Origin: an uncultured Actinomycetes bacterium | Lineage (GTDB): Bacteria; Actinomycetota; Thermoleophilia; Gaiellales; Gaiellaceae | Assembly (NCBI GenBank): GCA_963742925.1 | Contig: CAVUNV010000008.1 | Location: 352,745 to 416,744 of the forward strand | Length of the DNA: 64,000 nucleotides | Direction of reading: 5' to 3' | Shown here: positions 1 to 64,000 of the stretch, piece after piece | Numbering within the stretch: the first letter of the stretch is position 1 | Layout of the letters: the number at the start of each line of letters is the position of its first letter | Position numbers and translations under genes: made by a program | The notes under the pieces: generated by a model | Told to the model about the DNA's origin: nothing | The model's database searches: none | What the model saw: the letters and a program-made list of their open reading frames with translations, nothing else

Positions 1-1008
1 CCAGGCGAGCGGGTAGATCGCGTCCTCGGGCAGGTTCGCGCTCAGGCCGATCAGGTCGATCGTCGCCCGGCGCAGATAGTCCGTGCCGTACGAGGCGACC
101 GCCTCGGTGTTCATCAACCAGCCGTCCCTGAGCAGGCCGATCTGCTTCCGCCGCTCGAACACGCGGATGCGGGCCTCGAGCACGGCGCGGTCGAGCGCGT
201 CGCGAACGACGGTCGGAGCGGCGAACAGATCGAAGCTCTCCCCGCGGGTGAGCCCGATCCGCTCCATCCGGTGCAGCACCGGGTAGTCGTCGAAGTGCGG
301 CGGGTGGAGCTTCATCAGCTCTGCCGCGTAGGCGAAGAAGGTCGCAGTGCTCATCTGCTCGACCTGGGCCTGCGGCGGTGTGTCGCCGTCGACGGATGCA
401 TCGTGCTCGCCCCGGGCGGGCACCGGCTTCTTTCCCCAGCGTGAGAGTGGGACGATCGAGAGCCGGCCCTGGAAGCGGTGGACGTTGGCGTAGTCGGCCG
501 GGCCGTCGCACTGCGTGCGCCCGATCACCCAGACGTACGGCGTCGAGCTCTCGATCCGCCGGGCTCCGGCCGGGAGCTCCCCCTCCCATCCGTGCGGGAC
601 CACGGCGAAGTGGCCCGGGCCGTTTCCGGTCGTGCGCGTCCCCGGCGACGCGAAGATGTCCGACCACATGTCGTACATCGGCAGCAGGTAGTAGTGGTCA
701 CCGGCGTCGCCGGCGGAGACGATCTGCGGCTCCCGGGTGAGGTCGAGCCAGGCGAGCGAGTAGAGCGTGTCGACGTTCGGCCGGATGACGTCGCTGAAGC
801 CCGCCGGGAGGAACGTGCGCGCGTGCGCGAACGCGTTCGTGGGGCCGCGGCCGGCCACCTCGCCGACGGTCTCGACGTTCGTCATGACCCGGCGGGTGAC
901 GTCCATCAGCACGAGCGGGTACAGGTAGATGTACGCCTCGGTGCCGATCTCGTAGGCCGTCTCCGGGTCCGCCACCACCCGCGGACCGACACGAGTCGGC
1001 GCCGGCAT
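1..1008 (-). CDS. DUF1254/DUF1214 two-domain protein (3' end runs off the left edge)
   Basis: Hand translation of the reverse strand from ATG 1008-1006 is open to position 1: MPAPTRVGPRVVADPETAYEIGTEAYIYLYPLVLMD...DLIGLSANLPEDAIYPLAW. YIYLYPL and LPEDAIYP are motifs I associate with DUF1254 and DUF1214. It is absent from the ORF track because no stop lies in the window. The ATG abuts the TAG (1011-1009) of the upstream receiver gene. Confidence 0.75.
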   Translation of the reverse strand, partial: MPAPTRVGPRVVADPETAYEIGTEAYIYLYPLVLMDVTRRVMTNVETVGEVAGRGPTNAFAHARTFLPAGFSDVIRPNVDTLYSLAWLDLTREPQIVSAGDAGDHYYLLPMYDMWSDIFASPGTRTTGNGPGHFAVVPHGWEGELPAGARRIESSTPYVWVIGRTQCDGPADYANVHRFQGRLSIVPLSRWGKKPVPARGEHDASVDGDTPPQAQVEQMSTATFFAYAAELMKLHPPHFDDYPVLHRMERIGLTRGESFDLFAAPTVVRDALDRAVLEARIRVFERRKQIGLLRDGWLMNTEAVASYGTDYLRRATIDLIGLSANLPEDAIYPLAW

Positions 1009-1422
1009 CTAGCCCGACCCGTGGTTGAGCGGCACTTCGGTCGCCCACAGGGCTTCAAGGGTGCGCGGCCGCAATTCGTGCTTCTCGAGGATCGTGACGG
1101 TCGTCCCGAGCAGGGCCTCCCCCGCCTCGTCGATCCCGCCGGCGGTCAGCAGGACGATCATCGTGGCGGGATGGTCGGCGGCGATCAGGCCTGCGGCCGC
1201 GACTCCGTCCAGCCCGGGCATGCGGACGTCCATGAGCACGAGATCAGGTGCGAGCGACCGGGCGACGACGATCGCCTCCTCGCCGGACGCGGCCTCCCCG
1301 ACCAGCCGGAACCCGCGCGTGGCGCGAACGACGTTCGCGGCCGCCTGCCGAAACGGGGTGCTGTCGTCGACGACCAGGACCGTCACCACATCGTTTCCAG
1401 GTCGATCGCTCTCGACGCTCAC
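1009..1422 (-). CDS. Stand-alone response regulator receiver domain (CheY-like)
   Basis: C-terminal 137 aa of ORF 1009..1857, starting at GTG 1422-1420: VSVESDRPGNDVVTVLVVDDSTPFR...APDLVLMDVRMPGLDG...IVLLTA. This is the receiver acidic-pocket pattern with no output domain. The upstream part of the tracked ORF is Arg/Ser-rich shadow sequence. Confidence 0.8.
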   Translation of the reverse strand: MSVESDRPGNDVVTVLVVDDSTPFRQAAANVVRATRGFRLVGEAASGEEAIVVARSLAPDLVLMDVRMPGLDGVAAAGLIAADHPATMIVLLTAGGIDEAGEALLGTTVTILEKHELRPRTLEALWATEVPLNHGSG

Positions 1423-1546
1423 GATAGGGCTGATGATCCCAGCCGCCGCCGCCGCGTCATCACCCCGAGAAGGTGATTCTGCCCTCTGTCGGGCTCGCTG
1501 CGGAGGTGAGGCTTGATACGTTCTCTGTGGAGAGCAGCTTCGGCCG

Positions 1547-2387
1547 ATGGTGCGGCACATCCGCCGGGTCTGGCCAAATCCGAAGCGACGAGATCGAGTA
1601 GAAGAAGACATGGACGCTGACTCCCGCAACGGCGGACCGCAGCCACTGCAGTCCGCCGCGGTCCCGGCCGCACAGGAACTCGAGGACGCGGCGCGCCGCG
1701 ATCTCATCGCGCGGGCGCGCCGGGACGAGCGGCGCCGGATCGCGCGGGATCTCCACGACGGCGCGCAGCAGCAGCTGCTCGCGGTCGCGATCGAGCTGAG
1801 CCTCGAGGCCGAGCGCGCCGAGGACGGGAACACCGGGCTGCACGACCGCCTGATCACGGCTCGAGACCAGGTGGATCAGGCGCTCCAGGCGATCCGCGAG
1901 CTCGCGGAGGGCGTGTACCCGTCGCTGCTGGCCACGTGCGGGCTCGAAGAGGCGCTCAGCGCAGCGACGACCCGGCTTTCGCTGCCGGTTCTCGTCCGCT
2001 GCCGCGCGGGTCGCTACACGCCGCGGTACTCGCCGGAGATCGAGAAAGCCGTCTACTTCAGCTGCCTCGAAGGCGTTCAGAACGCGGTCAAGCACGCGCG
2101 CTGCAAGCGCGTCACGATCGACCTCAGCGAGCGTCACGGCCTGCTCTGCTTCCACGTCCACGACGACGGCCGCGGCTTCGACCCGACCGAGCCCACGACC
2201 GGGACCGGGCTCGCGAGCATCGCCGACCGACTCGCGGCCGTGGGCGGCCGGAGCGAGGTCCACTCGGGGCCCGGACGGGGAACGACCGTGTCGGGGACGA
2301 TTCCGCTCGAGGATCAGCCGTTGCGCCCAGCGTCGCGGGTGGGCGATCGGGCGGTACCGGAAGGAGCCGAAGGCTGCGCTAGCCTAG
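1547..2387 (+). CDS. Sensor-less histidine kinase (HisKA_3 + HATPase_c), 3' end uncertain
   Basis: H-box RRRIARDLHDGAQQQL, N-box VYFSCLEGVQNAVKHA, G1 HVHDDGRGF, G2 GTGLASIADRL. Only about 45-65 aa precede the H-box and there is no TM segment. The in-frame ORF has no stop until 3223. TAG codons at 2380 and 2385 sit in the other two frames, so I place the end near 2387 assuming an indel like those seen elsewhere. Confidence 0.65.
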
Positions 2388-3055
2388 TGCGCCGGCTCGT
2401 CCGTCAGGAACAGCAGCGTCGCCAGCACGCGCCGGCTGACGTCGGCCTCGTCGGGCATCTCGAGCTTCGCGAAGATCGAGTTGATGTGCTTCTCGACCGC
2501 GCGCTTGGTCAGGAAGAGGGATGCGGCGACCGCGGCGTTCGACTTCCCCTGCGCGACCTCGGACAGGACCTCGCGCTCGCGCGGCGTCAGCGTCCGGAGC
2601 GGCGACCGCTCGGCGCGGGTGCGCTCCGCCACGAGCGTCTCGACCACGTGGGGATCGACCCTCGAGCCGCCGCCGGCGACGTCCCTGATCGCGCCGACCA
2701 GCTCCGTACGGTGGCTGACGCGCTCCTTCAGCAGGTAGGCCCGGCGGGCTGCGCCCCGGTCGAACAGCCTCACCGCATAGGACGGGTCCGTGAACTGGCT
2801 GAGGACGACCACGCCGACCTCGGGGTGCGTATCGCGCAGCTCCTCGGCCGCGCGGACGCCCTCGTCGGTATGGGTCGGCGGCATGCGAATGTCGGTGAGG
2901 ACGACGCCCGGGCTCTCCTGCTCGACGGCGCTCATCAGCCCGTGGTAGTCGTCGACCGCCGCGACCACCTCGACGTCCTCTTCGCCTGCGAGCACGTCCC
3001 GAATCCCCTCGCGGACGAGGAAGTTGTCCTCGGCGATGACGACACGGATCGCCAC
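2384..3055 (-). CDS. NarL/LuxR-family response regulator
   Basis: ORF 2384..3055. The receiver is IRVVIAEDNFLVREG...VVLTDIRMPP. The C-terminal LuxR HTH is LTPREREVLSEVAQGKSNAAVAASLFLTKRAVEKHINSIFAKL. Confidence 0.9.
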   Translation of the reverse strand: MAIRVVIAEDNFLVREGIRDVLAGEEDVEVVAAVDDYHGLMSAVEQESPGVVLTDIRMPPTHTDEGVRAAEELRDTHPEVGVVVLSQFTDPSYAVRLFDRGAARRAYLLKERVSHRTELVGAIRDVAGGGSRVDPHVVETLVAERTRAERSPLRTLTPREREVLSEVAQGKSNAAVAASLFLTKRAVEKHINSIFAKLEMPDEADVSRRVLATLLFLTDEPAH

Positions 3056-3157
3056 CCGGCCAAGCGTACCGTTCTGCCTACGGCCGGAGTAGAAGCCCGG
3101 CGGGCCTGCGCACCCGCGAGTTCACCCCGATCGGACGATTCGCGCGATGTAGCGTGC

Positions 3158-3179
3158 GCTGACAATCGGCTGACAATCG
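3158..3179 (+). promoter_or_regulatory. Perfect 11-bp tandem direct repeat (GCTGACAATCG x2) upstream of the sulfatase gene
   Basis: GCTGACAATCG at 3158-3168 and again at 3169-3179. It lies 41 nt before ATG 3220, in the divergent region shared with the NarL-type regulator (start 3055). One helical-turn spacing is typical of response-regulator direct-repeat sites. Confidence 0.4.
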
Positions 3180-3219
3180 AGATGGCAGCGCCCAGACGCA
3201 TGAGGAGGCGGAGAGCTTC

Positions 3220-5579
3220 ATGACCAGACCATTCAAGGGCACCGTCAACGTCGACATCAGGGACTCCGAGCCCGACTGGGAGCCGTTCGAGCCGCCGAAG
3301 GCGCCGGACGGCGCGCCGAGCGTCGTCTACATCGTGCTCGACGACGTCGGCTTCTCGGCGATGAGCTGCTACGGCGGGCCGATCCCGACGCCGAACATCG
3401 ACAAGATCGCGGCCGACGGCGTGCGCTACACGCAGTGGCACACGACCGCGCTCTGCTCCCCCACCCGCTCCTGCCTGCTCACCGGGCGCAACCACACCCG
3501 CAACAGCATGGCCTGCATCACCGAGGCGGCGATCGGCTTCCCGAACGCGAGCGGCACGATCCCGCCCGAGAACGGGATGCTGTCGGAGATCCTCGGCGAG
3601 CTGCGGCTGGAACACCTACATGGTCGGCAAGTGGCACCTCTGCCCCGAGGACGAGATGAACCTCGCCTCGACGCGGCGCAACTGGCCGAGCGGCCGCGGC
3701 TTCGAGCGCTGGTACGGGTTCCTCGGCGCCGAGACGAGCCAGTGGTTCCCCGACCTCGTCTACGACAACCACCTCGTCGACCAGCCGAAGTCGCCCGAGG
3801 AGGGCTACCACCTGACCGTCGACCTGACCGACAAGGCGATCGAGTTCATCATGGACGCGAAGGCGGTCGCGCCCGAGAAGCCGTTCTTCCTCTACTACGC
3901 GCCCGGCGCCTGCCACGCGCCGCACCACGCCCCGAAGGAGTGGATCGACAAGTTCAAGGGCCAGTTCGACATGGGCTACGAGGCGATGCGCGAGCAGACG
4001 CTCGCCCGCCAGAAGGAGCTCGGCATCGTCCCGAAGGACACCGAGCTGCCGCCGATCAACCCGATCGGGACGCCCGAGCGCACCGGGCCCGGACGGCAAG
4101 CCGTTCCCGACGCTCGACGTCACGCGCCCGTGGGACTCGCTCTCGGACGACGAGAAGAAGCTGTTCTGCCGCATGGCCGAGGTCTACGCCGGGTTCCTCG
4201 CGACACGCCGACGACCAGATCGGGCGCCTGCTCGGCTTCCTCGAGGAGTACGGCTGGCGCGAGAACACGCTCGTGATCCTCGTCTCCGACAACGGCGCCT
4301 CCGGCGAGGGCGGCCCGAACGGCTCCGTCAACGAGATGAAGTTCATGCACGGCATCCCCGACAACGTCGAGGACAACCTGCCGCTGCTCGACGACCTCGG
4401 CAGCCCGAAGACGTACAACCACTACCCGAACGGCTGGGCGATGGCGTTCAACACGCCGTTCAAGATGTGGAAGCGCTACGAGTTCAACGGCGGCACGAGC
4501 GACCCGTGCATCGTCTCCTGGCCCGCCGGGATGAAGTCGAAGGGCGAGATCCGCGAGCAGTACCACCACGCGATCGACCTCGTCCCGACCGTCCTCGACG
4601 CGCTCGGCGTCGAGGCCCCCGCAGGCGATCAAGGGCCACGTCCAGAGCCCCTTCGACGGCGTCAGCATGCGCTCGAGCTTCGACGACGCCAAGGCGCCGT
4701 CGACGAGGACGACGCAGTTCTACTCGATGCTCGGCTCACGGGCGATCTGGCACGACGGCTGGAAGGCGGTCACGAACCACCCGACGATCGCCGGCTGGAG
4801 CCACTTCAACGACGACGAGTGGGAGCTGTACCACACCGACGTCGACCGCTCCGAGCTGCACAACCTCGCCAAGGAGAACCCGGACAAGGTCCGCGAGCTC
4901 CAGAACCTCTGGTACGCGGAGGCGGGCGCCAACGGGGCGTTCCCGCTCGACGACCGCTCGGCCGCTCGAGATCCTGCTCACGCCGCGGCCGGTGCTCTCG
5001 CCGCCGCGCGACCGCTACGTCTACTTCCCGGACACGGCCGAGGTGCCCGAGTCGCAGGCGGTGAACGTCCGCAACCGCTCGTACGCGATCGGCGCGCTCG
5101 TCGACATCCCGGCCCCGGGCGCCGAGGGCGTGCTCTTCGCGCACGGCTCGCCGTTCGGCGGCCACGCCCTCTACGTCAAGGACAACCGGCTGCACTACGT
5201 CTACAACTTCGTCGGCATGTTCGAGCAGAAGATCGTCGCGACCGAGGACCTGCCCACCGGCGAGAACCTGATCCTGTCGGCGTCGTTCGACAAGGCCGGC
5301 GAGGACCCGCCCGGCGTCGCCAACGGGACGCTCTCGCTCTGGCACGGCGACAAGAAGGTCGGCGAGGCGCAGATCAAGACGCAGCCCGGCAAGTTCATGA
5401 TCGCCGGCGAGGGGCTCTGCATCGGCCGCGACGGCGGCGCCGGCGTCACCGACGACTACCCGGGGACGGAGCCCTTCCGCTTCACCGGCGGCACGATCCG
5501 GCGGGTCGCCGTCGACGTCAGCGGCGAGCCGTACCTCGACCTCGAGCGCGAGGCCCAGGCGATGCTGATGCGGGAGTAA
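3220..5579 (+). pseudogene. Cys-type arylsulfatase (AtsA-like, ~785 aa), interrupted by five +1 frameshifts as assembled
   Basis: Sulfatase motifs SVVYIVLDDVGFS and the formylglycine site LCSPTRSCLLTGRNH. The protein continues across frames: ...SEILGE|(R)GWNTYMVGKWHL...PINPIGTPERTGP|DGKPFPTLDVTRPW...AEVYAGFLA|HADDQIGRLLGFLEE...LGVEAP|QAIKGHVQSPFDG...FPLDDRS|ALEILLTPRPV...AQAMLMRE. Breaks are at about 3602, 4089, 4203, 4621 and 4962. Confidence 0.85.
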
Positions 5580-5648
5580 GAGAGCCCGGCTGAATCACCG
5601 CGTTCATCACCCGTTCGGACGATTCCCGCCGCCGCTTGCGAGCCACGC

Positions 5649-7004
5649 ATGAGACGCGCCCCGGCGTTGAAGAACGAGGACGCCGTGACGAGCTCTGATC
5701 GTCCACCATCACCGTCGGTCGCGCCTCCCGACCCGTTCGAGCTTCTCCGCAGCCGGAGCTATCTGGTGCTGCTCGTCCTCGGGGCCGTCGTCGGTGTGGT
5801 GGTCGCGTTCGTCGCCTTCTTCTATCTCAAGGGCGTCTCAGAGGCTCAGCAGTACGTCTTTACGACGTTGCCGAAGGAGGTCGGGTTCAGCGGCGAGCCG
5901 GTCTGGTGGCCGCTCCTCTGGCTCCCGCTGGCGGGGCTGCTCGTCGCACTGACGATCCGCTACCTGCCCGGCAGCGCCGGGCACAAGCCGGCCGAGGGAT
6001 TCAAGACCGGTGGCCCCGTGCTTCCGATCGAGCTGCCCGGCATCGTGATCGCATCGCTGGCGACCCTGTGTCTCGGCGTCGTGCTCGGGCCGGAGGCGCC
6101 GCTGATCGCGATCGGCAGCGGCATCGGCGTGCTGGCGGTGCACCTGGTCAAGAAGGACGCGCCCGCGCAGGGCGATCGTCGTGATCGGGGCTGCGGGCAG
6201 CTTCGCCGCGATCAGCACGCTGCTCGGCTCGCCGCTCGTCGGGGCGTTCCTGCTGATGGAGGCGGCCGGGCTCGGCGGCCCGATGCTGGGCGTCGTGCTC
6301 GTGCCGGGCCTGCTCGCCGCCGGCGTCGGCTCGCTCATCTTCGTCGGGCTGGACGACTGGACCGGGTTCGGGACGTTCTCGCTGGCGATCCCGAGCATCC
6401 CGCCCTTCGGCAGCCCCGACGGTGCCGAGTTCCTCTGGGCTGTCGCGATCGGCATCGCCGCCGCCCTGGTCGGCGCAGTCATCCGGCGGGTGGGCCTGTT
6501 CCTCCAGCCGGTCGTCGAGCGCCGAATGGTACGTGCTGACCCCGATGGTCGGCCTGGCGGTCGCCGGGCTGGCGATCGCGTTCGCCGAGGCAACGGGGAG
6601 GAGCTCGTCAGAGGTGCTCTTCTCCGGCCAGAGCCAGCTCCCTCAGCTCATCCAGACCGCCGCCGGCTGGTCGGTCGGGGCGCTCGTGCTGCTCGTCGTC
6701 TGCAAGGGCCTTGCCTACGGTCTCTCGCTCAGCAGCTTCCGAGGCGGCCCCGTCTTTCCCGCCCTCTTCATCGGAGCGGCCGGCGGCATCGCGCTGTCCC
6801 ACGCACCGGGCCTGCCGATGATCGCGGGGTCGGCATGGGCATCGGCGCGATGAGCGTGGCATGCTCGACCTGCCGCTGACCTCCGTCCTCCTCGCCAGCG
6901 TCTTCCTCCAGGCCGACGCAGTCGCCCTGATGCCGCTCATCATCGTCGCCGTCGTCGTCGCCTATGTCACCTCGGCCAGGCTCGCCCCGCCGAAGACGCT
7001 CTAG
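5649..7004 (+). pseudogene. ClC-family voltage-gated chloride channel/antiporter, four frameshifts as assembled
   Basis: ClC motifs GPEAPLIAIGSGIG, GSPLVGAFLLME, GGPVFPALFIGAAGG and AGVGMGIGAMSVAMLDLPLTSVLLASVFL. The reading moves through ORFs 5649.., 6181.., 6422.., back to the 6181 frame and finally to the frame ending at TAG 7002-7004. Breaks are at about 6171 (+1), 6522 (+1), 6828 (-1) and 6858 (-1). Confidence 0.8.
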
Positions 7005-7099
7005 CCCAGCCGCGCCCGCGTCGCCCGCCTGATCGCCACCGCAGCCCGCGCACGTGAGATGCCCGTCTGCATGAAGGACGACTTCGCTACGGTCTTCTG

Positions 7100-8506
7100 A
7101 TGGCGACGAGCGCCGATCCCGGGGCCGGCCCCGTCCTGACGGTGCCGGACGCGCCGGCGGCGTTCCACCTGCTCGCGAAGCCGACCGGCGCCGTCTGCAA
7201 CCTCGACTGCGCCTACTGCTTCTTCCTCTCCAAGGAGATGCTCTATCCGGGCTCGCGGTTCCGGATGGCGGACGAGCTGCTCGAGACCTATGTCCGGCAG
7301 CTGATCGAGGCGCACGCGAGCGTGCCGGAGGTGATGATCGCCTGGCAGGGAGGCGAGCCGACGATGATGGGCGTGGAGTTCTTCCGCCGCTCGGTGGAGC
7401 TCGCGCAACAGCATCTGCTGCCGGGCCAGCGCGCGGCGTACACGATCCAGACGAACGGGACGCTGCTCGACGAGGAATGGGCGGAGTTCTTCAAGGAGAA
7501 CGACTTCCTGGTCGGCATCTCGATCGACGGGCCGCGGGACATGCACGACGCCTACCGCGTCAACAAGGGAGGCGCGGGCTCGTTCGACCAGGTGATGGCC
7601 GGTCTCGACCATCTGAAGGCCGCAGGGGTCGAGTGGAACGCGCTGACGACGATTCACGCCGTGAACGCCGACCACGGCCGCGAGGTGTACTGCTTCCTCC
7701 GCGACGAGTGCGGCGCCGGCTTCGTGCAGTTCATCCCGATCATCGAGCGGGTCGCCGAGGCCGCCGAGGACGGCACCGTGCCGTGGACGTCGTGGCGCGA
7801 CCGGCCCCTGTACGTGCAGGAGGGCGAGGTCGTCACCGGCCGGTCGGTGACCGGCGAGCAGTACGGCCGCTTCCTGATCGACGTGTTCGAGGAATGGGTG
7901 CGCCACGACGTGGGCGAGGTCTACGTGCAGATGTTCGACGTCGCGCTCGCCAACTGGGTCGGCGAGCCGCCCGGCCTCTGCGTCCACTCCGAGACCTGCG
8001 GGCTGGCGCTGGCGCTCGAGCACACGGGCGACCTCTACTCCTGCGACCACTTCGTCGAGCCCGCCTACAAGCTCGGGAACATCAAGCAGACGCACATGCT
8101 CGAGCTCGTCGCCTCACAGCAGCAGCGCCGGTTCGGGCTCGACAAGCGCGAGACGCTCCCCCGCTACTGCCTCGAGTGCGACGTGCGCTTCGCCTGCCAC
8201 GGCGGCTGCCCCAAGGATCGCTTCATCCGGACGCCCGACGGCGAGCCGGGCCTCAACTACCTCTGCGCCGGCTTCAAGGACTTCTTCCACCACGTCGACG
8301 AGCCGATGCGGATCATGGGCGGGCTCCTGCGGGAGAATCGCGCCCCGTCCGAGATCGTCCGTCTCTACGCAGCCGAGGACGCCAGGCGCGGCCGCAACGA
8401 CCCCTGCACCTGCGGCTCGGGCCGCAAGTGGAAGAACTGCCACGGCACCGCGCCGAGGCGGGACGCGCCCTCATCGGGCGCGTCCCGCTCGACGTCTGAT
8501 CGCTGA
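7100..8506 (+). CDS. Anaerobic sulfatase-maturating radical SAM enzyme (anSME, SPASM type) with a C-terminal SEC-C motif
   Basis: ORF 7100..8506 is intact. Radical SAM cluster CNLDCAYCF, GGEPTMMG, and the SPASM Cys clusters CVHSETCG...YSCDHF and CLECDVRFACHGGCPKDR. The tail NDPCTCGSGRKWKNCHG matches the SEC-C metal-binding motif. Confidence 0.88.
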   Translation: MATSADPGAGPVLTVPDAPAAFHLLAKPTGAVCNLDCAYCFFLSKEMLYPGSRFRMADELLETYVRQLIEAHASVPEVMIAWQGGEPTMMGVEFFRRSVELAQQHLLPGQRAAYTIQTNGTLLDEEWAEFFKENDFLVGISIDGPRDMHDAYRVNKGGAGSFDQVMAGLDHLKAAGVEWNALTTIHAVNADHGREVYCFLRDECGAGFVQFIPIIERVAEAAEDGTVPWTSWRDRPLYVQEGEVVTGRSVTGEQYGRFLIDVFEEWVRHDVGEVYVQMFDVALANWVGEPPGLCVHSETCGLALALEHTGDLYSCDHFVEPAYKLGNIKQTHMLELVASQQQRRFGLDKRETLPRYCLECDVRFACHGGCPKDRFIRTPDGEPGLNYLCAGFKDFFHHVDEPMRIMGGLLRENRAPSEIVRLYAAEDARRGRNDPCTCGSGRKWKNCHGTAPRRDAPSSGASRSTSDR

Positions 8507-8512
8507 GCGGAT

Positions 8513-9610
8513 CTACGGTGACTTGGTCGCGACCTGGACGAGGCGGGTTCCCGACACCCCGGCCAGCGTCGGATCACCTTGCCGGTACGCCTTGACGTAG
8601 AACTGCACGTTGTACCCCGACTTGAGCGGGAAGTCGGAGCGCGGCGTGATCGTGTAGACCACGATCCCGTTCGAGTCGGTCTGTGCGTCAGTCGGCGTCG
8701 AGGTCAGGATCGGCGTCGACCGGAAGAAGACGAACGCGCCCTTGACCAGCTTGCCCTTGGTGTCCTTCACCTTGATCGTGACCCGGATCGGCTCGCTCCT
8801 CGAGGTCACCGGGTTCGGCGAGAACTGCACCGTGTCGACGACCAGCCGGTCGCCGGCCACGAGGGAGCTCACCGGCACGGAGCTGCCGTTCCCGCCGCCA
8901 CCGCCGCCACCGCCGCCGCTCGAAGCGACGATCGCGGTCGGATCCGACAGGCCGGGGGTCTGGCCGGCGCTGTTCTTCGCGATGACCTTGACCCTGATCC
9001 TCTTGCCGACGTCACCGGCGGCAACCGTGTAGGTGTTGCCGGTCGCACCGTTGCCCGGACAGGACGAGAGGTTGCTCGTGCAGCTCTGCCACTTGAACGT
9101 GTAGGAGATCGGCTGCGTTCCCTTCCATGACCCCGTCGTTGCGGTCAGCGTCTTGCCGACGACCGCCTGCCCGGAGACCTCGGGCGGCGCCGTCACGCTC
9201 GGGGCATTCGGGTTGGCCGGGACGGCTGCCGTCGCGTTCGCCCGCACGGTCGCCTTACCGTCCGAGTTCGACGCCGTCACATCGAGGCGGATCGTGTGCT
9301 TCGCATCAGCCGACACGACCGTGTACTTCTCCCCGGTGGCATTCGTGATCTTCTGGCAGGACTCGCCGTTGTCGTTGCAGCGGAGCCACTGATAGGCGTA
9401 GCTGATGGGAGCTGTCCCGCTCCATGCACCCTTGCTGCCGTTCAGCACGGTGCCGACCTTGATCGGATACACGTAGCTGATGGACGGCTCCGTCGTGTTC
9501 TTCGGCGCCGCCTGGCTCCGCCCGACAGCGCTCGAAGCGGCGACTCCTACAGCGATCGCGCCGACAAGGACGAGCGCGAGATACAGGATCGTTCTGGGCT
9601 TGCGATGCAT
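8513..9610 (-). CDS. Secreted protein with two Ig-like repeat modules, a poly-Gly linker and a C-terminal beta domain
   Basis: Signal peptide MHRKPRTILYLALVLVGAIAVGVAASSAVG. Two modules carry G(A/S)W(S/K)GT(A/Q)PISY.(Y/F).W..C...SC. There is a G11 linker. RBS AAGGAGG lies upstream of the ATG. Confidence 0.8.
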   Translation of the reverse strand: MHRKPRTILYLALVLVGAIAVGVAASSAVGRSQAAPKNTTEPSISYVYPIKVGTVLNGSKGAWSGTAPISYAYQWLRCNDNGESCQKITNATGEKYTVVSADAKHTIRLDVTASNSDGKATVRANATAAVPANPNAPSVTAPPEVSGQAVVGKTLTATTGSWKGTQPISYTFKWQSCTSNLSSCPGNGATGNTYTVAAGDVGKRIRVKVIAKNSAGQTPGLSDPTAIVASSGGGGGGGGGNGSSVPVSSLVAGDRLVVDTVQFSPNPVTSRSEPIRVTIKVKDTKGKLVKGAFVFFRSTPILTSTPTDAQTDSNGIVVYTITPRSDFPLKSGYNVQFYVKAYRQGDPTLAGVSGTRLVQVATKSP

Positions 9611-9735
9611 TCTTCTCTACCTCCTTGGAAGCCGGGTGGCTCGGGTGCGCGGCGGCACACCTCTCCCCCCAACGGCTTTACCCCGAAAGCCTCGCAAATA
9701 TGCGCCGACGCCGCATCACCCCGATCGAACGAAAC

Positions 9736-10587
9736 CTACCTCGCTGAGCCTGACGCGGAGCGTTCCCGGCGCGCGACGAGCGTCGAGTTCAGCACCGCCG
9801 CCCCGATGATCACGCGCCCGAAGAAGAACAGGGTCAGAAGGATCGCGGCCGCAGTTCCGAGCGCTCCGTAGGTGCTCGCCTTCGACTCCAGGATCCTGCC
9901 CAGGAGGTAGACGCTGAACGCGTGCACGGCGAGGACGCCGACCCCGAACAGCAGCGCGCCCGGAACGAGGTCTGTCCAGCGCGCGCCGGAGTGCGGAAGC
10001 TGCATCGTCACGACGAGCCAGAGCGCCGCGCTGGCGAACAGCGAGAACAGGAGCGCCACGACGCCGCCTACAGGAAGCTCATGGCGAACGGCGGCGACGC
10101 CGACGACGACCAGGAGCTCTCCCACGATGACGGCGGCGAAGATCTCGAGCGCCCGAGCGGTGACCTTGGCCGACGCTGCCGAGCGCTCCCAGATGAGGGC
10201 GTGCACGACGGCCAGCGACCGGTAGAGGGCGCGAGTCACGTAGACGAGCACGAAGAACGACGTGATCGCCACCCACCAGTTCGAGCTTCCCGAGGATGCG
10301 CTCGCAACCTGCTGGGTGACGAGCCCGGTGAGGCCGGCCTGGCTCGCGACCTTCTCCGGGTCGGTATCGAAGAGATTCGAGAGCACGCCGAGACCCGAGA
10401 CGAGGAACAGGGCGAGGGGCAGGGTGAACACGAACAGGCGATAGGCGAGCGCACCGGAGAGGAGCCCGCCCCCGAAGTCCGAGTCGCGCTCGACGACCTC
10501 CAGGACGGTGTCGAGCAGCGCCGAGTCGGAGCGCGCCGCTTCGATCCGGCCCTGGAACACCCGCTTCCGTTCCAGCAGGGCGGCCAC
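9736..10587 (-). CDS. YihY/BrkB (ribonuclease BN-like) family membrane protein
   Basis: ORF 9736..10587: GGLLSGALAYRLFVFTLPLALFLV... with six predicted TM stretches, the typical YihY N-terminal ALAY motif and matching length. Confidence 0.8.
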   Translation of the reverse strand: MAALLERKRVFQGRIEAARSDSALLDTVLEVVERDSDFGGGLLSGALAYRLFVFTLPLALFLVSGLGVLSNLFDTDPEKVASQAGLTGLVTQQVASASSGSSNWWVAITSFFVLVYVTRALYRSLAVVHALIWERSAASAKVTARALEIFAAVIVGELLVVVGVAAVRHELPVGGVVALLFSLFASAALWLVVTMQLPHSGARWTDLVPGALLFGVGVLAVHAFSVYLLGRILESKASTYGALGTAAAILLTLFFFGRVIIGAAVLNSTLVARRERSASGSAR

Positions 10588-10693
10588 CCGGCCGAGAACG
10601 GTCGGATTCGGTTGGAGCCCGGCCTCATCAGGCCGGGCGGCGGCTCCGGTGGCCGGCCGGGGTCGTCCGTCACGGCTGCCGGCGCCTCGTCGT

Positions 10694-10729
10694 CACGACG
10701 GGCTCCCGGCATGCCGGGAGCCCGTCGTG
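10694..10729 (-). terminator. Perfect 17-bp-stem hairpin (CACGACGGGCTCCCGGC AT GCCGGGAGCCCGTCGTG)
   Basis: A 36-nt perfect palindrome in the 260-bp gap downstream of gene 10849..11400. No U-tract follows, so it is either an intrinsic-terminator-like element or an mRNA-stabilising structure. A second 9-bp hairpin lies at about 10615-10636. Confidence 0.4.
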
Positions 10730-10848
10730 TGCTGCTCGCCGTGTGCCCGGCCGGCTAGCGCCGGCGGGCGACGCGCCGCGAGGTGCGGCGGGCGACTCTG
10801 CGTGCTCCGAACATCTCGTACCTCCAGATCGTCGTCGGACGGCGGCCG

Positions 10849-11400
10849 TCAGCTCGCGACGGCGGCCTTCGATGTCTCCAGCTCGTGGTGCTCCTGCGCC
10901 TCCTCGGCCGTCATCAGGCCGATCGCGACGAGATCCAGCGGGCTGATGAAGCCGTCGCTGATCCGGAAGCCACCCGCACGCATGACCGCGTCGCGCAGCC
11001 CGACCGCCCAGTGGTGCTCGAGCAGGATGAGCGCCGCAGCCGAGTCGTTCGGGATGTCGGCCAGCACGTCCCAGGCGCCCTCGTCCTCGGAGAAGAAGTC
11101 GATCCCGTCCTCCGCGGCCTCGGCACCGGCAACAGCACCTGCCTCCATCCCCTCCTCGCCCTCGATCCCGAGGCCGATCAGAGCACCGACCTTGCTGCCG
11201 AGCTCGACCGCCTCCTCGCGGGTCAGATTGCTGAGATGCACCACTTCGATCTCGCCGTCCGCGTCCTTGTGAACCGCCAGCGAGTCGATCACACGCACCG
11301 TGTCGCTCTCCTTCAGACGCTCCAGCTCGTCGATGATCTCGCCGTGGAACTCCGGATGCTCGAAGCCCAAGACGATCAGCTGAACAGGTCCAATCGCCAT
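10849..11400 (-). CDS. Conserved hypothetical protein (DUF1269/DUF6325-like, acidic)
   Basis: ORF 10849..11400 begins MAIGPVQLIVLGFEHPEFHGEIIDELERLKESDTVRVIDSLAVHKDADGEIEV. This N-terminal pattern recurs in small actinobacterial proteins of unknown function. The family name is from memory only. Confidence 0.65.
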   Translation of the reverse strand: MAIGPVQLIVLGFEHPEFHGEIIDELERLKESDTVRVIDSLAVHKDADGEIEVVHLSNLTREEAVELGSKVGALIGLGIEGEEGMEAGAVAGAEAAEDGIDFFSEDEGAWDVLADIPNDSAAALILLEHHWAVGLRDAVMRAGGFRISDGFISPLDLVAIGLMTAEEAQEHHELETSKAAVAS

Positions 11401-11475
11401 CGCGTTTTCCTCCTGGTCGCTTACACCGGAGACTAGGGCTCGCCCGCAGGTTGCGCGTCATCCGATCGGGATGAT

Positions 11476-12330
11476 CTACGACTCGGGCTCGGCGCCTGCG
11501 TGGAGGTACTTGACCTCCATCAGGTTCGCCGGCGGGCCGTCGAGCGCGACCCGCGACGTGACGGCGAGATCCCCTGCGACGTGCAGCAGCTCGCCGACGT
11601 CGAGCAGGCGCCAGTCGGGGTGCTCGTCGAGCGGCTCGCTGGCGATGACGACGCTCGGGTGCCGCGACAGGTGCTCCGAGTGGATCTGCAGGGTCGAGCT
11701 GGAGCCGTGCAGCGGTCGCTCGCCGTGAGTGCCACCCGCCTTGCGCTGGAGCACGAACAGTCGGTGCGTCTCCGGATAGCGCAAGGCCCAGAGCTCGGTC
11801 GGCGTGATCAGGATCAGGTTGATCGCGTAGACGGGGATGTTCTCGGCGATCCACGCCGCAGCCTCGGTGATGCCGGCTCCGACGTCGCCGCCATTCGCGT
11901 CCGTGTACTTCGTGATCAGCGCGAACATGCGCTCGGAGTCGGTCTCCCCCTGGACGAGGCGCAGGTGCTCTCCCAGCTCCGCCTCGAGGCGCGGCAGGTC
12001 GCCGATCGCGCCGTTGTGCGCCATGATCCGGCCGTCGATTGCGAACGGGTGCGTGTTTTCGGGAGCGAGGCCGCCGGTCGACGCGAGGCGTACGTGGGCG
12101 ATGAACGTCGTGGAGCTGACGTGCTTCGCCTCGCGGATGAAGGCGCTGTCCTCGTAGGCGGCGATCGGCTCCTTGTCCAGCGCCGGCGTGCCGTCCGGCT
12201 CGAAGTAGCCGAGCCCCGTGCCGTCCGCGTTGCGGTGGCTCTGCACCACCATGCTGTCGGAGGCACCCAGCAGCCAGAAGCGCGCGTGGACGCGGTGTGG
12301 CGCGGCGCTGAGACCGAACAGCCGGCACAC
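11476..12330 (-). CDS. Class II (Ntn) glutamine amidotransferase, YafJ/EgtC-like
   Basis: Starts MCRLFG (catalytic Cys2), followed by NADGTGLGYF, AHVRLAS and THPF..DGRIMAHNGAI. Confidence 0.85.
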   Translation of the reverse strand: MCRLFGLSAAPHRVHARFWLLGASDSMVVQSHRNADGTGLGYFEPDGTPALDKEPIAAYEDSAFIREAKHVSSTTFIAHVRLASTGGLAPENTHPFAIDGRIMAHNGAIGDLPRLEAELGEHLRLVQGETDSERMFALITKYTDANGGDVGAGITEAAAWIAENIPVYAINLILITPTELWALRYPETHRLFVLQRKAGGTHGERPLHGSSSTLQIHSEHLSRHPSVVIASEPLDEHPDWRLLDVGELLHVAGDLAVTSRVALDGPPANLMEVKYLHAGAEPES

Positions 12331-12345
12331 GGCGCTAGTCCCTCA

Positions 12346-13731
12346 TCAATGGTGGAAGCCCGACTCGGCCGTGTCGTGCACCGGCTCGGGCTGCTTCTCG
12401 AGCCGCACGAGCTGCCGCTTCAGGTCGTCGATGAGCAGGTCGGCGAGGTCGTGGGTGAACCCGCGCCTGACCACGACGCGGAGTGCGGCCAGGTCGGTGC
12501 GATTCGCGGGGAACGTGTAGGCGGGCACCTGCCAGCCGCGCTCGCGCAGCGCGCTCGACACGTCGAAGGCGGTGAAGTTGTCGATCCCGTCGGCCACCTT
12601 GAACGCGAACACCGGCAGCTCGTCGCCGCGCGTGATCAGCTCGAACGGGCCCAGCTCGGCGATCTTGCCCGACAGCCGCGTCGCCACGTCCCGGCAGTAC
12701 CCCTGGACTGCGCGGTAGCCCTCGAAGCCGAGCCGCAGGAAGTTGTAGTACTGGGCGACGACCTGGGCGCCGGGACGCGAGAAGTTCAGCGCGAAGGTGG
12801 GCATGTTGTCCCCGAGGTAGTTGACCCAGAAGATCAGGTCCTCGGGCAGCGCGTCCGCGTCACGCCAGACGATCCAGCCGACGCCCGGATACACGAGGCC
12901 GTACTTGTGGCCGGAGGCGTTGATCGACGCGACCCGCGGCAGGCGGAAGTCCCATTCGAGGTCGGGATCGACGAACGGCGCGAAGAAGGCGCCCGATGCG
13001 CCGTCGACGTGCACCGGCACGTCGAGGCCGGAGCGCTCCTTCAGCTGGTCGAGCGCGGCGCAGATCTCGGCGATCGGCTCGTAGGAGCCGTCGAACGTCG
13101 AGCCGAGGATGGCGACCACGCCGATCGTGTTCTCGTCGCAGAGCTTCACCGCCTCCTCCGCCGAGAGCGTGAAGCGGTTCCCCTCCATCGGCACGAGCCG
13201 CATCTCGACGTCCCAGTAGTTCGCGAACTTCTCCCAGCAGATCTGGACGTTGATCCCCATCACGATGTTCGGCTTGTCGGCCGGCTTGCCCTCGGCGGCG
13301 CGGCGCTTCTGCCAGAGCCGCTTCAGCGCCAGGCCCCCGAGCATCGCCGCCTCGCTCGAGCCGGTCGTCGAGCAGCCGGTCGCCTGCGCCACGTCGGGCG
13401 CGTGCCAGAGGCGGCTGAGGATGCTCACGCAGCGCATCTCGAGCTCCGCCGTCTGCGGATACTCGTCCTTGTCGATCATGTTCTTGTCGAGGCATTCGGC
13501 CATCAGCAGCCGCGCCTGCGGCTCCATCCACGTCGTCACGAAGGTGGCGAGGTTCAGCCGGGCGTTGCCGTCCAGCATGAGCTCGTCGTGGACGAGCTGG
13601 TAGGCGAGGTCCGGCGCCAGCTCGCCGACGGGCAGCTCGTGCCTCGGGATGTCCCCGCCGAGCGTGTACAGCGGAGCCGGAGAAAGATCGCCCGATCGGC
13701 GGACCGGGCCCTTCGGGTGCTTCAGCGGCAC
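12346..13731 (-). CDS. gadB: Glutamate decarboxylase (PLP-dependent)
   Basis: LNLATFVTTWMEPQARLLMAE, NMIDKDEYPQTAELE, the PLP lysine context SINASGHKYGLVYPGVGWIVWRD and NFSRPGAQVVAQYYNFLRLG. Intact at 461 aa. Confidence 0.9.
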   Translation of the reverse strand: MPLKHPKGPVRRSGDLSPAPLYTLGGDIPRHELPVGELAPDLAYQLVHDELMLDGNARLNLATFVTTWMEPQARLLMAECLDKNMIDKDEYPQTAELEMRCVSILSRLWHAPDVAQATGCSTTGSSEAAMLGGLALKRLWQKRRAAEGKPADKPNIVMGINVQICWEKFANYWDVEMRLVPMEGNRFTLSAEEAVKLCDENTIGVVAILGSTFDGSYEPIAEICAALDQLKERSGLDVPVHVDGASGAFFAPFVDPDLEWDFRLPRVASINASGHKYGLVYPGVGWIVWRDADALPEDLIFWVNYLGDNMPTFALNFSRPGAQVVAQYYNFLRLGFEGYRAVQGYCRDVATRLSGKIAELGPFELITRGDELPVFAFKVADGIDNFTAFDVSSALRERGWQVPAYTFPANRTDLAALRVVVRRGFTHDLADLLIDDLKRQLVRLEKQPEPVHDTAESGFHH

Positions 13732-13813
13732 GACCTACCCCCTGTGTGCGTCGAGCGCCAACCGGGCGCGGCCGTGCGTGACACGGCCTGCGCCCGGTTG
13801 AGCCCCTCGGTTC

Positions 13814-14203
13814 CTAGGCGAGCGCCTTGGCCTTGATCTGGTCGAACTCGGCCTGGGTGATCGTCCCCGCGTCGAGCAGCTGCTTCGCCTTCGCGATCTG
13901 CTCGGCCGGGTCGCCCTGCGCCGCCACCTGCTTGACGTAATCGTCGAACTGCGCCTGCGACTGCTGCATGTCCTTCGTGCTGCGCTGCGCCATCCCCGCG
14001 TGCTCGGCGATCAGATAGATCAACACGCCGAGGTAGGGCAGGACGATCACGAAGATGATCCAGAGCGCCTTCGCGCCTCCGCCGATGTCGTGCCGGCGGA
14101 AGACGTCCATGAAGACGGTGATCAGGAGCCAGAACCAGATCACCCACGCGAAGAAGACGAGCATCGTCCACATCACGTCGAGGAACGAGTAATTCGCCAA
14201 CAT
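13814..14203 (-). CDS. PLD-nuclease N-terminal (PLDc_N) membrane domain + SHOCT domain protein
   Basis: Two TM helices with ALWIIFVIVLPYLGVLIYLI (PLDc_N pattern). The C-terminal KQLLDAGTITQAEFDQIKAKAL is the SHOCT pattern. Confidence 0.8.
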   Translation of the reverse strand: MLANYSFLDVMWTMLVFFAWVIWFWLLITVFMDVFRRHDIGGGAKALWIIFVIVLPYLGVLIYLIAEHAGMAQRSTKDMQQSQAQFDDYVKQVAAQGDPAEQIAKAKQLLDAGTITQAEFDQIKAKALA

Positions 14204-14288
14204 AGAGAGCCTCTCTGTCTACGGTCGTTTGAGGGTCGGCCAGATACTTACAGCTTCCCCTGGCCCGGGCAAGGAGAGGTGTCGCGCA

Positions 14289-16001
14289 TCACCCGGGCGA
14301 TTCTTCGGGGGAGAGCCCCCCTTCCGGGGCGGCCGCCGCGAGCGCCCCCGGCTGCACCGTCGGGATGCCCCGGGTGAACGGGAGAGCGAGGAGCGCGAAG
14401 AGCGCCAGGAGCGACACGGCGACGCGCAGCCCGTCGATCCGGCTCTTCTCGTTCTCGTCCACGATCGCGTTGGTCGTCTGCGGAGGGACGTGCGCGTCCT
14501 TGAGCGCGGCCTCGAGCTGGGCGTCGGACATGAACGGGATCCCGCCGGCGAGCTCCGTCTGTGCCTGCTTGGCGACGCGATCGGGAACTTTCGGGTTGTT
14601 CTCGATGCCGGTGAGGAACGACGCCGTCAGCGCGGAGATGAGCACGGCCCCAGCCAGCGCGGTGCCGATCGACGCGCCGAGCTGTGTTCCCGTGTTCTGA
14701 AGCCCGCCCACCTCGCCGCTCTGCTCGTCGGGCACCGCCGACACGGTCACGCTCCCGAGCTGCGAGGCGATCGCGCCGATCCCGGCACCCGCGAGCAGCA
14801 ACGGCCAGGTGACGATCTCCGCGCCTGCACCGTAGTCCAGCAGGACGTCCAGGAGCACGAGGCCGGCGAACAGCGCCAGGAAGCCGACGCGGATGACCCG
14901 TCGCGGGTTCGCGTTCGGCAACAGCTTGGGAACGCCGACTGCGAAGAGCAGCAGCGACAGCGAGAGCGGAAGCAGCCGGACACCCGTCGCGACGGCCGAC
15001 ATGCCGAGCGCGACCGACAGGAACAGCGGGACGACGAAGAAGATCCCGGCCTGGACCAGGAACAGGAAGAGGAACGAGGTGACGCCGTTGCGCAGCTGGA
15101 GGTTGCGCAGCATTGCCGGGTTGATGAGCGCACCCTCGCCGCGCTCGAGACGGCGGTTTTCCCAGGCGAGGAACAGGACGAGCAGCACGCCGCCCGCGAG
15201 CATGAGCCAGATCACGGCCGAGAGCCCGAGCCACTCGGGAGCTCCAGCCTTGGGCTGCACGAAGCCCCACACGCCCGAGCGCAGGATGCCGAACACGATC
15301 AGACCGAGGCCGGCCGCGGACAGCGCCGTGCCGACCAGGTCGAGCTTGACGCCCTTCTCCGGCGGCGAGTCGGCTATCCGCCGCGCCAGGAAGAGAATCA
15401 CGATCACGATCAGGACCTCGCCGGCGAACACCCACCGCCACGACCAGTAGGTGGTGAACGCGCCGCCGATCACCGGCCCCACCGCGCACGCGATCGCACC
15501 GGCGGCGGCCACGAGCCCGTACGCACGCGGCCGTTCTGACCGTCCGAAGTTCGTGGCGACGAGCGCCACGATCGCCGGCATGATCAGCACCGCACCGATG
15601 CCCTCGAGGAACGACCAGCCGATGAGCAGCGTCGTCAGGTTCTGGGAGAGCGCGGTCGTGAGCGATCCGCACGAGTAGATGACGCACCCGATCGTGAACG
15701 CGCGCTTCCGGCCGATGATCTCCCCGACCTTCCCGCCGGTGATCATCAGGGACGCCATCACCAGCGTGTAGAACGTGATCGCCGTCTGGATCCCGGTCAC
15801 GGTCGTCCCGAGGTCATTGGCCACCGTCGCGATCGCCGTGTTCATCACCGTCGTGTCGAGGGCCATGACGAACTGCCCCGCCGCCAGCGTCATCAGGACC
15901 AGACCCGAACCGCTCACAGCGGTCGAGCGCGAAGAGGGTGCGGTGCCCGCCGTCGTCACGGACGCGATTCTCCCAGACCCTGGTGACGGCGGGAGCAGCA
16001 A
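14289..16001 (-). CDS. MFS transporter, DHA2 (EmrB/QacA, 14-TMS) drug:H+ antiporter type
   Basis: ORF 14289..16001: LDTTVMNTAIATVANDLG, GKVGEIIGRKRAF, LEGIGAVLIMPA and about 14 hydrophobic segments. The start is uncertain; alternatives are at 15959 (GTG) and 15893 (ATG). Confidence 0.85.
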   Translation of the reverse strand: MLLPPSPGSGRIASVTTAGTAPSSRSTAVSGSGLVLMTLAAGQFVMALDTTVMNTAIATVANDLGTTVTGIQTAITFYTLVMASLMITGGKVGEIIGRKRAFTIGCVIYSCGSLTTALSQNLTTLLIGWSFLEGIGAVLIMPAIVALVATNFGRSERPRAYGLVAAAGAIACAVGPVIGGAFTTYWSWRWVFAGEVLIVIVILFLARRIADSPPEKGVKLDLVGTALSAAGLGLIVFGILRSGVWGFVQPKAGAPEWLGLSAVIWLMLAGGVLLVLFLAWENRRLERGEGALINPAMLRNLQLRNGVTSFLFLFLVQAGIFFVVPLFLSVALGMSAVATGVRLLPLSLSLLLFAVGVPKLLPNANPRRVIRVGFLALFAGLVLLDVLLDYGAGAEIVTWPLLLAGAGIGAIASQLGSVTVSAVPDEQSGEVGGLQNTGTQLGASIGTALAGAVLISALTASFLTGIENNPKVPDRVAKQAQTELAGGIPFMSDAQLEAALKDAHVPPQTTNAIVDENEKSRIDGLRVAVSLLALFALLALPFTRGIPTVQPGALAAAAPEGGLSPEESPG

Positions 16002-16045
16002 TGGGGACGGGGCCGACGAACGGCGCTGGCGCTATCGTCGCGGCG

Positions 16046-18197
16046 ATGCGCCCGGCCACGCCAGAGCGTCGTAGGTTGCGTGTCCGCGGCGTCGTTCAGG
16101 GCGTCGGGTTCCGGCCCTTCGTCTACGGGCTGGCAACGCGCCTCGGGCTGGGCGGATTCGTGCTCAACGACGGGGAGGGCGTCACCGTCGAGGTCGAGGG
16201 CGAGCCGCTGCGCTCGACGCATTCGCTTCTGCGTTGCGGGCGGACGCGCCCGTCGCTGGCGCGCGTCGACTCCGTGACGGCCGAGGTCGTCGCGCCGCGC
16301 GGCGAGCGCGGGTTCAGGATCGAGCTGAGCGCCGCGACCGGCGGGACGGCGCCGATCCCGGCCGACGTGGCGACCTGCGACGACTGCCTCCGGGAGCTCT
16401 TCGACCCGGCCGACCGGCGGTACCGCTACCCGTTCGTCAACTGCACGCAGTGCGGGCCGCGGTTCACGATCGTCTGCCGTGTTCCGTACGACCGGCCGTT
16501 CACGACGATGGCGGGATTCGAGCTCTGCGATGCCTGCCGGCGGGAGTACCAGGACCCGGCCGACCGCCGTTTCCACGCCGAGCCGATCGCCTGCCCGGTG
16601 TGCGGGCCACGGCTCTCCATGCCGATCGAGGACGCCGTCGGACTGTTGCTCGAGGGTGCCGTCGTCGCCGTCAAGGGGCTGGGCGGCTACCACCTCGCCT
16701 GCGACGCGGCGAACGAGGATGCCGTCGCTGCGCTGCGCGCCCGCAAGCGCCGCGAGGAGAAGCCGTTCGCGGTGATGACCGTCGACCCGGAGGCACTCGC
16801 GGAGCCGAACGAGACCGAGCGGGAGCTGCTCCGCTCTCGCGAGCGGCCGATCGTGCTCGTGCGCCGCCGCACGGACGCCGCGCTCGCGGCCTCGGTGGCC
16901 CCCGGCACGCCGTGGCTCGGGCTGATGCTGCCGTACACGCCGCTCCACCACCTGCTGCTCGCCGACTGCGAGCGGCCGCTCGTGATGACGAGCGGCAACC
17001 GCTCGGACGAGCCGATCGCCTACGAGGACGAGGAGGCACGCGAGCGCCTGGCCGGCATCGCAGACGCCTTCCTCGCACACGACCGGCCGATCCACCGCCG
17101 CTGCGAGGACTCCGTCGTCCGGGCCTCCTTCCCGGTGCGCCGCTCGCGCGGGTTCGTCCCCACCGCCCTGCCGCTTCCGGTCGCCGCCGCCCACCCGGTC
17201 GTCGCGACGGGCGCGGAGCTGAAGAGCACGTTCTGCGTCGCGCGCGGCGGCGAGGCCTTCCTCTCCGCGCACCTCGGCGACCTCGACTCGGAGCTCGCCT
17301 ACCGGGCCTTCGTCGGCGACCTCGAGCTCTACCTGCGCATGCTCGGGGTCGACCGGCCCGTGATCGCCCACGACCTCCATCCCGAGTACCTGTCGACGAA
17401 GTGGGCGCTCGAGCAGGACGCCGAGCTCGTCGGCGTCCAGCACCACCACGCCCACGCCGCCGCCTGCCTGGCCGAGCACGGCGAGCGGGGCCCCGCTCTC
17501 GCGCTCGTCTTCGACGGGACCGGCTACGGAACCGACGGGACACTGTGGGGCGGCGAGCTCCTGCGCTGCGATCTCCGCGAGCTCGAGCGGCTGGCGCATC
17601 TCGAGCCCGGTGCCGCTTCCGGGCGGGGAGGCCGCCATCAGGGAGCCGTGGCGGACGGCGGCGATCCACCTCGAGCTCGCCGGCCGGCCGGTGCCGTTCG
17701 AGCGCTGGCCGGAGGTGCGAGCGAGCCTGAAGGTGAACGCCCCGCTCTCGTCGGGCATGGGCCGTCTCTTCGACGCCGTGGCAGCGGTGCTCGGCGTCCG
17801 CGAGCGCGTGACGTACGAGGGCCAGGCGGCGATCGAGCTCGAGCAGCTCGCGGACGGGATCGACGCCGAGCCGTACGAGTGGCGCTTCGGCGACGGTCCC
17901 GGCCTCGTCGGTGCCGTGCACGACGATCTCGCCGCCGGACGCCCGCCCGGAGAGATCGCAGCCGCCTTCCACGAGACCGTGGCCGCGGCAAGCGCCCGCG
18001 CCTGCGCCGAGGCGGCCGAGCCGCGCACGGTCGTCCTGAGCGGCGGCAGCTTCCAGAACCTGCGGCTCCTCGCCTCGACGCGGCGACGGCTGGAGGACAT
18101 CGGCTTCCGGGTGCTCGGCCACCGCCTCGTCCCGCCGAACGACGGCGGGATCAGCTACGGCCAGGCGGCGGTGGCGGCGGCGCGGCTCAGTTCCTAA
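16046..18197 (+). CDS. hypF: [NiFe]-hydrogenase maturation carbamoyltransferase HypF (one +1 frameshift near 17607)
   Basis: Acylphosphatase domain LRVRGVVQGVGFRPFVY. Two zinc fingers, CDDCLRELFDPADRRYRYPFVNCTQCGPR and CDACRREYQDPADRRFHAEPIACPVCGPR. YrdC-like VAVKGLGGYHLACDA. Kae1-like C-terminus in ORF 17610..18197 (VVLSGGSFQN). The extra C lies in run 17606-17608. Confidence 0.9.
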
Positions 18198-18556
18198 AGC
18201 AGGTCGTCGAGCGCCCGGGCGAGGGTGAAGGTTCCGACGGCGATCCAGGCGAGACCCAGCACGACGAGCAGGAGGCTGACGAGCTGCCGGTGCGCACGGG
18301 CGAGGTGACGGGAACGACCCTCCGTCTGGACGAGCCGCGCCACCAGGATGTCCCGGGCCTGTAGCCAGTTCCTGACGACGAGCAACCCGATCGGAAGCAG
18401 CAAGGCTGCGCAGACGAGCCGAACGATCGACGCCCAGGTTTCGTGGCCGAGCACGGCGACGGCCCCGATCAGGGCGAGCAGCGACACAAGGCAAGCCAGG
18501 AGCCACGCCCACCAGATCCCCCGCTGAACCAGCCTGCCTCTCATCGGACGAAGCAT
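18194..18556 (-). CDS. Small hypothetical membrane protein (3-4 TMS)
   Basis: Tail of ORF 18194..18676 from MLRPMRGRLVQRGIWWAWLLACLVSLLALIGAVAVLG. The hydrophobic pattern is the only support; no family was recognised. Confidence 0.5.
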   Translation of the reverse strand: MLRPMRGRLVQRGIWWAWLLACLVSLLALIGAVAVLGHETWASIVRLVCAALLLPIGLLVVRNWLQARDILVARLVQTEGRSRHLARAHRQLVSLLLVVLGLAWIAVGTFTLARALDDLL

Positions 18557-18588
18557 CTCACGACAGCCCGGTACGTCAGTATCTCGCG

Positions 18589-19836
18589 ATGCATCCGCGC
18601 GAGCACAGGTCCACGAGGAGGCGGTTCCTCGCCTCCTCCGCCGGCGCGTTCGCGGCGCTGCCGGCGGCCGGGGCATCGCTGCGAGCGGGCACGACGCCGG
18701 CCGGGCCGACAGGCGTACCGCTCGGGCCCGGCGGCATCCCGCTCGCGAGGCGCAATCATCCCGTGACGTTGCCGATCTACCCGGGCAACGAGCCGATCGA
18801 CTCGGGCAGGAGCCCGGAGAAGGGCCCGCTCCAGGTCTTCACCTGGAGCGCCTACATCAACCCGACGGTCGTCAAGGCGTTCGAGAAGCGCTACAAGGTC
18901 GGGGTCACGGTGACGAGCTTCGAGAACGAGGAGGAGGCGCTCACGAAGCTGACGAGCGGGGCCGTCCACTTCGACGTGTGGTTCGCGACCGTGCAGTATC
19001 TCGGCAAGACCGTCGCAGGCAAGCTGATCCAGCCTCTCAACCACCACTATCTGCCCAACCTGCGCTCGAACGTCTGGCCGTCGCTGGCCAGCCCCTACTA
19101 CGACGTCGGCTCCCGCTACACCGTCCCGTACGTCGTCTACACGACCGGCATCTCGTGGCGGCGCGACAAGGTCAAGCCACCGACGACCTTCGCGAACCCC
19201 TACGACATCTTCTGGCGGACGCCCAGGAGCTCGGGCAAGGTGGCCGTGATCGACGACCTGCGGGAGGCGCTCGGGATGGCACTGCTCCGCCGTCGCGTCA
19301 CCGACGTGAACACCGAAAGCCCCGATCGCGTCAACCGGGCCGGCGCCGATCTCTCCCAGCTGACCAGGCTCGTCAACGTCAAGGTCAACCAGACCGACTA
19401 CCAGGACATCCCCTCCGGAGCGACCTGGGTCGCCCAGGCCTACTCCGGGGACATGGCGACCTCGGCGTCCTACATGCCGAAGGGGGTGCCGGTGGGCGTC
19501 GTCGGCTTCTGGCGGCCGCAGCGAGGTGGGATGATCGGGAACGACGTCATCACGGTGCTGCGCGGCTCGAAGCGGCCGGTCCTGGCACACCATTTCCTGA
19601 ACTTCCTGCTCGACCGGGGTCACGCGCTCGAGAACTTCAGCTTCCTCGGCTACGTGCCGCCGCAGAAGGGCTTCGACCCCGAGTCGCTGATCGCCAAGGG
19701 GTACGTGCCGAAGAGCCTGGCGTCCACGATCGTCCGCGAGGAGGAGTTCCGCTACGACCACACGTTGCTGCCGCTGACGACCTCCGGCGAGATCCTCTGG
19801 CAGAACGCCTGGTCGAAGTTCAAGGCCGGCGGCTAG
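18589..19836 (+). CDS. ABC transporter substrate-binding protein, spermidine/putrescine (PotD/PotF) type, Tat signal
   Basis: Twin-arginine signal STRRRFLASSAGAFAALPAAGA. LQVFTWSAYINPTVVKAFEKRYKVGV is the typical PotD-family N-terminus. Confidence 0.8.
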   Translation: MHPREHRSTRRRFLASSAGAFAALPAAGASLRAGTTPAGPTGVPLGPGGIPLARRNHPVTLPIYPGNEPIDSGRSPEKGPLQVFTWSAYINPTVVKAFEKRYKVGVTVTSFENEEEALTKLTSGAVHFDVWFATVQYLGKTVAGKLIQPLNHHYLPNLRSNVWPSLASPYYDVGSRYTVPYVVYTTGISWRRDKVKPPTTFANPYDIFWRTPRSSGKVAVIDDLREALGMALLRRRVTDVNTESPDRVNRAGADLSQLTRLVNVKVNQTDYQDIPSGATWVAQAYSGDMATSASYMPKGVPVGVVGFWRPQRGGMIGNDVITVLRGSKRPVLAHHFLNFLLDRGHALENFSFLGYVPPQKGFDPESLIAKGYVPKSLASTIVREEEFRYDHTLLPLTTSGEILWQNAWSKFKAGG

Positions 19837-19848
19837 GCCGGGGCGCGG

Positions 19849-20745
19849 ATGGGGCGGCGTCGGTTCCTCTGGCCGCTGTTCGCGTTCCCGGGAACGGTCT
19901 GGCTCGTCCTCTTCTTCCTGATCCCGTTCTACGCCGTCCTGTCGACGGCGTTCGGCACCGTCGACCCGATCTTCCAGGGGCCGGTGCCGGTGTGGAACCC
20001 GTTGGACTGGCATTTCGAGACGATGCGCTCGGTCATCGAGCAGCTCCGGCCCGGGGAGGTCTTCTGGACGGTCTTCGTCCGCACGTTCGCGTACGTGGCG
20101 ATCGCGCTCGCCGGCTGCGTCGCGATCGGCTATCCCGTGGCGTACTACCTCGCCCGTCACGCCCGACGGACGAAGGTGCTGCTGCTCGTGCTCCTGATCA
20201 TCCCGTTCTGGGTCAGCTACCTGATGCGGATGCTGGCCTGGATCGGGCTGCTCCTGCCCGACGGGCTCGTCAACCGCTCCCTCGTCCACCTGGGCATCCT
20301 GAGCCACCCCTACGGCTGGCTCGACGGGCAGCCGTCGTCGGTGATCTTCGCGCTCGTCTACGGCTATGTGCCGTACCTGATCCTGCCGCTGTTCGCGGTC
20401 CTCGACCGGATCGAGCCGCACCTGATCGAGGCCGGCCTCGATCTCGGAGCCAGCCGCTTCAGCACGTTCCTCCACGTCACGCTGCCGCTCAGCAAGCAGG
20501 GCATCCTCGCCGGCTGCGTCCTGATCGCCCTGCCGATGTTCGGCGACTACTACACGAACGACGTCATCTCGGGCTCGCCGGGCACCTCGATGATCGGCAA
20601 CCAGATCAACCTCTTCTTCCAGGGCGGCCCTCAGCGGACGGCAGGTGCCGCGCTCGTCATCGTCCTGGCCCTGCTGCTCGCCGGGCTGATGTCCTACTAC
20701 CTGGTCGCCACCGCGCGAGCGTCGCGGCAGCCGGCGGCGGCATGA
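19849..20745 (+). CDS. ABC transporter permease (PotB-like)
   Basis: Six TMS and the EAA loop IEAGLDLGASRFSTFLHVTLPLS. Confidence 0.85.
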   Translation: MGRRRFLWPLFAFPGTVWLVLFFLIPFYAVLSTAFGTVDPIFQGPVPVWNPLDWHFETMRSVIEQLRPGEVFWTVFVRTFAYVAIALAGCVAIGYPVAYYLARHARRTKVLLLVLLIIPFWVSYLMRMLAWIGLLLPDGLVNRSLVHLGILSHPYGWLDGQPSSVIFALVYGYVPYLILPLFAVLDRIEPHLIEAGLDLGASRFSTFLHVTLPLSKQGILAGCVLIALPMFGDYYTNDVISGSPGTSMIGNQINLFFQGGPQRTAGAALVIVLALLLAGLMSYYLVATARASRQPAAA

Positions 20746-21623
20746 AGCGATTCAGGGAGTGGTGGTCGAATCCGTGGGGCGAGCCTCGCTTCCTCGTCGG
20801 CTTCACCTGGCTCTACATCGTCTGGTCGATCGTCCCGATCGCGATCGCGATCCTGTTCTCGTTCAACGCGGGCAAGTCGCGGAGCGTCTGGCAGGGCTTC
20901 TCGACGCGCTGGTACTGGGGCGACCCGACCCAATCGGTCCTTCACGATCCGACACTCCGCGGCGCGCTCGAGCAGAGCCTCAAGCTCGCCGCGCTGGACA
21001 TGGCGATCGCGGTTCCGCTCGGCGTGGCGCTCGCACTCGGGCTGACCCGCTGGCGCGGCTACGGGTCACGGCCCGCGAACCTGCTGATGCTGTTCCCGCT
21101 CGTCATGCCCGAGATCGTGATGGCGGTGTCGCTGCTGCTCGTCTTCGTGACGCTGTACAGGATCCAGCTGGGAACGACCGCGCAGGTGCTCGGTCAGGTG
21201 ACGTTCTCGGTCTCGTTCGTCGTGGTGGTCGTCCGCGGCAGGCTGCTCTCGATCGGGAGGGAGTACGAGGAGGCCGCGACCGACCTCGGTGCCTCGCCGG
21301 CCGCCGCGCTGCGGCTCGTGCTGCTGCCGCTGCTCTTGCCGGCCATCCTCGCCAGCTTCGTGGTCGTGTTCGCGCTCTCGATCGACGACTTCGTGGTCAC
21401 CGACTACCTGTCGTCCGACGCGTCCACGCAGACCGTGCCGATCCAGATCTACTCGAGCGTCCGCGGCACGAGCACGCCTGCGCTCAACGCGGTGGCGACA
21501 CTGATGGTCGTGGCGACGCTGCTCGCGTTCGGGCTGGTGTTCCTCCTCCACCGGCGGTACTCGGCCCGCCAGGACGCCGGCGGCGGCTCGTCCCTGCGGG
21601 AGATCGCGGCCTTCGATGTCTGA
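20742..21623 (+). CDS. ABC transporter permease (PotC-like)
   Basis: ATG 20742 overlaps the upstream TGA (ATGA). EAA loop EEAATDLGASPAAALRLVLLPLLLPA. This is the C-terminal part of tracked ORF 18978..21623. Confidence 0.85.
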   Translation: MKRFREWWSNPWGEPRFLVGFTWLYIVWSIVPIAIAILFSFNAGKSRSVWQGFSTRWYWGDPTQSVLHDPTLRGALEQSLKLAALDMAIAVPLGVALALGLTRWRGYGSRPANLLMLFPLVMPEIVMAVSLLLVFVTLYRIQLGTTAQVLGQVTFSVSFVVVVVRGRLLSIGREYEEAATDLGASPAAALRLVLLPLLLPAILASFVVVFALSIDDFVVTDYLSSDASTQTVPIQIYSSVRGTSTPALNAVATLMVVATLLAFGLVFLLHRRYSARQDAGGGSSLREIAAFDV

Positions 21624-22747
21624 GGCGCCGCACCAGGCTCGCGAAGCCGCCCTGATGAAAGGAGGCGCCGTCGAGATCGTCGAGCTGAGCAAGCGGTTCG
21701 CCGACGTGGTCGCTGTCGACGGGATCAGCCTCCAGATCCCTGCGGGCGAGTTCTTCTCGCTGCTCGGCCCGTCCGGCTGCGGCAAGACGACGACACTGCG
21801 GCTGATCGCGGGCCTCGAGCGGCCCGACAGCGGCCGGATCTCACTCGACGGCGTCGACATGTCCGCGACGCCTCCCCACCGTCGCAGGGTGAACACGGTC
21901 TTCCAGAGCTACGCGCTCTTTCCGCACTTGTCGGTCTTCGACAACGTGGCCTTCGGCCTCCGGCGGCGGCGGGCGCCGCGGGACGAGGTCAGACGACGCG
22001 TCGGCGCCGTGCTCGAGGCCGTGCGGCTCGAGGGCCTGGAGAAGCGCCGTCCGTCGCAGCTCTCGGGCGGGCCAGCAGCAGCGGGTCGCGCTCGCCAGAG
22101 CGCTCGTGCTCGAGCCGTCGGTGCTGCTGCTCGACGAGCCGCTCGGCGCACTCGACGCGAAGCTGCGCAAAGCTCTCCAGCTGGAGCTGAAGACGATTCA
22201 CGAGGAGTTCGGGATCACGTTCATCTACGTCACGCACGATCAGGAAGAGGCCCTCACGATGTCCGACCGGATCGCGGTCATGTCCGGCGGCCGGGTGGAG
22301 CAGGTGGCGACGCCGGAGGAGATCTACGAGGAGCCGGCGACCGTGTTCGTCGCGGACTTCCTCGGCGTCTCGAACCTGATGACGGCGACGGTCGAAGGAA
22401 CGGACGACGGCCGCTGCCGGCTGCGGCTCGGAGAGTCGGTGCTCCACGCCGCCCGCGGCGAGATCTCGGCCCGCGGCGAGGTGAAGATCGTGATCCGTCC
22501 CGAGCGCGTTCGGGTCGAGCCGTACGCGCCGGGCGGCGAGAACCGGATCCCGGGAATGGTCGAGCGGGTCGTCTACCTCGGCTCGACGGAGCAGCTCGTG
22601 ATCCGGCTGGCAACGGGCAACGTCCTCCAGGCCGTCGTCGTCAACGACGGCGGGCCCAAGGCGTTCGCCCAGGGCGTCCCGGTGAGCGTGCATCTGCCGG
22701 CAGAGGCGCTGCGCGTGCTCCCCGAGCAGCCGGGCGGCGGGCCGTGA
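21616..22747 (+). CDS. ABC transporter ATP-binding protein (PotA-like), one +1 frameshift near 22071
   Basis: Walker A LLGPSGCGKTT. The signature is broken as SQLSGG|QQQRVALARAL, with the remainder in ORF 22106..22747 (LLLDEPLGALD, the TOBE-like tail). An extra G lies in run 22070-22072. Confidence 0.85.
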
Positions 22748-24978
22748 GCGTGAGCGACGAGATCCCGCGGCAGGACATGGGCATCCGGCAGTCGATCCGG
22801 GTGCTGGCGCCCTACTTCCGTCCGTACCCGCGCCTGCTCGTGCTGATCGGGCTCGGGCTGCTCGTCGAAGCGGCGTTCAACGTCTTCCTGCCGCTGAGCT
22901 TCAGCATCCTGATCGACAAGGCGCTCATCCCGCGCGACAGGCAGGTGCTCGTGATCGTGCTCGTCGCTCTCGGCCTGGGCGTGGTGATCACCGCCGTCGT
23001 CGGAGTCGCCCGCGACCGGCTGTACGCGCGGCTCACCGCGAGCGTGATCGCGGACCTGCGCCTCGAGATCTTCCAGCACTTGCAGAAGCTCTCGCTCGGC
23101 TTCTACGCGCGGATGCAGCTCGGGGACATCCTGGCACGGTTCTCGGGCGACCTGGTGGCGCTGGAGGGAGCGTTCACCTCCGCCCTGGCCTGGGCGGTCG
23201 CGCCGGCGCTCGACGTCTGCGTCTACACCGTGGTGCTGTTCCTCCTCGACTGGCGACTGGCGCTCGTCGCGATGCTCGTCTGGCCGATCGCGCTCCTCGG
23301 CCCTCGCTACTTCGCGCCGCGTGCGGTCGCCGGAAGCTACGAGAAGAAACGGCTCGAATCCCAGACGTTGAGCGTGGTCCAGGAGAACATCTCCGGCCAG
23401 TCGGTCGTCAAGGCGTTCGGGCTGGAGGACGAGTGGCTCGCCGGTTTCGAGGAGCGGAACGCCGGCCTGCGTCGCACCACGGCCCACGTCTCCTTCCTCA
23501 GCTCGCTGGTCGAGAGGAGCGCGTACTCGGGCGTCCTCGCCCTCGACGTCGCGATCATCGGCATCGGCTCCTGGCTCTCGTTCAACGGCTCGCTCTCGAT
23601 CGGCAAGCTGGTCGCCTTCCAGGGCGTCTTCCTCGCGCTCGGCTACGGGCTCTCGTACGTGACCCAGTACATGCCGGGTCTCGTCCAGGGGCTCGGGGGC
23701 TTCGGCCACATCTCCGAGCTCTTCGAGCATCAGCCGCAGGTCGCCGACGCGGAGGGAAGCGCTCCACTGCCGCGCCTGCGCGACGAGATCCGCTTCGACG
23801 GCGTCACCTTCGGCTACTCCGAGCCGGACGCGAACCTGCACGACCTGAGCGTGCGGATCGCCGCCGGCGAGTCCGTCGCCTTCGTCGGCTCGAGCGGCTC
23901 TGGCAAGAGCACGTCGCTCAGCCTCGTGATGCGCTTCTACGATCCGTGGTCCGGCTCGGTCTCGATCGACGGCCACGACCTGCGCACCGTCACGTCTGCC
24001 TCGCTGCGCTCGCAGTTCGGCGTCGTCTTCCAGGAGAGCTTCCTGTTCAACACGACGGTTCGCGAGAACATCCGCATGGGCAAGCCGGGTGCGAGCGACG
24101 CCGAGGTGGAGGCGGCCGCGAGCGCGGCAGAGATCCACGACTTCGTCCTCGGTCAACCGGACGGCTACGACACGGTGGTCGGCGAGCGCGGCAGCCTCCT
24201 CTCCGGAGGGCAGCGCCAGCGGCTCGCCATCGCCCGGGCGATCCTCCGGGATCCGGCGATCCTCGTGCTCGACGAGGCGACCTCCGCGCTCGACCCGGGG
24301 ACGGAGGCCGCGATCAACGCGACGCTGGAGCGGGTCGCCAAGGGCCGGACGACGATCACCGTCACGCACCGGCTCGCCATCGCCACGACCGCCGACCGGA
24401 TCTTCGTGCTCGACCAGGGCAGGCTCGTCGAGAGCGGCCGCCACGAGGAGCTGGTCGCGACCCCGGGCCTCTACCGGGAGCTCTGGAACCGGCAGAGCGG
24501 CTTCACGGTCGAAGCCGACGGCGACCGGGCCGTGGTCAGTCCCGAGCGGCTCGCGGAGGTGCCGATCCTGAGGGGCGCGGAGCCCGAGTTGCTCGCGCGG
24601 ATCGCGGAGCTGTTCACGAGCGAGCAGTACCCCGCCAGGCGCGTCGTCGTCCAGGAGGGAGACACGGGCGACCGCTTCTACCTCGTCGTGCGAGGGCGGC
24701 TGATCGCGACCCGGAAGGATGCGGACGGCGACGCGATACAGGTGAACGTCCACGAGGACGGCGACCACTTCGGCGAGATCGCGCTCTTGCGCAAGGTGCC
24801 CCGGCTGGCGACGGTGACGACCGAGACGCCGTGCCTGCTCCTCTCCCTCGCCCGCCAGCACTTCCTCGAACTGCTCGAGAGCGCGCCTCACGTCCGGGAG
24901 TCGATGGAGCGCATCATCGACGAGTACCTGGCCGCCTGGGCCGCGCGCGAGAGCGATGATCCGGGCCTCACACGGTGA
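22744..24978 (+). CDS. ABC exporter (6-TMS domain + NBD) fused to a C-terminal cyclic-nucleotide-binding domain
   Basis: GTG 22744 overlaps the potA-like TGA (GTGA). The TMD has ABC_membrane-type helices. The NBD has GSSGSGKST, LSGGQRQRLAIARA and ILVLDEATSALD. The last ~130 aa are VVVQEGDTGDRFYLVVRGRL...GDHFGEIALLRKVPRLATV, the FGE...R-x-A cNMP phosphate-binding cassette. Confidence 0.85.
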   Translation: MSVSDEIPRQDMGIRQSIRVLAPYFRPYPRLLVLIGLGLLVEAAFNVFLPLSFSILIDKALIPRDRQVLVIVLVALGLGVVITAVVGVARDRLYARLTASVIADLRLEIFQHLQKLSLGFYARMQLGDILARFSGDLVALEGAFTSALAWAVAPALDVCVYTVVLFLLDWRLALVAMLVWPIALLGPRYFAPRAVAGSYEKKRLESQTLSVVQENISGQSVVKAFGLEDEWLAGFEERNAGLRRTTAHVSFLSSLVERSAYSGVLALDVAIIGIGSWLSFNGSLSIGKLVAFQGVFLALGYGLSYVTQYMPGLVQGLGGFGHISELFEHQPQVADAEGSAPLPRLRDEIRFDGVTFGYSEPDANLHDLSVRIAAGESVAFVGSSGSGKSTSLSLVMRFYDPWSGSVSIDGHDLRTVTSASLRSQFGVVFQESFLFNTTVRENIRMGKPGASDAEVEAAASAAEIHDFVLGQPDGYDTVVGERGSLLSGGQRQRLAIARAILRDPAILVLDEATSALDPGTEAAINATLERVAKGRTTITVTHRLAIATTADRIFVLDQGRLVESGRHEELVATPGLYRELWNRQSGFTVEADGDRAVVSPERLAEVPILRGAEPELLARIAELFTSEQYPARRVVVQEGDTGDRFYLVVRGRLIATRKDADGDAIQVNVHEDGDHFGEIALLRKVPRLATVTTETPCLLLSLARQHFLELLESAPHVRESMERIIDEYLAAWAARESDDPGLTR

Positions 24979-25939
24979 TGACGATCTTTCCCCGGGCGTG
25001 CCCTTCCTCCAGGTACCGGAAAGCGTCGGCGGTCTCGCTCAGCTCGTAGCGCCTGTCGATGACCGGCTTCACCTTCCCGGCCTCGAGAAGCTCCTGCAGA
25101 ACAACCATGTCGGCCTTGTTGAACTTCGCCACGAAGAACACGACCTTCTGGCTGCTGCGCACCGACGCCAGGCGCAACCCGGCCACGTGACCCAGAGGCC
25201 CGGTCAGACGGTTGCCCTTCGGTGCTCCGACGATGACGAGGATCGCCTGCGGGTCGAGGACGCGCCTGCACTCCGACCACGACCTGCTCCCCGCGATGTC
25301 GAGCATCAGGTCGTAACGCCGGTCGCTCCGGGTGAAGTCCTCGTGGGTGTAGTCGACGACGTGATCGGCGCCGAGCGATCGAACGAGATCGACGTTCCTC
25401 GTGCTGCACACGCCGGTCACCTCTGCTCCGAGCGCCTTGGCGATCTGCACGGCGAACGTGCCCACGCCTCCCGACGCACCGTTGATCAGGACCTTCTGCC
25501 CCGGCTGAAGCCGGCCCTTGTCGCGGAGGCCCTGGAGCGCGGTGAGCGCAGCGACCGGCACGGACGCCGCTTCCTCGAACGTCACGTTCGCCGGCTTCGG
25601 CACCACTGCCCGATCCTGGCGGACACAGACGTACTCCGCGAAGGCCCCGTTCTTCCCTCCGAACACCTCGTCACCGGGTCGAAACTGCGTCACGTCTGCG
25701 CCGACGGCTTCCACCGTCCCCGCGAAGTCGGTGCCGAGTATCCGCTGCTTCGGCCCCATCAGGCCCATCTGAGCGCGTGCGAGGTACGGCGTGCCCGTCA
25801 GGGTGTACCAGTCCGCCGGGTTCACCGAAGCCGCGCTGACCCGGACCAGCACCTCATCGTCCGCGACGTCCGGCTTGTCCGCCTCGCGGAGCTCGAGAAC
25901 GTCGGGCGAGCCGTACGTGTCGCGGCTGATCGCCCTCAT
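24968..25939 (-). CDS. NAD(P)-dependent medium-chain (zinc-type/quinone) oxidoreductase
   Basis: From ATG 25939: MRAISRDTYGSPDVLELRE...VLVRVSAASVNPADW...VLINGASGGVGTFAVQIAK. The ATG overlaps the upstream TGA (ATGA). Confidence 0.85.
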   Translation of the reverse strand: MRAISRDTYGSPDVLELREADKPDVADDEVLVRVSAASVNPADWYTLTGTPYLARAQMGLMGPKQRILGTDFAGTVEAVGADVTQFRPGDEVFGGKNGAFAEYVCVRQDRAVVPKPANVTFEEAASVPVAALTALQGLRDKGRLQPGQKVLINGASGGVGTFAVQIAKALGAEVTGVCSTRNVDLVRSLGADHVVDYTHEDFTRSDRRYDLMLDIAGSRSWSECRRVLDPQAILVIVGAPKGNRLTGPLGHVAGLRLASVRSSQKVVFFVAKFNKADMVVLQELLEAGKVKPVIDRRYELSETADAFRYLEEGHARGKIVITV

Positions 25940-26907
25940 CGTGCTCGGCCGCCGTTCACGGTCAGGACGACGTTCCCGGTCTTCTGCCCCGTTTCGACGT
26001 ACCTGGTCGCCTCGACCACCTGCTCCAACGGGTAGGACCGATCGATGACCGGCCGGTACTTCCCCGCCTCGATGAGCTCCTTGAGGAAGAGGACGTCCTT
26101 CTGCGTGTACTTCGGGACCGGCAGCGTCACCCTCTTGTCTCCGATCCGCCGGGTCAACAGGGCCAGTATCGGAACGTGCCACATGAACCCGAGGTCGGTT
26201 TCGATGTAGATCCCGCCCGGCTTCAGCGAGCGTCTGCAGCGCCTGAACGAGTGCTTGCCGACCGCGTCGAAGATGACGTCGTACGTCTCGCCGTTCTTCG
26301 TGAAGTCTTCCTGCGTGTAGTCGATCACCCTGTCGGCTCCGAGCGATCTCACGAGCTCGACGTTCTTCGTGTTGCACACGGCGGTGACGTCGGCATCGAA
26401 GTACTTGGCCAGCTGCACCGCTGCGGTGCCGATCGATCCGGAGGCGCCGTAGATGAGGATGCTCCGCCCCTTCCGGAGATCTGCCTTTCTCAGGCACGCC
26501 AGCGCGATGATCGCTCCGTCGCAGACTGCTGCAGCCTCTTCGAAGGTCATGCCGGCCGGCTTGTGCGCCAGCGGACGGTCCTCCCGCATGCAGATGAACT
26601 CCGCGTGTGCGCCGAAGCCGTTGACGCCGAAGACGTGGTCACCGACCGCGAACTCGGCTGACAGCCGCGCCGACTGCTTCGACCTCTCCGGCCAGCTCGC
26701 TGCCGAGGATCCTCCTCTTCGGACGGCGCAGGCCGGTGAAGTAGCGGATGAAGAACGGATGCGCGCTGCGCCAGCCGCAGTCCGATCGGTTGACGGTCGT
26801 GGCGTGGATCTTGACGAGGACCTCGTCGTCCCCGGGACGGGCCGCTCGACGTCTTCGAGCCGCAGAACCTCCGGCGGCCCGTACCTGTCGTAGACAACTG
26901 CTCTCAT
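25936..26907 (-). CDS. NAD(P)-dependent medium-chain oxidoreductase paralogue with a compensated frameshift pair
   Basis: MRAVVYDRYGPPEVLRLEDVERPVPG, then 43 codons out of frame. The conserved reading DDEVLVKIHATTVNRSDCGWRSAHPFFIRYFTGLRRPKRRILGSELAGEVEAVGAAVS lies in another frame. It then returns to EFAVGDHVFG...ILIYGASGSIGTAAVQLAK. A -1 shift at the C-run 26830-26833 and a +1 near 26656. Confidence 0.8.
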   Translation of the reverse strand: MRAVVYDRYGPPEVLRLEDVERPVPGTTRSSSRSTPRPSTDRTAAGAARIRSSSATSPACAVRRGGSSAASWPERSKQSARLSAEFAVGDHVFGVNGFGAHAEFICMREDRPLAHKPAGMTFEEAAAVCDGAIIALACLRKADLRKGRSILIYGASGSIGTAAVQLAKYFDADVTAVCNTKNVELVRSLGADRVIDYTQEDFTKNGETYDVIFDAVGKHSFRRCRRSLKPGGIYIETDLGFMWHVPILALLTRRIGDKRVTLPVPKYTQKDVLFLKELIEAGKYRPVIDRSYPLEQVVEATRYVETGQKTGNVVLTVNGGRAR

Positions 26908-27668
26908 TGGTTCCCCTTCCCTTTCTCGGTTGCCTGCGGGTACCGGATCGGCCCGCCGTGCTCCCACATCCGCCCTGCTCGATAGAGCTCCGCCGGCTTG
27001 CCGCCCGTCGATCCGGGCCTGGCTCGGCGCCCGGTCGGAATGACCCAACCGCTCTCCGCGAGGACGCTCCTCCGGAAGTTCGCGCTGTCGAGCTGCACGC
27101 CCCAGACGGCCTCGTACACCGCCCTCAGCTCGGCCAACGTGAACGTCGGTCCGACGAATGCCGTTGCGATACCGGTCAGCTCCAGGTCGACGCGGACGTG
27201 CTCGACCGCATCGCGAACGATCTGCGCGTGGTCGAACGCCAGCTCGATCTCGCCGTTCAGCGCGTCGGAGACCGGAACCAGCGCGGCGTCTGCAGCGTCT
27301 GTGCCCGCGACGACCGCGCCCACCTCGCGAAGCACCGCGACGTAGGCGATCGTCACGACGTTCAGTCGCGGGTCGCGCTCCGGATCACCGTAGGCCCGGA
27401 ACTGGCTCAGCAAGCTCGCACCGTCGACACCGGTCTCCTCGGCGAGCTCCCGCCTCGCGGCCTCGTCCAGCGTCTCGTCCGGACGCTTGAAGCCGCCCGG
27501 AATCGCCCACATCCCCTCGAACGGCGCCACCCCACGACGCACGAGCAGCACCTGAAGCCGGCCGCCGGACATGGTCAGGATCACCACGTCGACGGTCACT
27601 GCGAACGCCGGGAACTGCGCCGGATCGTAGTCCGGAGGCGCGCCCGGATCACTTGTTTTGGTCGTCAT
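26904..27668 (-). CDS. Nudix hydrolase domain + C-terminal winged-helix (NrtR-like regulator)
   Basis: Nudix box GGFKRPDETLDEAARRELAEETGV. The C-terminal ~90 aa (FTLAELRAVYEAVWGVQLDSANFRRSV) match the NrtR wHTH pattern. It is the first gene of a three-gene ATGA-coupled operon. Confidence 0.75.
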   Translation of the reverse strand: MTTKTSDPGAPPDYDPAQFPAFAVTVDVVILTMSGGRLQVLLVRRGVAPFEGMWAIPGGFKRPDETLDEAARRELAEETGVDGASLLSQFRAYGDPERDPRLNVVTIAYVAVLREVGAVVAGTDAADAALVPVSDALNGEIELAFDHAQIVRDAVEHVRVDLELTGIATAFVGPTFTLAELRAVYEAVWGVQLDSANFRRSVLAESGWVIPTGRRARPGSTGGKPAELYRAGRMWEHGGPIRYPQATEKGKGNQ

Positions 27669-27675
27669 GACTCTT

Positions 27676-27704
27676 ACTTTAGCAGCAAGTTACAGTCTTG
27701 TCGA
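27676..27704 (-). promoter_or_regulatory. Putative sigma-A-type promoter giving a leaderless or near-leaderless Nudix transcript
   Basis: On the reverse strand: TCGACA (27704-27699), a 17-nt spacer, then TAAAGT (27681-27676), which ends 7 nt before ATG 27668. No Shine-Dalgarno sequence is present. The local AT-rich patch stands out in a 70% GC context. Confidence 0.4.
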
Positions 27705-27718
27705 CCAAAACTAGATCG

Positions 27719-27735
27719 CGGATCGCAGCGATCCG
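27719..27735. promoter_or_regulatory. Perfect 8-1-8 palindrome CGGATCGC A GCGATCCG
   Basis: Read directly at 27719-27735, in the divergent region between the NrtR-like gene and the TolB-like gene. It is a candidate operator. Confidence 0.35.
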
Positions 27736-27740
27736 GCCTC

Positions 27741-27800
27741 GGCGCTCTCCCCGTTGTTTACAGACCTGCTTGGACCGATTCAGGTCAACCGTTGATTGCG
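27741..27800 (+). repeat. Copy A of a ~40-60 bp direct repeat flanking the TolB-like gene
   Basis: GGCGCTCTCCCCGTTGTTTACAGACCTGCTTGGACCGATT (27741-27780) matches 28809-28848 at 35/40 positions. Weaker shared words (GGTC, GTTGAT) continue for about 20 nt. Confidence 0.7.
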
Positions 27801-28764
27801 TCGGCCGATCTTGACGCGCTTTCGTACCCAGTGCGAGACTGCGTCCCTGGTGCGCGTGCGCGTGCTCCTCTGTCTGGGTGCCCTTCTCGTTCCCATGCTC
27901 GACGCATCGTCCGGGCACACCGCCTTCCCCGGCACGAACGGCAGCATCGTCTTCGTCACCTCACAAGACTCGTACACCGGCTTGGTTTTAGGCCTGCGCC
28001 TAGTCAATCCCGACGGCAGCGGGTTGAAGGTGCTGACCCGGTCGGCGACAGACGCGCTACCGGCCTGGTCACCCAACGGGAAGCTGATCGCCTACGCAGG
28101 GGGCGATGCTCCGTGCAAGTTCGGCCTCTACACGGTTCGGGCTGACGGCTCGCAGCCCAAAGAGCTGCCCGAGCCATTCACTTGGTATGTCGACAGGCCG
28201 GCCTGGTCACCGGACGGCACGCGAATTGCAGTACCTGGTGCGCCTTGTCCAGGCGTCGGAGCCCAGATCTACATCCTGGATCTCGCGAAAGGGAAGTTCA
28301 GACCGCTCGGCGTCAACCATTCACGCTCGGAGGCGATCTTTGACGAGTCCCCGGCCTGGTCTCCCGACGGTGTCTGGATCTGCTTCAGCCGCGCCGTCCG
28401 CGAGTCGGCTCCGCACCTCTACCTGATTCGAGCCAACGGCACGGGCCTGCGGAAACTGTCCAACATGCCCGGAGAGAATCCCAGCTGGTCGCCCGACGGC
28501 GCGAGCATCGCGTTCGACAACGGGAAGAACGTGTTATCGATCGGGGCCGACGGCACCGGTCTGAGACGGCTGACCTTGGCGACTGTCGCCGAGGTCGATC
28601 CTGCCTGGTCACCCGACGGGGCCGCGATCGTCTACGCTCGCGCCCGGTCGCTCCGCAGGAATACCGTTTTCGATCTCTGGATGATGAACGCAGACGGCAG
28701 CGGACAAACGCTGCTGTCAAGAAACGGCACCGAGCCCGACTGGCAGTCGCTGCCGGGCGGTTGA
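27796..28764 (+). CDS. Secreted TolB-like beta-propeller protein (PD40/WD40-like repeats)
   Basis: Repeated P(A/S)WSPDG blades: PAWSPNGKLIAY, PAWSPDGTRIAV, PAWSPDGVWICF, PSWSPDGASIAF, PAWSPDGAAIVY. Signal-like VRVRVLLCLGALLVPML. The tracked ORF starts at TTG 27796; GTG 27850 is an alternative start. Confidence 0.8.
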   Translation: MRRPILTRFRTQCETASLVRVRVLLCLGALLVPMLDASSGHTAFPGTNGSIVFVTSQDSYTGLVLGLRLVNPDGSGLKVLTRSATDALPAWSPNGKLIAYAGGDAPCKFGLYTVRADGSQPKELPEPFTWYVDRPAWSPDGTRIAVPGAPCPGVGAQIYILDLAKGKFRPLGVNHSRSEAIFDESPAWSPDGVWICFSRAVRESAPHLYLIRANGTGLRKLSNMPGENPSWSPDGASIAFDNGKNVLSIGADGTGLRRLTLATVAEVDPAWSPDGAAIVYARARSLRRNTVFDLWMMNADGSGQTLLSRNGTEPDWQSLPGG

Positions 28765-28808
28765 TGCCATCGAGATTCGCCCCCTCGGCCCCCAGGGCCA
28801 GATACCGC

Positions 28809-28870
28809 GGCGCTCTCCCCGTTGTTGACCGACCTGTTTGGGCCGATCGCGGTCGGCTGATATGTGTTGA
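28809..28870 (+). repeat. Copy B of the direct repeat flanking the TolB-like gene
   Basis: GGCGCTCTCCCCGTTGTTGACCGACCTGTTTGGGCCGATC at 28809-28848, 45 nt after the TolB-like stop. Confidence 0.7.
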
Positions 28871-28875
28871 TCGTA

Positions 28876-28901
28876 GGTGGGCACTACGCGGAGGTGCCCA
28901 C
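28876..28901. terminator. Hairpin between convergent genes (GGTGGGCAC-N8-GTGCCCACC)
   Basis: A 9-bp perfect stem at 28876-28884 / 28893-28901, between the TolB-like stop (28764) and the stop of the reverse-strand small gene (28923). Confidence 0.45.
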
Positions 28902-28922
28902 CCCGATCAGTCCACCGCGAGG

Positions 28923-29186
28923 CTAGCTCTTCGCTGCGAGGCCGGCGAGCGCCTCGGCTCCCTTGTTGATGTGCTGAAGGGCTTGCTGCTGCACCTGCGC
29001 GCGAACGCTTCCTTCACTGAAGTGCGCAGTTGTGAACGTTTGAACGCCGAGGAGGATGTGCTGTGTAGCCTCAGCGATCCGTTCCCGCTCACCCTCCTCG
29101 AGGATCGGTTGGCGATTGTGAGGCGGATGGTGGAGAAGCCACCAGAGGAAGTTCGGCCACCACGGCGGGCAGATGCCGTCGTCCAT
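28923..29186 (-). CDS. Small hypothetical protein (87 aa, Trp/Pro/His-rich N-terminus, helical C-terminus)
   Basis: ORF 28923..29186: MDDGICPPWWPNFLWWLLHHPPHNRQPILEE.... AAAGGAG lies just upstream of the ATG (short spacing). The region has lower GC. No family was recognised. Confidence 0.45.
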   Translation of the reverse strand: MDDGICPPWWPNFLWWLLHHPPHNRQPILEEGERERIAEATQHILLGVQTFTTAHFSEGSVRAQVQQQALQHINKGAEALAGLAAKS

Positions 29187-29442
29187 GACGCTCCTTTCTC
29201 GCGGCAGCAGGGAGCGAGCGAGGCAGGAGCGGTTCCGCGTCAGTCACTATCAACCACCGCTGCGATGCAGGCATTCGCTTCCCTTCTCGTGCCGCCGCAG
29301 ACTGTGGGACAGATAGACCATGGGCTCTATGCCCTCTAGCGGCCCACCTCAAACCGGGGCGAGATCACCTCAGCGGGCTCGGCGGTCTCTTTCTAGGATC
29401 TGCCCAGGCGCAGTCGTGCCGACCGTCCCGAGGAGGAGCCCG

Positions 29443-29856
29443 ATGCCGTACGCGATTCGCTCTGTCGAGTACTACTACGCCAACGTCCGTGACGAGTTGG
29501 GGGCGGCGTACCGTGTGCTCTCGCAGCTCGCCGAGCGAGGCGTGGACCTGCTCGCGTTCACCGCGGTGCCGTTGGGCCCGGCACTCGTCCAGTTTGCGCT
29601 GTTTCCGGCCGACCCCAACAAGCTCGTGGCCGAGGCGCGCGCGGCGCAACTCCCGCTCGACGGGCCGCACCGTGCGCTCCTCGTGCAGGGAGACGACGAG
29701 CTCGGTGTCCTTGCCGGCGTTCACGAACGCCTCTTTCAGTCGGGCGTCGACATCTACGCGTCCTCCGCCGTGACCGACGCCCGTGGCGGCTTCGGGTACG
29801 TCGTGTACGTTCGCGAGGATCAGTTCGAGAGCGCCCTCCGAGCCCTCGAGCTCTGA
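29443..29856 (+). CDS. ACT-domain-like small protein
   Basis: GAGGAGGAGCCCG then ATG 29443. MPYAIRSVEYYYANVRDELGAAYRVLSQLAERGVDLLAF... and ...DELGVLAGVHERLFQSGVDIYASS look like two ACT-like beta-alpha-beta-beta-alpha-beta halves. Confidence 0.6.
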   Translation: MPYAIRSVEYYYANVRDELGAAYRVLSQLAERGVDLLAFTAVPLGPALVQFALFPADPNKLVAEARAAQLPLDGPHRALLVQGDDELGVLAGVHERLFQSGVDIYASSAVTDARGGFGYVVYVREDQFESALRALEL

Positions 29857-29981
29857 GCGGAGGCGCAGACGCCGATTCCCCATCGGTAGGAACACGGACG
29901 CCGATTCAGGGCAAGTACGGATGAAGACCGGACGACGCGGTGGCAGCCTTGAAGAGCACAACGCGTGCGAGAGGAGGCGTC

Positions 29982-30452
29982 ATGACCACCGCAGAGGCGA
30001 CCCGGGAGCTGGACGAGAAGCAGGTGGCCTACGAGTTGATCCCGCACAGCCACACGGAACGAGCGACGGAGGAGGCTGCGGCGCTCGGCGTGCGGCTCGC
30101 GGAGGTCGGGAAGACGGTCGTGCTCACCGGCCCGCAGGGCTATGTCCGGGCGGTCCTGCCGGCGTCGGAGTGGCTCGACCTGCACAAGGTGCGTGAGCAT
30201 CTCGACGGAGGCAAGGAGATCCGCCTCGCGACGGAGTCCGAGCTCGTCGGCGCTTACCCGACGTTCGAGCTCGGTGCCGTGCCGCCCTTCGGCGGGCCGC
30301 GCGGCGACAGGGTGATCGTCGACCGGCGCATCGCCAACCGCGAGTCGATCATCCTCGAGGCGGGCACCCACGAGCAGTCGATCCGGGTGCAGACGGCCGA
30401 CCTGCTCGCGCTGACGCAGGCCGAGATCGCCGACATCTGCCGAGACCAGTAG
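29982..30452 (+). CDS. YbaK/EbsC-type aminoacyl-tRNA editing (deacylase) domain protein
   Basis: RBS GAGAGGAGG precedes ATG 29982. KTVVL....YVRAVLPAS..LDLHKV and ELGAVPPFGGP are typical YbaK-family motifs. Confidence 0.8.
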   Translation: MTTAEATRELDEKQVAYELIPHSHTERATEEAAALGVRLAEVGKTVVLTGPQGYVRAVLPASEWLDLHKVREHLDGGKEIRLATESELVGAYPTFELGAVPPFGGPRGDRVIVDRRIANRESIILEAGTHEQSIRVQTADLLALTQAEIADICRDQ

Positions 30453-30465
30453 CAGGCAGGGGGAC

Positions 30466-31182
30466 GTGGCGACGACACCGGCGAAGCGGATTCGAGCGGC
30501 GGTCATCGGCACCGGCCGGATGGGAAGCGCGCTCGCGCTGCAGCTCGCAGCGGCCGGCCACGAGGTACGTGTCGGCTCCCGCGACCGGGAGCGAGGACAG
30601 GCGAAGGCAGCCGAGCTCGGCGCCGCCTTCGGAGGGACCTGCAGGGCGGCGGCCGCCAACGCGGAGGTCGTCGTTCTCGCCGTGCCCTGGGGCGCGGTGT
30701 TCGAGACGCTCGGGCTGCTCGGCGATCTCGAGGGAACCGTTCTCGTCGACATCACGAACCCGTTCAAGGAGGGCGGCTCGTTCGAGCAGTACGACCTGCG
30801 GGGATCGTCGGGCGCCGAGCAGATCCAGGCCTTCGCGCCCGAGGCACGGGTCGTGAAGGCCTGGAACCACATCTACTCGGCGGTCATCCGGCGCTCTCCC
30901 GACTTCGGCGGCGTCGCGGCAACGGTCTTCGTCGCCGGCGACGACGCGGAGGCGAAGGCGCTCGTCTCCGGCCTCGTGCGCGACCTCGGCTACGACCCCG
31001 CCGATGCCGGGCCGCTCGCCTCGTCGCGTTACCTCGAGCCGCTTGCCGGGCTGATGACGACGCTCGACCGCCTGAGCGGCGGCGAGCTCGTCCACGGGCT
31101 GAGACTGCTCAGGCGGGCGCGACGGGTTACGGCGCCCGCGGCGGTCGGTGCGGGTGCTCCGGCCACTCGTACACGGCCGTAG
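30466..31182 (+). CDS. NADPH-dependent F420 reductase (Npd/FNO-like)
   Basis: Rossmann AVIGTGRMGSALALQLAAAGHEV, VVVLAVPW, VLVDITNPF, RVVKAWNH and VFVAGDDAEAKALVSGLVRDLGYDPADAGPL. GTG start. Confidence 0.75.
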   Translation: MATTPAKRIRAAVIGTGRMGSALALQLAAAGHEVRVGSRDRERGQAKAAELGAAFGGTCRAAAANAEVVVLAVPWGAVFETLGLLGDLEGTVLVDITNPFKEGGSFEQYDLRGSSGAEQIQAFAPEARVVKAWNHIYSAVIRRSPDFGGVAATVFVAGDDAEAKALVSGLVRDLGYDPADAGPLASSRYLEPLAGLMTTLDRLSGGELVHGLRLLRRARRVTAPAAVGAGAPATRTRP

Positions 31183-31525
31183 CGAGTCGAGGCTCCTCGG
31201 ACAGGCAGTGCTCCCAGGAGGAGACGACGTCCCACAGCTCCGGCTCGGAGAGCATCCGCTCGAAGGCGTGCACGCCTTCCTCGGTCTCGAAGACGAACAC
31301 GGCCTCCCGGTCGGTGAGGAAGACCTTGTGGCTCTCGAGGCCGATCCTGCTCGGCTCGAACGGCGGGCCTTCCGCGAGGAACTCGCGCACGACGTCGGAA
31401 CGGCCCTCGGCGAGCGGGAGGACGATCGCGATGCTCCGGTGAGCCTTGTCCGAGCGGTGGACCTCGTTCGCATGCAGCGCTGCGAGCCGCTCCGACACCT
31501 CGGAGATGTCGATCTTGACTGTCAT
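31127..31525 (-). CDS. Hypothetical protein (132 aa)
   Basis: From ATG 31525 within ORF 31127..31630: [29 protein letters not shown]...[17 protein letters not shown]. The composition is coding-like. No family was recognised with confidence. Confidence 0.55.
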
Positions 31526-31710
31526 ATCGCGACTGTCCCGCATCGCCCGGCTTCTGGAATCGGTGGAAGGACGGATCCCGGCTTCGGAGAACCCGCACCA
31601 CCCGGGGCACGGGCAAGCGCGGAAAATCACTGACCGAGGTTACGGCCAAGCCCCGAAGCAGCCCCGGATGCGCGTGCCTACGCTCGCCGGGACGACAGAA
31701 GGAGGCGGTC

Positions 31711-33216
<1,506 letters not shown>

Positions 33217-33220
<4 letters not shown>

Positions 33221-34545
33221 GCACGCCGGTCAGCCGGCTCGTTTGCGCCGGGTGCGGTGCGCAGCCGGACCCGGCCGATCCGTACCCGTTCCGATGCCCG
33301 AACGCGGGCCGCGGTGACGACGTCGACCACGTCCTCCGCCGCGAGCTCGACCTCACCGCCGTTCGCTTCCCGATCGACGATCCGGAGCCGAACCCCTTCC
33401 TGCGCTACCGGCAGCTTCTCCATGCCTTTCACCTCGGGCTCTCGGACGACGACTTCTGCGGGCTCGTGCGAGGCCTCGACGCGCAGGTCGCCGCCGTCGA
33501 CGGGCACGGGTTCGCGGCCACGCCGTTCGCGCGGAGCGACGAGCTGAGCGAACGCCTCGGCTTCTCCGCCGACGGAGGCGTGTGGGTGAAGAACGAGACC
33601 GGCAACGTCTCCGGCTCGCACAAGGGTCGCCATCTCTTCGGCGTGCTGATCCATCTCGAGGCGGTCGAGCGGCTCGGCCTGGCCGATCCGTCGCGGCGGC
33701 CCGACCTGGCGATTGCGAGCTGCGGCAACGCGGCGCTCGCCGCGGCCGTGGTCGCAGCCGCCGGGGAGCGCGTGCTGCGGGTGTTCGTCCCGGTCGACGC
33801 CGACCCGCTCGTCATGGCGCGCCTGGAAGAGCTCGGCGCGCAGATCACCGTCTGCCCGCGAACCGGCGAACCGGGGGATCCCACCTATCGCCGGCTCATC
33901 GACGCGCTCGACGAGGGCGCGGTCCCGTTCACGTGCCAGGGGAACCTCAACGGGCTCGCCGTCGAGGGCGGCCTGACGCTCGGCTACGAGCTCGCCGCCG
34001 CCGGCGCCCGGCTCGACCGGCTCGTGGTTCAGGTCGGCGGAGGCGCGCTGGCCAGCGCCTGCATCCAGGCCCTCCGGGAAGCAGGTCGCGCTCGGCGCGC
34101 TCTCCGCCGTTCCGCGTCTCGACACCGTCCAGACGGCCGGTGCGTGGCCGTTGAAGCGGGCCTTCGAGGCCGCGTCGTCACTCGGAGCCGGAGCTGTCCG
34201 CTACGCGGCGCAGCACCGGTCGGAGTTCATGTGGCCGTGGGAGCGCGAGCCTCACAGCATCGCCCACGGCATCCTCGACGACGAGACGTACGACTGGCTG
34301 GCCGTGGTGGAGGGCATGCTCGCGACCGGCGGCACCGCCCTCGTCGCCGACGAGGCCACCCTCACGCGTGCGAACGCGCTCGCGCGCGAGGCAACCGGAA
34401 TCGACGTCGACCCGACCGGATCGGCGGGGCTCGCCGGACTGCTCGCGCTGCGGGCGGAGGGCGAGGTCGGAGACGACGAGCGGGTGGCGGTCCTGTTCAC
34501 CGGGGTCACCCGGACGCTGAAGCCAACAAGGAGGAAGGACGATGA
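33217..34545 (+). CDS. Fold-type-II PLP enzyme, threonine-synthase-like, with an N-terminal Cys-rich segment (frameshift near 34084)
   Basis: GTG 33217 ([18 protein letters not shown]...PFRCPNAG). [17 protein letters not shown] (PLP Lys context), [18 protein letters not shown]. The C-terminal half [23 protein letters not shown]...VAVLFTGV is in the frame of ORF 34151..34597. The end is either 34545 (ATGA with the next gene) or 34597. Confidence 0.65.
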
Positions 34546-35502
34546 GAAGCTTTCAAGGTCGCGACATCCTGTCGTTGAAGGACTTCGAGCGGGCTGATTT
34601 CGAGCGCGTCTTCGAGATCTGCGACGACCTGGCCCCGATCGCGCGCAACCGGCGGAACTCGGACGTCCTGGCCGGGAAGACGCTCCTGACGGCCTTCTAC
34701 CAGCCGAGCACCCGCACCCGGCTCGCGACCGAGGCCGCGATGCACCGGCTCGGCGGTCACGTGCTCGGATTCTCCGACGCGAAGATGACGCGGGCCGGCG
34801 ACTTCTACCAGGAGTCGATCAAGGACACCGTCCACATGCTCGAGTACTACGGCGACGTCATCGCGATGCGCCACTTCGAGCAGGGCGCTCCCGCCGAGGC
34901 CGCCAGATGGGCGTCCGTGCCGGTGATCAACTGCGGCGACGGCTGGGGTGAGCATCCGACGCAGGTGCTGACCGACCTGTACACGACCCGGACCGAGCTC
35001 GGGCGCGTCGACGGGCTCACCTTCCTGCTCGTCGGCGACATGCGGATGCGGACGATGCACTCGATCCTCTACGCGCTCTCGCAGTTCGACGCGAAGGCCT
35101 ACGTCGTCGGGCCGCCCGGAGATGTCGCTCCTGCCCGAGTTCATGCTCGAGCTCGACGAGCGGAACGTCCGCTACGAGGAGGCCGACTCGGTCGAGGACG
35201 TGATCGAGGAGTGCGACGTGATCTACATGGAGCCGGTCGTCCAGGCCGACTACTCGGTGTCGCGCGAAGAGCGCGGCGACGGCGGCGGCGTAGCGACGAC
35301 GCCCCGGACGTACCAGGTGACGCGCGAGCTGCTGCGCGAGAAGGCGAAGACGGGCTCGATCATCCTGCACAGCCTGCCCCGCATGGACGAGCTGCCCGCG
35401 GACGTCGACGCCACGCGCCACGCCCGCTACTGGCAGGAGGCCTTCAACGGCGTCGTCCTGCGGATGGCGCTGCTGTCGCTCGTCCTCGGAGCGGCGGAAT
35501 GA
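34542..35502 (+). CDS. Aspartate-carbamoyltransferase-family paralogue with an altered second-substrate site (one +1 frameshift near 35118)
   Basis: RBS AAGGAGGAAGG then ATG 34542. Carbamoyl-P motifs QPSTRTR and EHPTQ, ATCase-like GDMRMRTMHS and HSLPR. The region equivalent to the ATCase Y-M-T-R-V-Q-K-E-R reads YMEPVVQADY. There is an insertion in SDAKMTRAGDFYQES. The C-terminal third is in ORF 35122..35502. Confidence 0.8.
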
Positions 35503-35508
35503 GCTGAG

Positions 35509-38066
35509 ATGGAGCTGACGCTCAACGGCGAGCAGGTCTCCGCCGAGCCGCGGGCCGACGAGAGCCTGCTCGAGCTGCTCCGCGAGCGCTTCGGGTTGCG
35601 CAGCGTCAAGGACGGCTGCGCACCCGAGGGCTCGTGCGGCGCCTGCACCGTGATCGTCGACGGGCGCGCGGTCGTCTCGTGTGCGCAGAAGGCGAGCCGC
35701 GTCGAGGGGAAACGGGTCGTCACGCAGGAGGGTCTGACGGGGGACGAACGCCGTCTCTGGGCCGACTGCTTCGTCGCGGCCGGCGCGTCCCAGTGCGGCT
35801 TCTGCTCGCCCGGCGTCGTGATGAAGGCCGAGGCGCTGCTGGCGAAGAATCCGGCGCCGACGCGCGAGGAGATCGCACACGCGCTGCTCGGCAACCTCTG
35901 CCGCTGCACGGGCTACGTGAAGATCGTCGACGCGATCGAGCTCGCCGCCGGCGCGCGGCGCGGCGAGCCGCTGCCCGTGCCGGATCGCAGCGGCCGCGTC
36001 GGCTCCAGGACCGCCCGCTACCGCGGTACCGAGCTCGCGCTCGGCGACAACCCGTTCGTCGGCGACATGACCGCGCCGGGCATGCTGCACGGCGCGCTCC
36101 GCTTCTCCGACCACCCGCGGGCGCGCGTGCTCGGCATCGACACCTCGAAGGCCGAGGCGTACCCGGGGGTGGTCGCGGTCGTCACGGCCGCCGACGTGCC
36201 GGGCGAGCGGGCGCAGGGGACGCTGACGCGCGACTGGCGGCAATTCGTGGCGGTCGGCGAGGAGACGGCCTACGTCGGCGACGTGCTCGCGGCCGTGGCT
36301 GCCGACAGCCGGCACGCGGCGCGCGAGGCAGCGGCGCTGATCGAGGTCGACTACGAGGTGCTCGAGCCGGTCACGACGCCGTTCCAGTACGGGGCGCGCG
36401 AGCTGTCGGTCTCGACCGTGAAGCGCGGCGACGTCGACGCGGCGCTCGCGCAGGCCGCTCACGTCGTCACCGAGAGCTATCGCACGCAGTTCATCGAGCA
36501 TGCTTTCCTGGAGCCGGAGGCGTCGCTGGCGGTGCCGAACGGCGGGCCGCTGCACGTCTACTCGCAGGGCCAGGGCGTGTGGGAGGACCGCCGCCAGATC
36601 GCCTCGTTCCTCGGCGTGCCGGAGGCCGACGTGCGCGTCACCCAGGTGTCGGCCGGAGGCGCGTTCGGCGCCAAGGAGGACCTGAACGTCCAGGCGCACG
36701 CGTCGCTGCTGGCGACCACGACCGGGCGCCCGGTGCTCGTCACGCTCTCGCGGAAGGAGAGCCTCCGCTTCCACGCCAAGCGCCACGCGATGTGGCTCGA
36801 GTACACGGCCGGCTGCGACGAGGACGGGCATCTCGTGGCCGTGCGCGCCCGCATCGTCGGCGACACCGGCGCCTACGCGAGCGTCGGCGACAAGGTCCTC
36901 GAGCGCGCCGCCGGTCACGCCTGCAGCGCCTACCGCGTGCCGAACGTCGACGTCGAGGCCCGGGCCGTGTACACGAACAACCCGCCCTGCGGGGCGATGC
37001 GCGGCTTCGGCGTCAACCAGTCGAACTTCGCCATGGAGGGCGTCCTCGACCTGCTGGCCGAGCAGGTCGGGATCGACGGCTGGGAGATCCGGTGGCGAAA
37101 CGCGCTCGCGCCCGGCGACCGGTTCGCCACCGGACAGGTGCTCGGCCCCGGTGTCGGCCTGAAGCAGACCTTGCTCGCCGTGCGCGACGCCTACCGCGAG
37201 GCGCGCTTCGCCGGCATCGCCTGCGGCGTCAAGAACACCGGCATCGGCAACGGCGTCACCGAGTTCGGCCGCGTCGTCCTGCGGCCGGAGAGCGACGGCA
37301 CCGTCACGCTCTACCACTCGTGGACCGAGATGGGCCAGGGCGTCCACACGATCCTGCAGCAGATCGCCTGCGAGGAGCTCGGCCTTCCCCCGGAGCGCGT
37401 GCGCGTGATCGTCGACACCGTTCATGAGCTCGACACCGGCCAGACGACCGCGTCGCGCTCGACCGTCCTCGGCGGCAACGCCGTGATCGACGCAGCCCGG
37501 AAGCTGAGGGCCGCCGGCCCGCTCGAGGAGCTGGCCGGGCGGGAGTTCGAGGGGACGTTCACCGTCGACTGGACGACCTCCGAACGACGCCGAGGAGCCG
37601 GTGACGCACCTCGCCTACGCGTGGGTGACACAGGTCGCGATCCTCGACGACGAGGGGCGGCTTGACGAAGGTGATCGCCGCCCACGACGTCGGCAAGGCG
37701 ATCAACCCCACGCTCGTCGAGGGGCAGATCGAGGGCGGCGTCCACATGGGGCTCGGGCAGGCGCTGTCCGAGGAGTTCGTCGTCGAGGGCGGCGTGCCCG
37801 TCACGACGACGCTCAAGTCGCTGCACATCATCCCGCCGAGCGGCATGCCGGACGTCGAGGTCGTCCTCGTCGAGGAACCGCAACCCGAGGGCCCGTACGG
37901 GGCGAAGGGCGTCGGAGAGGCGGCGCTGGTGCCGACCGCCGCCGCGGTTGCGGGGGCGTTGCACGCCTTCGACGGCATCCGGCGCACGCGCCTGCCGATG
38001 AAGGACTCGCCGGCTGCGCTCGCCGCCGTCCCCCATCTCGTCTCGCACCGAGGGGAGACGGCATGA
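35509..38066 (+). CDS. Fused [2Fe-2S] + molybdopterin-binding hydroxylase (XdhD / aldehyde-oxidoreductase-like, ~850 aa), two +1 frameshifts
   Basis: N-terminal plant-type and second 2Fe-2S motifs: [28 protein letters not shown]. Moco domain: [35 protein letters not shown]. The tail [11 protein letters not shown]...GQIEGG...GAKGVGEAA is in ORF 37662..38066. Breaks are near 37580 and 37667. No FAD-subunit gene lies nearby. Confidence 0.85.
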
Positions 38067-39350
38067 TCGTGACGTCTCTCGACCCGGTACGCGTCGTCGA
38101 CGGCGACCTCTGGGTGGAGAACGGGCGCGTCGCCCTCCCGGGAAGCGGCGTCCGCATCGAGCACGACGGCGCCCTGGTCGTTCCGGGGAACGTCTGCGCG
38201 CACACGCATCTCTACTCGGCGCTCGCACGCGGTATGCCGTACGAGCTGGAGCCGCCGGCGAACTTCCTGCAGATCCTGCAGCGCGTCTGGTGGCGGCTCG
38301 ATCGCGCGCTCGACGAGGACAGCATCAGAGCATCGGCGCTCGTCGGCGGTATGGAGGCCCTGCTCTCGGGCACGACCACGGTGATCGATCACCACGCGTC
38401 GCCGAATGCAATCGACGGGTCGCTCGACGTCATCGAGGACGCCCTCGAGTCGCTGGGCATGCGCTCGGTGCTCTGTTACGAGACCTCCGATCGCGACGGC
38501 TCGGATCGCAGCGTCGCGGGCATCGCCGAGAACTCCCGCTTCCTCGGGCGCATCAGGCGCGCGCAACCGCCGCTCACCCGGGCGATGGTCGGCGCGCACG
38601 CCGCGTTCACGCTCTCCGACGAGACGCTGCTCGCATGCGCCGAGATCGGCCCGCTGCACGTCCACGCCGCCGAGGACGGCGTCGACCGGGGAGCGGTCTC
38701 TCGACTGGCGGCGCTCGGAGTGCTCGACGAGCGGACGCTGCTCGCGCACGGCGTCCACCTCGACGCGGCGGAGATCGCAGCTCGTGCGCGCCGCGAACGC
38801 GACGGTCGCACACAACGCGCGCTCGAACATGAACAACTCGATCGGTCGCGCGTCCGTGGGCACGCTCGGGCCGCGGCTCGCGCTCGGCACCGACGGGATC
38901 GGGTCGGACATGTTCGAGGAGTCGCGCACGGCCTACTTCCGTCTTCGCGAGGACGACATGACCGCCGGAGCCGACTGGCCGCTCGCCCGTCTCGCCGAGA
39001 GCGCGCGGCTCGCCGGGCGTGTGTTCGACGAGCCCCTGCTCGGGACGCTCGAGCCGGGCGCACCTGCAGACCTCGTCGTCCTCGACTACCCGGCCCCGGC
39101 GCCGATCCGCGATGCGACCTTCGCCGGCCACTGGGTCTTCGGTCTCTCGTCCCGTGCCGTTCGCGACGTGATGGTCGCCGGCGAGTGGGTCGTGCGCGAC
39201 CGCCGCCTGGCCAGGGTCGACCAGCGGGAGCTCGCCGCCTCCGCGTGCGGCGAGGCCGAGCGCCTCTGGCAGCGGCTCGCCGCGATCGGGCCACACGAGT
39301 TCGAGCCGAAGGGAGGACGGCGATGGCCGTCGCAGCTGACAACCGCGTAG
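38063..39350 (+). CDS. ssnA: SsnA-like amidohydrolase (chlorohydrolase/aminohydrolase superfamily), one +1 frameshift near 38778
   Basis: ATG 38063 overlaps the upstream [20 protein letters not shown] (metal-binding HxH), [18 protein letters not shown]. It continues in ORF 38406..39350 with [14 protein letters not shown]...[10 protein letters not shown]...PADLVVLDY. Confidence 0.75.
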
Positions 39351-40381
39351 CGCTGTACCTGCAGGACAAGCACCCGATCCGCGACGGAATGCGGTACGCA
39401 CAGCTCGCCGAGCAGGCGGGCTTCGAGGCCGTCTGGCAGGCGGAGAGCCGCCTCGTCCGCGAGGCGACGGTCCCCATGGCCGCGTACGCCGCGGTCACCG
39501 AGCGGATCGCGATCGGCTCCGGCGTCGTCAACACCTGGACGCGCAACGTCGGCCTGCTCGCGGCGACCTTCTCGACCCTCGACGACCTGGCGCCCGGCCG
39601 GATCAGGCTCGGCGTCGGTGCCTGGTGGGAGCCGCTGGCGACGAAGGTCGGCGTTCATCGCCGCCACGTGCTCGGGGCGATGCGCGAGACCGTCGAGGTG
39701 ACCCGCCGCCTGCTGGCCATGGAGCGCGTCACCTTCCACGGGGAGTTCGTCGACCTGGAGGACGTCGAGATCGACATCGTCCACGGAGACCGCTCGCCGA
39801 AGCACGTCCCGATCTACGTCGGCGCGACCGGGATGAAGATGATGGAGCTCGCCGGCGAGATCGCCGACGGCGTCGTCCTCAACTACCTGGTCGGCCCGGA
39901 GTACAACCGCGCCGCCATGGAGGCGCTGGCCACCGGCGCCGAGCGGGCCGGGCGCACGGTCGACGACCTCGACCGGCCGCAGCTCGTCGTCTGCTCGCTG
40001 GACGAGAATCGTTCGCTCGCGCTCGACCGGTCGCGCGAGCTGGTCGCGCAGTACCTCGGGCAGCAGCCGCACATCATGAAGGCGAGCGGCGTCGACGAGT
40101 CGCTGCTCGAGGAGATCGGCCGCGTGCTCACGTGGCCCGCGACGCCCGAGCAGATCGAGCAGGCGATGGCACTCGTCCCCGACGAGGTCGTCCAGCTGAT
40201 CACCGCGTCGGGCACGCCCGACGAGTGCCACGCCAAGGTGCACGAGTACGTCGAGGCGGGCTGCACCTGCCCGGTGCTGTACCCGCTCGGCGACGACGTC
40301 CCGGCGATGATCGACGCGTTCGCGACGGTAGGCCCCGGGCGCCTCGGGGTCGGACAGCAAGAACTCATGAAAAGGAGCTAG
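39323..40381 (+). CDS. Luciferase-like (LLM class) F420-dependent oxidoreductase
   Basis: RBS GGGAGGACGG then ATG 39323. [67 protein letters not shown]. Intact. Confidence 0.8.
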
Positions 40382-40383
40382 CG

Positions 40384-41394
40384 ATGCAACAGACGGCGAT
40401 CGACCGCAAGACGCTGACCGGCCGGGACTTCATCGAGACGATCGACTGGTCGGTGGATGAGATCGAGGAGGCGCTCGCCGTGGCGGGCGAGCTCAAGCAG
40501 GCCCGCAAGGAGGGCAAGCCGCACCGGCTGCTTCCCGACAAGACGCTGTACATGCTCTTCCTGGACAAGTCGACGCGCACGCGGAACGCATTCGAGACCG
40601 GGATGACCCAGCTCGGCGGCCACGCGATCTTCCTCGACGCGGACAAGACCCAGGTCGCGCACGGGGAGAGCCCGAAGGACATGGGCATCATCCTCTCCCG
40701 CTACGGCGAGGGGCTGGCGATCCGCCACGACCTCGCCCCCTACGAGGGCAGCGCCTGGATGCGGGAGATCGCGCGCTGGGCCGACATCCCGCTGATCAAC
40801 CTCCAGTGCGACATCGACCATCCCACGCAGACGCTCGCCGACCTGATGACGCTGCGCGAGAAGCGCGGCGAGAACCTCAAGGGCCTGAAGGTCGCGATGA
40901 CCTGGGCCTACGCGCCGTCCTATGCGCGGCCGCTGTCGGTGCCGCAGGGCGTTGCGACCCTCTTCCCCCGCTTCGGCATGGACGTCGTGATCGCCCACCC
41001 GCCCGGCTTCGACCTGATGCCCGAGGTGCTGGAGAAGGCAGAGGCGGCGGCCGCCCAGGCGGGCACGTCGATCAGCTTCGCGAGGAGCATGGACGAGGCG
41101 TTCGAGGACGCCGACGTCGTCTATCCGAAGTCCTGGGGCAGGCTCGACGCCTTCGCGGACGGGTCGAAGGCACTGGCGGAGTCGGGCGCCTACAGCAACT
41201 GGATCTGCGACGCCCGCATGCTCGAGCTCGCGAGCCCGGACGTCCTCTACATGCACTGCCTGCCCGCCGACCGCGGCCGCGAGGTGACGGACGAGGTCAT
41301 CGACGGCCCGCACTCGGTCGTCTTCGACGAGGCGGAGAACCGCATGCACACGGCAAAGGCGCTGATGGCGCTGACGATGGGAGGATACGCATGA
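40384..41394 (+). CDS. ygeW: YgeW-type (knotted) carbamoyltransferase
   Basis: FLDKSTRTRNAFETG, KTQVAHGESPKDMG, INLQCDIDHPTQTLADL, VAMTWAYAPSYARPLSVPQG, DVVYPKSWG, LYMHCLPADRG. These strings match my memory of E. coli YgeW rather than OTC, which has a D-x-x-x-S-M-G motif. Intact at 336 aa. Confidence 0.75.
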   Translation: MQQTAIDRKTLTGRDFIETIDWSVDEIEEALAVAGELKQARKEGKPHRLLPDKTLYMLFLDKSTRTRNAFETGMTQLGGHAIFLDADKTQVAHGESPKDMGIILSRYGEGLAIRHDLAPYEGSAWMREIARWADIPLINLQCDIDHPTQTLADLMTLREKRGENLKGLKVAMTWAYAPSYARPLSVPQGVATLFPRFGMDVVIAHPPGFDLMPEVLEKAEAAAAQAGTSISFARSMDEAFEDADVVYPKSWGRLDAFADGSKALAESGAYSNWICDARMLELASPDVLYMHCLPADRGREVTDEVIDGPHSVVFDEAENRMHTAKALMALTMGGYA

Positions 41395-42342
41395 GGCGGA
41401 AGGAGCGCCGTCGTCGCCATCGGCGGCAACTCGCTGATCAAGGACAAGGAGCATCAGACCGTCCGCGACCAGTACATCGCCGCGGGCGAGACCTGCTGGC
41501 ACATCGCCTCGATGATCAGGGACGGCTGGGACGTCGCGATCGGCCACGGGAACGGGCCGCAGGTGGGCTTCATCCTGCGCCGCTCGGAGCTCGCGGCCCA
41601 CGAGCTCCACGAGGTGCCGCTCGACGTCTGCGGAGCCGACAGCCAGGGCGCGATCGGCTATGCGCTGGCGCAGAACCTGGAGAACGACTTCCGCCGGCTC
41701 GGCATCGAACGTCACGCCGTCTCGGTCGTGACCCAGGTCGAGGTGGCCGCCGACGACCCGGCCTTCACCGATCCGTCCAAGCCGATCGGCTCGTTCATGG
41801 ACGAGGAGACGGCGATGCGCCGCCGCGACGCCGACGGTTGGGCCGTTCGCGAGGACGCCGGCCGCGGGTGGCGCAGGGTCGTCGCGTCGCCGGCGCCGAT
41901 CCGCATCGTCGAGGTGGACGCGGTGCGGGCACTGATCGAAGCCGGGTTCGTCGTGATCTCCACCGGCGGCGGGGGAATCCCGGTCGTGACCAACGCGGAC
42001 GGCGACCTCGAGGGCATCGCGGCCGTGATCGACAAGGACCTCGCGTGCTCGCTCCTCGCCACCTGCATCGACGCGGAGCTCTTCCTCGTCACGACGGCCG
42101 TGGAGCGGGTCGCGCTCGACTTCGGAACGCCCGAGCAACGGTGGATCGACCGGATGACGCTCTCGGAGGCCAGGGAGCGCCTGGCAGAGGGCAGGCACTT
42201 CGCCGAGGGCAGCATGGCGCCGAAGATCCGGGCCGTCATCGGCTTCCTCGAGCGCGGAGGCGGCGAGGCGATCGTCACCGACCCCGAGAACGTCGAGCGC
42301 GCGCTGGCCGGCGAGACCGGCACCCACATCGTCGCCGACTGA
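41391..42342 (+). CDS. arcC: Carbamate kinase (one +1 frameshift just after the start, near 41409)
   Basis: ATG 41391 overlaps the ygeW-like TGA. After the shift: VVAIGGNSLIKD...VAIGHGNGPQVG...VISTGGGGIPV...AVIDKDLA...FAEGSMAPKI. Confidence 0.85.
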
Positions 42343-42349
42343 CGCGACC

Positions 42350-43847
42350 TTACGACGGCGCCGGATTCTCGCCGGCCATCCGCAGGCCGATCTCCTCCAC
42401 GTCGGTCTTGTCCTCGACGTCGAAGATCTGTCCCTCGTACATGACGACGATCCTGTCGTTGAGCGCGAGGATCTCGTCGAGGTCCTCGCTGATCAGCAGC
42501 ACACCGATCCCGTGCTCGGCAGCGTCGACGAGGTACCTGTGCACGGTCTCGATCCCGGAGACATCGAGCCCGTGGGTGGGAGAAGCGGCGATCAGCACCT
42601 TCGGCTCGACCGGAGAACTCGCGGGCGAGGACGAGCTTCTGGAGGTTTCCGCCGGACAATGTGCGAGTCTCGACGGTCGCACTCGGCGTCCTGATGTCGT
42701 AGCGGTCGATCAGCTCGTCGGCGTGTGCACGCATTCGCCGCAGCGGGAGCATCGGCCCGACCGACTCGTGCCGGTACGACTTCAGCGCCAGGTTCACCGT
42801 GATCGACAGGCCCGGCGCTACGCCTGTGCCCAGCCGGTCGGCAGGCACGTAGGCGATTCCCGCATCGATGGCGGCGCGAGGATCGCCGTTCCTGATCGAC
42901 TCTCCGGCCACCCGGACCGACCCTTTCGTCACCGGCCGTAGCCCGGTGATCGCCTCGGCGAGCTCCTGCTGGCCGTTCCCGGACACCCCGGCGACCGCCA
43001 CGATCTCACCCGCCCCGATCGTCAGCGTCACGTCCTTGACCGTCGGCGCGCCGCGGTCACCCTCGACCCAGATGCCTTCCAACTCGAGCGCCGCCCTCCG
43101 GTCGCGACGCGCAGGGGCCGACCGGCTCACCGCTTCGATCTCGTGGCCGACCATCAATGCGGCAAGCGATCGTGGAGTCGCCTCGTCGGTGGGAACGGTC
43201 GCCATCGTCCGGCCCATCCTCAGCACGGTGACACGGTCGGAGACCGCCATCACCTCGTGCAGCTTGTGGGAGATGAAGATGACCGTCCGGCCTTCGGCGG
43301 CCATCTGGCGCAGGGTCACGAAGAGCGTCTTGGCTTCCTGCGGGGTGAGGACCGCTGTCGGCTCGTCGAGGATCAGGACCCGCGCTTCCTGGTAGAGCGC
43401 GTTCAGGATCTCGACGCGCTGCTGCTCGCCGACGGCGAGCTGCCAGATCCGCGCACCGGGATCGACGGCCAGCGAGTAACGCTCGCCGAGCTCTCGCACC
43501 TGGCGTGCGACCGCGTGGGAGTTGACCAGGAACTTGCGGCCTTCACCGCGCCTGTCGCCGAGCATGATGTTCTCGGCGACGGTGAATCGCTCGACCAGCC
43601 GGAATTGCTGGTGCACCATGCCGACACCGGCGTCGAGGGCGTCGCGGGGGGAGGAGAAGCTGACAGGCTTCCCGTTGAGCTCGATCTCGCCTTCGTCGGG
43701 CCGGTAGAGACCGGTGAGGATGTGCATCAGCGTCGTCTTGCCGGCGCCGTTTTCGCCGAGCAGGGCGTGCACCTCCCCGGCGGCCGCCTCGAAATCAACA
43801 TGGTCGTTGGCGAGCACGCCCGGGAAGCGCTTCGTGACCTGCAACAT
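42350..43847 (-). CDS. ABC transporter ATPase with duplicated NBDs, BMP/nucleoside-sugar (RbsA/NupA-like) type, one +1 frameshift near 42620
   Basis: From ATG 43847: NBD1 GENGAGKTT, VGEQQRVEIL, LILDEPT. NBD2 GVSGNGQQEL, LSGGNLQKLVLARE, then VEPKVLIAASPTHGLDV...LLISEDLDE in ORF 42350..42682. Confidence 0.85.
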
Positions 43848-43926
43848 CGCAACAGCAGGGGAGGCGCCGCGACCAGCGACGCCTCCCGCACCTAGAAGCA
43901 AGTCGGGGGCCTGTTGCCCCACCGCA

Positions 43927-45061
43927 CTAGCCGGGCGGCAGGACGTGAGAGACCGACCCGACAACCCCCTTCACCAACCACTGCATCGAGTACAGCTGAT
44001 CCCCGCCTGGTCGACAAACACTTCCCCTTCGCGATCCTGCAGCTTGCCAGCCTGGTCATACACCGGCCCACAAAACTCGTTGAACGTGCCGCTCTGGATC
44101 GCCTTCTGCTTCGCCGCGATCAACGCCCTCGTCTTCGAGCTCACGATTCGGGCCATACGGCGCCAACTTCGTGAACCCATCATTGATCGACCCGTAATAA
44201 AACCCCGTCTTCCACGTGCCGGCCATCGCCGCCTTCACACGCTTCAAGTAGTACAGGCCCCAGTTGTAGACGGACGCCGTCAGCCACTGCTTCGGCGCGA
44301 ACTTCTGAGCGTTCGAGTCATAGCCGACCCACGGAACACCATGCTTCTCCGCATACACACCCGCCGCCGGACTATCCACATTCTGACCCAACACATCCGC
44401 ACCCGCCGCGACCAGATTCTGGGCGGCCGCAGCCGTCTCCTTCGGCGGCGAGAACCACGAATTCGTCCAAATGATCTTCACCTTCGCCCCCGGATGCGTC
44501 GCCTGCACACCCAACGCGAACGCATCCGTGTGCCGAACCACCTCCGGGGTCCCAAACGGCACCACATACCCGATCAACACCCTTCTTCGTCGCCGCCCCA
44601 GCGGCCATGCCCGACAGGTAGATCGTGTCCTCCGCCGCCCCGAAATACTCCGCCTGATTCCTCTTCACCTGCGACCCCGTCGCCTGCTCGAACAACACCT
44701 TCGGATACTTCTGCCACAACTGACCATTCACACCAAACTCGAGCATCCCGAACGAGGTCGCAAAAATCATGTTGTAACCATCACGAACAAGCCCGGCGAC
44801 GATCTGCGGCACCGACGCGTTGCTGAACACATTCTCCTTGTACGTCGTCTGCACCTTGCTACCCAACATCTTCTGCACGTACAACCGACCCGCATCATGC
44901 GCCTGCGACCACCCACCATCGTTATGCGGCCCCGGATAAATAAACGCCACCTTGTACACGGCGGCCCGAGACGCGGTGCCGGCGGAGACGGTGCCCGCCA
45001 CAGCGAGTGCCACCACGAACAGGAGCCCGGCCAGCATCAGCCTAGCCCTCTTCATTGTCAT
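43927..45061 (-). pseudogene. BMP-family (basic membrane protein / PnrA-like, nucleoside-type) ABC substrate-binding protein, three frameshifts
   Basis: Signal MTMKRARLMLAGLLFVVALAVAG. KVAFIYPGPHNDGGWSQAHDAG, then LIGYVVPFGTPEVVRH...WFSPPKE (ORF 44056..44580), then IVSSKTRALIAAKQKAIQSGTFNEFCGPVYDQAGK (ORF 43971..44183), then DQLYSMQWLVKGVVGSV ending at TAG 43929-43927. Breaks are near 44575 (+1), 44180 (+1) and 43985 (-1 in a G-run). Confidence 0.8.
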
Positions 45062-45236
45062 CTCCTTCCCGGTCGCCCGAGGGCCGACTCGGCCGGGCGA
45101 GCGACACTGACCTCACCTCCTACCCCGGAGGAACAGTGGGAATGTCGCAGCGCCCGACGCCGCTCACATCAGGGCGGCCGCTGAGGGAGGCTTCCACAAA
45201 CTACCGACCGGCAAACGCTGTCGATACTCTCGGCAG

Positions 45237-45584
45237 GTGGCCTTCGATGAGCGTCTGGCGGAGCGCGTGTCAAACGTTCTCGAGGACGTTCCCGATGTAC
45301 GCGAGCAGCAGATGTTCGGCGGCATCGCCTTTCTGATCGGCGGCCACATGGCCTGCGGCATCGTCGGCGACGAGCTGATGCTGCGCCTCGGAGAGCAAGG
45401 CGCCGACGCGGCACTCGACGAGCCTCATGTGCGGCCGATGGACTTCACCGGCAAGCCGATGAGCACGATGGTGTTCGTCGAGCCGGCAGGCATCGAGTCC
45501 GACGAGGTGCTGGCCGGCTGGATCACGCGTGCCGTCGCGTACGTTCAGATGCTTCCGCCGAAGACGAACCAGCGCGGGCGCTAG
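45237..45584 (+). CDS. TfoX N-terminal domain protein
   Basis: ORF 45237..45584: ERVSNVLEDVPDVREQQMFGGIAFLIGGHMACGIVGDELMLRL is the typical TfoX_N pattern. Confidence 0.7.
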   Translation: MAFDERLAERVSNVLEDVPDVREQQMFGGIAFLIGGHMACGIVGDELMLRLGEQGADAALDEPHVRPMDFTGKPMSTMVFVEPAGIESDEVLAGWITRAVAYVQMLPPKTNQRGR

Positions 45585-46492
45585 GACGCTTCGGCTCGAC
45601 CTCCGTCGTCGAGCTTGTCGGCCAGGTAGGCCCAGTCCCGCTCGAACCGGTAGGCGTGCCGGTCGGGCGGCCCCGGCGCCGACGTCTCCAGCCACCTCAC
45701 CGTTCCACCGCGCGTCTCGTAGAACGCGTGCACGCAGCCGACGCCGGTCCAGAACACGTCGCCCGGCCGGAGCGAGTGACGATCGCCGTCCGCGACGACG
45801 TCGACCTCGCCTTCGAGCATGACATACGACTCCTCGAACGGATGGTCGTGCGGGTGCGCGACGGCCCCGGGGTGGTAGCCGACCATGAACATCGTGTGGA
45901 GCTGGGCGTCCAGGCGCTTGTCGACGAGCATCTTCACCGTGATCCCGCTGTAGAGGAGCGCAGCCGTCGACATGCTCGCCGAGACCGTCGGAGCCGCGAC
46001 CTGTGCACCCTCTGTGAGCCGCTCGACCTCCATGTCGCCGGCCGACAGGTGGAAGAGATTGCGGTTTCTCGGGTCGCGCAGGTCGAGCTCGACCGCCGAA
46101 TCGACGGGCGCCTCCCCGACGAAGAACGTGTCCGGCGGCTCACCCGGGCCGCGCGGACGCGGCGAAGCCATCTCGATCCACCGGCCCTCGCCCTCGCACC
46201 GCCAGGCGTGCGGAACGCCGACGGGGATGGCCCCGCATGCATCCGGCTCGAGCTTCAGGCCTCGGCCGTCGAGGTAGAGGACAGGCGTTCCCGAGAGGAC
46301 GTAGAAGCCGGTCTCGAACGAGTGCAGGTGCGTGTCGACATGACCGTTCTCGAGCTCGATCAGGCTGAGCCCGGTGTGGACAGCGCCCGAGTCGGCGCCG
46401 ATCAGCACCGCCCGCCGCAGTCCCCGGCTGTGGCCGGGCAGCGCGGGCGCGAACTCGATGTCCTCGCGGCGGATCAGGTGGTATCGCTTCAT
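45581..46492 (-). CDS. Bicupin protein (two cupin barrels)
   Basis: ORF 45581..46492. The second barrel has HPHDHPFEESYVMLEGE...GDVFW...HAF (H-x-H-x4-E...H). The first barrel has HLHSFETGFYVLSG...VPHAW. The substrate is unknown. Confidence 0.7.
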   Translation of the reverse strand: MKRYHLIRREDIEFAPALPGHSRGLRRAVLIGADSGAVHTGLSLIELENGHVDTHLHSFETGFYVLSGTPVLYLDGRGLKLEPDACGAIPVGVPHAWRCEGEGRWIEMASPRPRGPGEPPDTFFVGEAPVDSAVELDLRDPRNRNLFHLSAGDMEVERLTEGAQVAAPTVSASMSTAALLYSGITVKMLVDKRLDAQLHTMFMVGYHPGAVAHPHDHPFEESYVMLEGEVDVVADGDRHSLRPGDVFWTGVGCVHAFYETRGGTVRWLETSAPGPPDRHAYRFERDWAYLADKLDDGGRAEAS

Positions 46493-47386
46493 ACCGCGCC
46501 TGGAGTCTCCCGCAGCTGCAGGAAGAGCGCCATGAAGTCCATGTCCGCATACCCGCGTTCGGCAGCGGCGTCGAGAAGCGTGCGAAGCTGCCGGGTGAAG
46601 GGCAGCGCCAGGTCACTCTCGCCGGCGAGACGAAGGACGAGGTCGACGTCCTTGAGCATCATCGCGGTGGTGAAGGTGGCGGAGTAGTCGCCCCGCAGCA
46701 GCGGGTCGGTCTTGTACGCGATGAACGGCGAGCCGACGACGGAGGAGTTGATCACCTCGAGGAGTGTCCTCTGGTCGATACCGGCGGCCTCACCGAGCAC
46801 GAGCCCCTCGCCGAGCAACTCGGCGGTTCCGCCGATCAGGATCTGGAGGACGAGCTTGACGACGCGCGCTCGCTCGCCTTCTCCGACGTAGAGCACCTTC
46901 GGCCCGATCGCGTGGAGCAACTCGTCGACGCGTTCGACGACGTCGGCGGAGCCGGAGACGATGATCGTCAGATTCCCGGCGCGGACGACCGACGGATTGC
47001 CGCTGACCGGGGCTCTCAGGTAGGCGACGCCCGCCTCGGCCGCCCGCTCGGCGACGCGTTCCGAGACCGTTACCGAGACCGTGCTCATGTCGATCAGCAC
47101 CGTCTCTCGCGGCGCGCGCGACAGCAGCCCCGCCTCGCCGAGAACGACCGCCTCGAGCGCGTCGTCGTCCGCGAGCATCGTCAGGCAGACGTCTGCCTCC
47201 CGCAGGGCATCGGCCGACGATGCCAGGATCCTTGCTCCTCGCCCGGCAAGCAGCCTCTGCTTTCTCGATCGTCCGGTTGAAGACGGCAAGCGGGAACCCG
47301 CTGTCGAGAATGCGCTCGGCGATCGGGAGACCCATCTTTCCGAGGCCGACGACGGCCACGCGGTTGCGGACGGCTGCGTTCGCCAC
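46489..47386 (-). CDS. 3-hydroxyisobutyrate / tartronate-semialdehyde reductase family NAD(P) oxidoreductase (one +1 frameshift near 47254)
   Basis: N-terminus VAVVGLGKMGLPIAERILDSGFPLAVFNRTIEKAE in ORF 46790..47386. The rest, LLAGRGARILASSADALREADVCLTMLADD...VSGNPSVVRAGNLTIIVSG...KLVLQILIG, is in ORF 46489..47289. Its stop overlaps the bicupin ATG (ATGA at 46489-46492). Confidence 0.8.
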
Positions 47387-47541
47387 GGAGGCGAACGATA
47401 GACGCGCCGTACAGTGTCAGTCGCGACTCTCGTCGGTGCGCTGGGGTGGAGAGCTCATGGGGAAACCGGCCGTTTCCCCAGAGTTCGGGCCGGGGCGGCC
47501 GCGCCGCCGCGAGCGCGACGGAAGCAAGCGGAGCGCGTACG

Positions 47542-48171
47542 ATGCGACGGATGCGCGAGATCCGGCCCGGGCTGTGGCACTGGACGGCGATCCACCCGTC
47601 GATCGGCATGATGGTCAGCGGCTACCGCCTGGCTGCCGAGCGAGTGCTGCTGGACCCTGTGGTCCCCGAGGAGGGTGCCGGCGTGCTCGGCGGTCCGCCG
47701 CCAACCGACGTCCTGCTGACGAACCGCCATCACTGGCGTGGCTGCACGGAGCTCATCGCCGCGTTCGGGGTGACGGTCCACGCGCCGCGTTCCGGCCTGC
47801 ACGAGTTCGGCCTCGACCGCCCGGTCACGCCCTACGACCCGGGCGACGAGCTGCCCGGCGGGGCCGTGGTCCACGGGGTGGGCCACCTGTGCCCCGACGA
47901 GATGGCGCTCTGGTTCCCCGCCTACCGCGCCTTGGCGATCGCCGATGGCGCCATCCGCCATCCGCCCGGCGGCCCGCTGGCGTTCGTCCCGGACCGCCTC
48001 ATCGGCGCGGACCCCGAGCCGGTGAAGGCCGCCCTGCGCGAGCGCTACGGCGAGCTGGCGCGCGAGCTGCGCCCCGAGGTCCTGCTGCTCGCGCACGGCG
48101 AGCCGATCATCGACGGCGGCGGCGCGGCGCTGGAGCGGTTCTCGCGGGAGGGTGCGTCCGCGGAGTTCTGA
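47542..48171 (+). CDS. MBL-fold-like protein with a degenerate metal motif
   Basis: From ATG 47542: MRRMREIRPGLWHW...DVLLTNRHHWRGC...VHAPRSG...LLLAHGEPI. The H-x-H-x-D-H motif is replaced by NRHHWR. Confidence 0.55.
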   Translation: MRRMREIRPGLWHWTAIHPSIGMMVSGYRLAAERVLLDPVVPEEGAGVLGGPPPTDVLLTNRHHWRGCTELIAAFGVTVHAPRSGLHEFGLDRPVTPYDPGDELPGGAVVHGVGHLCPDEMALWFPAYRALAIADGAIRHPPGGPLAFVPDRLIGADPEPVKAALRERYGELARELRPEVLLLAHGEPIIDGGGAALERFSREGASAEF

Positions 48172-48191
48172 GCTAGCCTCAGACGAGTGCG

Positions 48192-48728
48192 CTATGGCTC
48201 TACGCTCGTCGGAGGCGGGGGCCAGACGGGAGCGCTGACGACGCCCGGTAGCGCTTTCTCGTAGAGCTGTGCGAGGCGGTCGAGCTCCCGCGGTGTGAGC
48301 CGCTCGAGGAAGAGCTCGCGCACCGTCGCGTGGTGGATGACTTGTGCGCGGCGCAGCGCCTCGAGTCCGGGTCTGGTCAGCGCGGCGAGCGCCGCGCGCC
48401 CGTCCGCCGAGTCCGGCTCGCGGCGAACGAGGCCGCGTTCCTCGAGGCGCGTGACCACTCGGGTGATTCCACTCGGGGTGAGCATCCGTTGGGCGCCGAG
48501 GTCGCTCATGCGCAGTCTGAGTCGAGGAGCGGTGACGAGTGTGATCAGGACTCCGTAGTCGGCGAGTGACAGGTCGCCGTGCTGCTGGAGGCGGCGGTCG
48601 ATCTCGCGCGTGACGGTTTCCCGCATGCGGATCAGCCCGCGCCAGGCGTGGAACTCCTCCTCGGTGAAGGCGTCGGGCTCGGGGAGGTCGTCGAGCCAGC
48701 GTTCGGGGTCGGCGTTATTACTTGACAC
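48192..48728 (-). CDS. MarR-family transcriptional regulator
   Basis: ORF 48192..48728: LSLADYGVLITLVTAPRLRLRMSDLGAQRMLTPSGITRVVTRLEERGLVRREPDSADGRA (wHTH). GTG start at 48728. Confidence 0.85.
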   Translation of the reverse strand: MSSNNADPERWLDDLPEPDAFTEEEFHAWRGLIRMRETVTREIDRRLQQHGDLSLADYGVLITLVTAPRLRLRMSDLGAQRMLTPSGITRVVTRLEERGLVRREPDSADGRAALAALTRPGLEALRRAQVIHHATVRELFLERLTPRELDRLAQLYEKALPGVVSAPVWPPPPTSVEP

Positions 48729-48750
48729 AGTGAAGTAAATCTCCTATAGT
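48722..48750 (+). promoter_or_regulatory. Near-consensus sigma-70/sigma-A promoter (TTGACA-17-TATAGT) for the cupin gene
   Basis: TTGACA at 48722-48727, a 17-nt spacer, then TATAGT at 48745-48750, about 55 nt upstream of the cupin start. It overlaps the MarR GTG. GTGAAGTA direct repeats at 48730-48737 and 48762-48769 are candidate operator half-sites. Confidence 0.6.
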
Positions 48751-48809
48751 TGTTTGCGTGTGTGAAGTATATCGGATCGCGGCTCCATCAACCGAGACAG
48801 GAGATGAAC

Positions 48810-49280
48810 ATGACGACGCTCCCATACACCGTTCTCGCACCAGACGAAGGGCTCCGGCTCCAGTCCGGCCCCGGACGAGACCTCATCTTCAAGGTCACCG
48901 GCGAGAACACCGGCGGCGCCTTCGACTACTTCATCGTCGAGGTCGCACCGAAAGGCGGCCCGCCGCTGCACGTCCACCACAAGCAGGAGGAGACGATCCA
49001 CGCTCTGAAAGGCCGCTACAAGATCCAGATCGGCGAGGACACCTTCACCTGCGAGGAAGGAGGCTTCGCCTATCTCCCGTCAAACGTGCCCCACGCGTTC
49101 CTCAACCTGACCGACGAGCCGGGTGAGGTCATCGTGGTCTACACCCCCGGCGGCGGACACAAGTTCTACGAAGAGCTCGGCCCGGCAACCCGGAACGGCA
49201 CCGCCGACCGGACGGCAATCGCGGCAATCTTCGAGAAGTACGACATGACACTGCTCGGACCGCCGCTCAGCGACGACTGA
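48810..49280 (+). CDS. Cupin-domain protein
   Basis: RBS ACAGGAG then ATG 48810 (ATG 48804 is also in frame). GGAFDYFIVEVAPKGGPPLHVHHKQEETIHALKG...LPSNVPHAF. Confidence 0.8.
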   Translation: MTTLPYTVLAPDEGLRLQSGPGRDLIFKVTGENTGGAFDYFIVEVAPKGGPPLHVHHKQEETIHALKGRYKIQIGEDTFTCEEGGFAYLPSNVPHAFLNLTDEPGEVIVVYTPGGGHKFYEELGPATRNGTADRTAIAAIFEKYDMTLLGPPLSDD

Positions 49281-49424
49281 ACGCTGTCTCCGACCCCCTT
49301 CCTGCCAGGGAGGCCGGCCCGCTCGACCTCCCTGGCACTTCGACACCTCCCGGATCGGCCCGGCTCTCGACGACGCCGCGGACAACTGAAAGGCGACCAA
49401 GGCGACGAGGTGACCGCGAGAACA

Positions 49425-49450
49425 GAAAAGCCCTGTTTCCAGGGCTTTTC
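49425..49450. terminator. Rho-independent-type hairpin (GAAAAGCCCTG TTTC CAGGGCTTTTC), bidirectional
   Basis: A perfect 11-bp stem with T/A runs on both arms. It lies 5 nt downstream of the reverse-strand tRNA-Ala and about 145 nt downstream of the cupin gene. Confidence 0.65.
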
Positions 49451-49455
49451 TCTCA

Positions 49456-49528
49456 TGGAGCTAGGCGGGCTCGAACCGCCGACCTCCTGGGTGCGATCCA
49501 GGCGCTCTCCCAGCTGAGCTATAGCCCC
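49456..49528 (-). tRNA. tRNA-Ala(CGC): tRNA-Ala (anticodon CGC)
   Basis: Reverse complement: GGGGCTA TA GCTC AGCTGGGA GAGC G CCTGG ATCGCAC CCAGG AGGTC GGCGG TTCGAGC CCGCC TAGCTCC A. The cloverleaf folds, the G3:U70 alanine identity pair is present, and the anticodon loop is A-U-CGC-A-C. CCA is not encoded. Confidence 0.92.
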
Positions 49529-49540
49529 GCACCGGGAAGT

Positions 49541-49825
49541 CTAGCCTGAGGCCGTCCCGCGCTTCTCGTCCAGCTTGCCGGCCTTGATCGTCTCGGCCAT
49601 GGCCTTCGACTCCTCCCGGTAGACGCTGCCGTCCTCGAACTCGATCACCGGATAGGCGCGCTGGCCGGACAGCTGCTCGATCTCGCCACGCTTGCTCTTG
49701 AACAGCGGGCCCTTGACGACGACGTACTCGATCCCGGCGTCGTCGAGCGCGCTCTGCACCTTCCAGCAGGGGTGACCCTGCATCTTGACCCAGATGTTCG
49801 AGCATCGGTGGAGCTTGACTGCCAT
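49541..49825 (-). CDS. Glutaredoxin/GST-N-like small thioredoxin-fold protein
   Basis: RBS CAGGAGGACGAG then ATG 49825. MAVKLHRCSNIWVKMQGHPCWKVQSALDDAGIEYVVVKGP...YPVIEFEDGSVY. The fold pattern has a single Cys in HPCW. Confidence 0.65.
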   Translation of the reverse strand: MAVKLHRCSNIWVKMQGHPCWKVQSALDDAGIEYVVVKGPLFKSKRGEIEQLSGQRAYPVIEFEDGSVYREESKAMAETIKAGKLDEKRGTASG

Positions 49826-49871
49826 CTCGTCCTCCTGATCCGTGGGCGGCGACGACTTACGATATCGCCGG

Positions 49872-50813
49872 GTGAGAGCACTGCGCCTCCACGCACCCGG
49901 CGACCTGCGTGTCGACGAGGTGCCGCCGCCGGATCCGGCAGACGGTGACGTGGTCGTCGAGGTCGAGGTCGCGCTGACCGGCAACGCGGAGCTCCGGGCG
50001 CTCGCGGCCGGGAGCGACGCGCTCGACGGCTCGCCGGCGCCGTTCGGTCGCGAGCTCGCCGGGATCGACACCCGCGACGGCAGGCGCGTCGTCGCTGCGG
50101 CGACCGCGCCCTGCGGGCACTGCGCGCCCTGCCTCGCCGACCGCGAGGCCCTCTGCCGCCGGCCGGCGCGGCTCGAAGGCGCGCTTGCGGAACGCGTCCT
50201 CGTCCCTGCCCGGATCGCAGAGGTCAACCTGTACCCGGTGCCGCGCGGGCTCGACCCGGCGGTCGCCGCGCTCGCCGACTCGCTCGCCTGCTGCCTGCAC
50301 GCCGTCGAGCGCGCCGAGCTGCGGCCGGGGAGCCTCGTCGCCGTGCTCGGCTCCGGGCCGATCGGGCTCCTGCTCTGCGCCTGCGTGACCGACGCGGGCG
50401 GCTACGTGGCTGCCGTCGGCGGCCGTACGTCGCGTCATTCGCTCGCGGCGACCTTCGGCGCGCGGCCCGCCGATCCGCGCGACGCCGACGTGGTGATCGA
50501 GGCGGCCGGGACCGAGCAGGCGCGCCGGGACGCGCTCGAGCTCGTCCAGCCCGGCGGCACCGTGCTCCTCGTCGGCACGACCGAGCCCGGCGAGCCGATC
50601 GCCGCCGACGCGGAGCGGATCCGCCGGGAGGAGCTGACGCTGTGCGGCGCCACCGGACACGCGCCGCGACACGTCCGGGCCGCGCTCGCCTTCCTGGCCA
50701 GCGGCGCCTATCCCTGGGAGCGGCTGATCACGCACGAGGTCTCGCTCGAGGGCGTTCCCACCCTGCTCGCCGACCCGCCCGAGGACTACCTGAAGGCCGC
50801 CGTCCGCCCTTGA
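49872..50813 (+). CDS. Zinc-type alcohol/polyol dehydrogenase family (MDR) protein
   Basis: GTG 49872: VRALRLHAPGDLRVDEV...APCGHCAPCLADREALC (structural-zinc-like Cys cluster), VAVLGSGPIGLL (Rossmann). Confidence 0.7.
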   Translation: MRALRLHAPGDLRVDEVPPPDPADGDVVVEVEVALTGNAELRALAAGSDALDGSPAPFGRELAGIDTRDGRRVVAAATAPCGHCAPCLADREALCRRPARLEGALAERVLVPARIAEVNLYPVPRGLDPAVAALADSLACCLHAVERAELRPGSLVAVLGSGPIGLLLCACVTDAGGYVAAVGGRTSRHSLAATFGARPADPRDADVVIEAAGTEQARRDALELVQPGGTVLLVGTTEPGEPIAADAERIRREELTLCGATGHAPRHVRAALAFLASGAYPWERLITHEVSLEGVPTLLADPPEDYLKAAVRP

Positions 50814-50907
50814 AGGAGGAGGGCTGCGCCGTCTGGCGGTCTTCCGGTGTGGGTAGGGTTGTCGGCGTCCGAGGCCGTTCACGAGCCGGGAGAAAGCGAG
50901 GGCGAGC

Positions 50908-52219
50908 GTGGACGACGGCGAGTTCGAGTTCGACTTCTTCTCCGAGCGCCGCACGGCGACCGGGGACGATCCGGGAGAGGTCCTCTGGGAGGAGGATCCT
51001 TCCGACCCGCACGGGTCCAACCTGCAGAGGCCCGACCTGCACGGAGTCGACCCGCACGAACCGGAGCCGCGCGTGCGCCGCGGCCCTGCGACCGCCCCGC
51101 CACCGCAGGTCGTCATGCGCCGCCGCGTTGCCCTCGCTGCTGCGATCGCGCTGCTGCTCCTGATCATCCTGCTCATCGTGGTAACGAGCGGTGGAGGCGG
51201 CGGAGGCGGCGGCTACCGCGGCTACGTGCAGAAGGTCACGCCGATCGCGTCCGACTCGGAGCAGGCCGGCGCCGCACTGGCCGCAGCCCTCGGTGGCACG
51301 CAGAGCTCGAAGGCGCTGGGCGCGAAGCTGGACGACCTGATCGCGCGGACGGTCCGCGACATCACGCAGCTGCAGGCGCTGACGCCGCCGAAGGCCCTTC
51401 TGCCGGTACAGAGCCAGGCGCTGGCGGCGCTCGACCTGCGCCTCCGCGGCCTGCAGGGGGTCCGCGACTCGCTCTCGCAAGCGTCGGGAGCAACCGACAC
51501 GTCCTGGGCGGCGGTTCTGTCCAGCCAGGTCGACGACCTGATCGCGAGCGACACCATCTGGGACGGCTCCGTGCGCGCGCCGGCCAACGGCGTGCTGCAG
51601 GCCGGCGGGCTCGGAGGCGTCGTTCTTCCCACCGTCGCGGTTCGTCACCAACGCGACCTCGCTGCGGAAGTCGATCGGCACGCGGCTCGCGGGAGGCAGC
51701 GTGGCCACGACCGGGCCCGTCCTCAAGCTCGGCGACACCGGGCCGGCCGTCACGAGCTGGCAGATCCAGCTCAACGCCTGGCTGAAGGCCACCGGCTCCA
51801 CGCAGACACCGCTCACGCCCGACGGCAACTTCGGCGCCTCCACCCAGACGACCACCCAGGCCCTGCAGACCTCCGCCGGCCTCACCCCCGACGGCATCGT
51901 CGGCCCCAGCACCCGCCAGGCACTCCACACCGCGCTCGCGGGCACGAAGACGCCCTCCTCGACCGCCACGGCGGCGCCGATCCTCAAGCTCGGCGACACC
52001 GGGCCGGCGGTCACGAGCTGGCAGACCCAGCTCAACGCCTGGCTGAAGGCCACCGGCTCCACGCAGACACCGCTCACGCCCGACGGCAACTTCGGCGCCT
52101 CCACCCAGACCACCACCCAGGCCCTGCAGACCTCCGCCGGCCTCACCCCCGACGGCATCGTCGGCCCCAGCACTCGCCAGGCGCTCCACACCGCGGTCGC
52201 GAACGGATCGAGAGGCTAG
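50908..52219 (+). CDS. Membrane-anchored protein with two tandem peptidoglycan-binding (PG_binding_1) domains (one +1 frameshift near 51634)
   Basis: Acidic N-terminus, TM helix VALAAAIALLLLIILLIVV, a G8 tract and a helical region. After the shift (ORF 51701..52219) there are two copies of LKLGDTGPAVTSWQ.QLNAWL...LTPDGNFGASTQTTTQALQTSAGLTPDGIVGPSTRQAL. Confidence 0.75.
51720..52195 (+). repeat. 261-bp-period tandem duplication (two ~215-bp copies, ~98% identical) encoding the PG-binding domains
   Basis: 51720-51934 versus 51981-52195: I count 5 mismatches by eye. Confidence 0.85.
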
Positions 52220-53085
52220 CGGCCGACGAGCGCGGCTCCGGCTTCCCGGAGGCGCTCGAGGTGCTGGTCGGGGGTCGTGAAGCCGGCCCCCATCGTCACC
52301 ACGGAGAGATGGGTCGCGCCGAGCTCGAGCCACTCGTCGGCGGCGGCCCGCCAGTCGTCGGGGCCGCCTTCGGCGACCGGAATCCGCTGCTCGATCCCGA
52401 ACTCGTCCCAGCTCCGCCCGGCCTCCTCGGCCCAGCCCCGCATCCGCTCCAGCGTCGCCGGCCAGCCGCCCTCCAGCGGTCGCTGTGGAAAGAAGCCGTC
52501 CGCGACCTGCGCCGCTCGGCGCAGAGCACGCTCCGCCGAGCCGCCGATCCAGATCGGGATCGGCTGCTGCACCGGCAGCGGGTTGAGCCCGGCCGCGGTG
52601 ACCGTGTGCCACTGGCCCTGGAAGTCGAACACAGGCTCGGTCCAGAAGCGCCGCAGCAGCTCGATCTGCTCGTCGAAGCGGCGGCCGCGGTTCGAGAAGT
52701 CCATCCCGAGCGCCTCGTACTCGACGTCGTTCCAGCCGATTCCGAGGCCGAGCCGGAAGCGGCCGCCGGTCAGGAGGTCGATCTCCGCGGCCTGCTTGGC
52801 GAGTAGCGCGGTCTGCCGCTGTGGCGCGATGACGATCCCGCTGACGAGCTCGAGCCCCGGCGCGATGCCGGCGATGTAACCGAAGAGAACGAGGATCTCG
52901 TGGAACTGGTGCTCGGAGCGGTACGGGCCGGTCAGGTGCTGGTGGCGCTCGCGGTCGGCTCCGAGCACGTGGTCGTAGGCCATCAGGTGGTCGAAGCCGA
53001 GCTCCTGGACGCCCTGGGCGAATGCCTGGACGGCGCCCCGGTCGGCACCGATCTCGACCTGCGGGAAGACGGCGCCGAGCCTCAT
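52216..53085 (-). CDS. LLM-class F420-dependent oxidoreductase
   Basis: From ATG 53085 (ATGA with the upstream stop): MRLGAVFPQVEIG...GFDHLMAYDHV...RFRLGLGIGWN...IPIWIGGSAERALRRAA. Confidence 0.8.
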   Translation of the reverse strand: MRLGAVFPQVEIGADRGAVQAFAQGVQELGFDHLMAYDHVLGADRERHQHLTGPYRSEHQFHEILVLFGYIAGIAPGLELVSGIVIAPQRQTALLAKQAAEIDLLTGGRFRLGLGIGWNDVEYEALGMDFSNRGRRFDEQIELLRRFWTEPVFDFQGQWHTVTAAGLNPLPVQQPIPIWIGGSAERALRRAAQVADGFFPQRPLEGGWPATLERMRGWAEEAGRSWDEFGIEQRIPVAEGGPDDWRAAADEWLELGATHLSVVTMGAGFTTPDQHLERLREAGAALVGR

Positions 53086-53771
53086 GCCCGTCGCTCGACC
53101 CGTGAGCCGCCGACGATCGCGTCCCGCCCCCCGGCGAAGCGCACCCACGCCTTGCCCTTGCCGTCGTAGTCCGGCGACCAGACGATCAGCGTCGCCTCCT
53201 CGCCCCCGACCCGGCACGGCTCGGTGCCCTCCGGCTCGGCCCCGCGCCAGACGACGACGAACGGGTTGTGCTCCCACTCGCGGCCGATCGTCGTCTCGTC
53301 GGTGTGGCCGGGATAGGCGCGCAGCTCGTGCGGCAGCGCCATCAGCACGTCCATCACGGACGAGCGCACCTGCTCGAAGTCGCCGCCGCCGACCGCGTCC
53401 TTGAACAGCGTGTCCCCCGTGAACACGGCCTCGCCGTTGACGACGAAGGCGAGCATGTCGTCGGAGTGGCCCGGCGTGGGCAGTGCCTCGATGGAGAGCC
53501 CGCCCGTCTCGACCGGCCCCTTCACGATCGGGATGCCGAACCGGCTCGTGAGCTCGGCGTCACCCGCGACGTGGTCGCCGTGCGAGTGCGTGGTCAGCAG
53601 GTGGGTGACCGTCAGCCGCTCGCGCTCGACGACCTGGAGCAGCGGCTCGAGCGGCGCGCCGGAGTCGACGAACACGGCCGTCCCGCCCGGCTCGTCGTAG
53701 ACGAGATAGGCGTTCGAGAGCCAACCCGAGTCCATGCTGCGCTCGACGATCACGGTCCAGAGACTACGCAT
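53082..53771 (-). CDS. MBL-fold metallo-hydrolase (glyoxalase II-like)
   Basis: From ATG 53771: LSNAYLVYDEPGGTAVFVDSG, THSHGDHVAG (H-x-H-x-D-H), TPGHSDDML, VFTGDTLF, YPGH. Confidence 0.85.
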   Translation of the reverse strand: MRSLWTVIVERSMDSGWLSNAYLVYDEPGGTAVFVDSGAPLEPLLQVVERERLTVTHLLTTHSHGDHVAGDAELTSRFGIPIVKGPVETGGLSIEALPTPGHSDDMLAFVVNGEAVFTGDTLFKDAVGGGDFEQVRSSVMDVLMALPHELRAYPGHTDETTIGREWEHNPFVVVWRGAEPEGTEPCRVGGEEATLIVWSPDYDGKGKAWVRFAGGRDAIVGGSRVERRA

Positions 53772-53886
53772 CGGCAGCAGGCGCCGGGACGACACAGGCA
53801 TACTGGCCGTGGGCTCGGGTGACCCCGCTCGCGGTCCTTCCGACAGCGTGAGAGTTCCCCGCCCCAGCCAACGAACCGTCGAGCGC

Positions 53887-54828
53887 GTGCTCACCGTCAC
53901 TCGCTCGAAGCCATTTCGCGTCGTCCTGACCGCCTGCGTGAGCCTCGTCGGCCTCACCGTCGCCGCGCTCACCGTCCGCCACTTCGTCACCAAGGGCTGG
54001 CCGCTCGCACACGCCGATCCGTTTCTCGTCGCCGCCGCCGCCGCGCTCTTCCTCGGTGCGTACGCGGCCAAGGCGTTCGGGTGGAAGCGGCTGTTCGCGC
54101 GTGATGAACGTCCGAGCGCGCCGGCGCTGGCGGCCGCGACGGGCGCCGCCACCGTGACCGGGGTCGCGCTGCCGGGCCGGTTCGACGACGTCGTCCGGGT
54201 CAGCGTCGTGCGCCGCTTTCGCACCTCGAAGGCGGGCTTCGGCGCCATCTGCCTGTCGATCGTGCTCGTCGGCTTCCTCGACAGCGCGGCGCTGATGCCG
54301 CTCGCATCGGTGGCCGCAGGGCTCACCGACGTCTCGGTCTGGCCCCGGACCGGCCTCGTCGCGGTCGCCGTGGCCGGTGTCGGGTCGACCGCGATCGTCC
54401 TCGCCATGCCCCGCCTCGAGCGACACCGGCGGCTGGCGCGCTTCCGGCTCGTGCGCTGGCTCGCCGCGCACTCGGCCGGAACCGGTGAGGCCGCGAAGGC
54501 ATGGGTCTTCATCGCCGTCTCCTGGAGCCTGCGGGCGGCCGCGCTGTACGTGCTGTTCCTCGCGCTCGGCCTCCACGCCTCGTTCGTGCTCGCGCTGATG
54601 TTCCTCTGCGCCTCCGCCGCGTCGGCCGCCCTACCGGTGGCTCCCGCGGGACAGGCGACACAGGCCGGTGCGGGCGCGGCGATGCTCGCGCTCGCCGGCG
54701 TGGGAGCCCCGAGCGCCATCGCCTTCGCGATCGCCGCCCAGGGGCTCATCGTGCTCACGGGCGCAGCGGTCGTGGTGATCGCAAGCGCCTGGGAAGCACG
54801 CGGGCGTCTCGTGGCCATCGCCCGATAG
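53887..54828 (+). CDS. UPF0104 / lysylphosphatidylglycerol-synthase-TM-like (flippase-like) membrane protein
   Basis: GTG 53887. Eight hydrophobic segments, with GRFDDVVRVSVVRRF and PVAPAGQATQAGAGAAML resembling the family's conserved loop patterns. The start is uncertain. Confidence 0.6.
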   Translation: MLTVTRSKPFRVVLTACVSLVGLTVAALTVRHFVTKGWPLAHADPFLVAAAAALFLGAYAAKAFGWKRLFARDERPSAPALAAATGAATVTGVALPGRFDDVVRVSVVRRFRTSKAGFGAICLSIVLVGFLDSAALMPLASVAAGLTDVSVWPRTGLVAVAVAGVGSTAIVLAMPRLERHRRLARFRLVRWLAAHSAGTGEAAKAWVFIAVSWSLRAAALYVLFLALGLHASFVLALMFLCASAASAALPVAPAGQATQAGAGAAMLALAGVGAPSAIAFAIAAQGLIVLTGAAVVVIASAWEARGRLVAIAR

Positions 54829-54847
54829 CGCTCCTACACTCAGACGG

Positions 54848-55156
54848 GTGCCCGCCGACAGCCGTCTTCCCTACTGGACGTGGATGCTGCCGGCGACGAC
54901 GGCCGTCGCGGCCGTGCTCGCGTGGACGATCCGGGGCGGCACGGAGCGGGGAACGTGGGTGGGCGGGCTCCTGATCGGAGCCACCGCCGTGCTCGTCTAC
55001 GCGCTGGCCCTCGAAGCGCTTCCGCACGATCGCCGTGGGCCAATGGCTGCCCTGCGGCGCGGCGTGCTCGCCGTCCTGCTCGGGTTCGCGGCGGGCGTGG
55101 CGACGCTCCTGGTCGCGGGGCTCGGCTACTACATCGCGTTCCGGCCGTTCGGCTAG
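54848..55156 (+). CDS. Small hypothetical membrane protein (3 TMS)
   Basis: ORF 54848..55156 (GTG start). Hydrophobicity is the only support. Confidence 0.45.
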   Translation: MPADSRLPYWTWMLPATTAVAAVLAWTIRGGTERGTWVGGLLIGATAVLVYALALEALPHDRRGPMAALRRGVLAVLLGFAAGVATLLVAGLGYYIAFRPFG

Positions 55157-55214
55157 GCGGCACGGAAGGACCCGGAGCGGTAGCGTCCCGGGCGTGACGC
55201 TTCGGGGATCGTGG

Positions 55215-56804
55215 ATGACCCGGGAAGCGCTCGCGGCGAGCGGCGTGGCCGCGATCCTGTCGGCCGTGCTGGTCTGGGTCGGCCCGCCGAGCGGAGACTT
55301 CGCCGCACATGCCTACCAGCGCGCGCTGTTCATCCAGCACGGCTTCGAGTTCTGGAACAACTTCTGGTACGCGGGGCGCTACAGCTTCGTCACCTACAGC
55401 CTCCTCTACTACCCGCTCGCGGCCGTGGTCGGCATCCGGCTGCTGGCGGTCGTGACCGTCGCCATCGCGACGCTCGCGTTCACGATCGTCGTCCTGCGCC
55501 AGTGGGGATCCTCCGCGCGCTGGTCGGCCCGGGCGTTCGCCGTCGTGTGGGCCGGAATCGTCCTCCGCGCGACCTTCCCGTTCGCGCTCGGTTCCGCGCT
55601 CGCGCTCCTCGCGATGCTGGCCCTGCAACGGCGGCGGCTGTGGTCGTTCGCGGCCCTCGCCGTCCTGACACTGGCAGCGAGCCCGGTCGCGTTCCTGATG
55701 CTCGCTGTGATCCTGGTAGGGATCGCCGTCGGCCGTCGGACCGATCGCCGGCTGCTGATCTGCGCCGGGCTTGCGATCGGCACCCTCGGCCTCGTCGAGA
55801 TCGTCCTCTGGCGTGTCTTCCCCGACGACGGCCACCTCCCGTTCTCGGGCTGGGACCTCGCGGCGGCGCTCGTCTTCTGCTCGCTCGGGACCGTGCTCAG
55901 CTGGGACGACGAGCGGACGCGGATCCTGCGGTTCCTGTTCCCGGTCTACGGGATCGCCTGCATCCTGACCTTCGTGATCCCGTCGGCGATCGGAGGCGAC
56001 AACGTGATCCGTCTCCGTTACGCCGCCATTCCGGTCGCGGTGCTGATCCTCGCGCTGCGCAACTGGCGGCCGCGGTTGCTCGGGGCGGTCGCGATGACGC
56101 TCGCGATCTTGTGGAACGTGACCCCGCTCGTCGAGAGCTTCGCCAGTGCCGCCAACGACCCGGCCGCCCGCGCGGCGTTCTGGGCGCCGGCGATCCAGTA
56201 TCTCCACCGGCACCTGACGCCGTCGTACCGCGTCGAGGCCGTCGACACGTCTGGCCACTGGCCCGCCTACTACCTCGCGCAGTCCGACATCCCGCTCGCG
56301 CGGGGCTGGTACCGGCAAGATGACTTCCCCCAGAACGCGCTCCTCTACGGACACCTCGGCCCGCGCGCATACCTCGCCTGGCTCCGCGGGCTGGGGGTTC
56401 GCTACGTCGTGCTCGCGAACGCGCCGCCCGACTACAGCTCCGAGGCGGAGCGCCGACTGCTCGAGAGCGGACGCCTGCCGCTGCGGATCGTGCTCGTGAG
56501 CCCGACGCTGACGATCTACGAGGTGCCGTCCCCGCGGCCGATCGTGACCGGGCCCGGGCCGTCGCGTGTCATGACGTTGCGCGAGGACAACATGAGCCTG
56601 CGGGTCGCCCGGCCGGGCACCTACCGCGTGGCCATCCGCTACTCCCCGTACTGGCACTCGTCGGTCGGCTGCGTCTCGCCGGGCAAGGACAGGATGATCC
56701 GGCTGAAGATGCCGCGCGCGGGGTTGGCCAGGATGACCTTCGACGTCGATGCGAGCGGTGTGCTCACCGAGATGGCCGGCGGCCGCCCGAAGCCCTGCTC
56801 GTAG
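55215..56804 (+). CDS. Large polytopic membrane protein, possible GT-C-fold glycosyltransferase
   Basis: From ATG 55215 in ORF 55035..56804: about 10 TMS followed by a ~190-aa soluble C-terminal domain. The architecture is typical of GT-C enzymes. No diagnostic motif was recognised. Confidence 0.65.
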   Translation: MTREALAASGVAAILSAVLVWVGPPSGDFAAHAYQRALFIQHGFEFWNNFWYAGRYSFVTYSLLYYPLAAVVGIRLLAVVTVAIATLAFTIVVLRQWGSSARWSARAFAVVWAGIVLRATFPFALGSALALLAMLALQRRRLWSFAALAVLTLAASPVAFLMLAVILVGIAVGRRTDRRLLICAGLAIGTLGLVEIVLWRVFPDDGHLPFSGWDLAAALVFCSLGTVLSWDDERTRILRFLFPVYGIACILTFVIPSAIGGDNVIRLRYAAIPVAVLILALRNWRPRLLGAVAMTLAILWNVTPLVESFASAANDPAARAAFWAPAIQYLHRHLTPSYRVEAVDTSGHWPAYYLAQSDIPLARGWYRQDDFPQNALLYGHLGPRAYLAWLRGLGVRYVVLANAPPDYSSEAERRLLESGRLPLRIVLVSPTLTIYEVPSPRPIVTGPGPSRVMTLREDNMSLRVARPGTYRVAIRYSPYWHSSVGCVSPGKDRMIRLKMPRAGLARMTFDVDASGVLTEMAGGRPKPCS

Positions 56805-56843
56805 GCTTCTCCGGCGGCCACCCGGGTTAGTAGAGTTGCGCCG

Positions 56844-57284
56844 ATGCGCCAGCGCAACGTCCTCGTCGCCGCCTCGGCGGCGGTGCTCCTCGTCGCAGGC
56901 CTCGCCGCGGGCTGCGGCTCGCAGGGCGTCGCGACGCCGACGCCGCAGACCGTCGTCGGCACCGTTCCGAAGAACACCACGCCGACCACGAAGCCGGGTG
57001 ACCCGGTCGCCGGCAAGGCCGTCTTCGCCGCCAACGGGTGCCAGGGCTGCCACACGTACACACCTGCAGGCTCAACCGCGACCCAGGGACCGAACCTCGA
57101 CAAGCTGCCCGAGTACGCCAAGAAGGCGGGCCAGCCGCTCGAGGCGTTCACGCTGGCGGCGATCACGAGCCCGCCTGCAGCCTACGTGCCCCCCGGCTAC
57201 CAGAACATCATGCCGACCAACTTCGGCGCCACGATCAAGCCGCAGGCCCTCGCGGACCTGGTCGCGTTCCTGACCAAGCCCTGA
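56844..57284 (+). CDS. Lipoprotein c-type cytochrome
   Basis: Lipobox LAAGC, Pro/Thr linker, heme motif CQGCH, and a distal Met region (NIMPTNF). Confidence 0.85.
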   Translation: MRQRNVLVAASAAVLLVAGLAAGCGSQGVATPTPQTVVGTVPKNTTPTTKPGDPVAGKAVFAANGCQGCHTYTPAGSTATQGPNLDKLPEYAKKAGQPLEAFTLAAITSPPAAYVPPGYQNIMPTNFGATIKPQALADLVAFLTKP

Positions 57285-58120
57285 CGCTGCGTCTGCCCGA
57301 GGATTTCCCGCGTGAGGTCCAGGCGTTCGCGTGCGACCTCGACCGGACGCTGATCGGCGAGGACGCGGTGCTCCGTCCGCGCACGGCGGCGGCGATCACG
57401 GCGGCGCGCGAGGCGGGCATCCACGTCCTGATCGTGACCGGGCGCATGTTCCGGTCGGTGCGCCGCTACGCGCTCGCGGCCGGGATCACCGATCCGGTCG
57501 TCTGCTACCAGGGCGCCGTCGTCGCGGATCCGGTGACCGGCGAGTTCCTGCGCCACGTCCCGATGCCCGAGCCCGAGGCGCGCGAGGTGATCGAGGCCGT
57601 CGAGGCGCTCGGCTACACGATCCTCGTCTACGTCGACGACGAGCTCTACGTGGCCGGCGAGACGCCTGAGTCGGAGGCGTACGCCGGCTTCCAGCACCTG
57701 GTCGTCCAGCCCGTCGGCGAACTGCTCGACTGGCTCCCGAAGGCGCCGACGAAGCTCGTCGTCGTCGGTGACCCGCACGAGCTGGACGGCCTCCAGGTGG
57801 AGATGAAGGCGCGCTTCGCCGGCCGCCTGTACATCTCCAAGTCGCTCCCCAACTTCCTCGAGTTCGCGAATCGGTCGGTGGACAAGGGCTCGGGCCTCGA
57901 CTTCGCCGCCGAGCTCCTCGGGCTCTCGCGCGAGCGGTCGGTGTCGTTCGGAGACGGCGAGAACGACGTCGAGCTGCTCGAGTGGGCCGGCTTCGGCGTG
58001 GCCGTTGCGAACGCGCACGAGAGGGTCCTGGCCGTCGCCGACCTCGTCTGCCCGTCCGTGGACGAGGAGGGCGTGGCACAGGTGATCGAGGCTTACCTCG
58101 CCAGTGCCGCCGCAGACTGA
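57281..58120 (+). CDS. HAD-superfamily Cof-type phosphatase (start codon unresolved)
   Basis: Motif I FACDLDRTLIG, motif II LIVTGR, motif IV SFGDGENDVELL. No ATG/GTG/TTG lies in frame between 57038 and the D-x-D motif. CTG 57281 overlaps the upstream TGA. GTG 57311 plus an indel is an alternative. Confidence 0.75.
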   Translation: MTLRLPEDFPREVQAFACDLDRTLIGEDAVLRPRTAAAITAAREAGIHVLIVTGRMFRSVRRYALAAGITDPVVCYQGAVVADPVTGEFLRHVPMPEPEAREVIEAVEALGYTILVYVDDELYVAGETPESEAYAGFQHLVVQPVGELLDWLPKAPTKLVVVGDPHELDGLQVEMKARFAGRLYISKSLPNFLEFANRSVDKGSGLDFAAELLGLSRERSVSFGDGENDVELLEWAGFGVAVANAHERVLAVADLVCPSVDEEGVAQVIEAYLASAAAD

Positions 58121-58143
58121 CACGTCCTGAGTTCTGACACCGC

Positions 58144-58204
58144 TCTGGCACTGCTCCGTAGCAGGGTCTGACCCCGGTCTGGCACTGCTCCGTAGCAGGG
58201 TCTG
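58144..58204 (+). repeat. Two 27-nt identical units (34-nt period) each containing a small hairpin, upstream of serS
   Basis: TCTGGCACTGCTCCGTAGCAGGGTCTG at 58144-58170 and at 58178-58204. Each contains the hairpin CTGCT-CCGT-AGCAG. More (T/A)GGCAC words occur at 58203, 58214 and 58255. Confidence 0.8.
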
Positions 58205-58298
58205 GCACTTGCCTGGCACTGCCGCGCCGGCGCCGGGCCACAAGGCGTGCAGCCAGGCACCACAGTGTTGCAAGGCGGCTCGGCTTAGACTCACTGGC

Positions 58299-59537
58299 GT
58301 GATCGACCTCAAGGCAGCGCGCGCCCATCCCGACGTCGTGCGGGCCGCGATCGCACGCAAGGGGGGCGAGGAGCTGTTCGACGAGCTGATGCGGGCCGAC
58401 GAGCAGTGGAGGCAGCTCCAGACCCGGGTCGACGAGCTTCGGGCCCGCACCAAGCTCAAGGGCAAGCCGACGCCGGAGCAGCTCGAAGAGCTGACCCGGA
58501 TCAAGGGCGAGCTGAAGGGCCTCGAGGACGAGCTCGACCGGGCGAAGGCCAGCATGCAGCACTTCTGGGACCGCGTCCCCAACCCGCCTGACGCGTCGGC
58601 CCCCGACGGCCTGGACGAGGAGGACGCCGAGGAGATCCGCCGCTGGGGCGAGCCGGCCGCCTTCGGCTTCGAGCCGCGCGACCATCTCGACATCGGGACG
58701 CGGCTCGGCTGGTTCGACCAGGACCGCGGGGCGCGCGTGTCGGGCTCGCGGTTCGTCTACCGGATGGGCGACGCGGCGCTTCTCGAGCTGGCGCTCTACC
58801 GCTTCGCGCTCGACCGGCTCGTCGCGAGAGGCTTCGTGCCCGTCCTGCCGCCCGTGCTCGTGCGCGAGAAGGCCATGTACGGGACGGGCTTCCTGCCGAC
58901 GGACGACGTCAACATCTACTACATCGAGCGCGACGAGCTGTACCTCACCGGCACCTCGGAGGTCGCTCTCGCCGGGCTGCACATGGAGGAGATCCTCGAC
59001 GCGGACGACCTGCCGCTCCGCTACGCCGGCTACTCGACCTGCTTCCGCCGCGAGGCCGGCGCCGCGGGCAAGGACACCCGCGGCATCTTCCGCGTCCACC
59101 AGTTCGACAAGGTCGAGATGTTCTCGTTCGCGCGGCCCGAAGACGCCCGCGACGAGCACGAGTACCTGCTCTCCATCGAGGAGGAGCTCGTGCAGGAGCT
59201 CGGCATCCCCTATCGCGTCGTCAACGTCGCGGCCGGCGACCTCGGCCCCTCGGCGACGAAGAAGTACGACATCGAGGCGTGGTTCCCCGGCCAGCAGCGC
59301 TACCGCGAGATCACGTCGACCTCGAATACGAGCGACTACCAGGCGCGCCGGCTCGAGGTCCGTTTCCGCACCGGGGAGCGCGGCCCCGACCTCGTGCACA
59401 CGTTGAACGGGACGGCGATCACGGCCCGTTCCCTCGTCGCGATCATCGAGAACTTCCAGCAGGAAGACGGTTCGATCGCGGTGCCGCCGGTGCTCGAGCG
59501 CTTCGGCGCTCCCACGCGCCTCGGGGCTGCCGGCTGA
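58299..59537 (+). CDS. serS: Seryl-tRNA synthetase
   Basis: GTG 58299: VIDLKAARAHPD.... Coiled-coil arm, class II motifs LTGTSEVALAG, YAGYSTCFRREAGAAGKDTRGIFRVHQFDKVE and TLNGTAITARSLVAIIENFQ. Confidence 0.92.
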   Translation: MIDLKAARAHPDVVRAAIARKGGEELFDELMRADEQWRQLQTRVDELRARTKLKGKPTPEQLEELTRIKGELKGLEDELDRAKASMQHFWDRVPNPPDASAPDGLDEEDAEEIRRWGEPAAFGFEPRDHLDIGTRLGWFDQDRGARVSGSRFVYRMGDAALLELALYRFALDRLVARGFVPVLPPVLVREKAMYGTGFLPTDDVNIYYIERDELYLTGTSEVALAGLHMEEILDADDLPLRYAGYSTCFRREAGAAGKDTRGIFRVHQFDKVEMFSFARPEDARDEHEYLLSIEEELVQELGIPYRVVNVAAGDLGPSATKKYDIEAWFPGQQRYREITSTSNTSDYQARRLEVRFRTGERGPDLVHTLNGTAITARSLVAIIENFQQEDGSIAVPPVLERFGAPTRLGAAG

Positions 59538-61276
59538 AACGCACGCTCCCGCGGCTCGACGCGACCACGGTTCTCGTCGGCGCGGCCGCGCTCGCCGTCG
59601 TCGGGATCACGTACTGGCGGATCTGGTTCGGCGTCGACCTCACCGACGAGTCGTTCTACGTCGTCCTCCCCTACCGCTTCGCGCTCGGCGCCCGGCCGTT
59701 CGTCGACGAGACGACCGTCGCGCAGCAGGCCGGCCTTCTCGTCTCGCCGTTCGTCCGGCTCTACCACGCCCTCTTCGGTGTGGACGGGATCGTGCTCTTC
59801 GTCCGGCACCTGCACTTCGTGTTCTCGCTGCTGGTCGGCGGCGCGGTCTTCGTGTCGATGCGCGGCGTCCTGCGAAGCGGCGCGGCGGCGCTTCTGCTGG
59901 CGATCTGCACCGTCGCCTTCGTCCCCTTCGACGTCCACAGCCTGAGCTACAACACGCTCGGCAGCGGTCTGTTCACGGCAGGCTGCCTGCTCGGCTACCT
60001 GTCGCTCCAGCCCGGGTCGAGCCGCGTCTGGCTGCTGGTGGCCGGTGTCTGCCACGGGCTCGCGGTGTTCGCGTACCCGTCGCTCCTCGTCGCCGTCGTG
60101 GTGTGCTTCGCACTCCGGCTCGTCCTCGCGCCCCGGCGCTGGCGCACGGAGATCGTCTGGTTCGGATTGCCGGCGTTCGCGGTGGCAGCGGCGGCGATGG
60201 GGACCGTCGTCTCCGCCGCCGGACTGCACCGGGTGGTCGACGGCTACCACCGCTCGTCCGATTACCTCGGCCACTCCGGCAGCGCCGGGAAGCTCGTCGA
60301 CGTACTTCACCACCAGTGGACGACGCTGCACTTCTGGTACGTGCTGTTCCCGGTTCTCGTCCTGCTCGGGATCGTCTGGCGGACACGCCGCCGGCTGGCA
60401 CCGCTCCTGCTCGTGCCGCTTCCCCTGCTCGTCCTGCCGGGATCGCTCTACCACTCGTTCGACTCGCCGCCGTACACGGCGACGCTCGAGTACGTCGCGC
60501 ACTACGGGGCGCTGGCGCTGCCGCTGCTCGTGCTCGTGTGGCCGCGGCCGGAGGCGCGCAGGCTGTTCGCCGCCGTGTGGGTGCCGGCATTCGTCGCCGG
60601 GCTCACGACCGCGTACTCGAGCACGAACGGCGGCGTCAACTTCGGCGTCGGCTTCTTCCCGGCGGTCTTCGTGACAACGGCCTTCCTGCTCTGGTCGATC
60701 GAGGACTCGCGCGCGACACGCGCGCAGCCGCGGCCCGTCGTCTGGCCCGCCGTGCTGGTGCCGGTGCTGCTCGTCGTCTTCGGCGGCCAGGTGTACCGGG
60801 ACGGGCCGTTCTCGGACCTGACCGCAGCGGTCAGCGACGGCCCCTACGCCGGCATCAGGACGAGCCTGAACAAGAAGCTCTTCCTGGAGCAGTTCGAGCG
60901 CGACCTGGCGCGCATCTCGCCGCGTTGCACGATCGTCTTCTTCAAGGACTTCCCGGCCGGCTACCTGCTGACGAAGGCGAAGCCGGACACGAACAGCGCC
61001 TGGATCGCCACCCTCACCGGCACGAAGAAGACGCGGGCCTACCAGCGGACCTTCATCCGCTACTGGAGCAAGCAGGGACTGCCGGACATCGCCGTGATGG
61101 TCGAGCGCATCCCGTTCGACACACGCCGATCGGGGCGGATCGAGCACTACCGGCCGGACACGCCGCTGGCGCGACTCGTGCGCCCGCCCACCTACCGGCT
61201 GATCTCGTCGCACTACAACTACGTGATGTACCAACGGAGCGACTCGACCTGTGACGTCCGGCCACCCGGGCACTAG
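59534..61276 (+). CDS. Large polytopic membrane protein of unknown function (start codon unresolved)
   Basis: ORF 59279..61276. The hydrophobic core begins right after the serS stop (LKRTLPRLDATTVLVGAAALAVVGITYW). About 12 TMS are followed by a ~170-aa soluble tail. CTG 59534 overlaps the serS TGA, and the first in-frame GTG would remove the first helices. Confidence 0.65.
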   Translation: MKRTLPRLDATTVLVGAAALAVVGITYWRIWFGVDLTDESFYVVLPYRFALGARPFVDETTVAQQAGLLVSPFVRLYHALFGVDGIVLFVRHLHFVFSLLVGGAVFVSMRGVLRSGAAALLLAICTVAFVPFDVHSLSYNTLGSGLFTAGCLLGYLSLQPGSSRVWLLVAGVCHGLAVFAYPSLLVAVVVCFALRLVLAPRRWRTEIVWFGLPAFAVAAAAMGTVVSAAGLHRVVDGYHRSSDYLGHSGSAGKLVDVLHHQWTTLHFWYVLFPVLVLLGIVWRTRRRLAPLLLVPLPLLVLPGSLYHSFDSPPYTATLEYVAHYGALALPLLVLVWPRPEARRLFAAVWVPAFVAGLTTAYSSTNGGVNFGVGFFPAVFVTTAFLLWSIEDSRATRAQPRPVVWPAVLVPVLLVVFGGQVYRDGPFSDLTAAVSDGPYAGIRTSLNKKLFLEQFERDLARISPRCTIVFFKDFPAGYLLTKAKPDTNSAWIATLTGTKKTRAYQRTFIRYWSKQGLPDIAVMVERIPFDTRRSGRIEHYRPDTPLARLVRPPTYRLISSHYNYVMYQRSDSTCDVRPPGH

Positions 61277-61472
61277 CAGTGGAAGTACGTCCACGTCCGG
61301 CGGATGCTCCTCTTCCTCGAAGCAACACGCGATCTGGGCACGAAGTGGGTCGTGTTCGAGCCGAACAACGCACCGCTCTCGCCGGAGCGACACAAGCCCC
61401 TCGGCGAGTGCAACGCCGGGGCGCTCGCCGGCCAGGCACCCCTCTCCGCGTCACACGCTACGCTCGCCCGAC

Positions 61473-61559
61473 GGCGGGGTGCCGGAGCGGTCGAACGGGG
61501 CGGTCTTGAAAACCGTTGTGCCTTCACGGGCACCCTGGGTTCGAATCCCAGCCCCGCCG
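61473..61559 (+). tRNA. tRNA-Ser(TGA): tRNA-Ser (anticodon TGA), class II with a long variable arm
   Basis: GGCGGGG TG CCG GAGCGGTCGAA CGG G GCGGT CTTGAAA ACCGT T GTGCC TTCACG GGCAC C CTGGG TTCGAAT CCCAG CCCCGCC G. All stems pair and the discriminator is G. Confidence 0.9.
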
Positions 61560-61646
61560 CCTTTCGTAGAGCCAGGAACGGCGTGGTTGAGCGATTCTCA
61601 GCCAGCCGCGACCCGGCCTCAACCTGCCCTTCGATTGCCGCTGTAG

Positions 61647-61698
61647 ACCGCCTGAAACCGCCTGATTCTGGCGCTCACTGGCGCGCAACTGGCGCGCA
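61647..61698 (+). repeat. Cluster of short tandem direct repeats (10-bp x2, then 11-bp x2-3) just downstream of tRNA-Ser
   Basis: ACCGCCTGAA / ACCGCCTGAT at 61647-61666. TCTGGCGCTC (degenerate) is followed by ACTGGCGCGCA at 61677-61687 and again at 61688-61698. Confidence 0.8.
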
Positions 61699-61794
61699 CC
61701 CGCGTCTATTTCGTCCGTTGCGAGGACTCTTGTGCGTCCACGCAGGAGCCATCGCCAGGCGACCCTGAGGGGCTGCCGTAGTACGTTCCGAACC

Positions 61795-62520
61795 TTGCTG
61801 CGCGCCTACGTTGACGAGAGCGGTGATCGGGGCACCTCGCCGACGGCCACCGACTTCTTCGTCATGGCAGCCGTCGTCGTTGACGACACCCATCGGCCTG
61901 CCGTCCAAGGCCGCCTCGCCTCGATCAGGCATCACCTCGGCAAGCCGCCGGGCACCGTGCTGCACTTTGCGAGCAACATCAAGGAGCACGGCGCACGCGT
62001 CTATGTCTGCCAAGAACTCGGCAGCCTCGGTGACGTGACGATCACAAACGTCGTTATGTGCAAGCGCCTCTGGACGAGCGCCCCTCTGCTCACAGCAGAC
62101 GTGTCGGCCGTCTACCTCTACGCCCTTCGGTTCATGTTGGAACGGTTGAGTTGGATAGCACGCGACCGTCAGGACAAGCTCATCATCACCCTCGCCCACG
62201 TAAAGAGCTTCCCCTATCAGCTCCTCAACGCATATCTGACCCGACTGCGGGGGACGCCCACAAGTATCGAATGGGCCTGGATTCAGGACATTCGGATCAA
62301 CCAGCCCATGAAACTGGAACTGCTTCAAGTGGCAGACATCGCCGCGTCATCGGTGCTGCGAGCGTTCCAGCCCGACCGCCACGGCGTGACCGAACAGCGG
62401 TACCTGACCGAGCTGTCGCCTCGCCTCTATCGCCGCCCTCCAGGCGCGATTACGTCATACGGGATGAAGCTCCACCCGGCGTCCGCTTCTTCCCATTTCC
62501 GGTGGGTGTCGCTGCTCTGA
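61795..62520 (+). CDS. DUF3800-family protein
   Basis: TTG 61795 (the tracked ORF starts at GTG 61732). LRAYVDESGDRGTS... is the N-terminal D-E-S-G motif of DUF3800. LHFASNIKEH and LLQVADIAASSV fit the family. GC is lower than in the flanks. Confidence 0.65.
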   Translation: MLRAYVDESGDRGTSPTATDFFVMAAVVVDDTHRPAVQGRLASIRHHLGKPPGTVLHFASNIKEHGARVYVCQELGSLGDVTITNVVMCKRLWTSAPLLTADVSAVYLYALRFMLERLSWIARDRQDKLIITLAHVKSFPYQLLNAYLTRLRGTPTSIEWAWIQDIRINQPMKLELLQVADIAASSVLRAFQPDRHGVTEQRYLTELSPRLYRRPPGAITSYGMKLHPASASSHFRWVSLL

Positions 62521-62619
62521 GATGAGAGACGGAGGGCCGGGACGCCAGAAACCGTTACACGGCTGCCACTGTCACCAGGGCTGACGTTGATCCCGTAGCC
62601 CTCCGGAGAAAGTGTACGG

Positions 62620-63420
62620 CTAGCCGCCGGACGAGCTTGTTTGCCGGTCGAGGTATGCGTCGAGAAGCGCGGCAGCTTCGTCCTCGTTGCCTGGCATTAG
62701 GTGCCCGTACCGGTCGTAGGTGATCGTCACGGACGAGTGCCCCATGTATGTCGAGAGCGCCTTCGCGTTCACCCCGGCGGCGATCATCAGGCTGGCGAAG
62801 GTGTGCCGGGCCTCATGCGGCGTGATCGGGTCAAGCTCCGCCTTCTTCCATGCGCGCAATCCGCGAGCGCGAAGGACGGCTGGGTCAAACGGCGGGTCGT
62901 GCGTTCTCCCGAACACGAGGCCGTCTCTCCGCCCTGTCGCCATTCGATGCTCCAGCAGGTAGTCGCGAAGCACCGCCGGGATCGGCACCTTCCGTAGCCC
63001 TGCACGGCTCTTGGGCGCGATCTCCCCCACCTTCGCATCCCATGCCCGCTCGACCAGCGCCGCCAACAACACCGACGCCGCCAGCCAGACCATCACCACG
63101 ATCAGCGTCCACCGACGGAACGCCCGCCGAAGCTCGCTAGCCCAGCTGGCAGCAGCGTCCACCTCGTCAGCCACACCATGCCGGAGCGCGTCCGCACGCT
63201 CCCTGTCGCTCCTCCCGAGCGCACGCTCTGACACGCGCTCGGCCAACAGCCGCACCTCGTTCAGCCCGCCCACGTCATGCCGTGCGTGGGCGGCTTCCGA
63301 GATACCGGCCAGTGCGTCCAGCGCGGCCTCGTACTGACCCTGTTCGACCAACACCCGCGCCTCATCAAGCTCCCGATCCAGCGCCTGCTTCTCATCACTC
63401 GGGGCAACGGTGCCCACCAC
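62620..63420 (-). mobile_element. Chimeric ORF whose C-terminal ~135 aa are a tyrosine-recombinase (phage integrase) catalytic fragment
   Basis: KSRAGLRKVPIP...ITPHEARHTFASLMIAAGVNAKALSTYMGHSSVTITYDRYGHLMPG carries the H-x-x-R and the terminal Y of the integrase catalytic set. The box I Arg region and the whole core-binding domain are missing. They are replaced by an unrelated helical segment with one TM (WTLIVVMVWLAASVLLAALV). Confidence 0.7.
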
Positions 63421-63527
63421 AAACTCCCGGCTCGACGCCTAGACCGCAAAGATGCGCCTCTCAAACCGCTTCCGCCATCAGGGTGTCCGCTGACCCGGAC
63501 TGCCGCGATCTACCGAGCAGCGTCGCT

Positions 63528-64000
63528 TTACAGGCCCTTGACCGTGATCGGGATGGAGCTTCTCTGCTTCGTTCCGTTGCCGAGTTCTCCCGAGCCGTTG
63601 TCGCCCCAGCATTTGACCCTGCCGCCGTGGAGCAGCGCACAGCTATGTGACCGACCGGAGGTGATCGCAAGCACACCATGAAGACCGGTGACCGTGATCG
63701 GCGTGTTGCTCCCTGGGATTTCCCTGAACGCGTTTAGGTCCGCTCCGTTGCCGAGTTGACCCTCGTCGTTGTTGCCCCAGCATCTGACTGTCCTATCGCG
63801 CATTAGCGCGCACTCATGGCCAACGCCCGCACTGATCGCGATCACATTGTCTTGCAAGCCGCTAACCTTGAGGGCCGTCTTGCTCACGTACTCGACCGTC
63901 CCGCCGCGCAGCAGCGCATACGTGTCATACGAGTTGACAACGACTGCGGCCACGTCGCGCAATCCTTGGACCTTGACCGGCGTCGCGCGCTGCTGGGTCG
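63528..64000 (-). CDS. RCC1-repeat (beta-propeller) protein, 5' end beyond the right edge
   Basis: Repeats HECALMRDRTVRCWGNNDEGQLGNG and HSCALLHGGRVKCWGDNGSGELGNG. The frame stays open to position 64000 (…TPVKVQGLRDVAAVVV). TAA stop at 63530-63528. Confidence 0.8.
   Translation of the reverse strand, partial: TQQRATPVKVQGLRDVAAVVVNSYDTYALLRGGTVEYVSKTALKVSGLQDNVIAISAGVGHECALMRDRTVRCWGNNDEGQLGNGADLNAFREIPGSNTPITVTGLHGVLAITSGRSHSCALLHGGRVKCWGDNGSGELGNGTKQRSSIPITVKGL

What the first reader, a model, noticed from the sequence alone, without database searches (positions are those of the whole stretch)
3220..51700. About 30 single-base frameshifts, about 5:1 insertions, clustered in particular genes while their protein sequences remain highly conserved
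By following conserved protein sequence across frames, I place breaks at approximately these positions.
- Insertions: 3602, 4089, 4203, 4621, 4962, 6171, 6522, 17607, 22071, 26656, 31753, 31852, 33137, 34084, 35118, 37580, 37667, 38778, 41409, 42620, 44180, 44575, 47254, 51634.
- Deletions: 6828, 6858, 26831, 43985. Three of these four are in G/C runs.

Several insertions are not in homopolymers: t at 3602, a at 4203, g at 4621.

The distribution is uneven. There are five in the sulfatase, four in the ClC gene and about nine across 31.7-38.8 kb. There are none in 7.0-17.6 kb or in 51.7-64 kb.

I saw no in-frame nonsense codons and no obvious decay in the affected genes. That argues for insertion-biased consensus errors (for example an unpolished long-read or low-coverage assembly) rather than old pseudogenes. 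The clustering, however, keeps recent inactivation or locally poor coverage open.
Basis: seen in the sequence. Interest (0 to 1): 0.6.

Follow-up and report, generated by a model that had tools for sequence, protein, structure and literature searches.

The report
Assembly-error frameshifts in a soil MAG
About thirty one-base frame breaks in 15 well-conserved genes of an uncultured soil actinobacterium are almost certainly long-read consensus errors, many apparently from two strain variants written side by side, so this is a data-quality problem and not gene decay.

Summary
I confirm 30 one-base frame breaks in 15 genes between 3.2 and 51.7 kb: 27 insertions and 3 deletions.

- 43985 is an insertion, not a deletion.
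- 33204 and 44038 were missed.
- 44180 is really 44146.

Removing or restoring one base per site turns every gene into a single ORF of orthologue length with near full-length Pfam domains.

The breaks are not biology:
- Short-read contigs 96-100% identical to the window, from independent metagenomes, lack the extra base at all seven insertion sites they cross. They show no other coding 1-nt indel, and none at all in 48-64 kb.
- The sulfatase carries five breaks, yet its dN/dS is about 0.1 with no nonsense codons.
- Sister Nanopore-only MAGs show the same insertion-biased breaks. Short-read MAGs essentially do not.

Likely mechanism for the insertions: the consensus emitted both alleles of a strain SNP in tandem. 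Three sites show this directly, and 15 of 16 alignment-pinned insertions are synonymous third-position doublets (P about 1e-4). A replicate in sister MAGs was not significant (10 of 16). The three deletions shorten G/C runs.

Interest is low.

The parts
3220..5579 (+). Arylsulfatase gene with five extra bases (3603, 4085, 4203, 4621, 4958). Corrected length 784 aa.
   Evidence: (94% identity to intact 785-aa orthologues)
3603..3603 (+). +1 insertion. Window reads CTGC; relatives read CTC, CTG or CGC.
4085..4085 (+). +1 insertion (G next to CCC/GGG)
4203..4203 (+). +1 insertion (A, GCG|A|CAC), not in a homopolymer
4621..4621 (+). +1 insertion (G after CCC)
4958..4958 (+). +1 insertion (T after CGC), not in a homopolymer
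5649..7004 (+). ClC-type H+/Cl- antiporter gene with two insertions and two deletions. Corrected length 451 aa.
6171..6171 (+). +1 insertion
   Evidence: (20 of 20 orthologues)
6522..6522 (+). +1 insertion
   Evidence: (20 of 20)
6828..6828 (+). -1 deletion in a G run (G5 read as G4)
6858..6858 (+). -1 deletion (GCC read as GC)
15938..18197 (+). HypF carbamoyltransferase gene with one insertion at 17607. The start codon is uncertain.
   Evidence: HypF_C_2 2-241/241 across the junction
17607..17607 (+). +1 insertion (CCC|G|GTG)
21616..22747 (+). PotA-like ABC ATPase gene with one insertion at 22071. Corrected length 376 aa.
22071..22071 (+). +1 insertion inside the LSGGQ signature (window reads GGGC)
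   Evidence: (X25: 2 of 2 contigs leave out 1 base)
25936..26907 (-). MDR-family oxidoreductase gene with a compensating -1/+1 pair. The ORF stays 323 aa but 58 codons are out of frame.
   Evidence: ADH_N is found only after correction
26656..26656 (-). +1 insertion
26831..26831 (-). -1 deletion in a G/C run (G5 read as G4 on the coding strand)
31711..33220 (+). PALP-family (cysteine-synthase-like) gene 1 with four insertions. Corrected length 501 aa, ending at a GTGA overlap as in the relatives.
31753..31753 (+). +1 insertion 14 codons after the TTG start
   Evidence: no orthologue HSP is possible this close to the start
31847..31847 (+). +1 insertion (CCG|C|GCG)
   Evidence: X28 read leaves it out
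33138..33138 (+). +1 insertion (ACG|A|CAG)
33204..33204 (+). +1 insertion (window reads GTGC).
33217..34597 (+). PALP-family gene 2 with one insertion. Corrected length 459 aa.
34084..34084 (+). +1 insertion (window reads GGTC; alleles GTC and GGT)
   Evidence: X27
34542..35502 (+). Asp/Orn carbamoyltransferase-like gene with one insertion. Corrected length 319 aa.
35118..35118 (+). +1 insertion. Window reads CCGCCCG; short reads give CCC-CCG and CCG-CCG.
35509..38066 (+). Xanthine-dehydrogenase-family molybdoenzyme gene (fused 2Fe-2S) with two insertions. Corrected length 851 aa.
37580..37580 (+). +1 insertion (window TCCG, relatives TCG)
37665..37665 (+). +1 insertion (window CTTGACG, relatives CTG-ACG or CTCG-CG)
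38063..39350 (+). Amidohydrolase gene with one insertion. Corrected length 428 aa.
38779..38779 (+). +1 insertion. Window reads ATC-GCAG-CTC; one sample has ATC-GAG-CTC and another ATC-CAG-CTC.
   Evidence: 2 of 2 crossing contigs lack a base; none carries it
41391..42342 (+). Carbamate kinase gene with one insertion in codon 5. Corrected length 316 aa.
41402..41402 (+). +1 insertion (window AAGG, relatives AAG)
   Evidence: X44
42350..43847 (-). Double ABC ATPase gene with one insertion. Corrected length 498 aa.
42609..42609 (-). +1 insertion (coding strand reads GGTC)
43927..45061 (-). BMP/PnrA-like substrate-binding lipoprotein gene with four insertions. Corrected length 376 aa.
44003..44006 (-). 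+1 insertion inside a length-variable stretch (+4 relative to most relatives).
44038..44038 (-). +1 insertion.
44146..44146 (-). +1 insertion (coding strand AAT|C|GTG).
44577..44577 (-). +1 insertion (coding strand reads GTTG)
46489..47386 (-). 3-hydroxyisobutyrate-dehydrogenase-like gene with one insertion. Corrected length 298 aa.
   Evidence: NAD_binding_2 1-161/161 across the junction
47254..47254 (-). +1 insertion
51115..52219 (+). Membrane-anchored protein with two PG_binding_1 domains and one probable insertion. Corrected length 367 aa. The start codon is uncertain.
51628..51628 (+). Probable +1 insertion (window reads CCCA). Least supported site: no orthologue or read check.

Best explanation
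The 30 frame breaks are errors of the assembled consensus, not mutations of the organism. The window is a contig of an uncultured Gaiellales/Thermoleophilia-like soil actinobacterium. It was very probably built from long reads alone (Flye plus Medaka-type Nanopore MAG) at modest coverage, from a population containing several closely related strains.

- **Insertions (27).** Most arise where co-existing strains differ by a SNP. Instead of choosing one allele, the consensus step emitted both bases in tandem, adding one base and shifting the frame. This would explain four things: insertions dominate; many are outside homopolymers; they sit mostly at synonymous third codon positions; and they cluster in polymorphic segments while the encoded proteins stay conserved.
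- **Deletions (3).** These are ordinary under-calls of G/C runs.

What is shown:
- The breaks exist.
- They are absent from near-identical short-read DNA.
- The genes are under purifying selection.
- Sister long-read MAGs share the error type.
- At three sites the window equals the union of two observed alleles.

What is inferred:
- The sequencing technology of the source.
- That allele merging causes most, and not just some, of the insertions.
For: 1. Contigs from independent short-read metagenomes at 96-100% identity leave out exactly one base at 3602-4, 22072, 31847, 34087, 35114/5, 38777/8 and 41402. These are all seven insertion sites they cross. They show no other 1-nt coding indel in 3-48 kb and no indel at all in 48-64 kb.
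2. At 38778 both crossing contigs lack a base. One is otherwise identical over 131 nt, and no contig carries the extra base.
3. At lower stringency, relatives' contigs also omit one base at 4091, 4203, 4614/4622 and 4962.
4. Every gene closes to orthologue length after one-base edits, with near full-length Pfam domains across most junctions. The corrected sulfatase is 94% identical to intact orthologues and the corrected ClC 84-88%.
5. On the window branch of the sulfatase dN/dS is about 0.10, with no nonsense codons despite five frameshifts.
6. Control at protein level: 38 Nanopore-only MFD loci carry 23 sporadic frame junctions (17 are +1) in 129,298 aligned residues. The 42 other, mostly short-read, loci carry 2 in 95,992.
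7. Control at DNA level: 16 private 1-nt insertions and 4 deletions in MFD relatives, against 0 in the others.
8. The MFD MAGs are Flye plus one round of Medaka with no short-read polishing. Their authors note Nanopore errors at low coverage. R10.4 needs about 40x coverage for near-finished consensus.
9. Allele merging, direct cases: different samples omit different adjacent bases. At 38777 vs 38778 they give CAG and GAG where the window has GCAG. At 35114 vs 35115 they give CCC-CCG and CCG-CCG where the window has CCGCCCG. At 3602/3/4 they give CGC, CTC and CTG where the window has CTGC.
10. Allele merging, statistic: 15 of 16 alignment-pinned insertions form a synonymous doublet with a neighbouring third-position base, against a random-insertion null of 0.43-0.49 (P = 3e-5 to 2e-4).
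11. The three deletions shorten G5, CC and G5 runs.
Against: - The source reads and the source record could not be found. The technology and coverage of this contig are therefore inferred from its relatives and from its error signature.
- The short-read contigs come from other samples. They are near-identical strains, not the sequenced DNA itself.
- Only 7 of the 27 insertion sites are crossed by near-identical short reads, and none of the 3 deletion sites.
- The allele-merge statistic did not replicate significantly in sister MAGs: 10 of 16 against a null of about 0.45-0.49, P = 0.12-0.20.
- A looser version of the test had no power.
- Over all 27 sites the count is 19 of 27 (P = 0.004-0.02).
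- The window's break density, about 0.6 per kb over 3.2-51.7 kb, is roughly ten times the average of sister MFD loci. This contig would have to be unusually poorly supported or unusually polymorphic.
Confidence: 0.9

Rival explanations
1. Random residual long-read errors at low coverage, with no role for strain polymorphism. The consensus simply kept spurious inserted bases where few reads covered the contig.
For: Sister MAGs show the same insertion-biased breaks, but their private insertions are not significantly enriched at synonymous doublets (10 of 16). Clustering could reflect local coverage dips. Coverage dependence of Nanopore consensus indels is documented.
Against: In the window, 15 of 16 pinned insertions lie next to a third codon position with a synonymous alternative base (P about 1e-4). 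At 3 of the 7 sites crossed by near-identical short reads, the site is itself polymorphic and the window equals both alleles in tandem. With strain SNP density of a few per cent, that coincidence is unlikely for random insertions.
Confidence: 0.3
2. Genuine, very recent inactivating mutations in this one strain, for example an insertion-prone mutator lineage or incipient genome decay. The genes would then be true young pseudogenes.
For: The breaks are really in the deposited sequence. They cluster in particular genes, with 4-5 per gene in four genes. The short-read evidence comes from other samples, so strain-specific mutations cannot be formally excluded.
Against: - It requires 27 insertions against 3 deletions, the opposite of the deletion bias established for bacterial pseudogenes (general knowledge).
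- It requires 4-5 frameshifts in single genes with no nonsense codon and dN/dS about 0.1.
- The flanks are 99-100% identical to short reads that lack the base.
- The same signature is seen in sister long-read MAGs but not in short-read MAGs of the same clade.
- A codon-phase preference has no mutational rationale.
Confidence: 0.04
3. Recoding: programmed +1 ribosomal frameshifting or transcriptional slippage lets the cell express these genes despite the frame breaks.
For: All corrected products are conserved and full length, as expected if they are made.
Against: - The sites share no sequence motif and have no slippery or stop-codon context (contexts listed).
- No orthologue has any of the shifts.
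- Near-identical strains lack them.
- Three breaks are -1.
- One extra base lies in non-coding DNA (45093).
Confidence: 0.01

Closest known systems
Frameshift errors from residual indels in Nanopore-only assemblies and MAGs (the problem addressed by IDEEL checks, proovframe and short-read polishing)
   Same: One-base indels split otherwise conserved genes. The breaks are absent from short-read data. They recur in sister Flye/Medaka MAGs of the Microflora Danica long-read catalogue. The three deletions are the classical homopolymer under-calls.
   Different: The textbook case is homopolymer-driven and often deletion-rich. Here insertions outnumber deletions 9:1, half are outside homopolymers, and they sit preferentially at synonymous third positions.
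Strain collapse in strain-oblivious long-read metagenome assembly (for example Flye collapsing conspecific strains, the problem addressed by Strainberry)
   Same: [quoted passage not shown] Three window sites equal the union of two alleles seen in near-identical short reads.
   Different: The papers I read describe chimeric consensus and lower identity. They do not describe SNPs being rendered as tandem two-allele insertions. That step is my inference and could not be checked on reads.
Bacterial pseudogenes from genome decay (for example in host-restricted or recently niche-shifted lineages)
   Same: Multiple frameshifts interrupt recognisable genes.
   Different: The window shows no deletion bias, no nonsense codons, no relaxed selection and no larger deletions. 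The shifts are also absent from near-identical population DNA.

Membership tests
Long-read consensus (assembly) indel artefact | The indel is absent from accurate independent sequence of the same or a near-identical population | tested here: met
   Seven of the seven insertion sites crossed by contigs of at least 96% identity lack the base. There are no other coding 1-nt indels, and none in 48-64 kb.
Long-read consensus (assembly) indel artefact | Affected genes show no evolutionary sign of inactivation | tested here: met
   dN/dS is about 0.10 on the window branch and there are no nonsense codons. All genes close to full length after one-base edits.
Long-read consensus (assembly) indel artefact | The same error class occurs in assemblies made by the same technology and not in short-read assemblies of the clade | tested here: met
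   23 junctions in 129,298 aligned residues (MFD Nanopore) against 2 in 95,992 (others). Private 1-nt indels are 20 against 0.
Long-read consensus (assembly) indel artefact | The contig derives from a long-read-only, unpolished or low-coverage assembly | not testable with these tools
   The source record and reads were not found. This is inferred from the relatives.
Long-read consensus (assembly) indel artefact | The source-sample read pileup does not support the indel | not testable with these tools
   No source run could be identified.
Homopolymer-length miscalls | The indel changes the length of a homopolymer run | tested here: inconclusive
   This holds for all 3 deletions. Of the 27 insertions, 13 are not next to an identical base, and the run-length distribution resembles the background.
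Strain-SNP merged into a tandem two-allele insertion (proposed sub-mechanism) | The site is polymorphic in the population and the consensus equals both alleles side by side | tested here: met
   This is directly visible at 3603, 35118 and 38779. The other four sites crossed by near-identical reads are uninformative.
Strain-SNP merged into a tandem two-allele insertion (proposed sub-mechanism) | Insertions are enriched at positions where SNPs are expected (synonymous third positions) | tested here: inconclusive
   Window: 15 of 16 pinned sites, P about 1e-4. Sister MAGs: 10 of 16, not significant.
Pseudogenes / genome decay | Deletion-biased indels, nonsense codons and relaxed selection | tested here: not met
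   27 insertions against 3 deletions, zero nonsense codons, dN/dS about 0.1.
Programmed frameshifting / recoding | A conserved shift site with a slippery motif, shared by orthologues | tested here: not met
   There is no common context. No orthologue is shifted.

The most novel reading that the evidence does not exclude
The extra bases are real and mark a strain that recently acquired an insertion-prone mutator phenotype, or that tolerates +1 shifts. That would be a burst of about 27 single-base insertions in conserved genes with almost no accompanying substitutions. My evidence comes from near-identical strains in other samples, not from the sequenced DNA itself, so this is not strictly excluded.
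Probability: 0.03. Interest if true: 0.7.

Novelty: not a real feature. Interest (0 to 1): 0.12.

Why it matters
For biology the finding matters little, because the genes are almost certainly intact in the organism.

For data users it matters more. About 0.6 frame breaks per kb over 49 kb will fragment or garble at least 15 gene calls in this contig. The same artefact is visible in public sister MAGs, so pangenome, pseudogene and metabolic inferences from such records need frameshift-aware handling.

One case would escape length-based checks. The MDR oxidoreductase at 25936-26907 keeps an intact-looking 323-aa ORF although 58 of its codons are out of frame.

If the allele-merge mechanism holds generally, these insertions could be recognised and repaired from the long reads alone, and they would flag strain-polymorphic segments.

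Tried and rejected
- **Long-read source run.** A run search restricted to NANOPORE libraries listed nothing.
- **The window's own record.** A look-up with the 718-aa uncorrected ORF 35509-37665 found no record. I ran no further search on guessed start codons.
- **Strand calls of the GC3 HMM.** These proved unreliable, so I used only its phase and took strands from homology.
- **33137 as a gene boundary.** At first it looked like one, because nearly all relatives change frame there. The DNA alignment showed that the boundary lies 80 nt downstream and that there are two insertions before it.
- **35505.** It appeared as a junction cluster but is an ordinary stop-then-ATG boundary.
- **First allele-merge statistic.** The version with a +/-3-nt search was too permissive (null 0.84, P about 0.2). 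I replaced it with a strict version.
- **Replicate in sister MAGs.** It was not significant.
- **Shared motif or recoding signal at the sites.** Considered and dismissed after inspecting the contexts.

Full report
**What the window is.** It is about 70% G+C and codes densely. Its nearest relatives in a species-level genome collection are uncultured Gaiellales/Thermoleophilia (Actinomycetota) MAGs from soil and sediment. They reach at most about 85% amino-acid identity for the gene used as query. Many of them are 'MFD...' Microflora Danica long-read MAGs. Others are short-read MAGs with k141/NODE contig names. The window's own record could not be identified.

- In such G+C-rich DNA, long ORFs occur in every frame, so ORF lists are useless for this question. 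For example, 3220-5064 is an unbroken 614-aa ORF even though the real gene changes frame five times within it.
- I tracked the phase of the G+C-rich third codon position with a seven-state HMM and translated the segments.
- The segments are coherent pieces of single proteins. The stitched sulfatase gives a full-length Sulfatase hit (2e-53) and the stitched ClC gives Voltage_CLC.
- The ABC signature LSGGQ is split at 22071.

**Formal placement of the breaks.**
- **Sulfatase.** The stitched protein is 94% identical over 100% of its length to intact 785-aa orthologues. A DNA alignment with two of them (90% nt identity) shows five window-private single extra bases at 3603, 4085, 4203, 4621 and 4958. 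It also shows one in-frame 3-nt difference.
- **ClC.** All 20 orthologues tested give +1 near 6160 and +1 near 6540. The tail shows two -1 steps near 6830 and 6860 in 13 of them, or a combined -2 in the other 7. The tail reads GLPMIAG | VGMGIGAMSVA | MLDLPLTSVLL across three frames.
- **31.7-45 kb.** tblastn chaining of ORFs from 80 syntenic loci and gene-by-gene MAFFT alignments give private single extra bases at 31847, 33138, 33204, 34084, 35118, 37580, 37665, 38779, 41402, 42609, 44577, 44146 and 44038. One more lies within 44003-44006.
- **Other sites.** 17607 has one chained orthologue and a Pfam domain crossing the junction. 26656 and 26831 follow from frame reading and a Pfam domain crossing the repaired stretch. 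47254 is supported in the same way. 31753 follows from frame reading and ORF closure. 51628 has only GC3 phase and ORF closure.
- **ORF closure.** After removing or adding one base per site, all 15 genes become single ORFs of orthologue length. Examples are sulfatase 784 aa, ClC 451, XDH-like 851 and BMP 376.

- The tally is 27 insertions and 3 deletions.
- '43985 deletion' is an insertion. The tail of the BMP gene runs through frames 1>2>0>1, which means three +1 steps.
- 33204 was missed because the frame after it coincides with that of the next gene. 44038 was also missed.
- 44180 is really 44146.
- 35505 and the other HMM transitions are normal gene boundaries.

**Error or biology?**
1. 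*Independent short-read DNA.*
   - Contigs from shallow soil metagenomes of one study (X25, X26, X33, X34, X44) and from deeper freshwater, sediment and other metagenomes (X27, X28, X45) match the window at 96-100%.
   - Their only 1-nt differences in coding sequence are 'left out 1' at 3602-4, 22072, 31847, 34087, 35114/5, 38777/8 and 41402. Every one is a claimed insertion site.
   - They also differ at a few non-coding positions: 45093, 13770 and 13811 are extra in the window, and 9612, 13752 and 15989 are missing.
   - In 48-64 kb there is no indel difference at all.
   - At 38778 the only two crossing contigs both lack a base. One is otherwise identical over 131 nt, and no contig carries the extra base.
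   - At 85% stringency, relatives' contigs also omit a base at 4091, 4203, 4614/22 and 4962.
2. *Selection.* The corrected sulfatase has dN/dS 0.08-0.09 against intact orthologues and about 0.10 on its own branch, with no nonsense codon. That is incompatible with a gene dead long enough to collect five frameshifts.
3. *Direction.* A ratio of 27 insertions to 3 deletions is the opposite of the deletional bias known for bacterial decay (general knowledge).
4. *Technology control.*
   - With the window's corrected proteins as probes, 38 MFD long-read loci carry 23 sporadic frame junctions in 129,298 aligned residues: 17 are +1, four are -1, one is -2 and one is +2.
   - The 42 other, mostly short-read, loci carry 2 in 95,992 residues, both in one locus.
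   - At DNA level, MFD relatives have 16 private 1-nt insertions and 4 deletions, against none in the others.
   - L019 has three indels within 180 nt of the BMP gene. L082 has a sulfate transporter in three pieces where L081 has one.
   - The MFD catalogue was built from Nanopore reads only, with Flye plus one round of Medaka, and its authors note Nanopore-associated errors in low-coverage MAGs. R10.4 needs about 40x coverage for near-finished consensus.

**Why insertions, why outside homopolymers, why clustered?**
- Thirteen of the 27 insertions are not next to an identical base. The composition of the inserted bases matches the genome, and clustering is significant.
- The clue came from the short reads: at one site, different samples omit different adjacent bases.
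  - At 38777/38778 one sample has ATC-CAG-CTC and another ATC-GAG-CTC. The window has ATC-GCAG-CTC.
  - At 35114/35115 the samples have CCC-CCG and CCG-CCG. The window has CCGCCCG.
  - At 3602-4 the contigs have CGC, CTC or CTG. The window has CTGC.
- The window therefore equals two population alleles written in tandem.
- If this is general, insertions should sit where strain SNPs sit, mostly at synonymous third positions.
  - A first, loose test had no power.
  - A strict test requires the synonymous doublet to include the inserted base and uses only sites pinned by MAFFT. It gives 15 of 16 against a random-insertion null of 0.43-0.49 (P = 3e-5 to 2e-4).
  - Over all 27 sites the count is 19 of 27 (P = 0.004-0.02).
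  - The replicate on private insertions of sister MAGs goes the same way but is not significant (10 of 16).
- I therefore rate 'artefact' at about 0.9. Within that, I rate 'most insertions are merged strain alleles' at roughly 0.6.
- The three deletions shorten G5, CC and G5 runs, which is the classical homopolymer under-call.

**Comparison with what is known.** Frameshift errors in long-read assemblies and MAGs are well known, and so is the collapse of conspecific strains by Flye. The papers I read do not describe the tandem two-allele signature. It is at most a methodological nuance, not a biological feature.

**Verdict.** This is not a real biological feature, and interest is low.

Noticed in passing
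window 61473-64000: tRNA-Ser(TGA) at 61473-61561 is followed by lower-G+C DNA (about 0.64). This DNA carries a DUF3800 gene, a 266-aa ORF matching only the C-terminal part of the phage-integrase catalytic domain, and an RCC1-repeat ORF. It is possibly an integrated element at the tRNA.
   Followed up: partly
window 31711-45061: A gene cluster holds two PALP enzymes, an ATCase/OTCase-like gene, an XDH-family molybdoenzyme with a fused 2Fe-2S domain, an amidohydrolase, a luciferase-like oxidoreductase, an OTCase, a carbamate kinase, an ABC ATPase and a BMP binding protein. The arrangement is conserved in many Gaiellales/Thermoleophilia and Chloroflexota MAGs. From memory it resembles nucleobase-degradation clusters that end in carbamate kinase.
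   Followed up: no
window 25936-26907 (-): The MDR oxidoreductase has a compensating -1/+1 pair 175 nt apart. The ORF keeps its full 323-aa length while 58 codons are out of frame, so length-based quality checks such as IDEEL would miss it.
   Followed up: yes
window 9612, 13752, 13770, 13811, 15989, 45093: These are one-base differences between the window and 97-99% identical short-read contigs in non-coding DNA. Three are extra in the window and three are missing. Three of them fall within 60 nt at 13.75-13.81 kb. They are either more consensus errors, invisible to frame analysis, or natural intergenic variation.
   Followed up: partly
L019 (about 4.4-5.4 kb of the locus), L082 15716-17897, L021, L012, L001: Public sister long-read MAG records carry the same kind of breaks. 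L019 has at least five private 1-nt insertions in its BMP gene. L082 has a sulfate transporter split into 311 + 233 + 152 aa where L081 has one 592-aa gene.
   Followed up: partly
window about 51700-52219 (+): The corrected PG_binding protein contains two nearly identical modules of about 75 aa each (…LKLGDTGPAVTSWQ.QLNAWLKATGSTQTPLTPDGNFGAS…RQALHTA). This is a recent tandem duplication at DNA level.
   Followed up: no
window 49456-49528 (-): tRNA-Ala(CGC). It explains the very high metagenome word depth in the 49.07-49.6 kb bin.
   Followed up: yes
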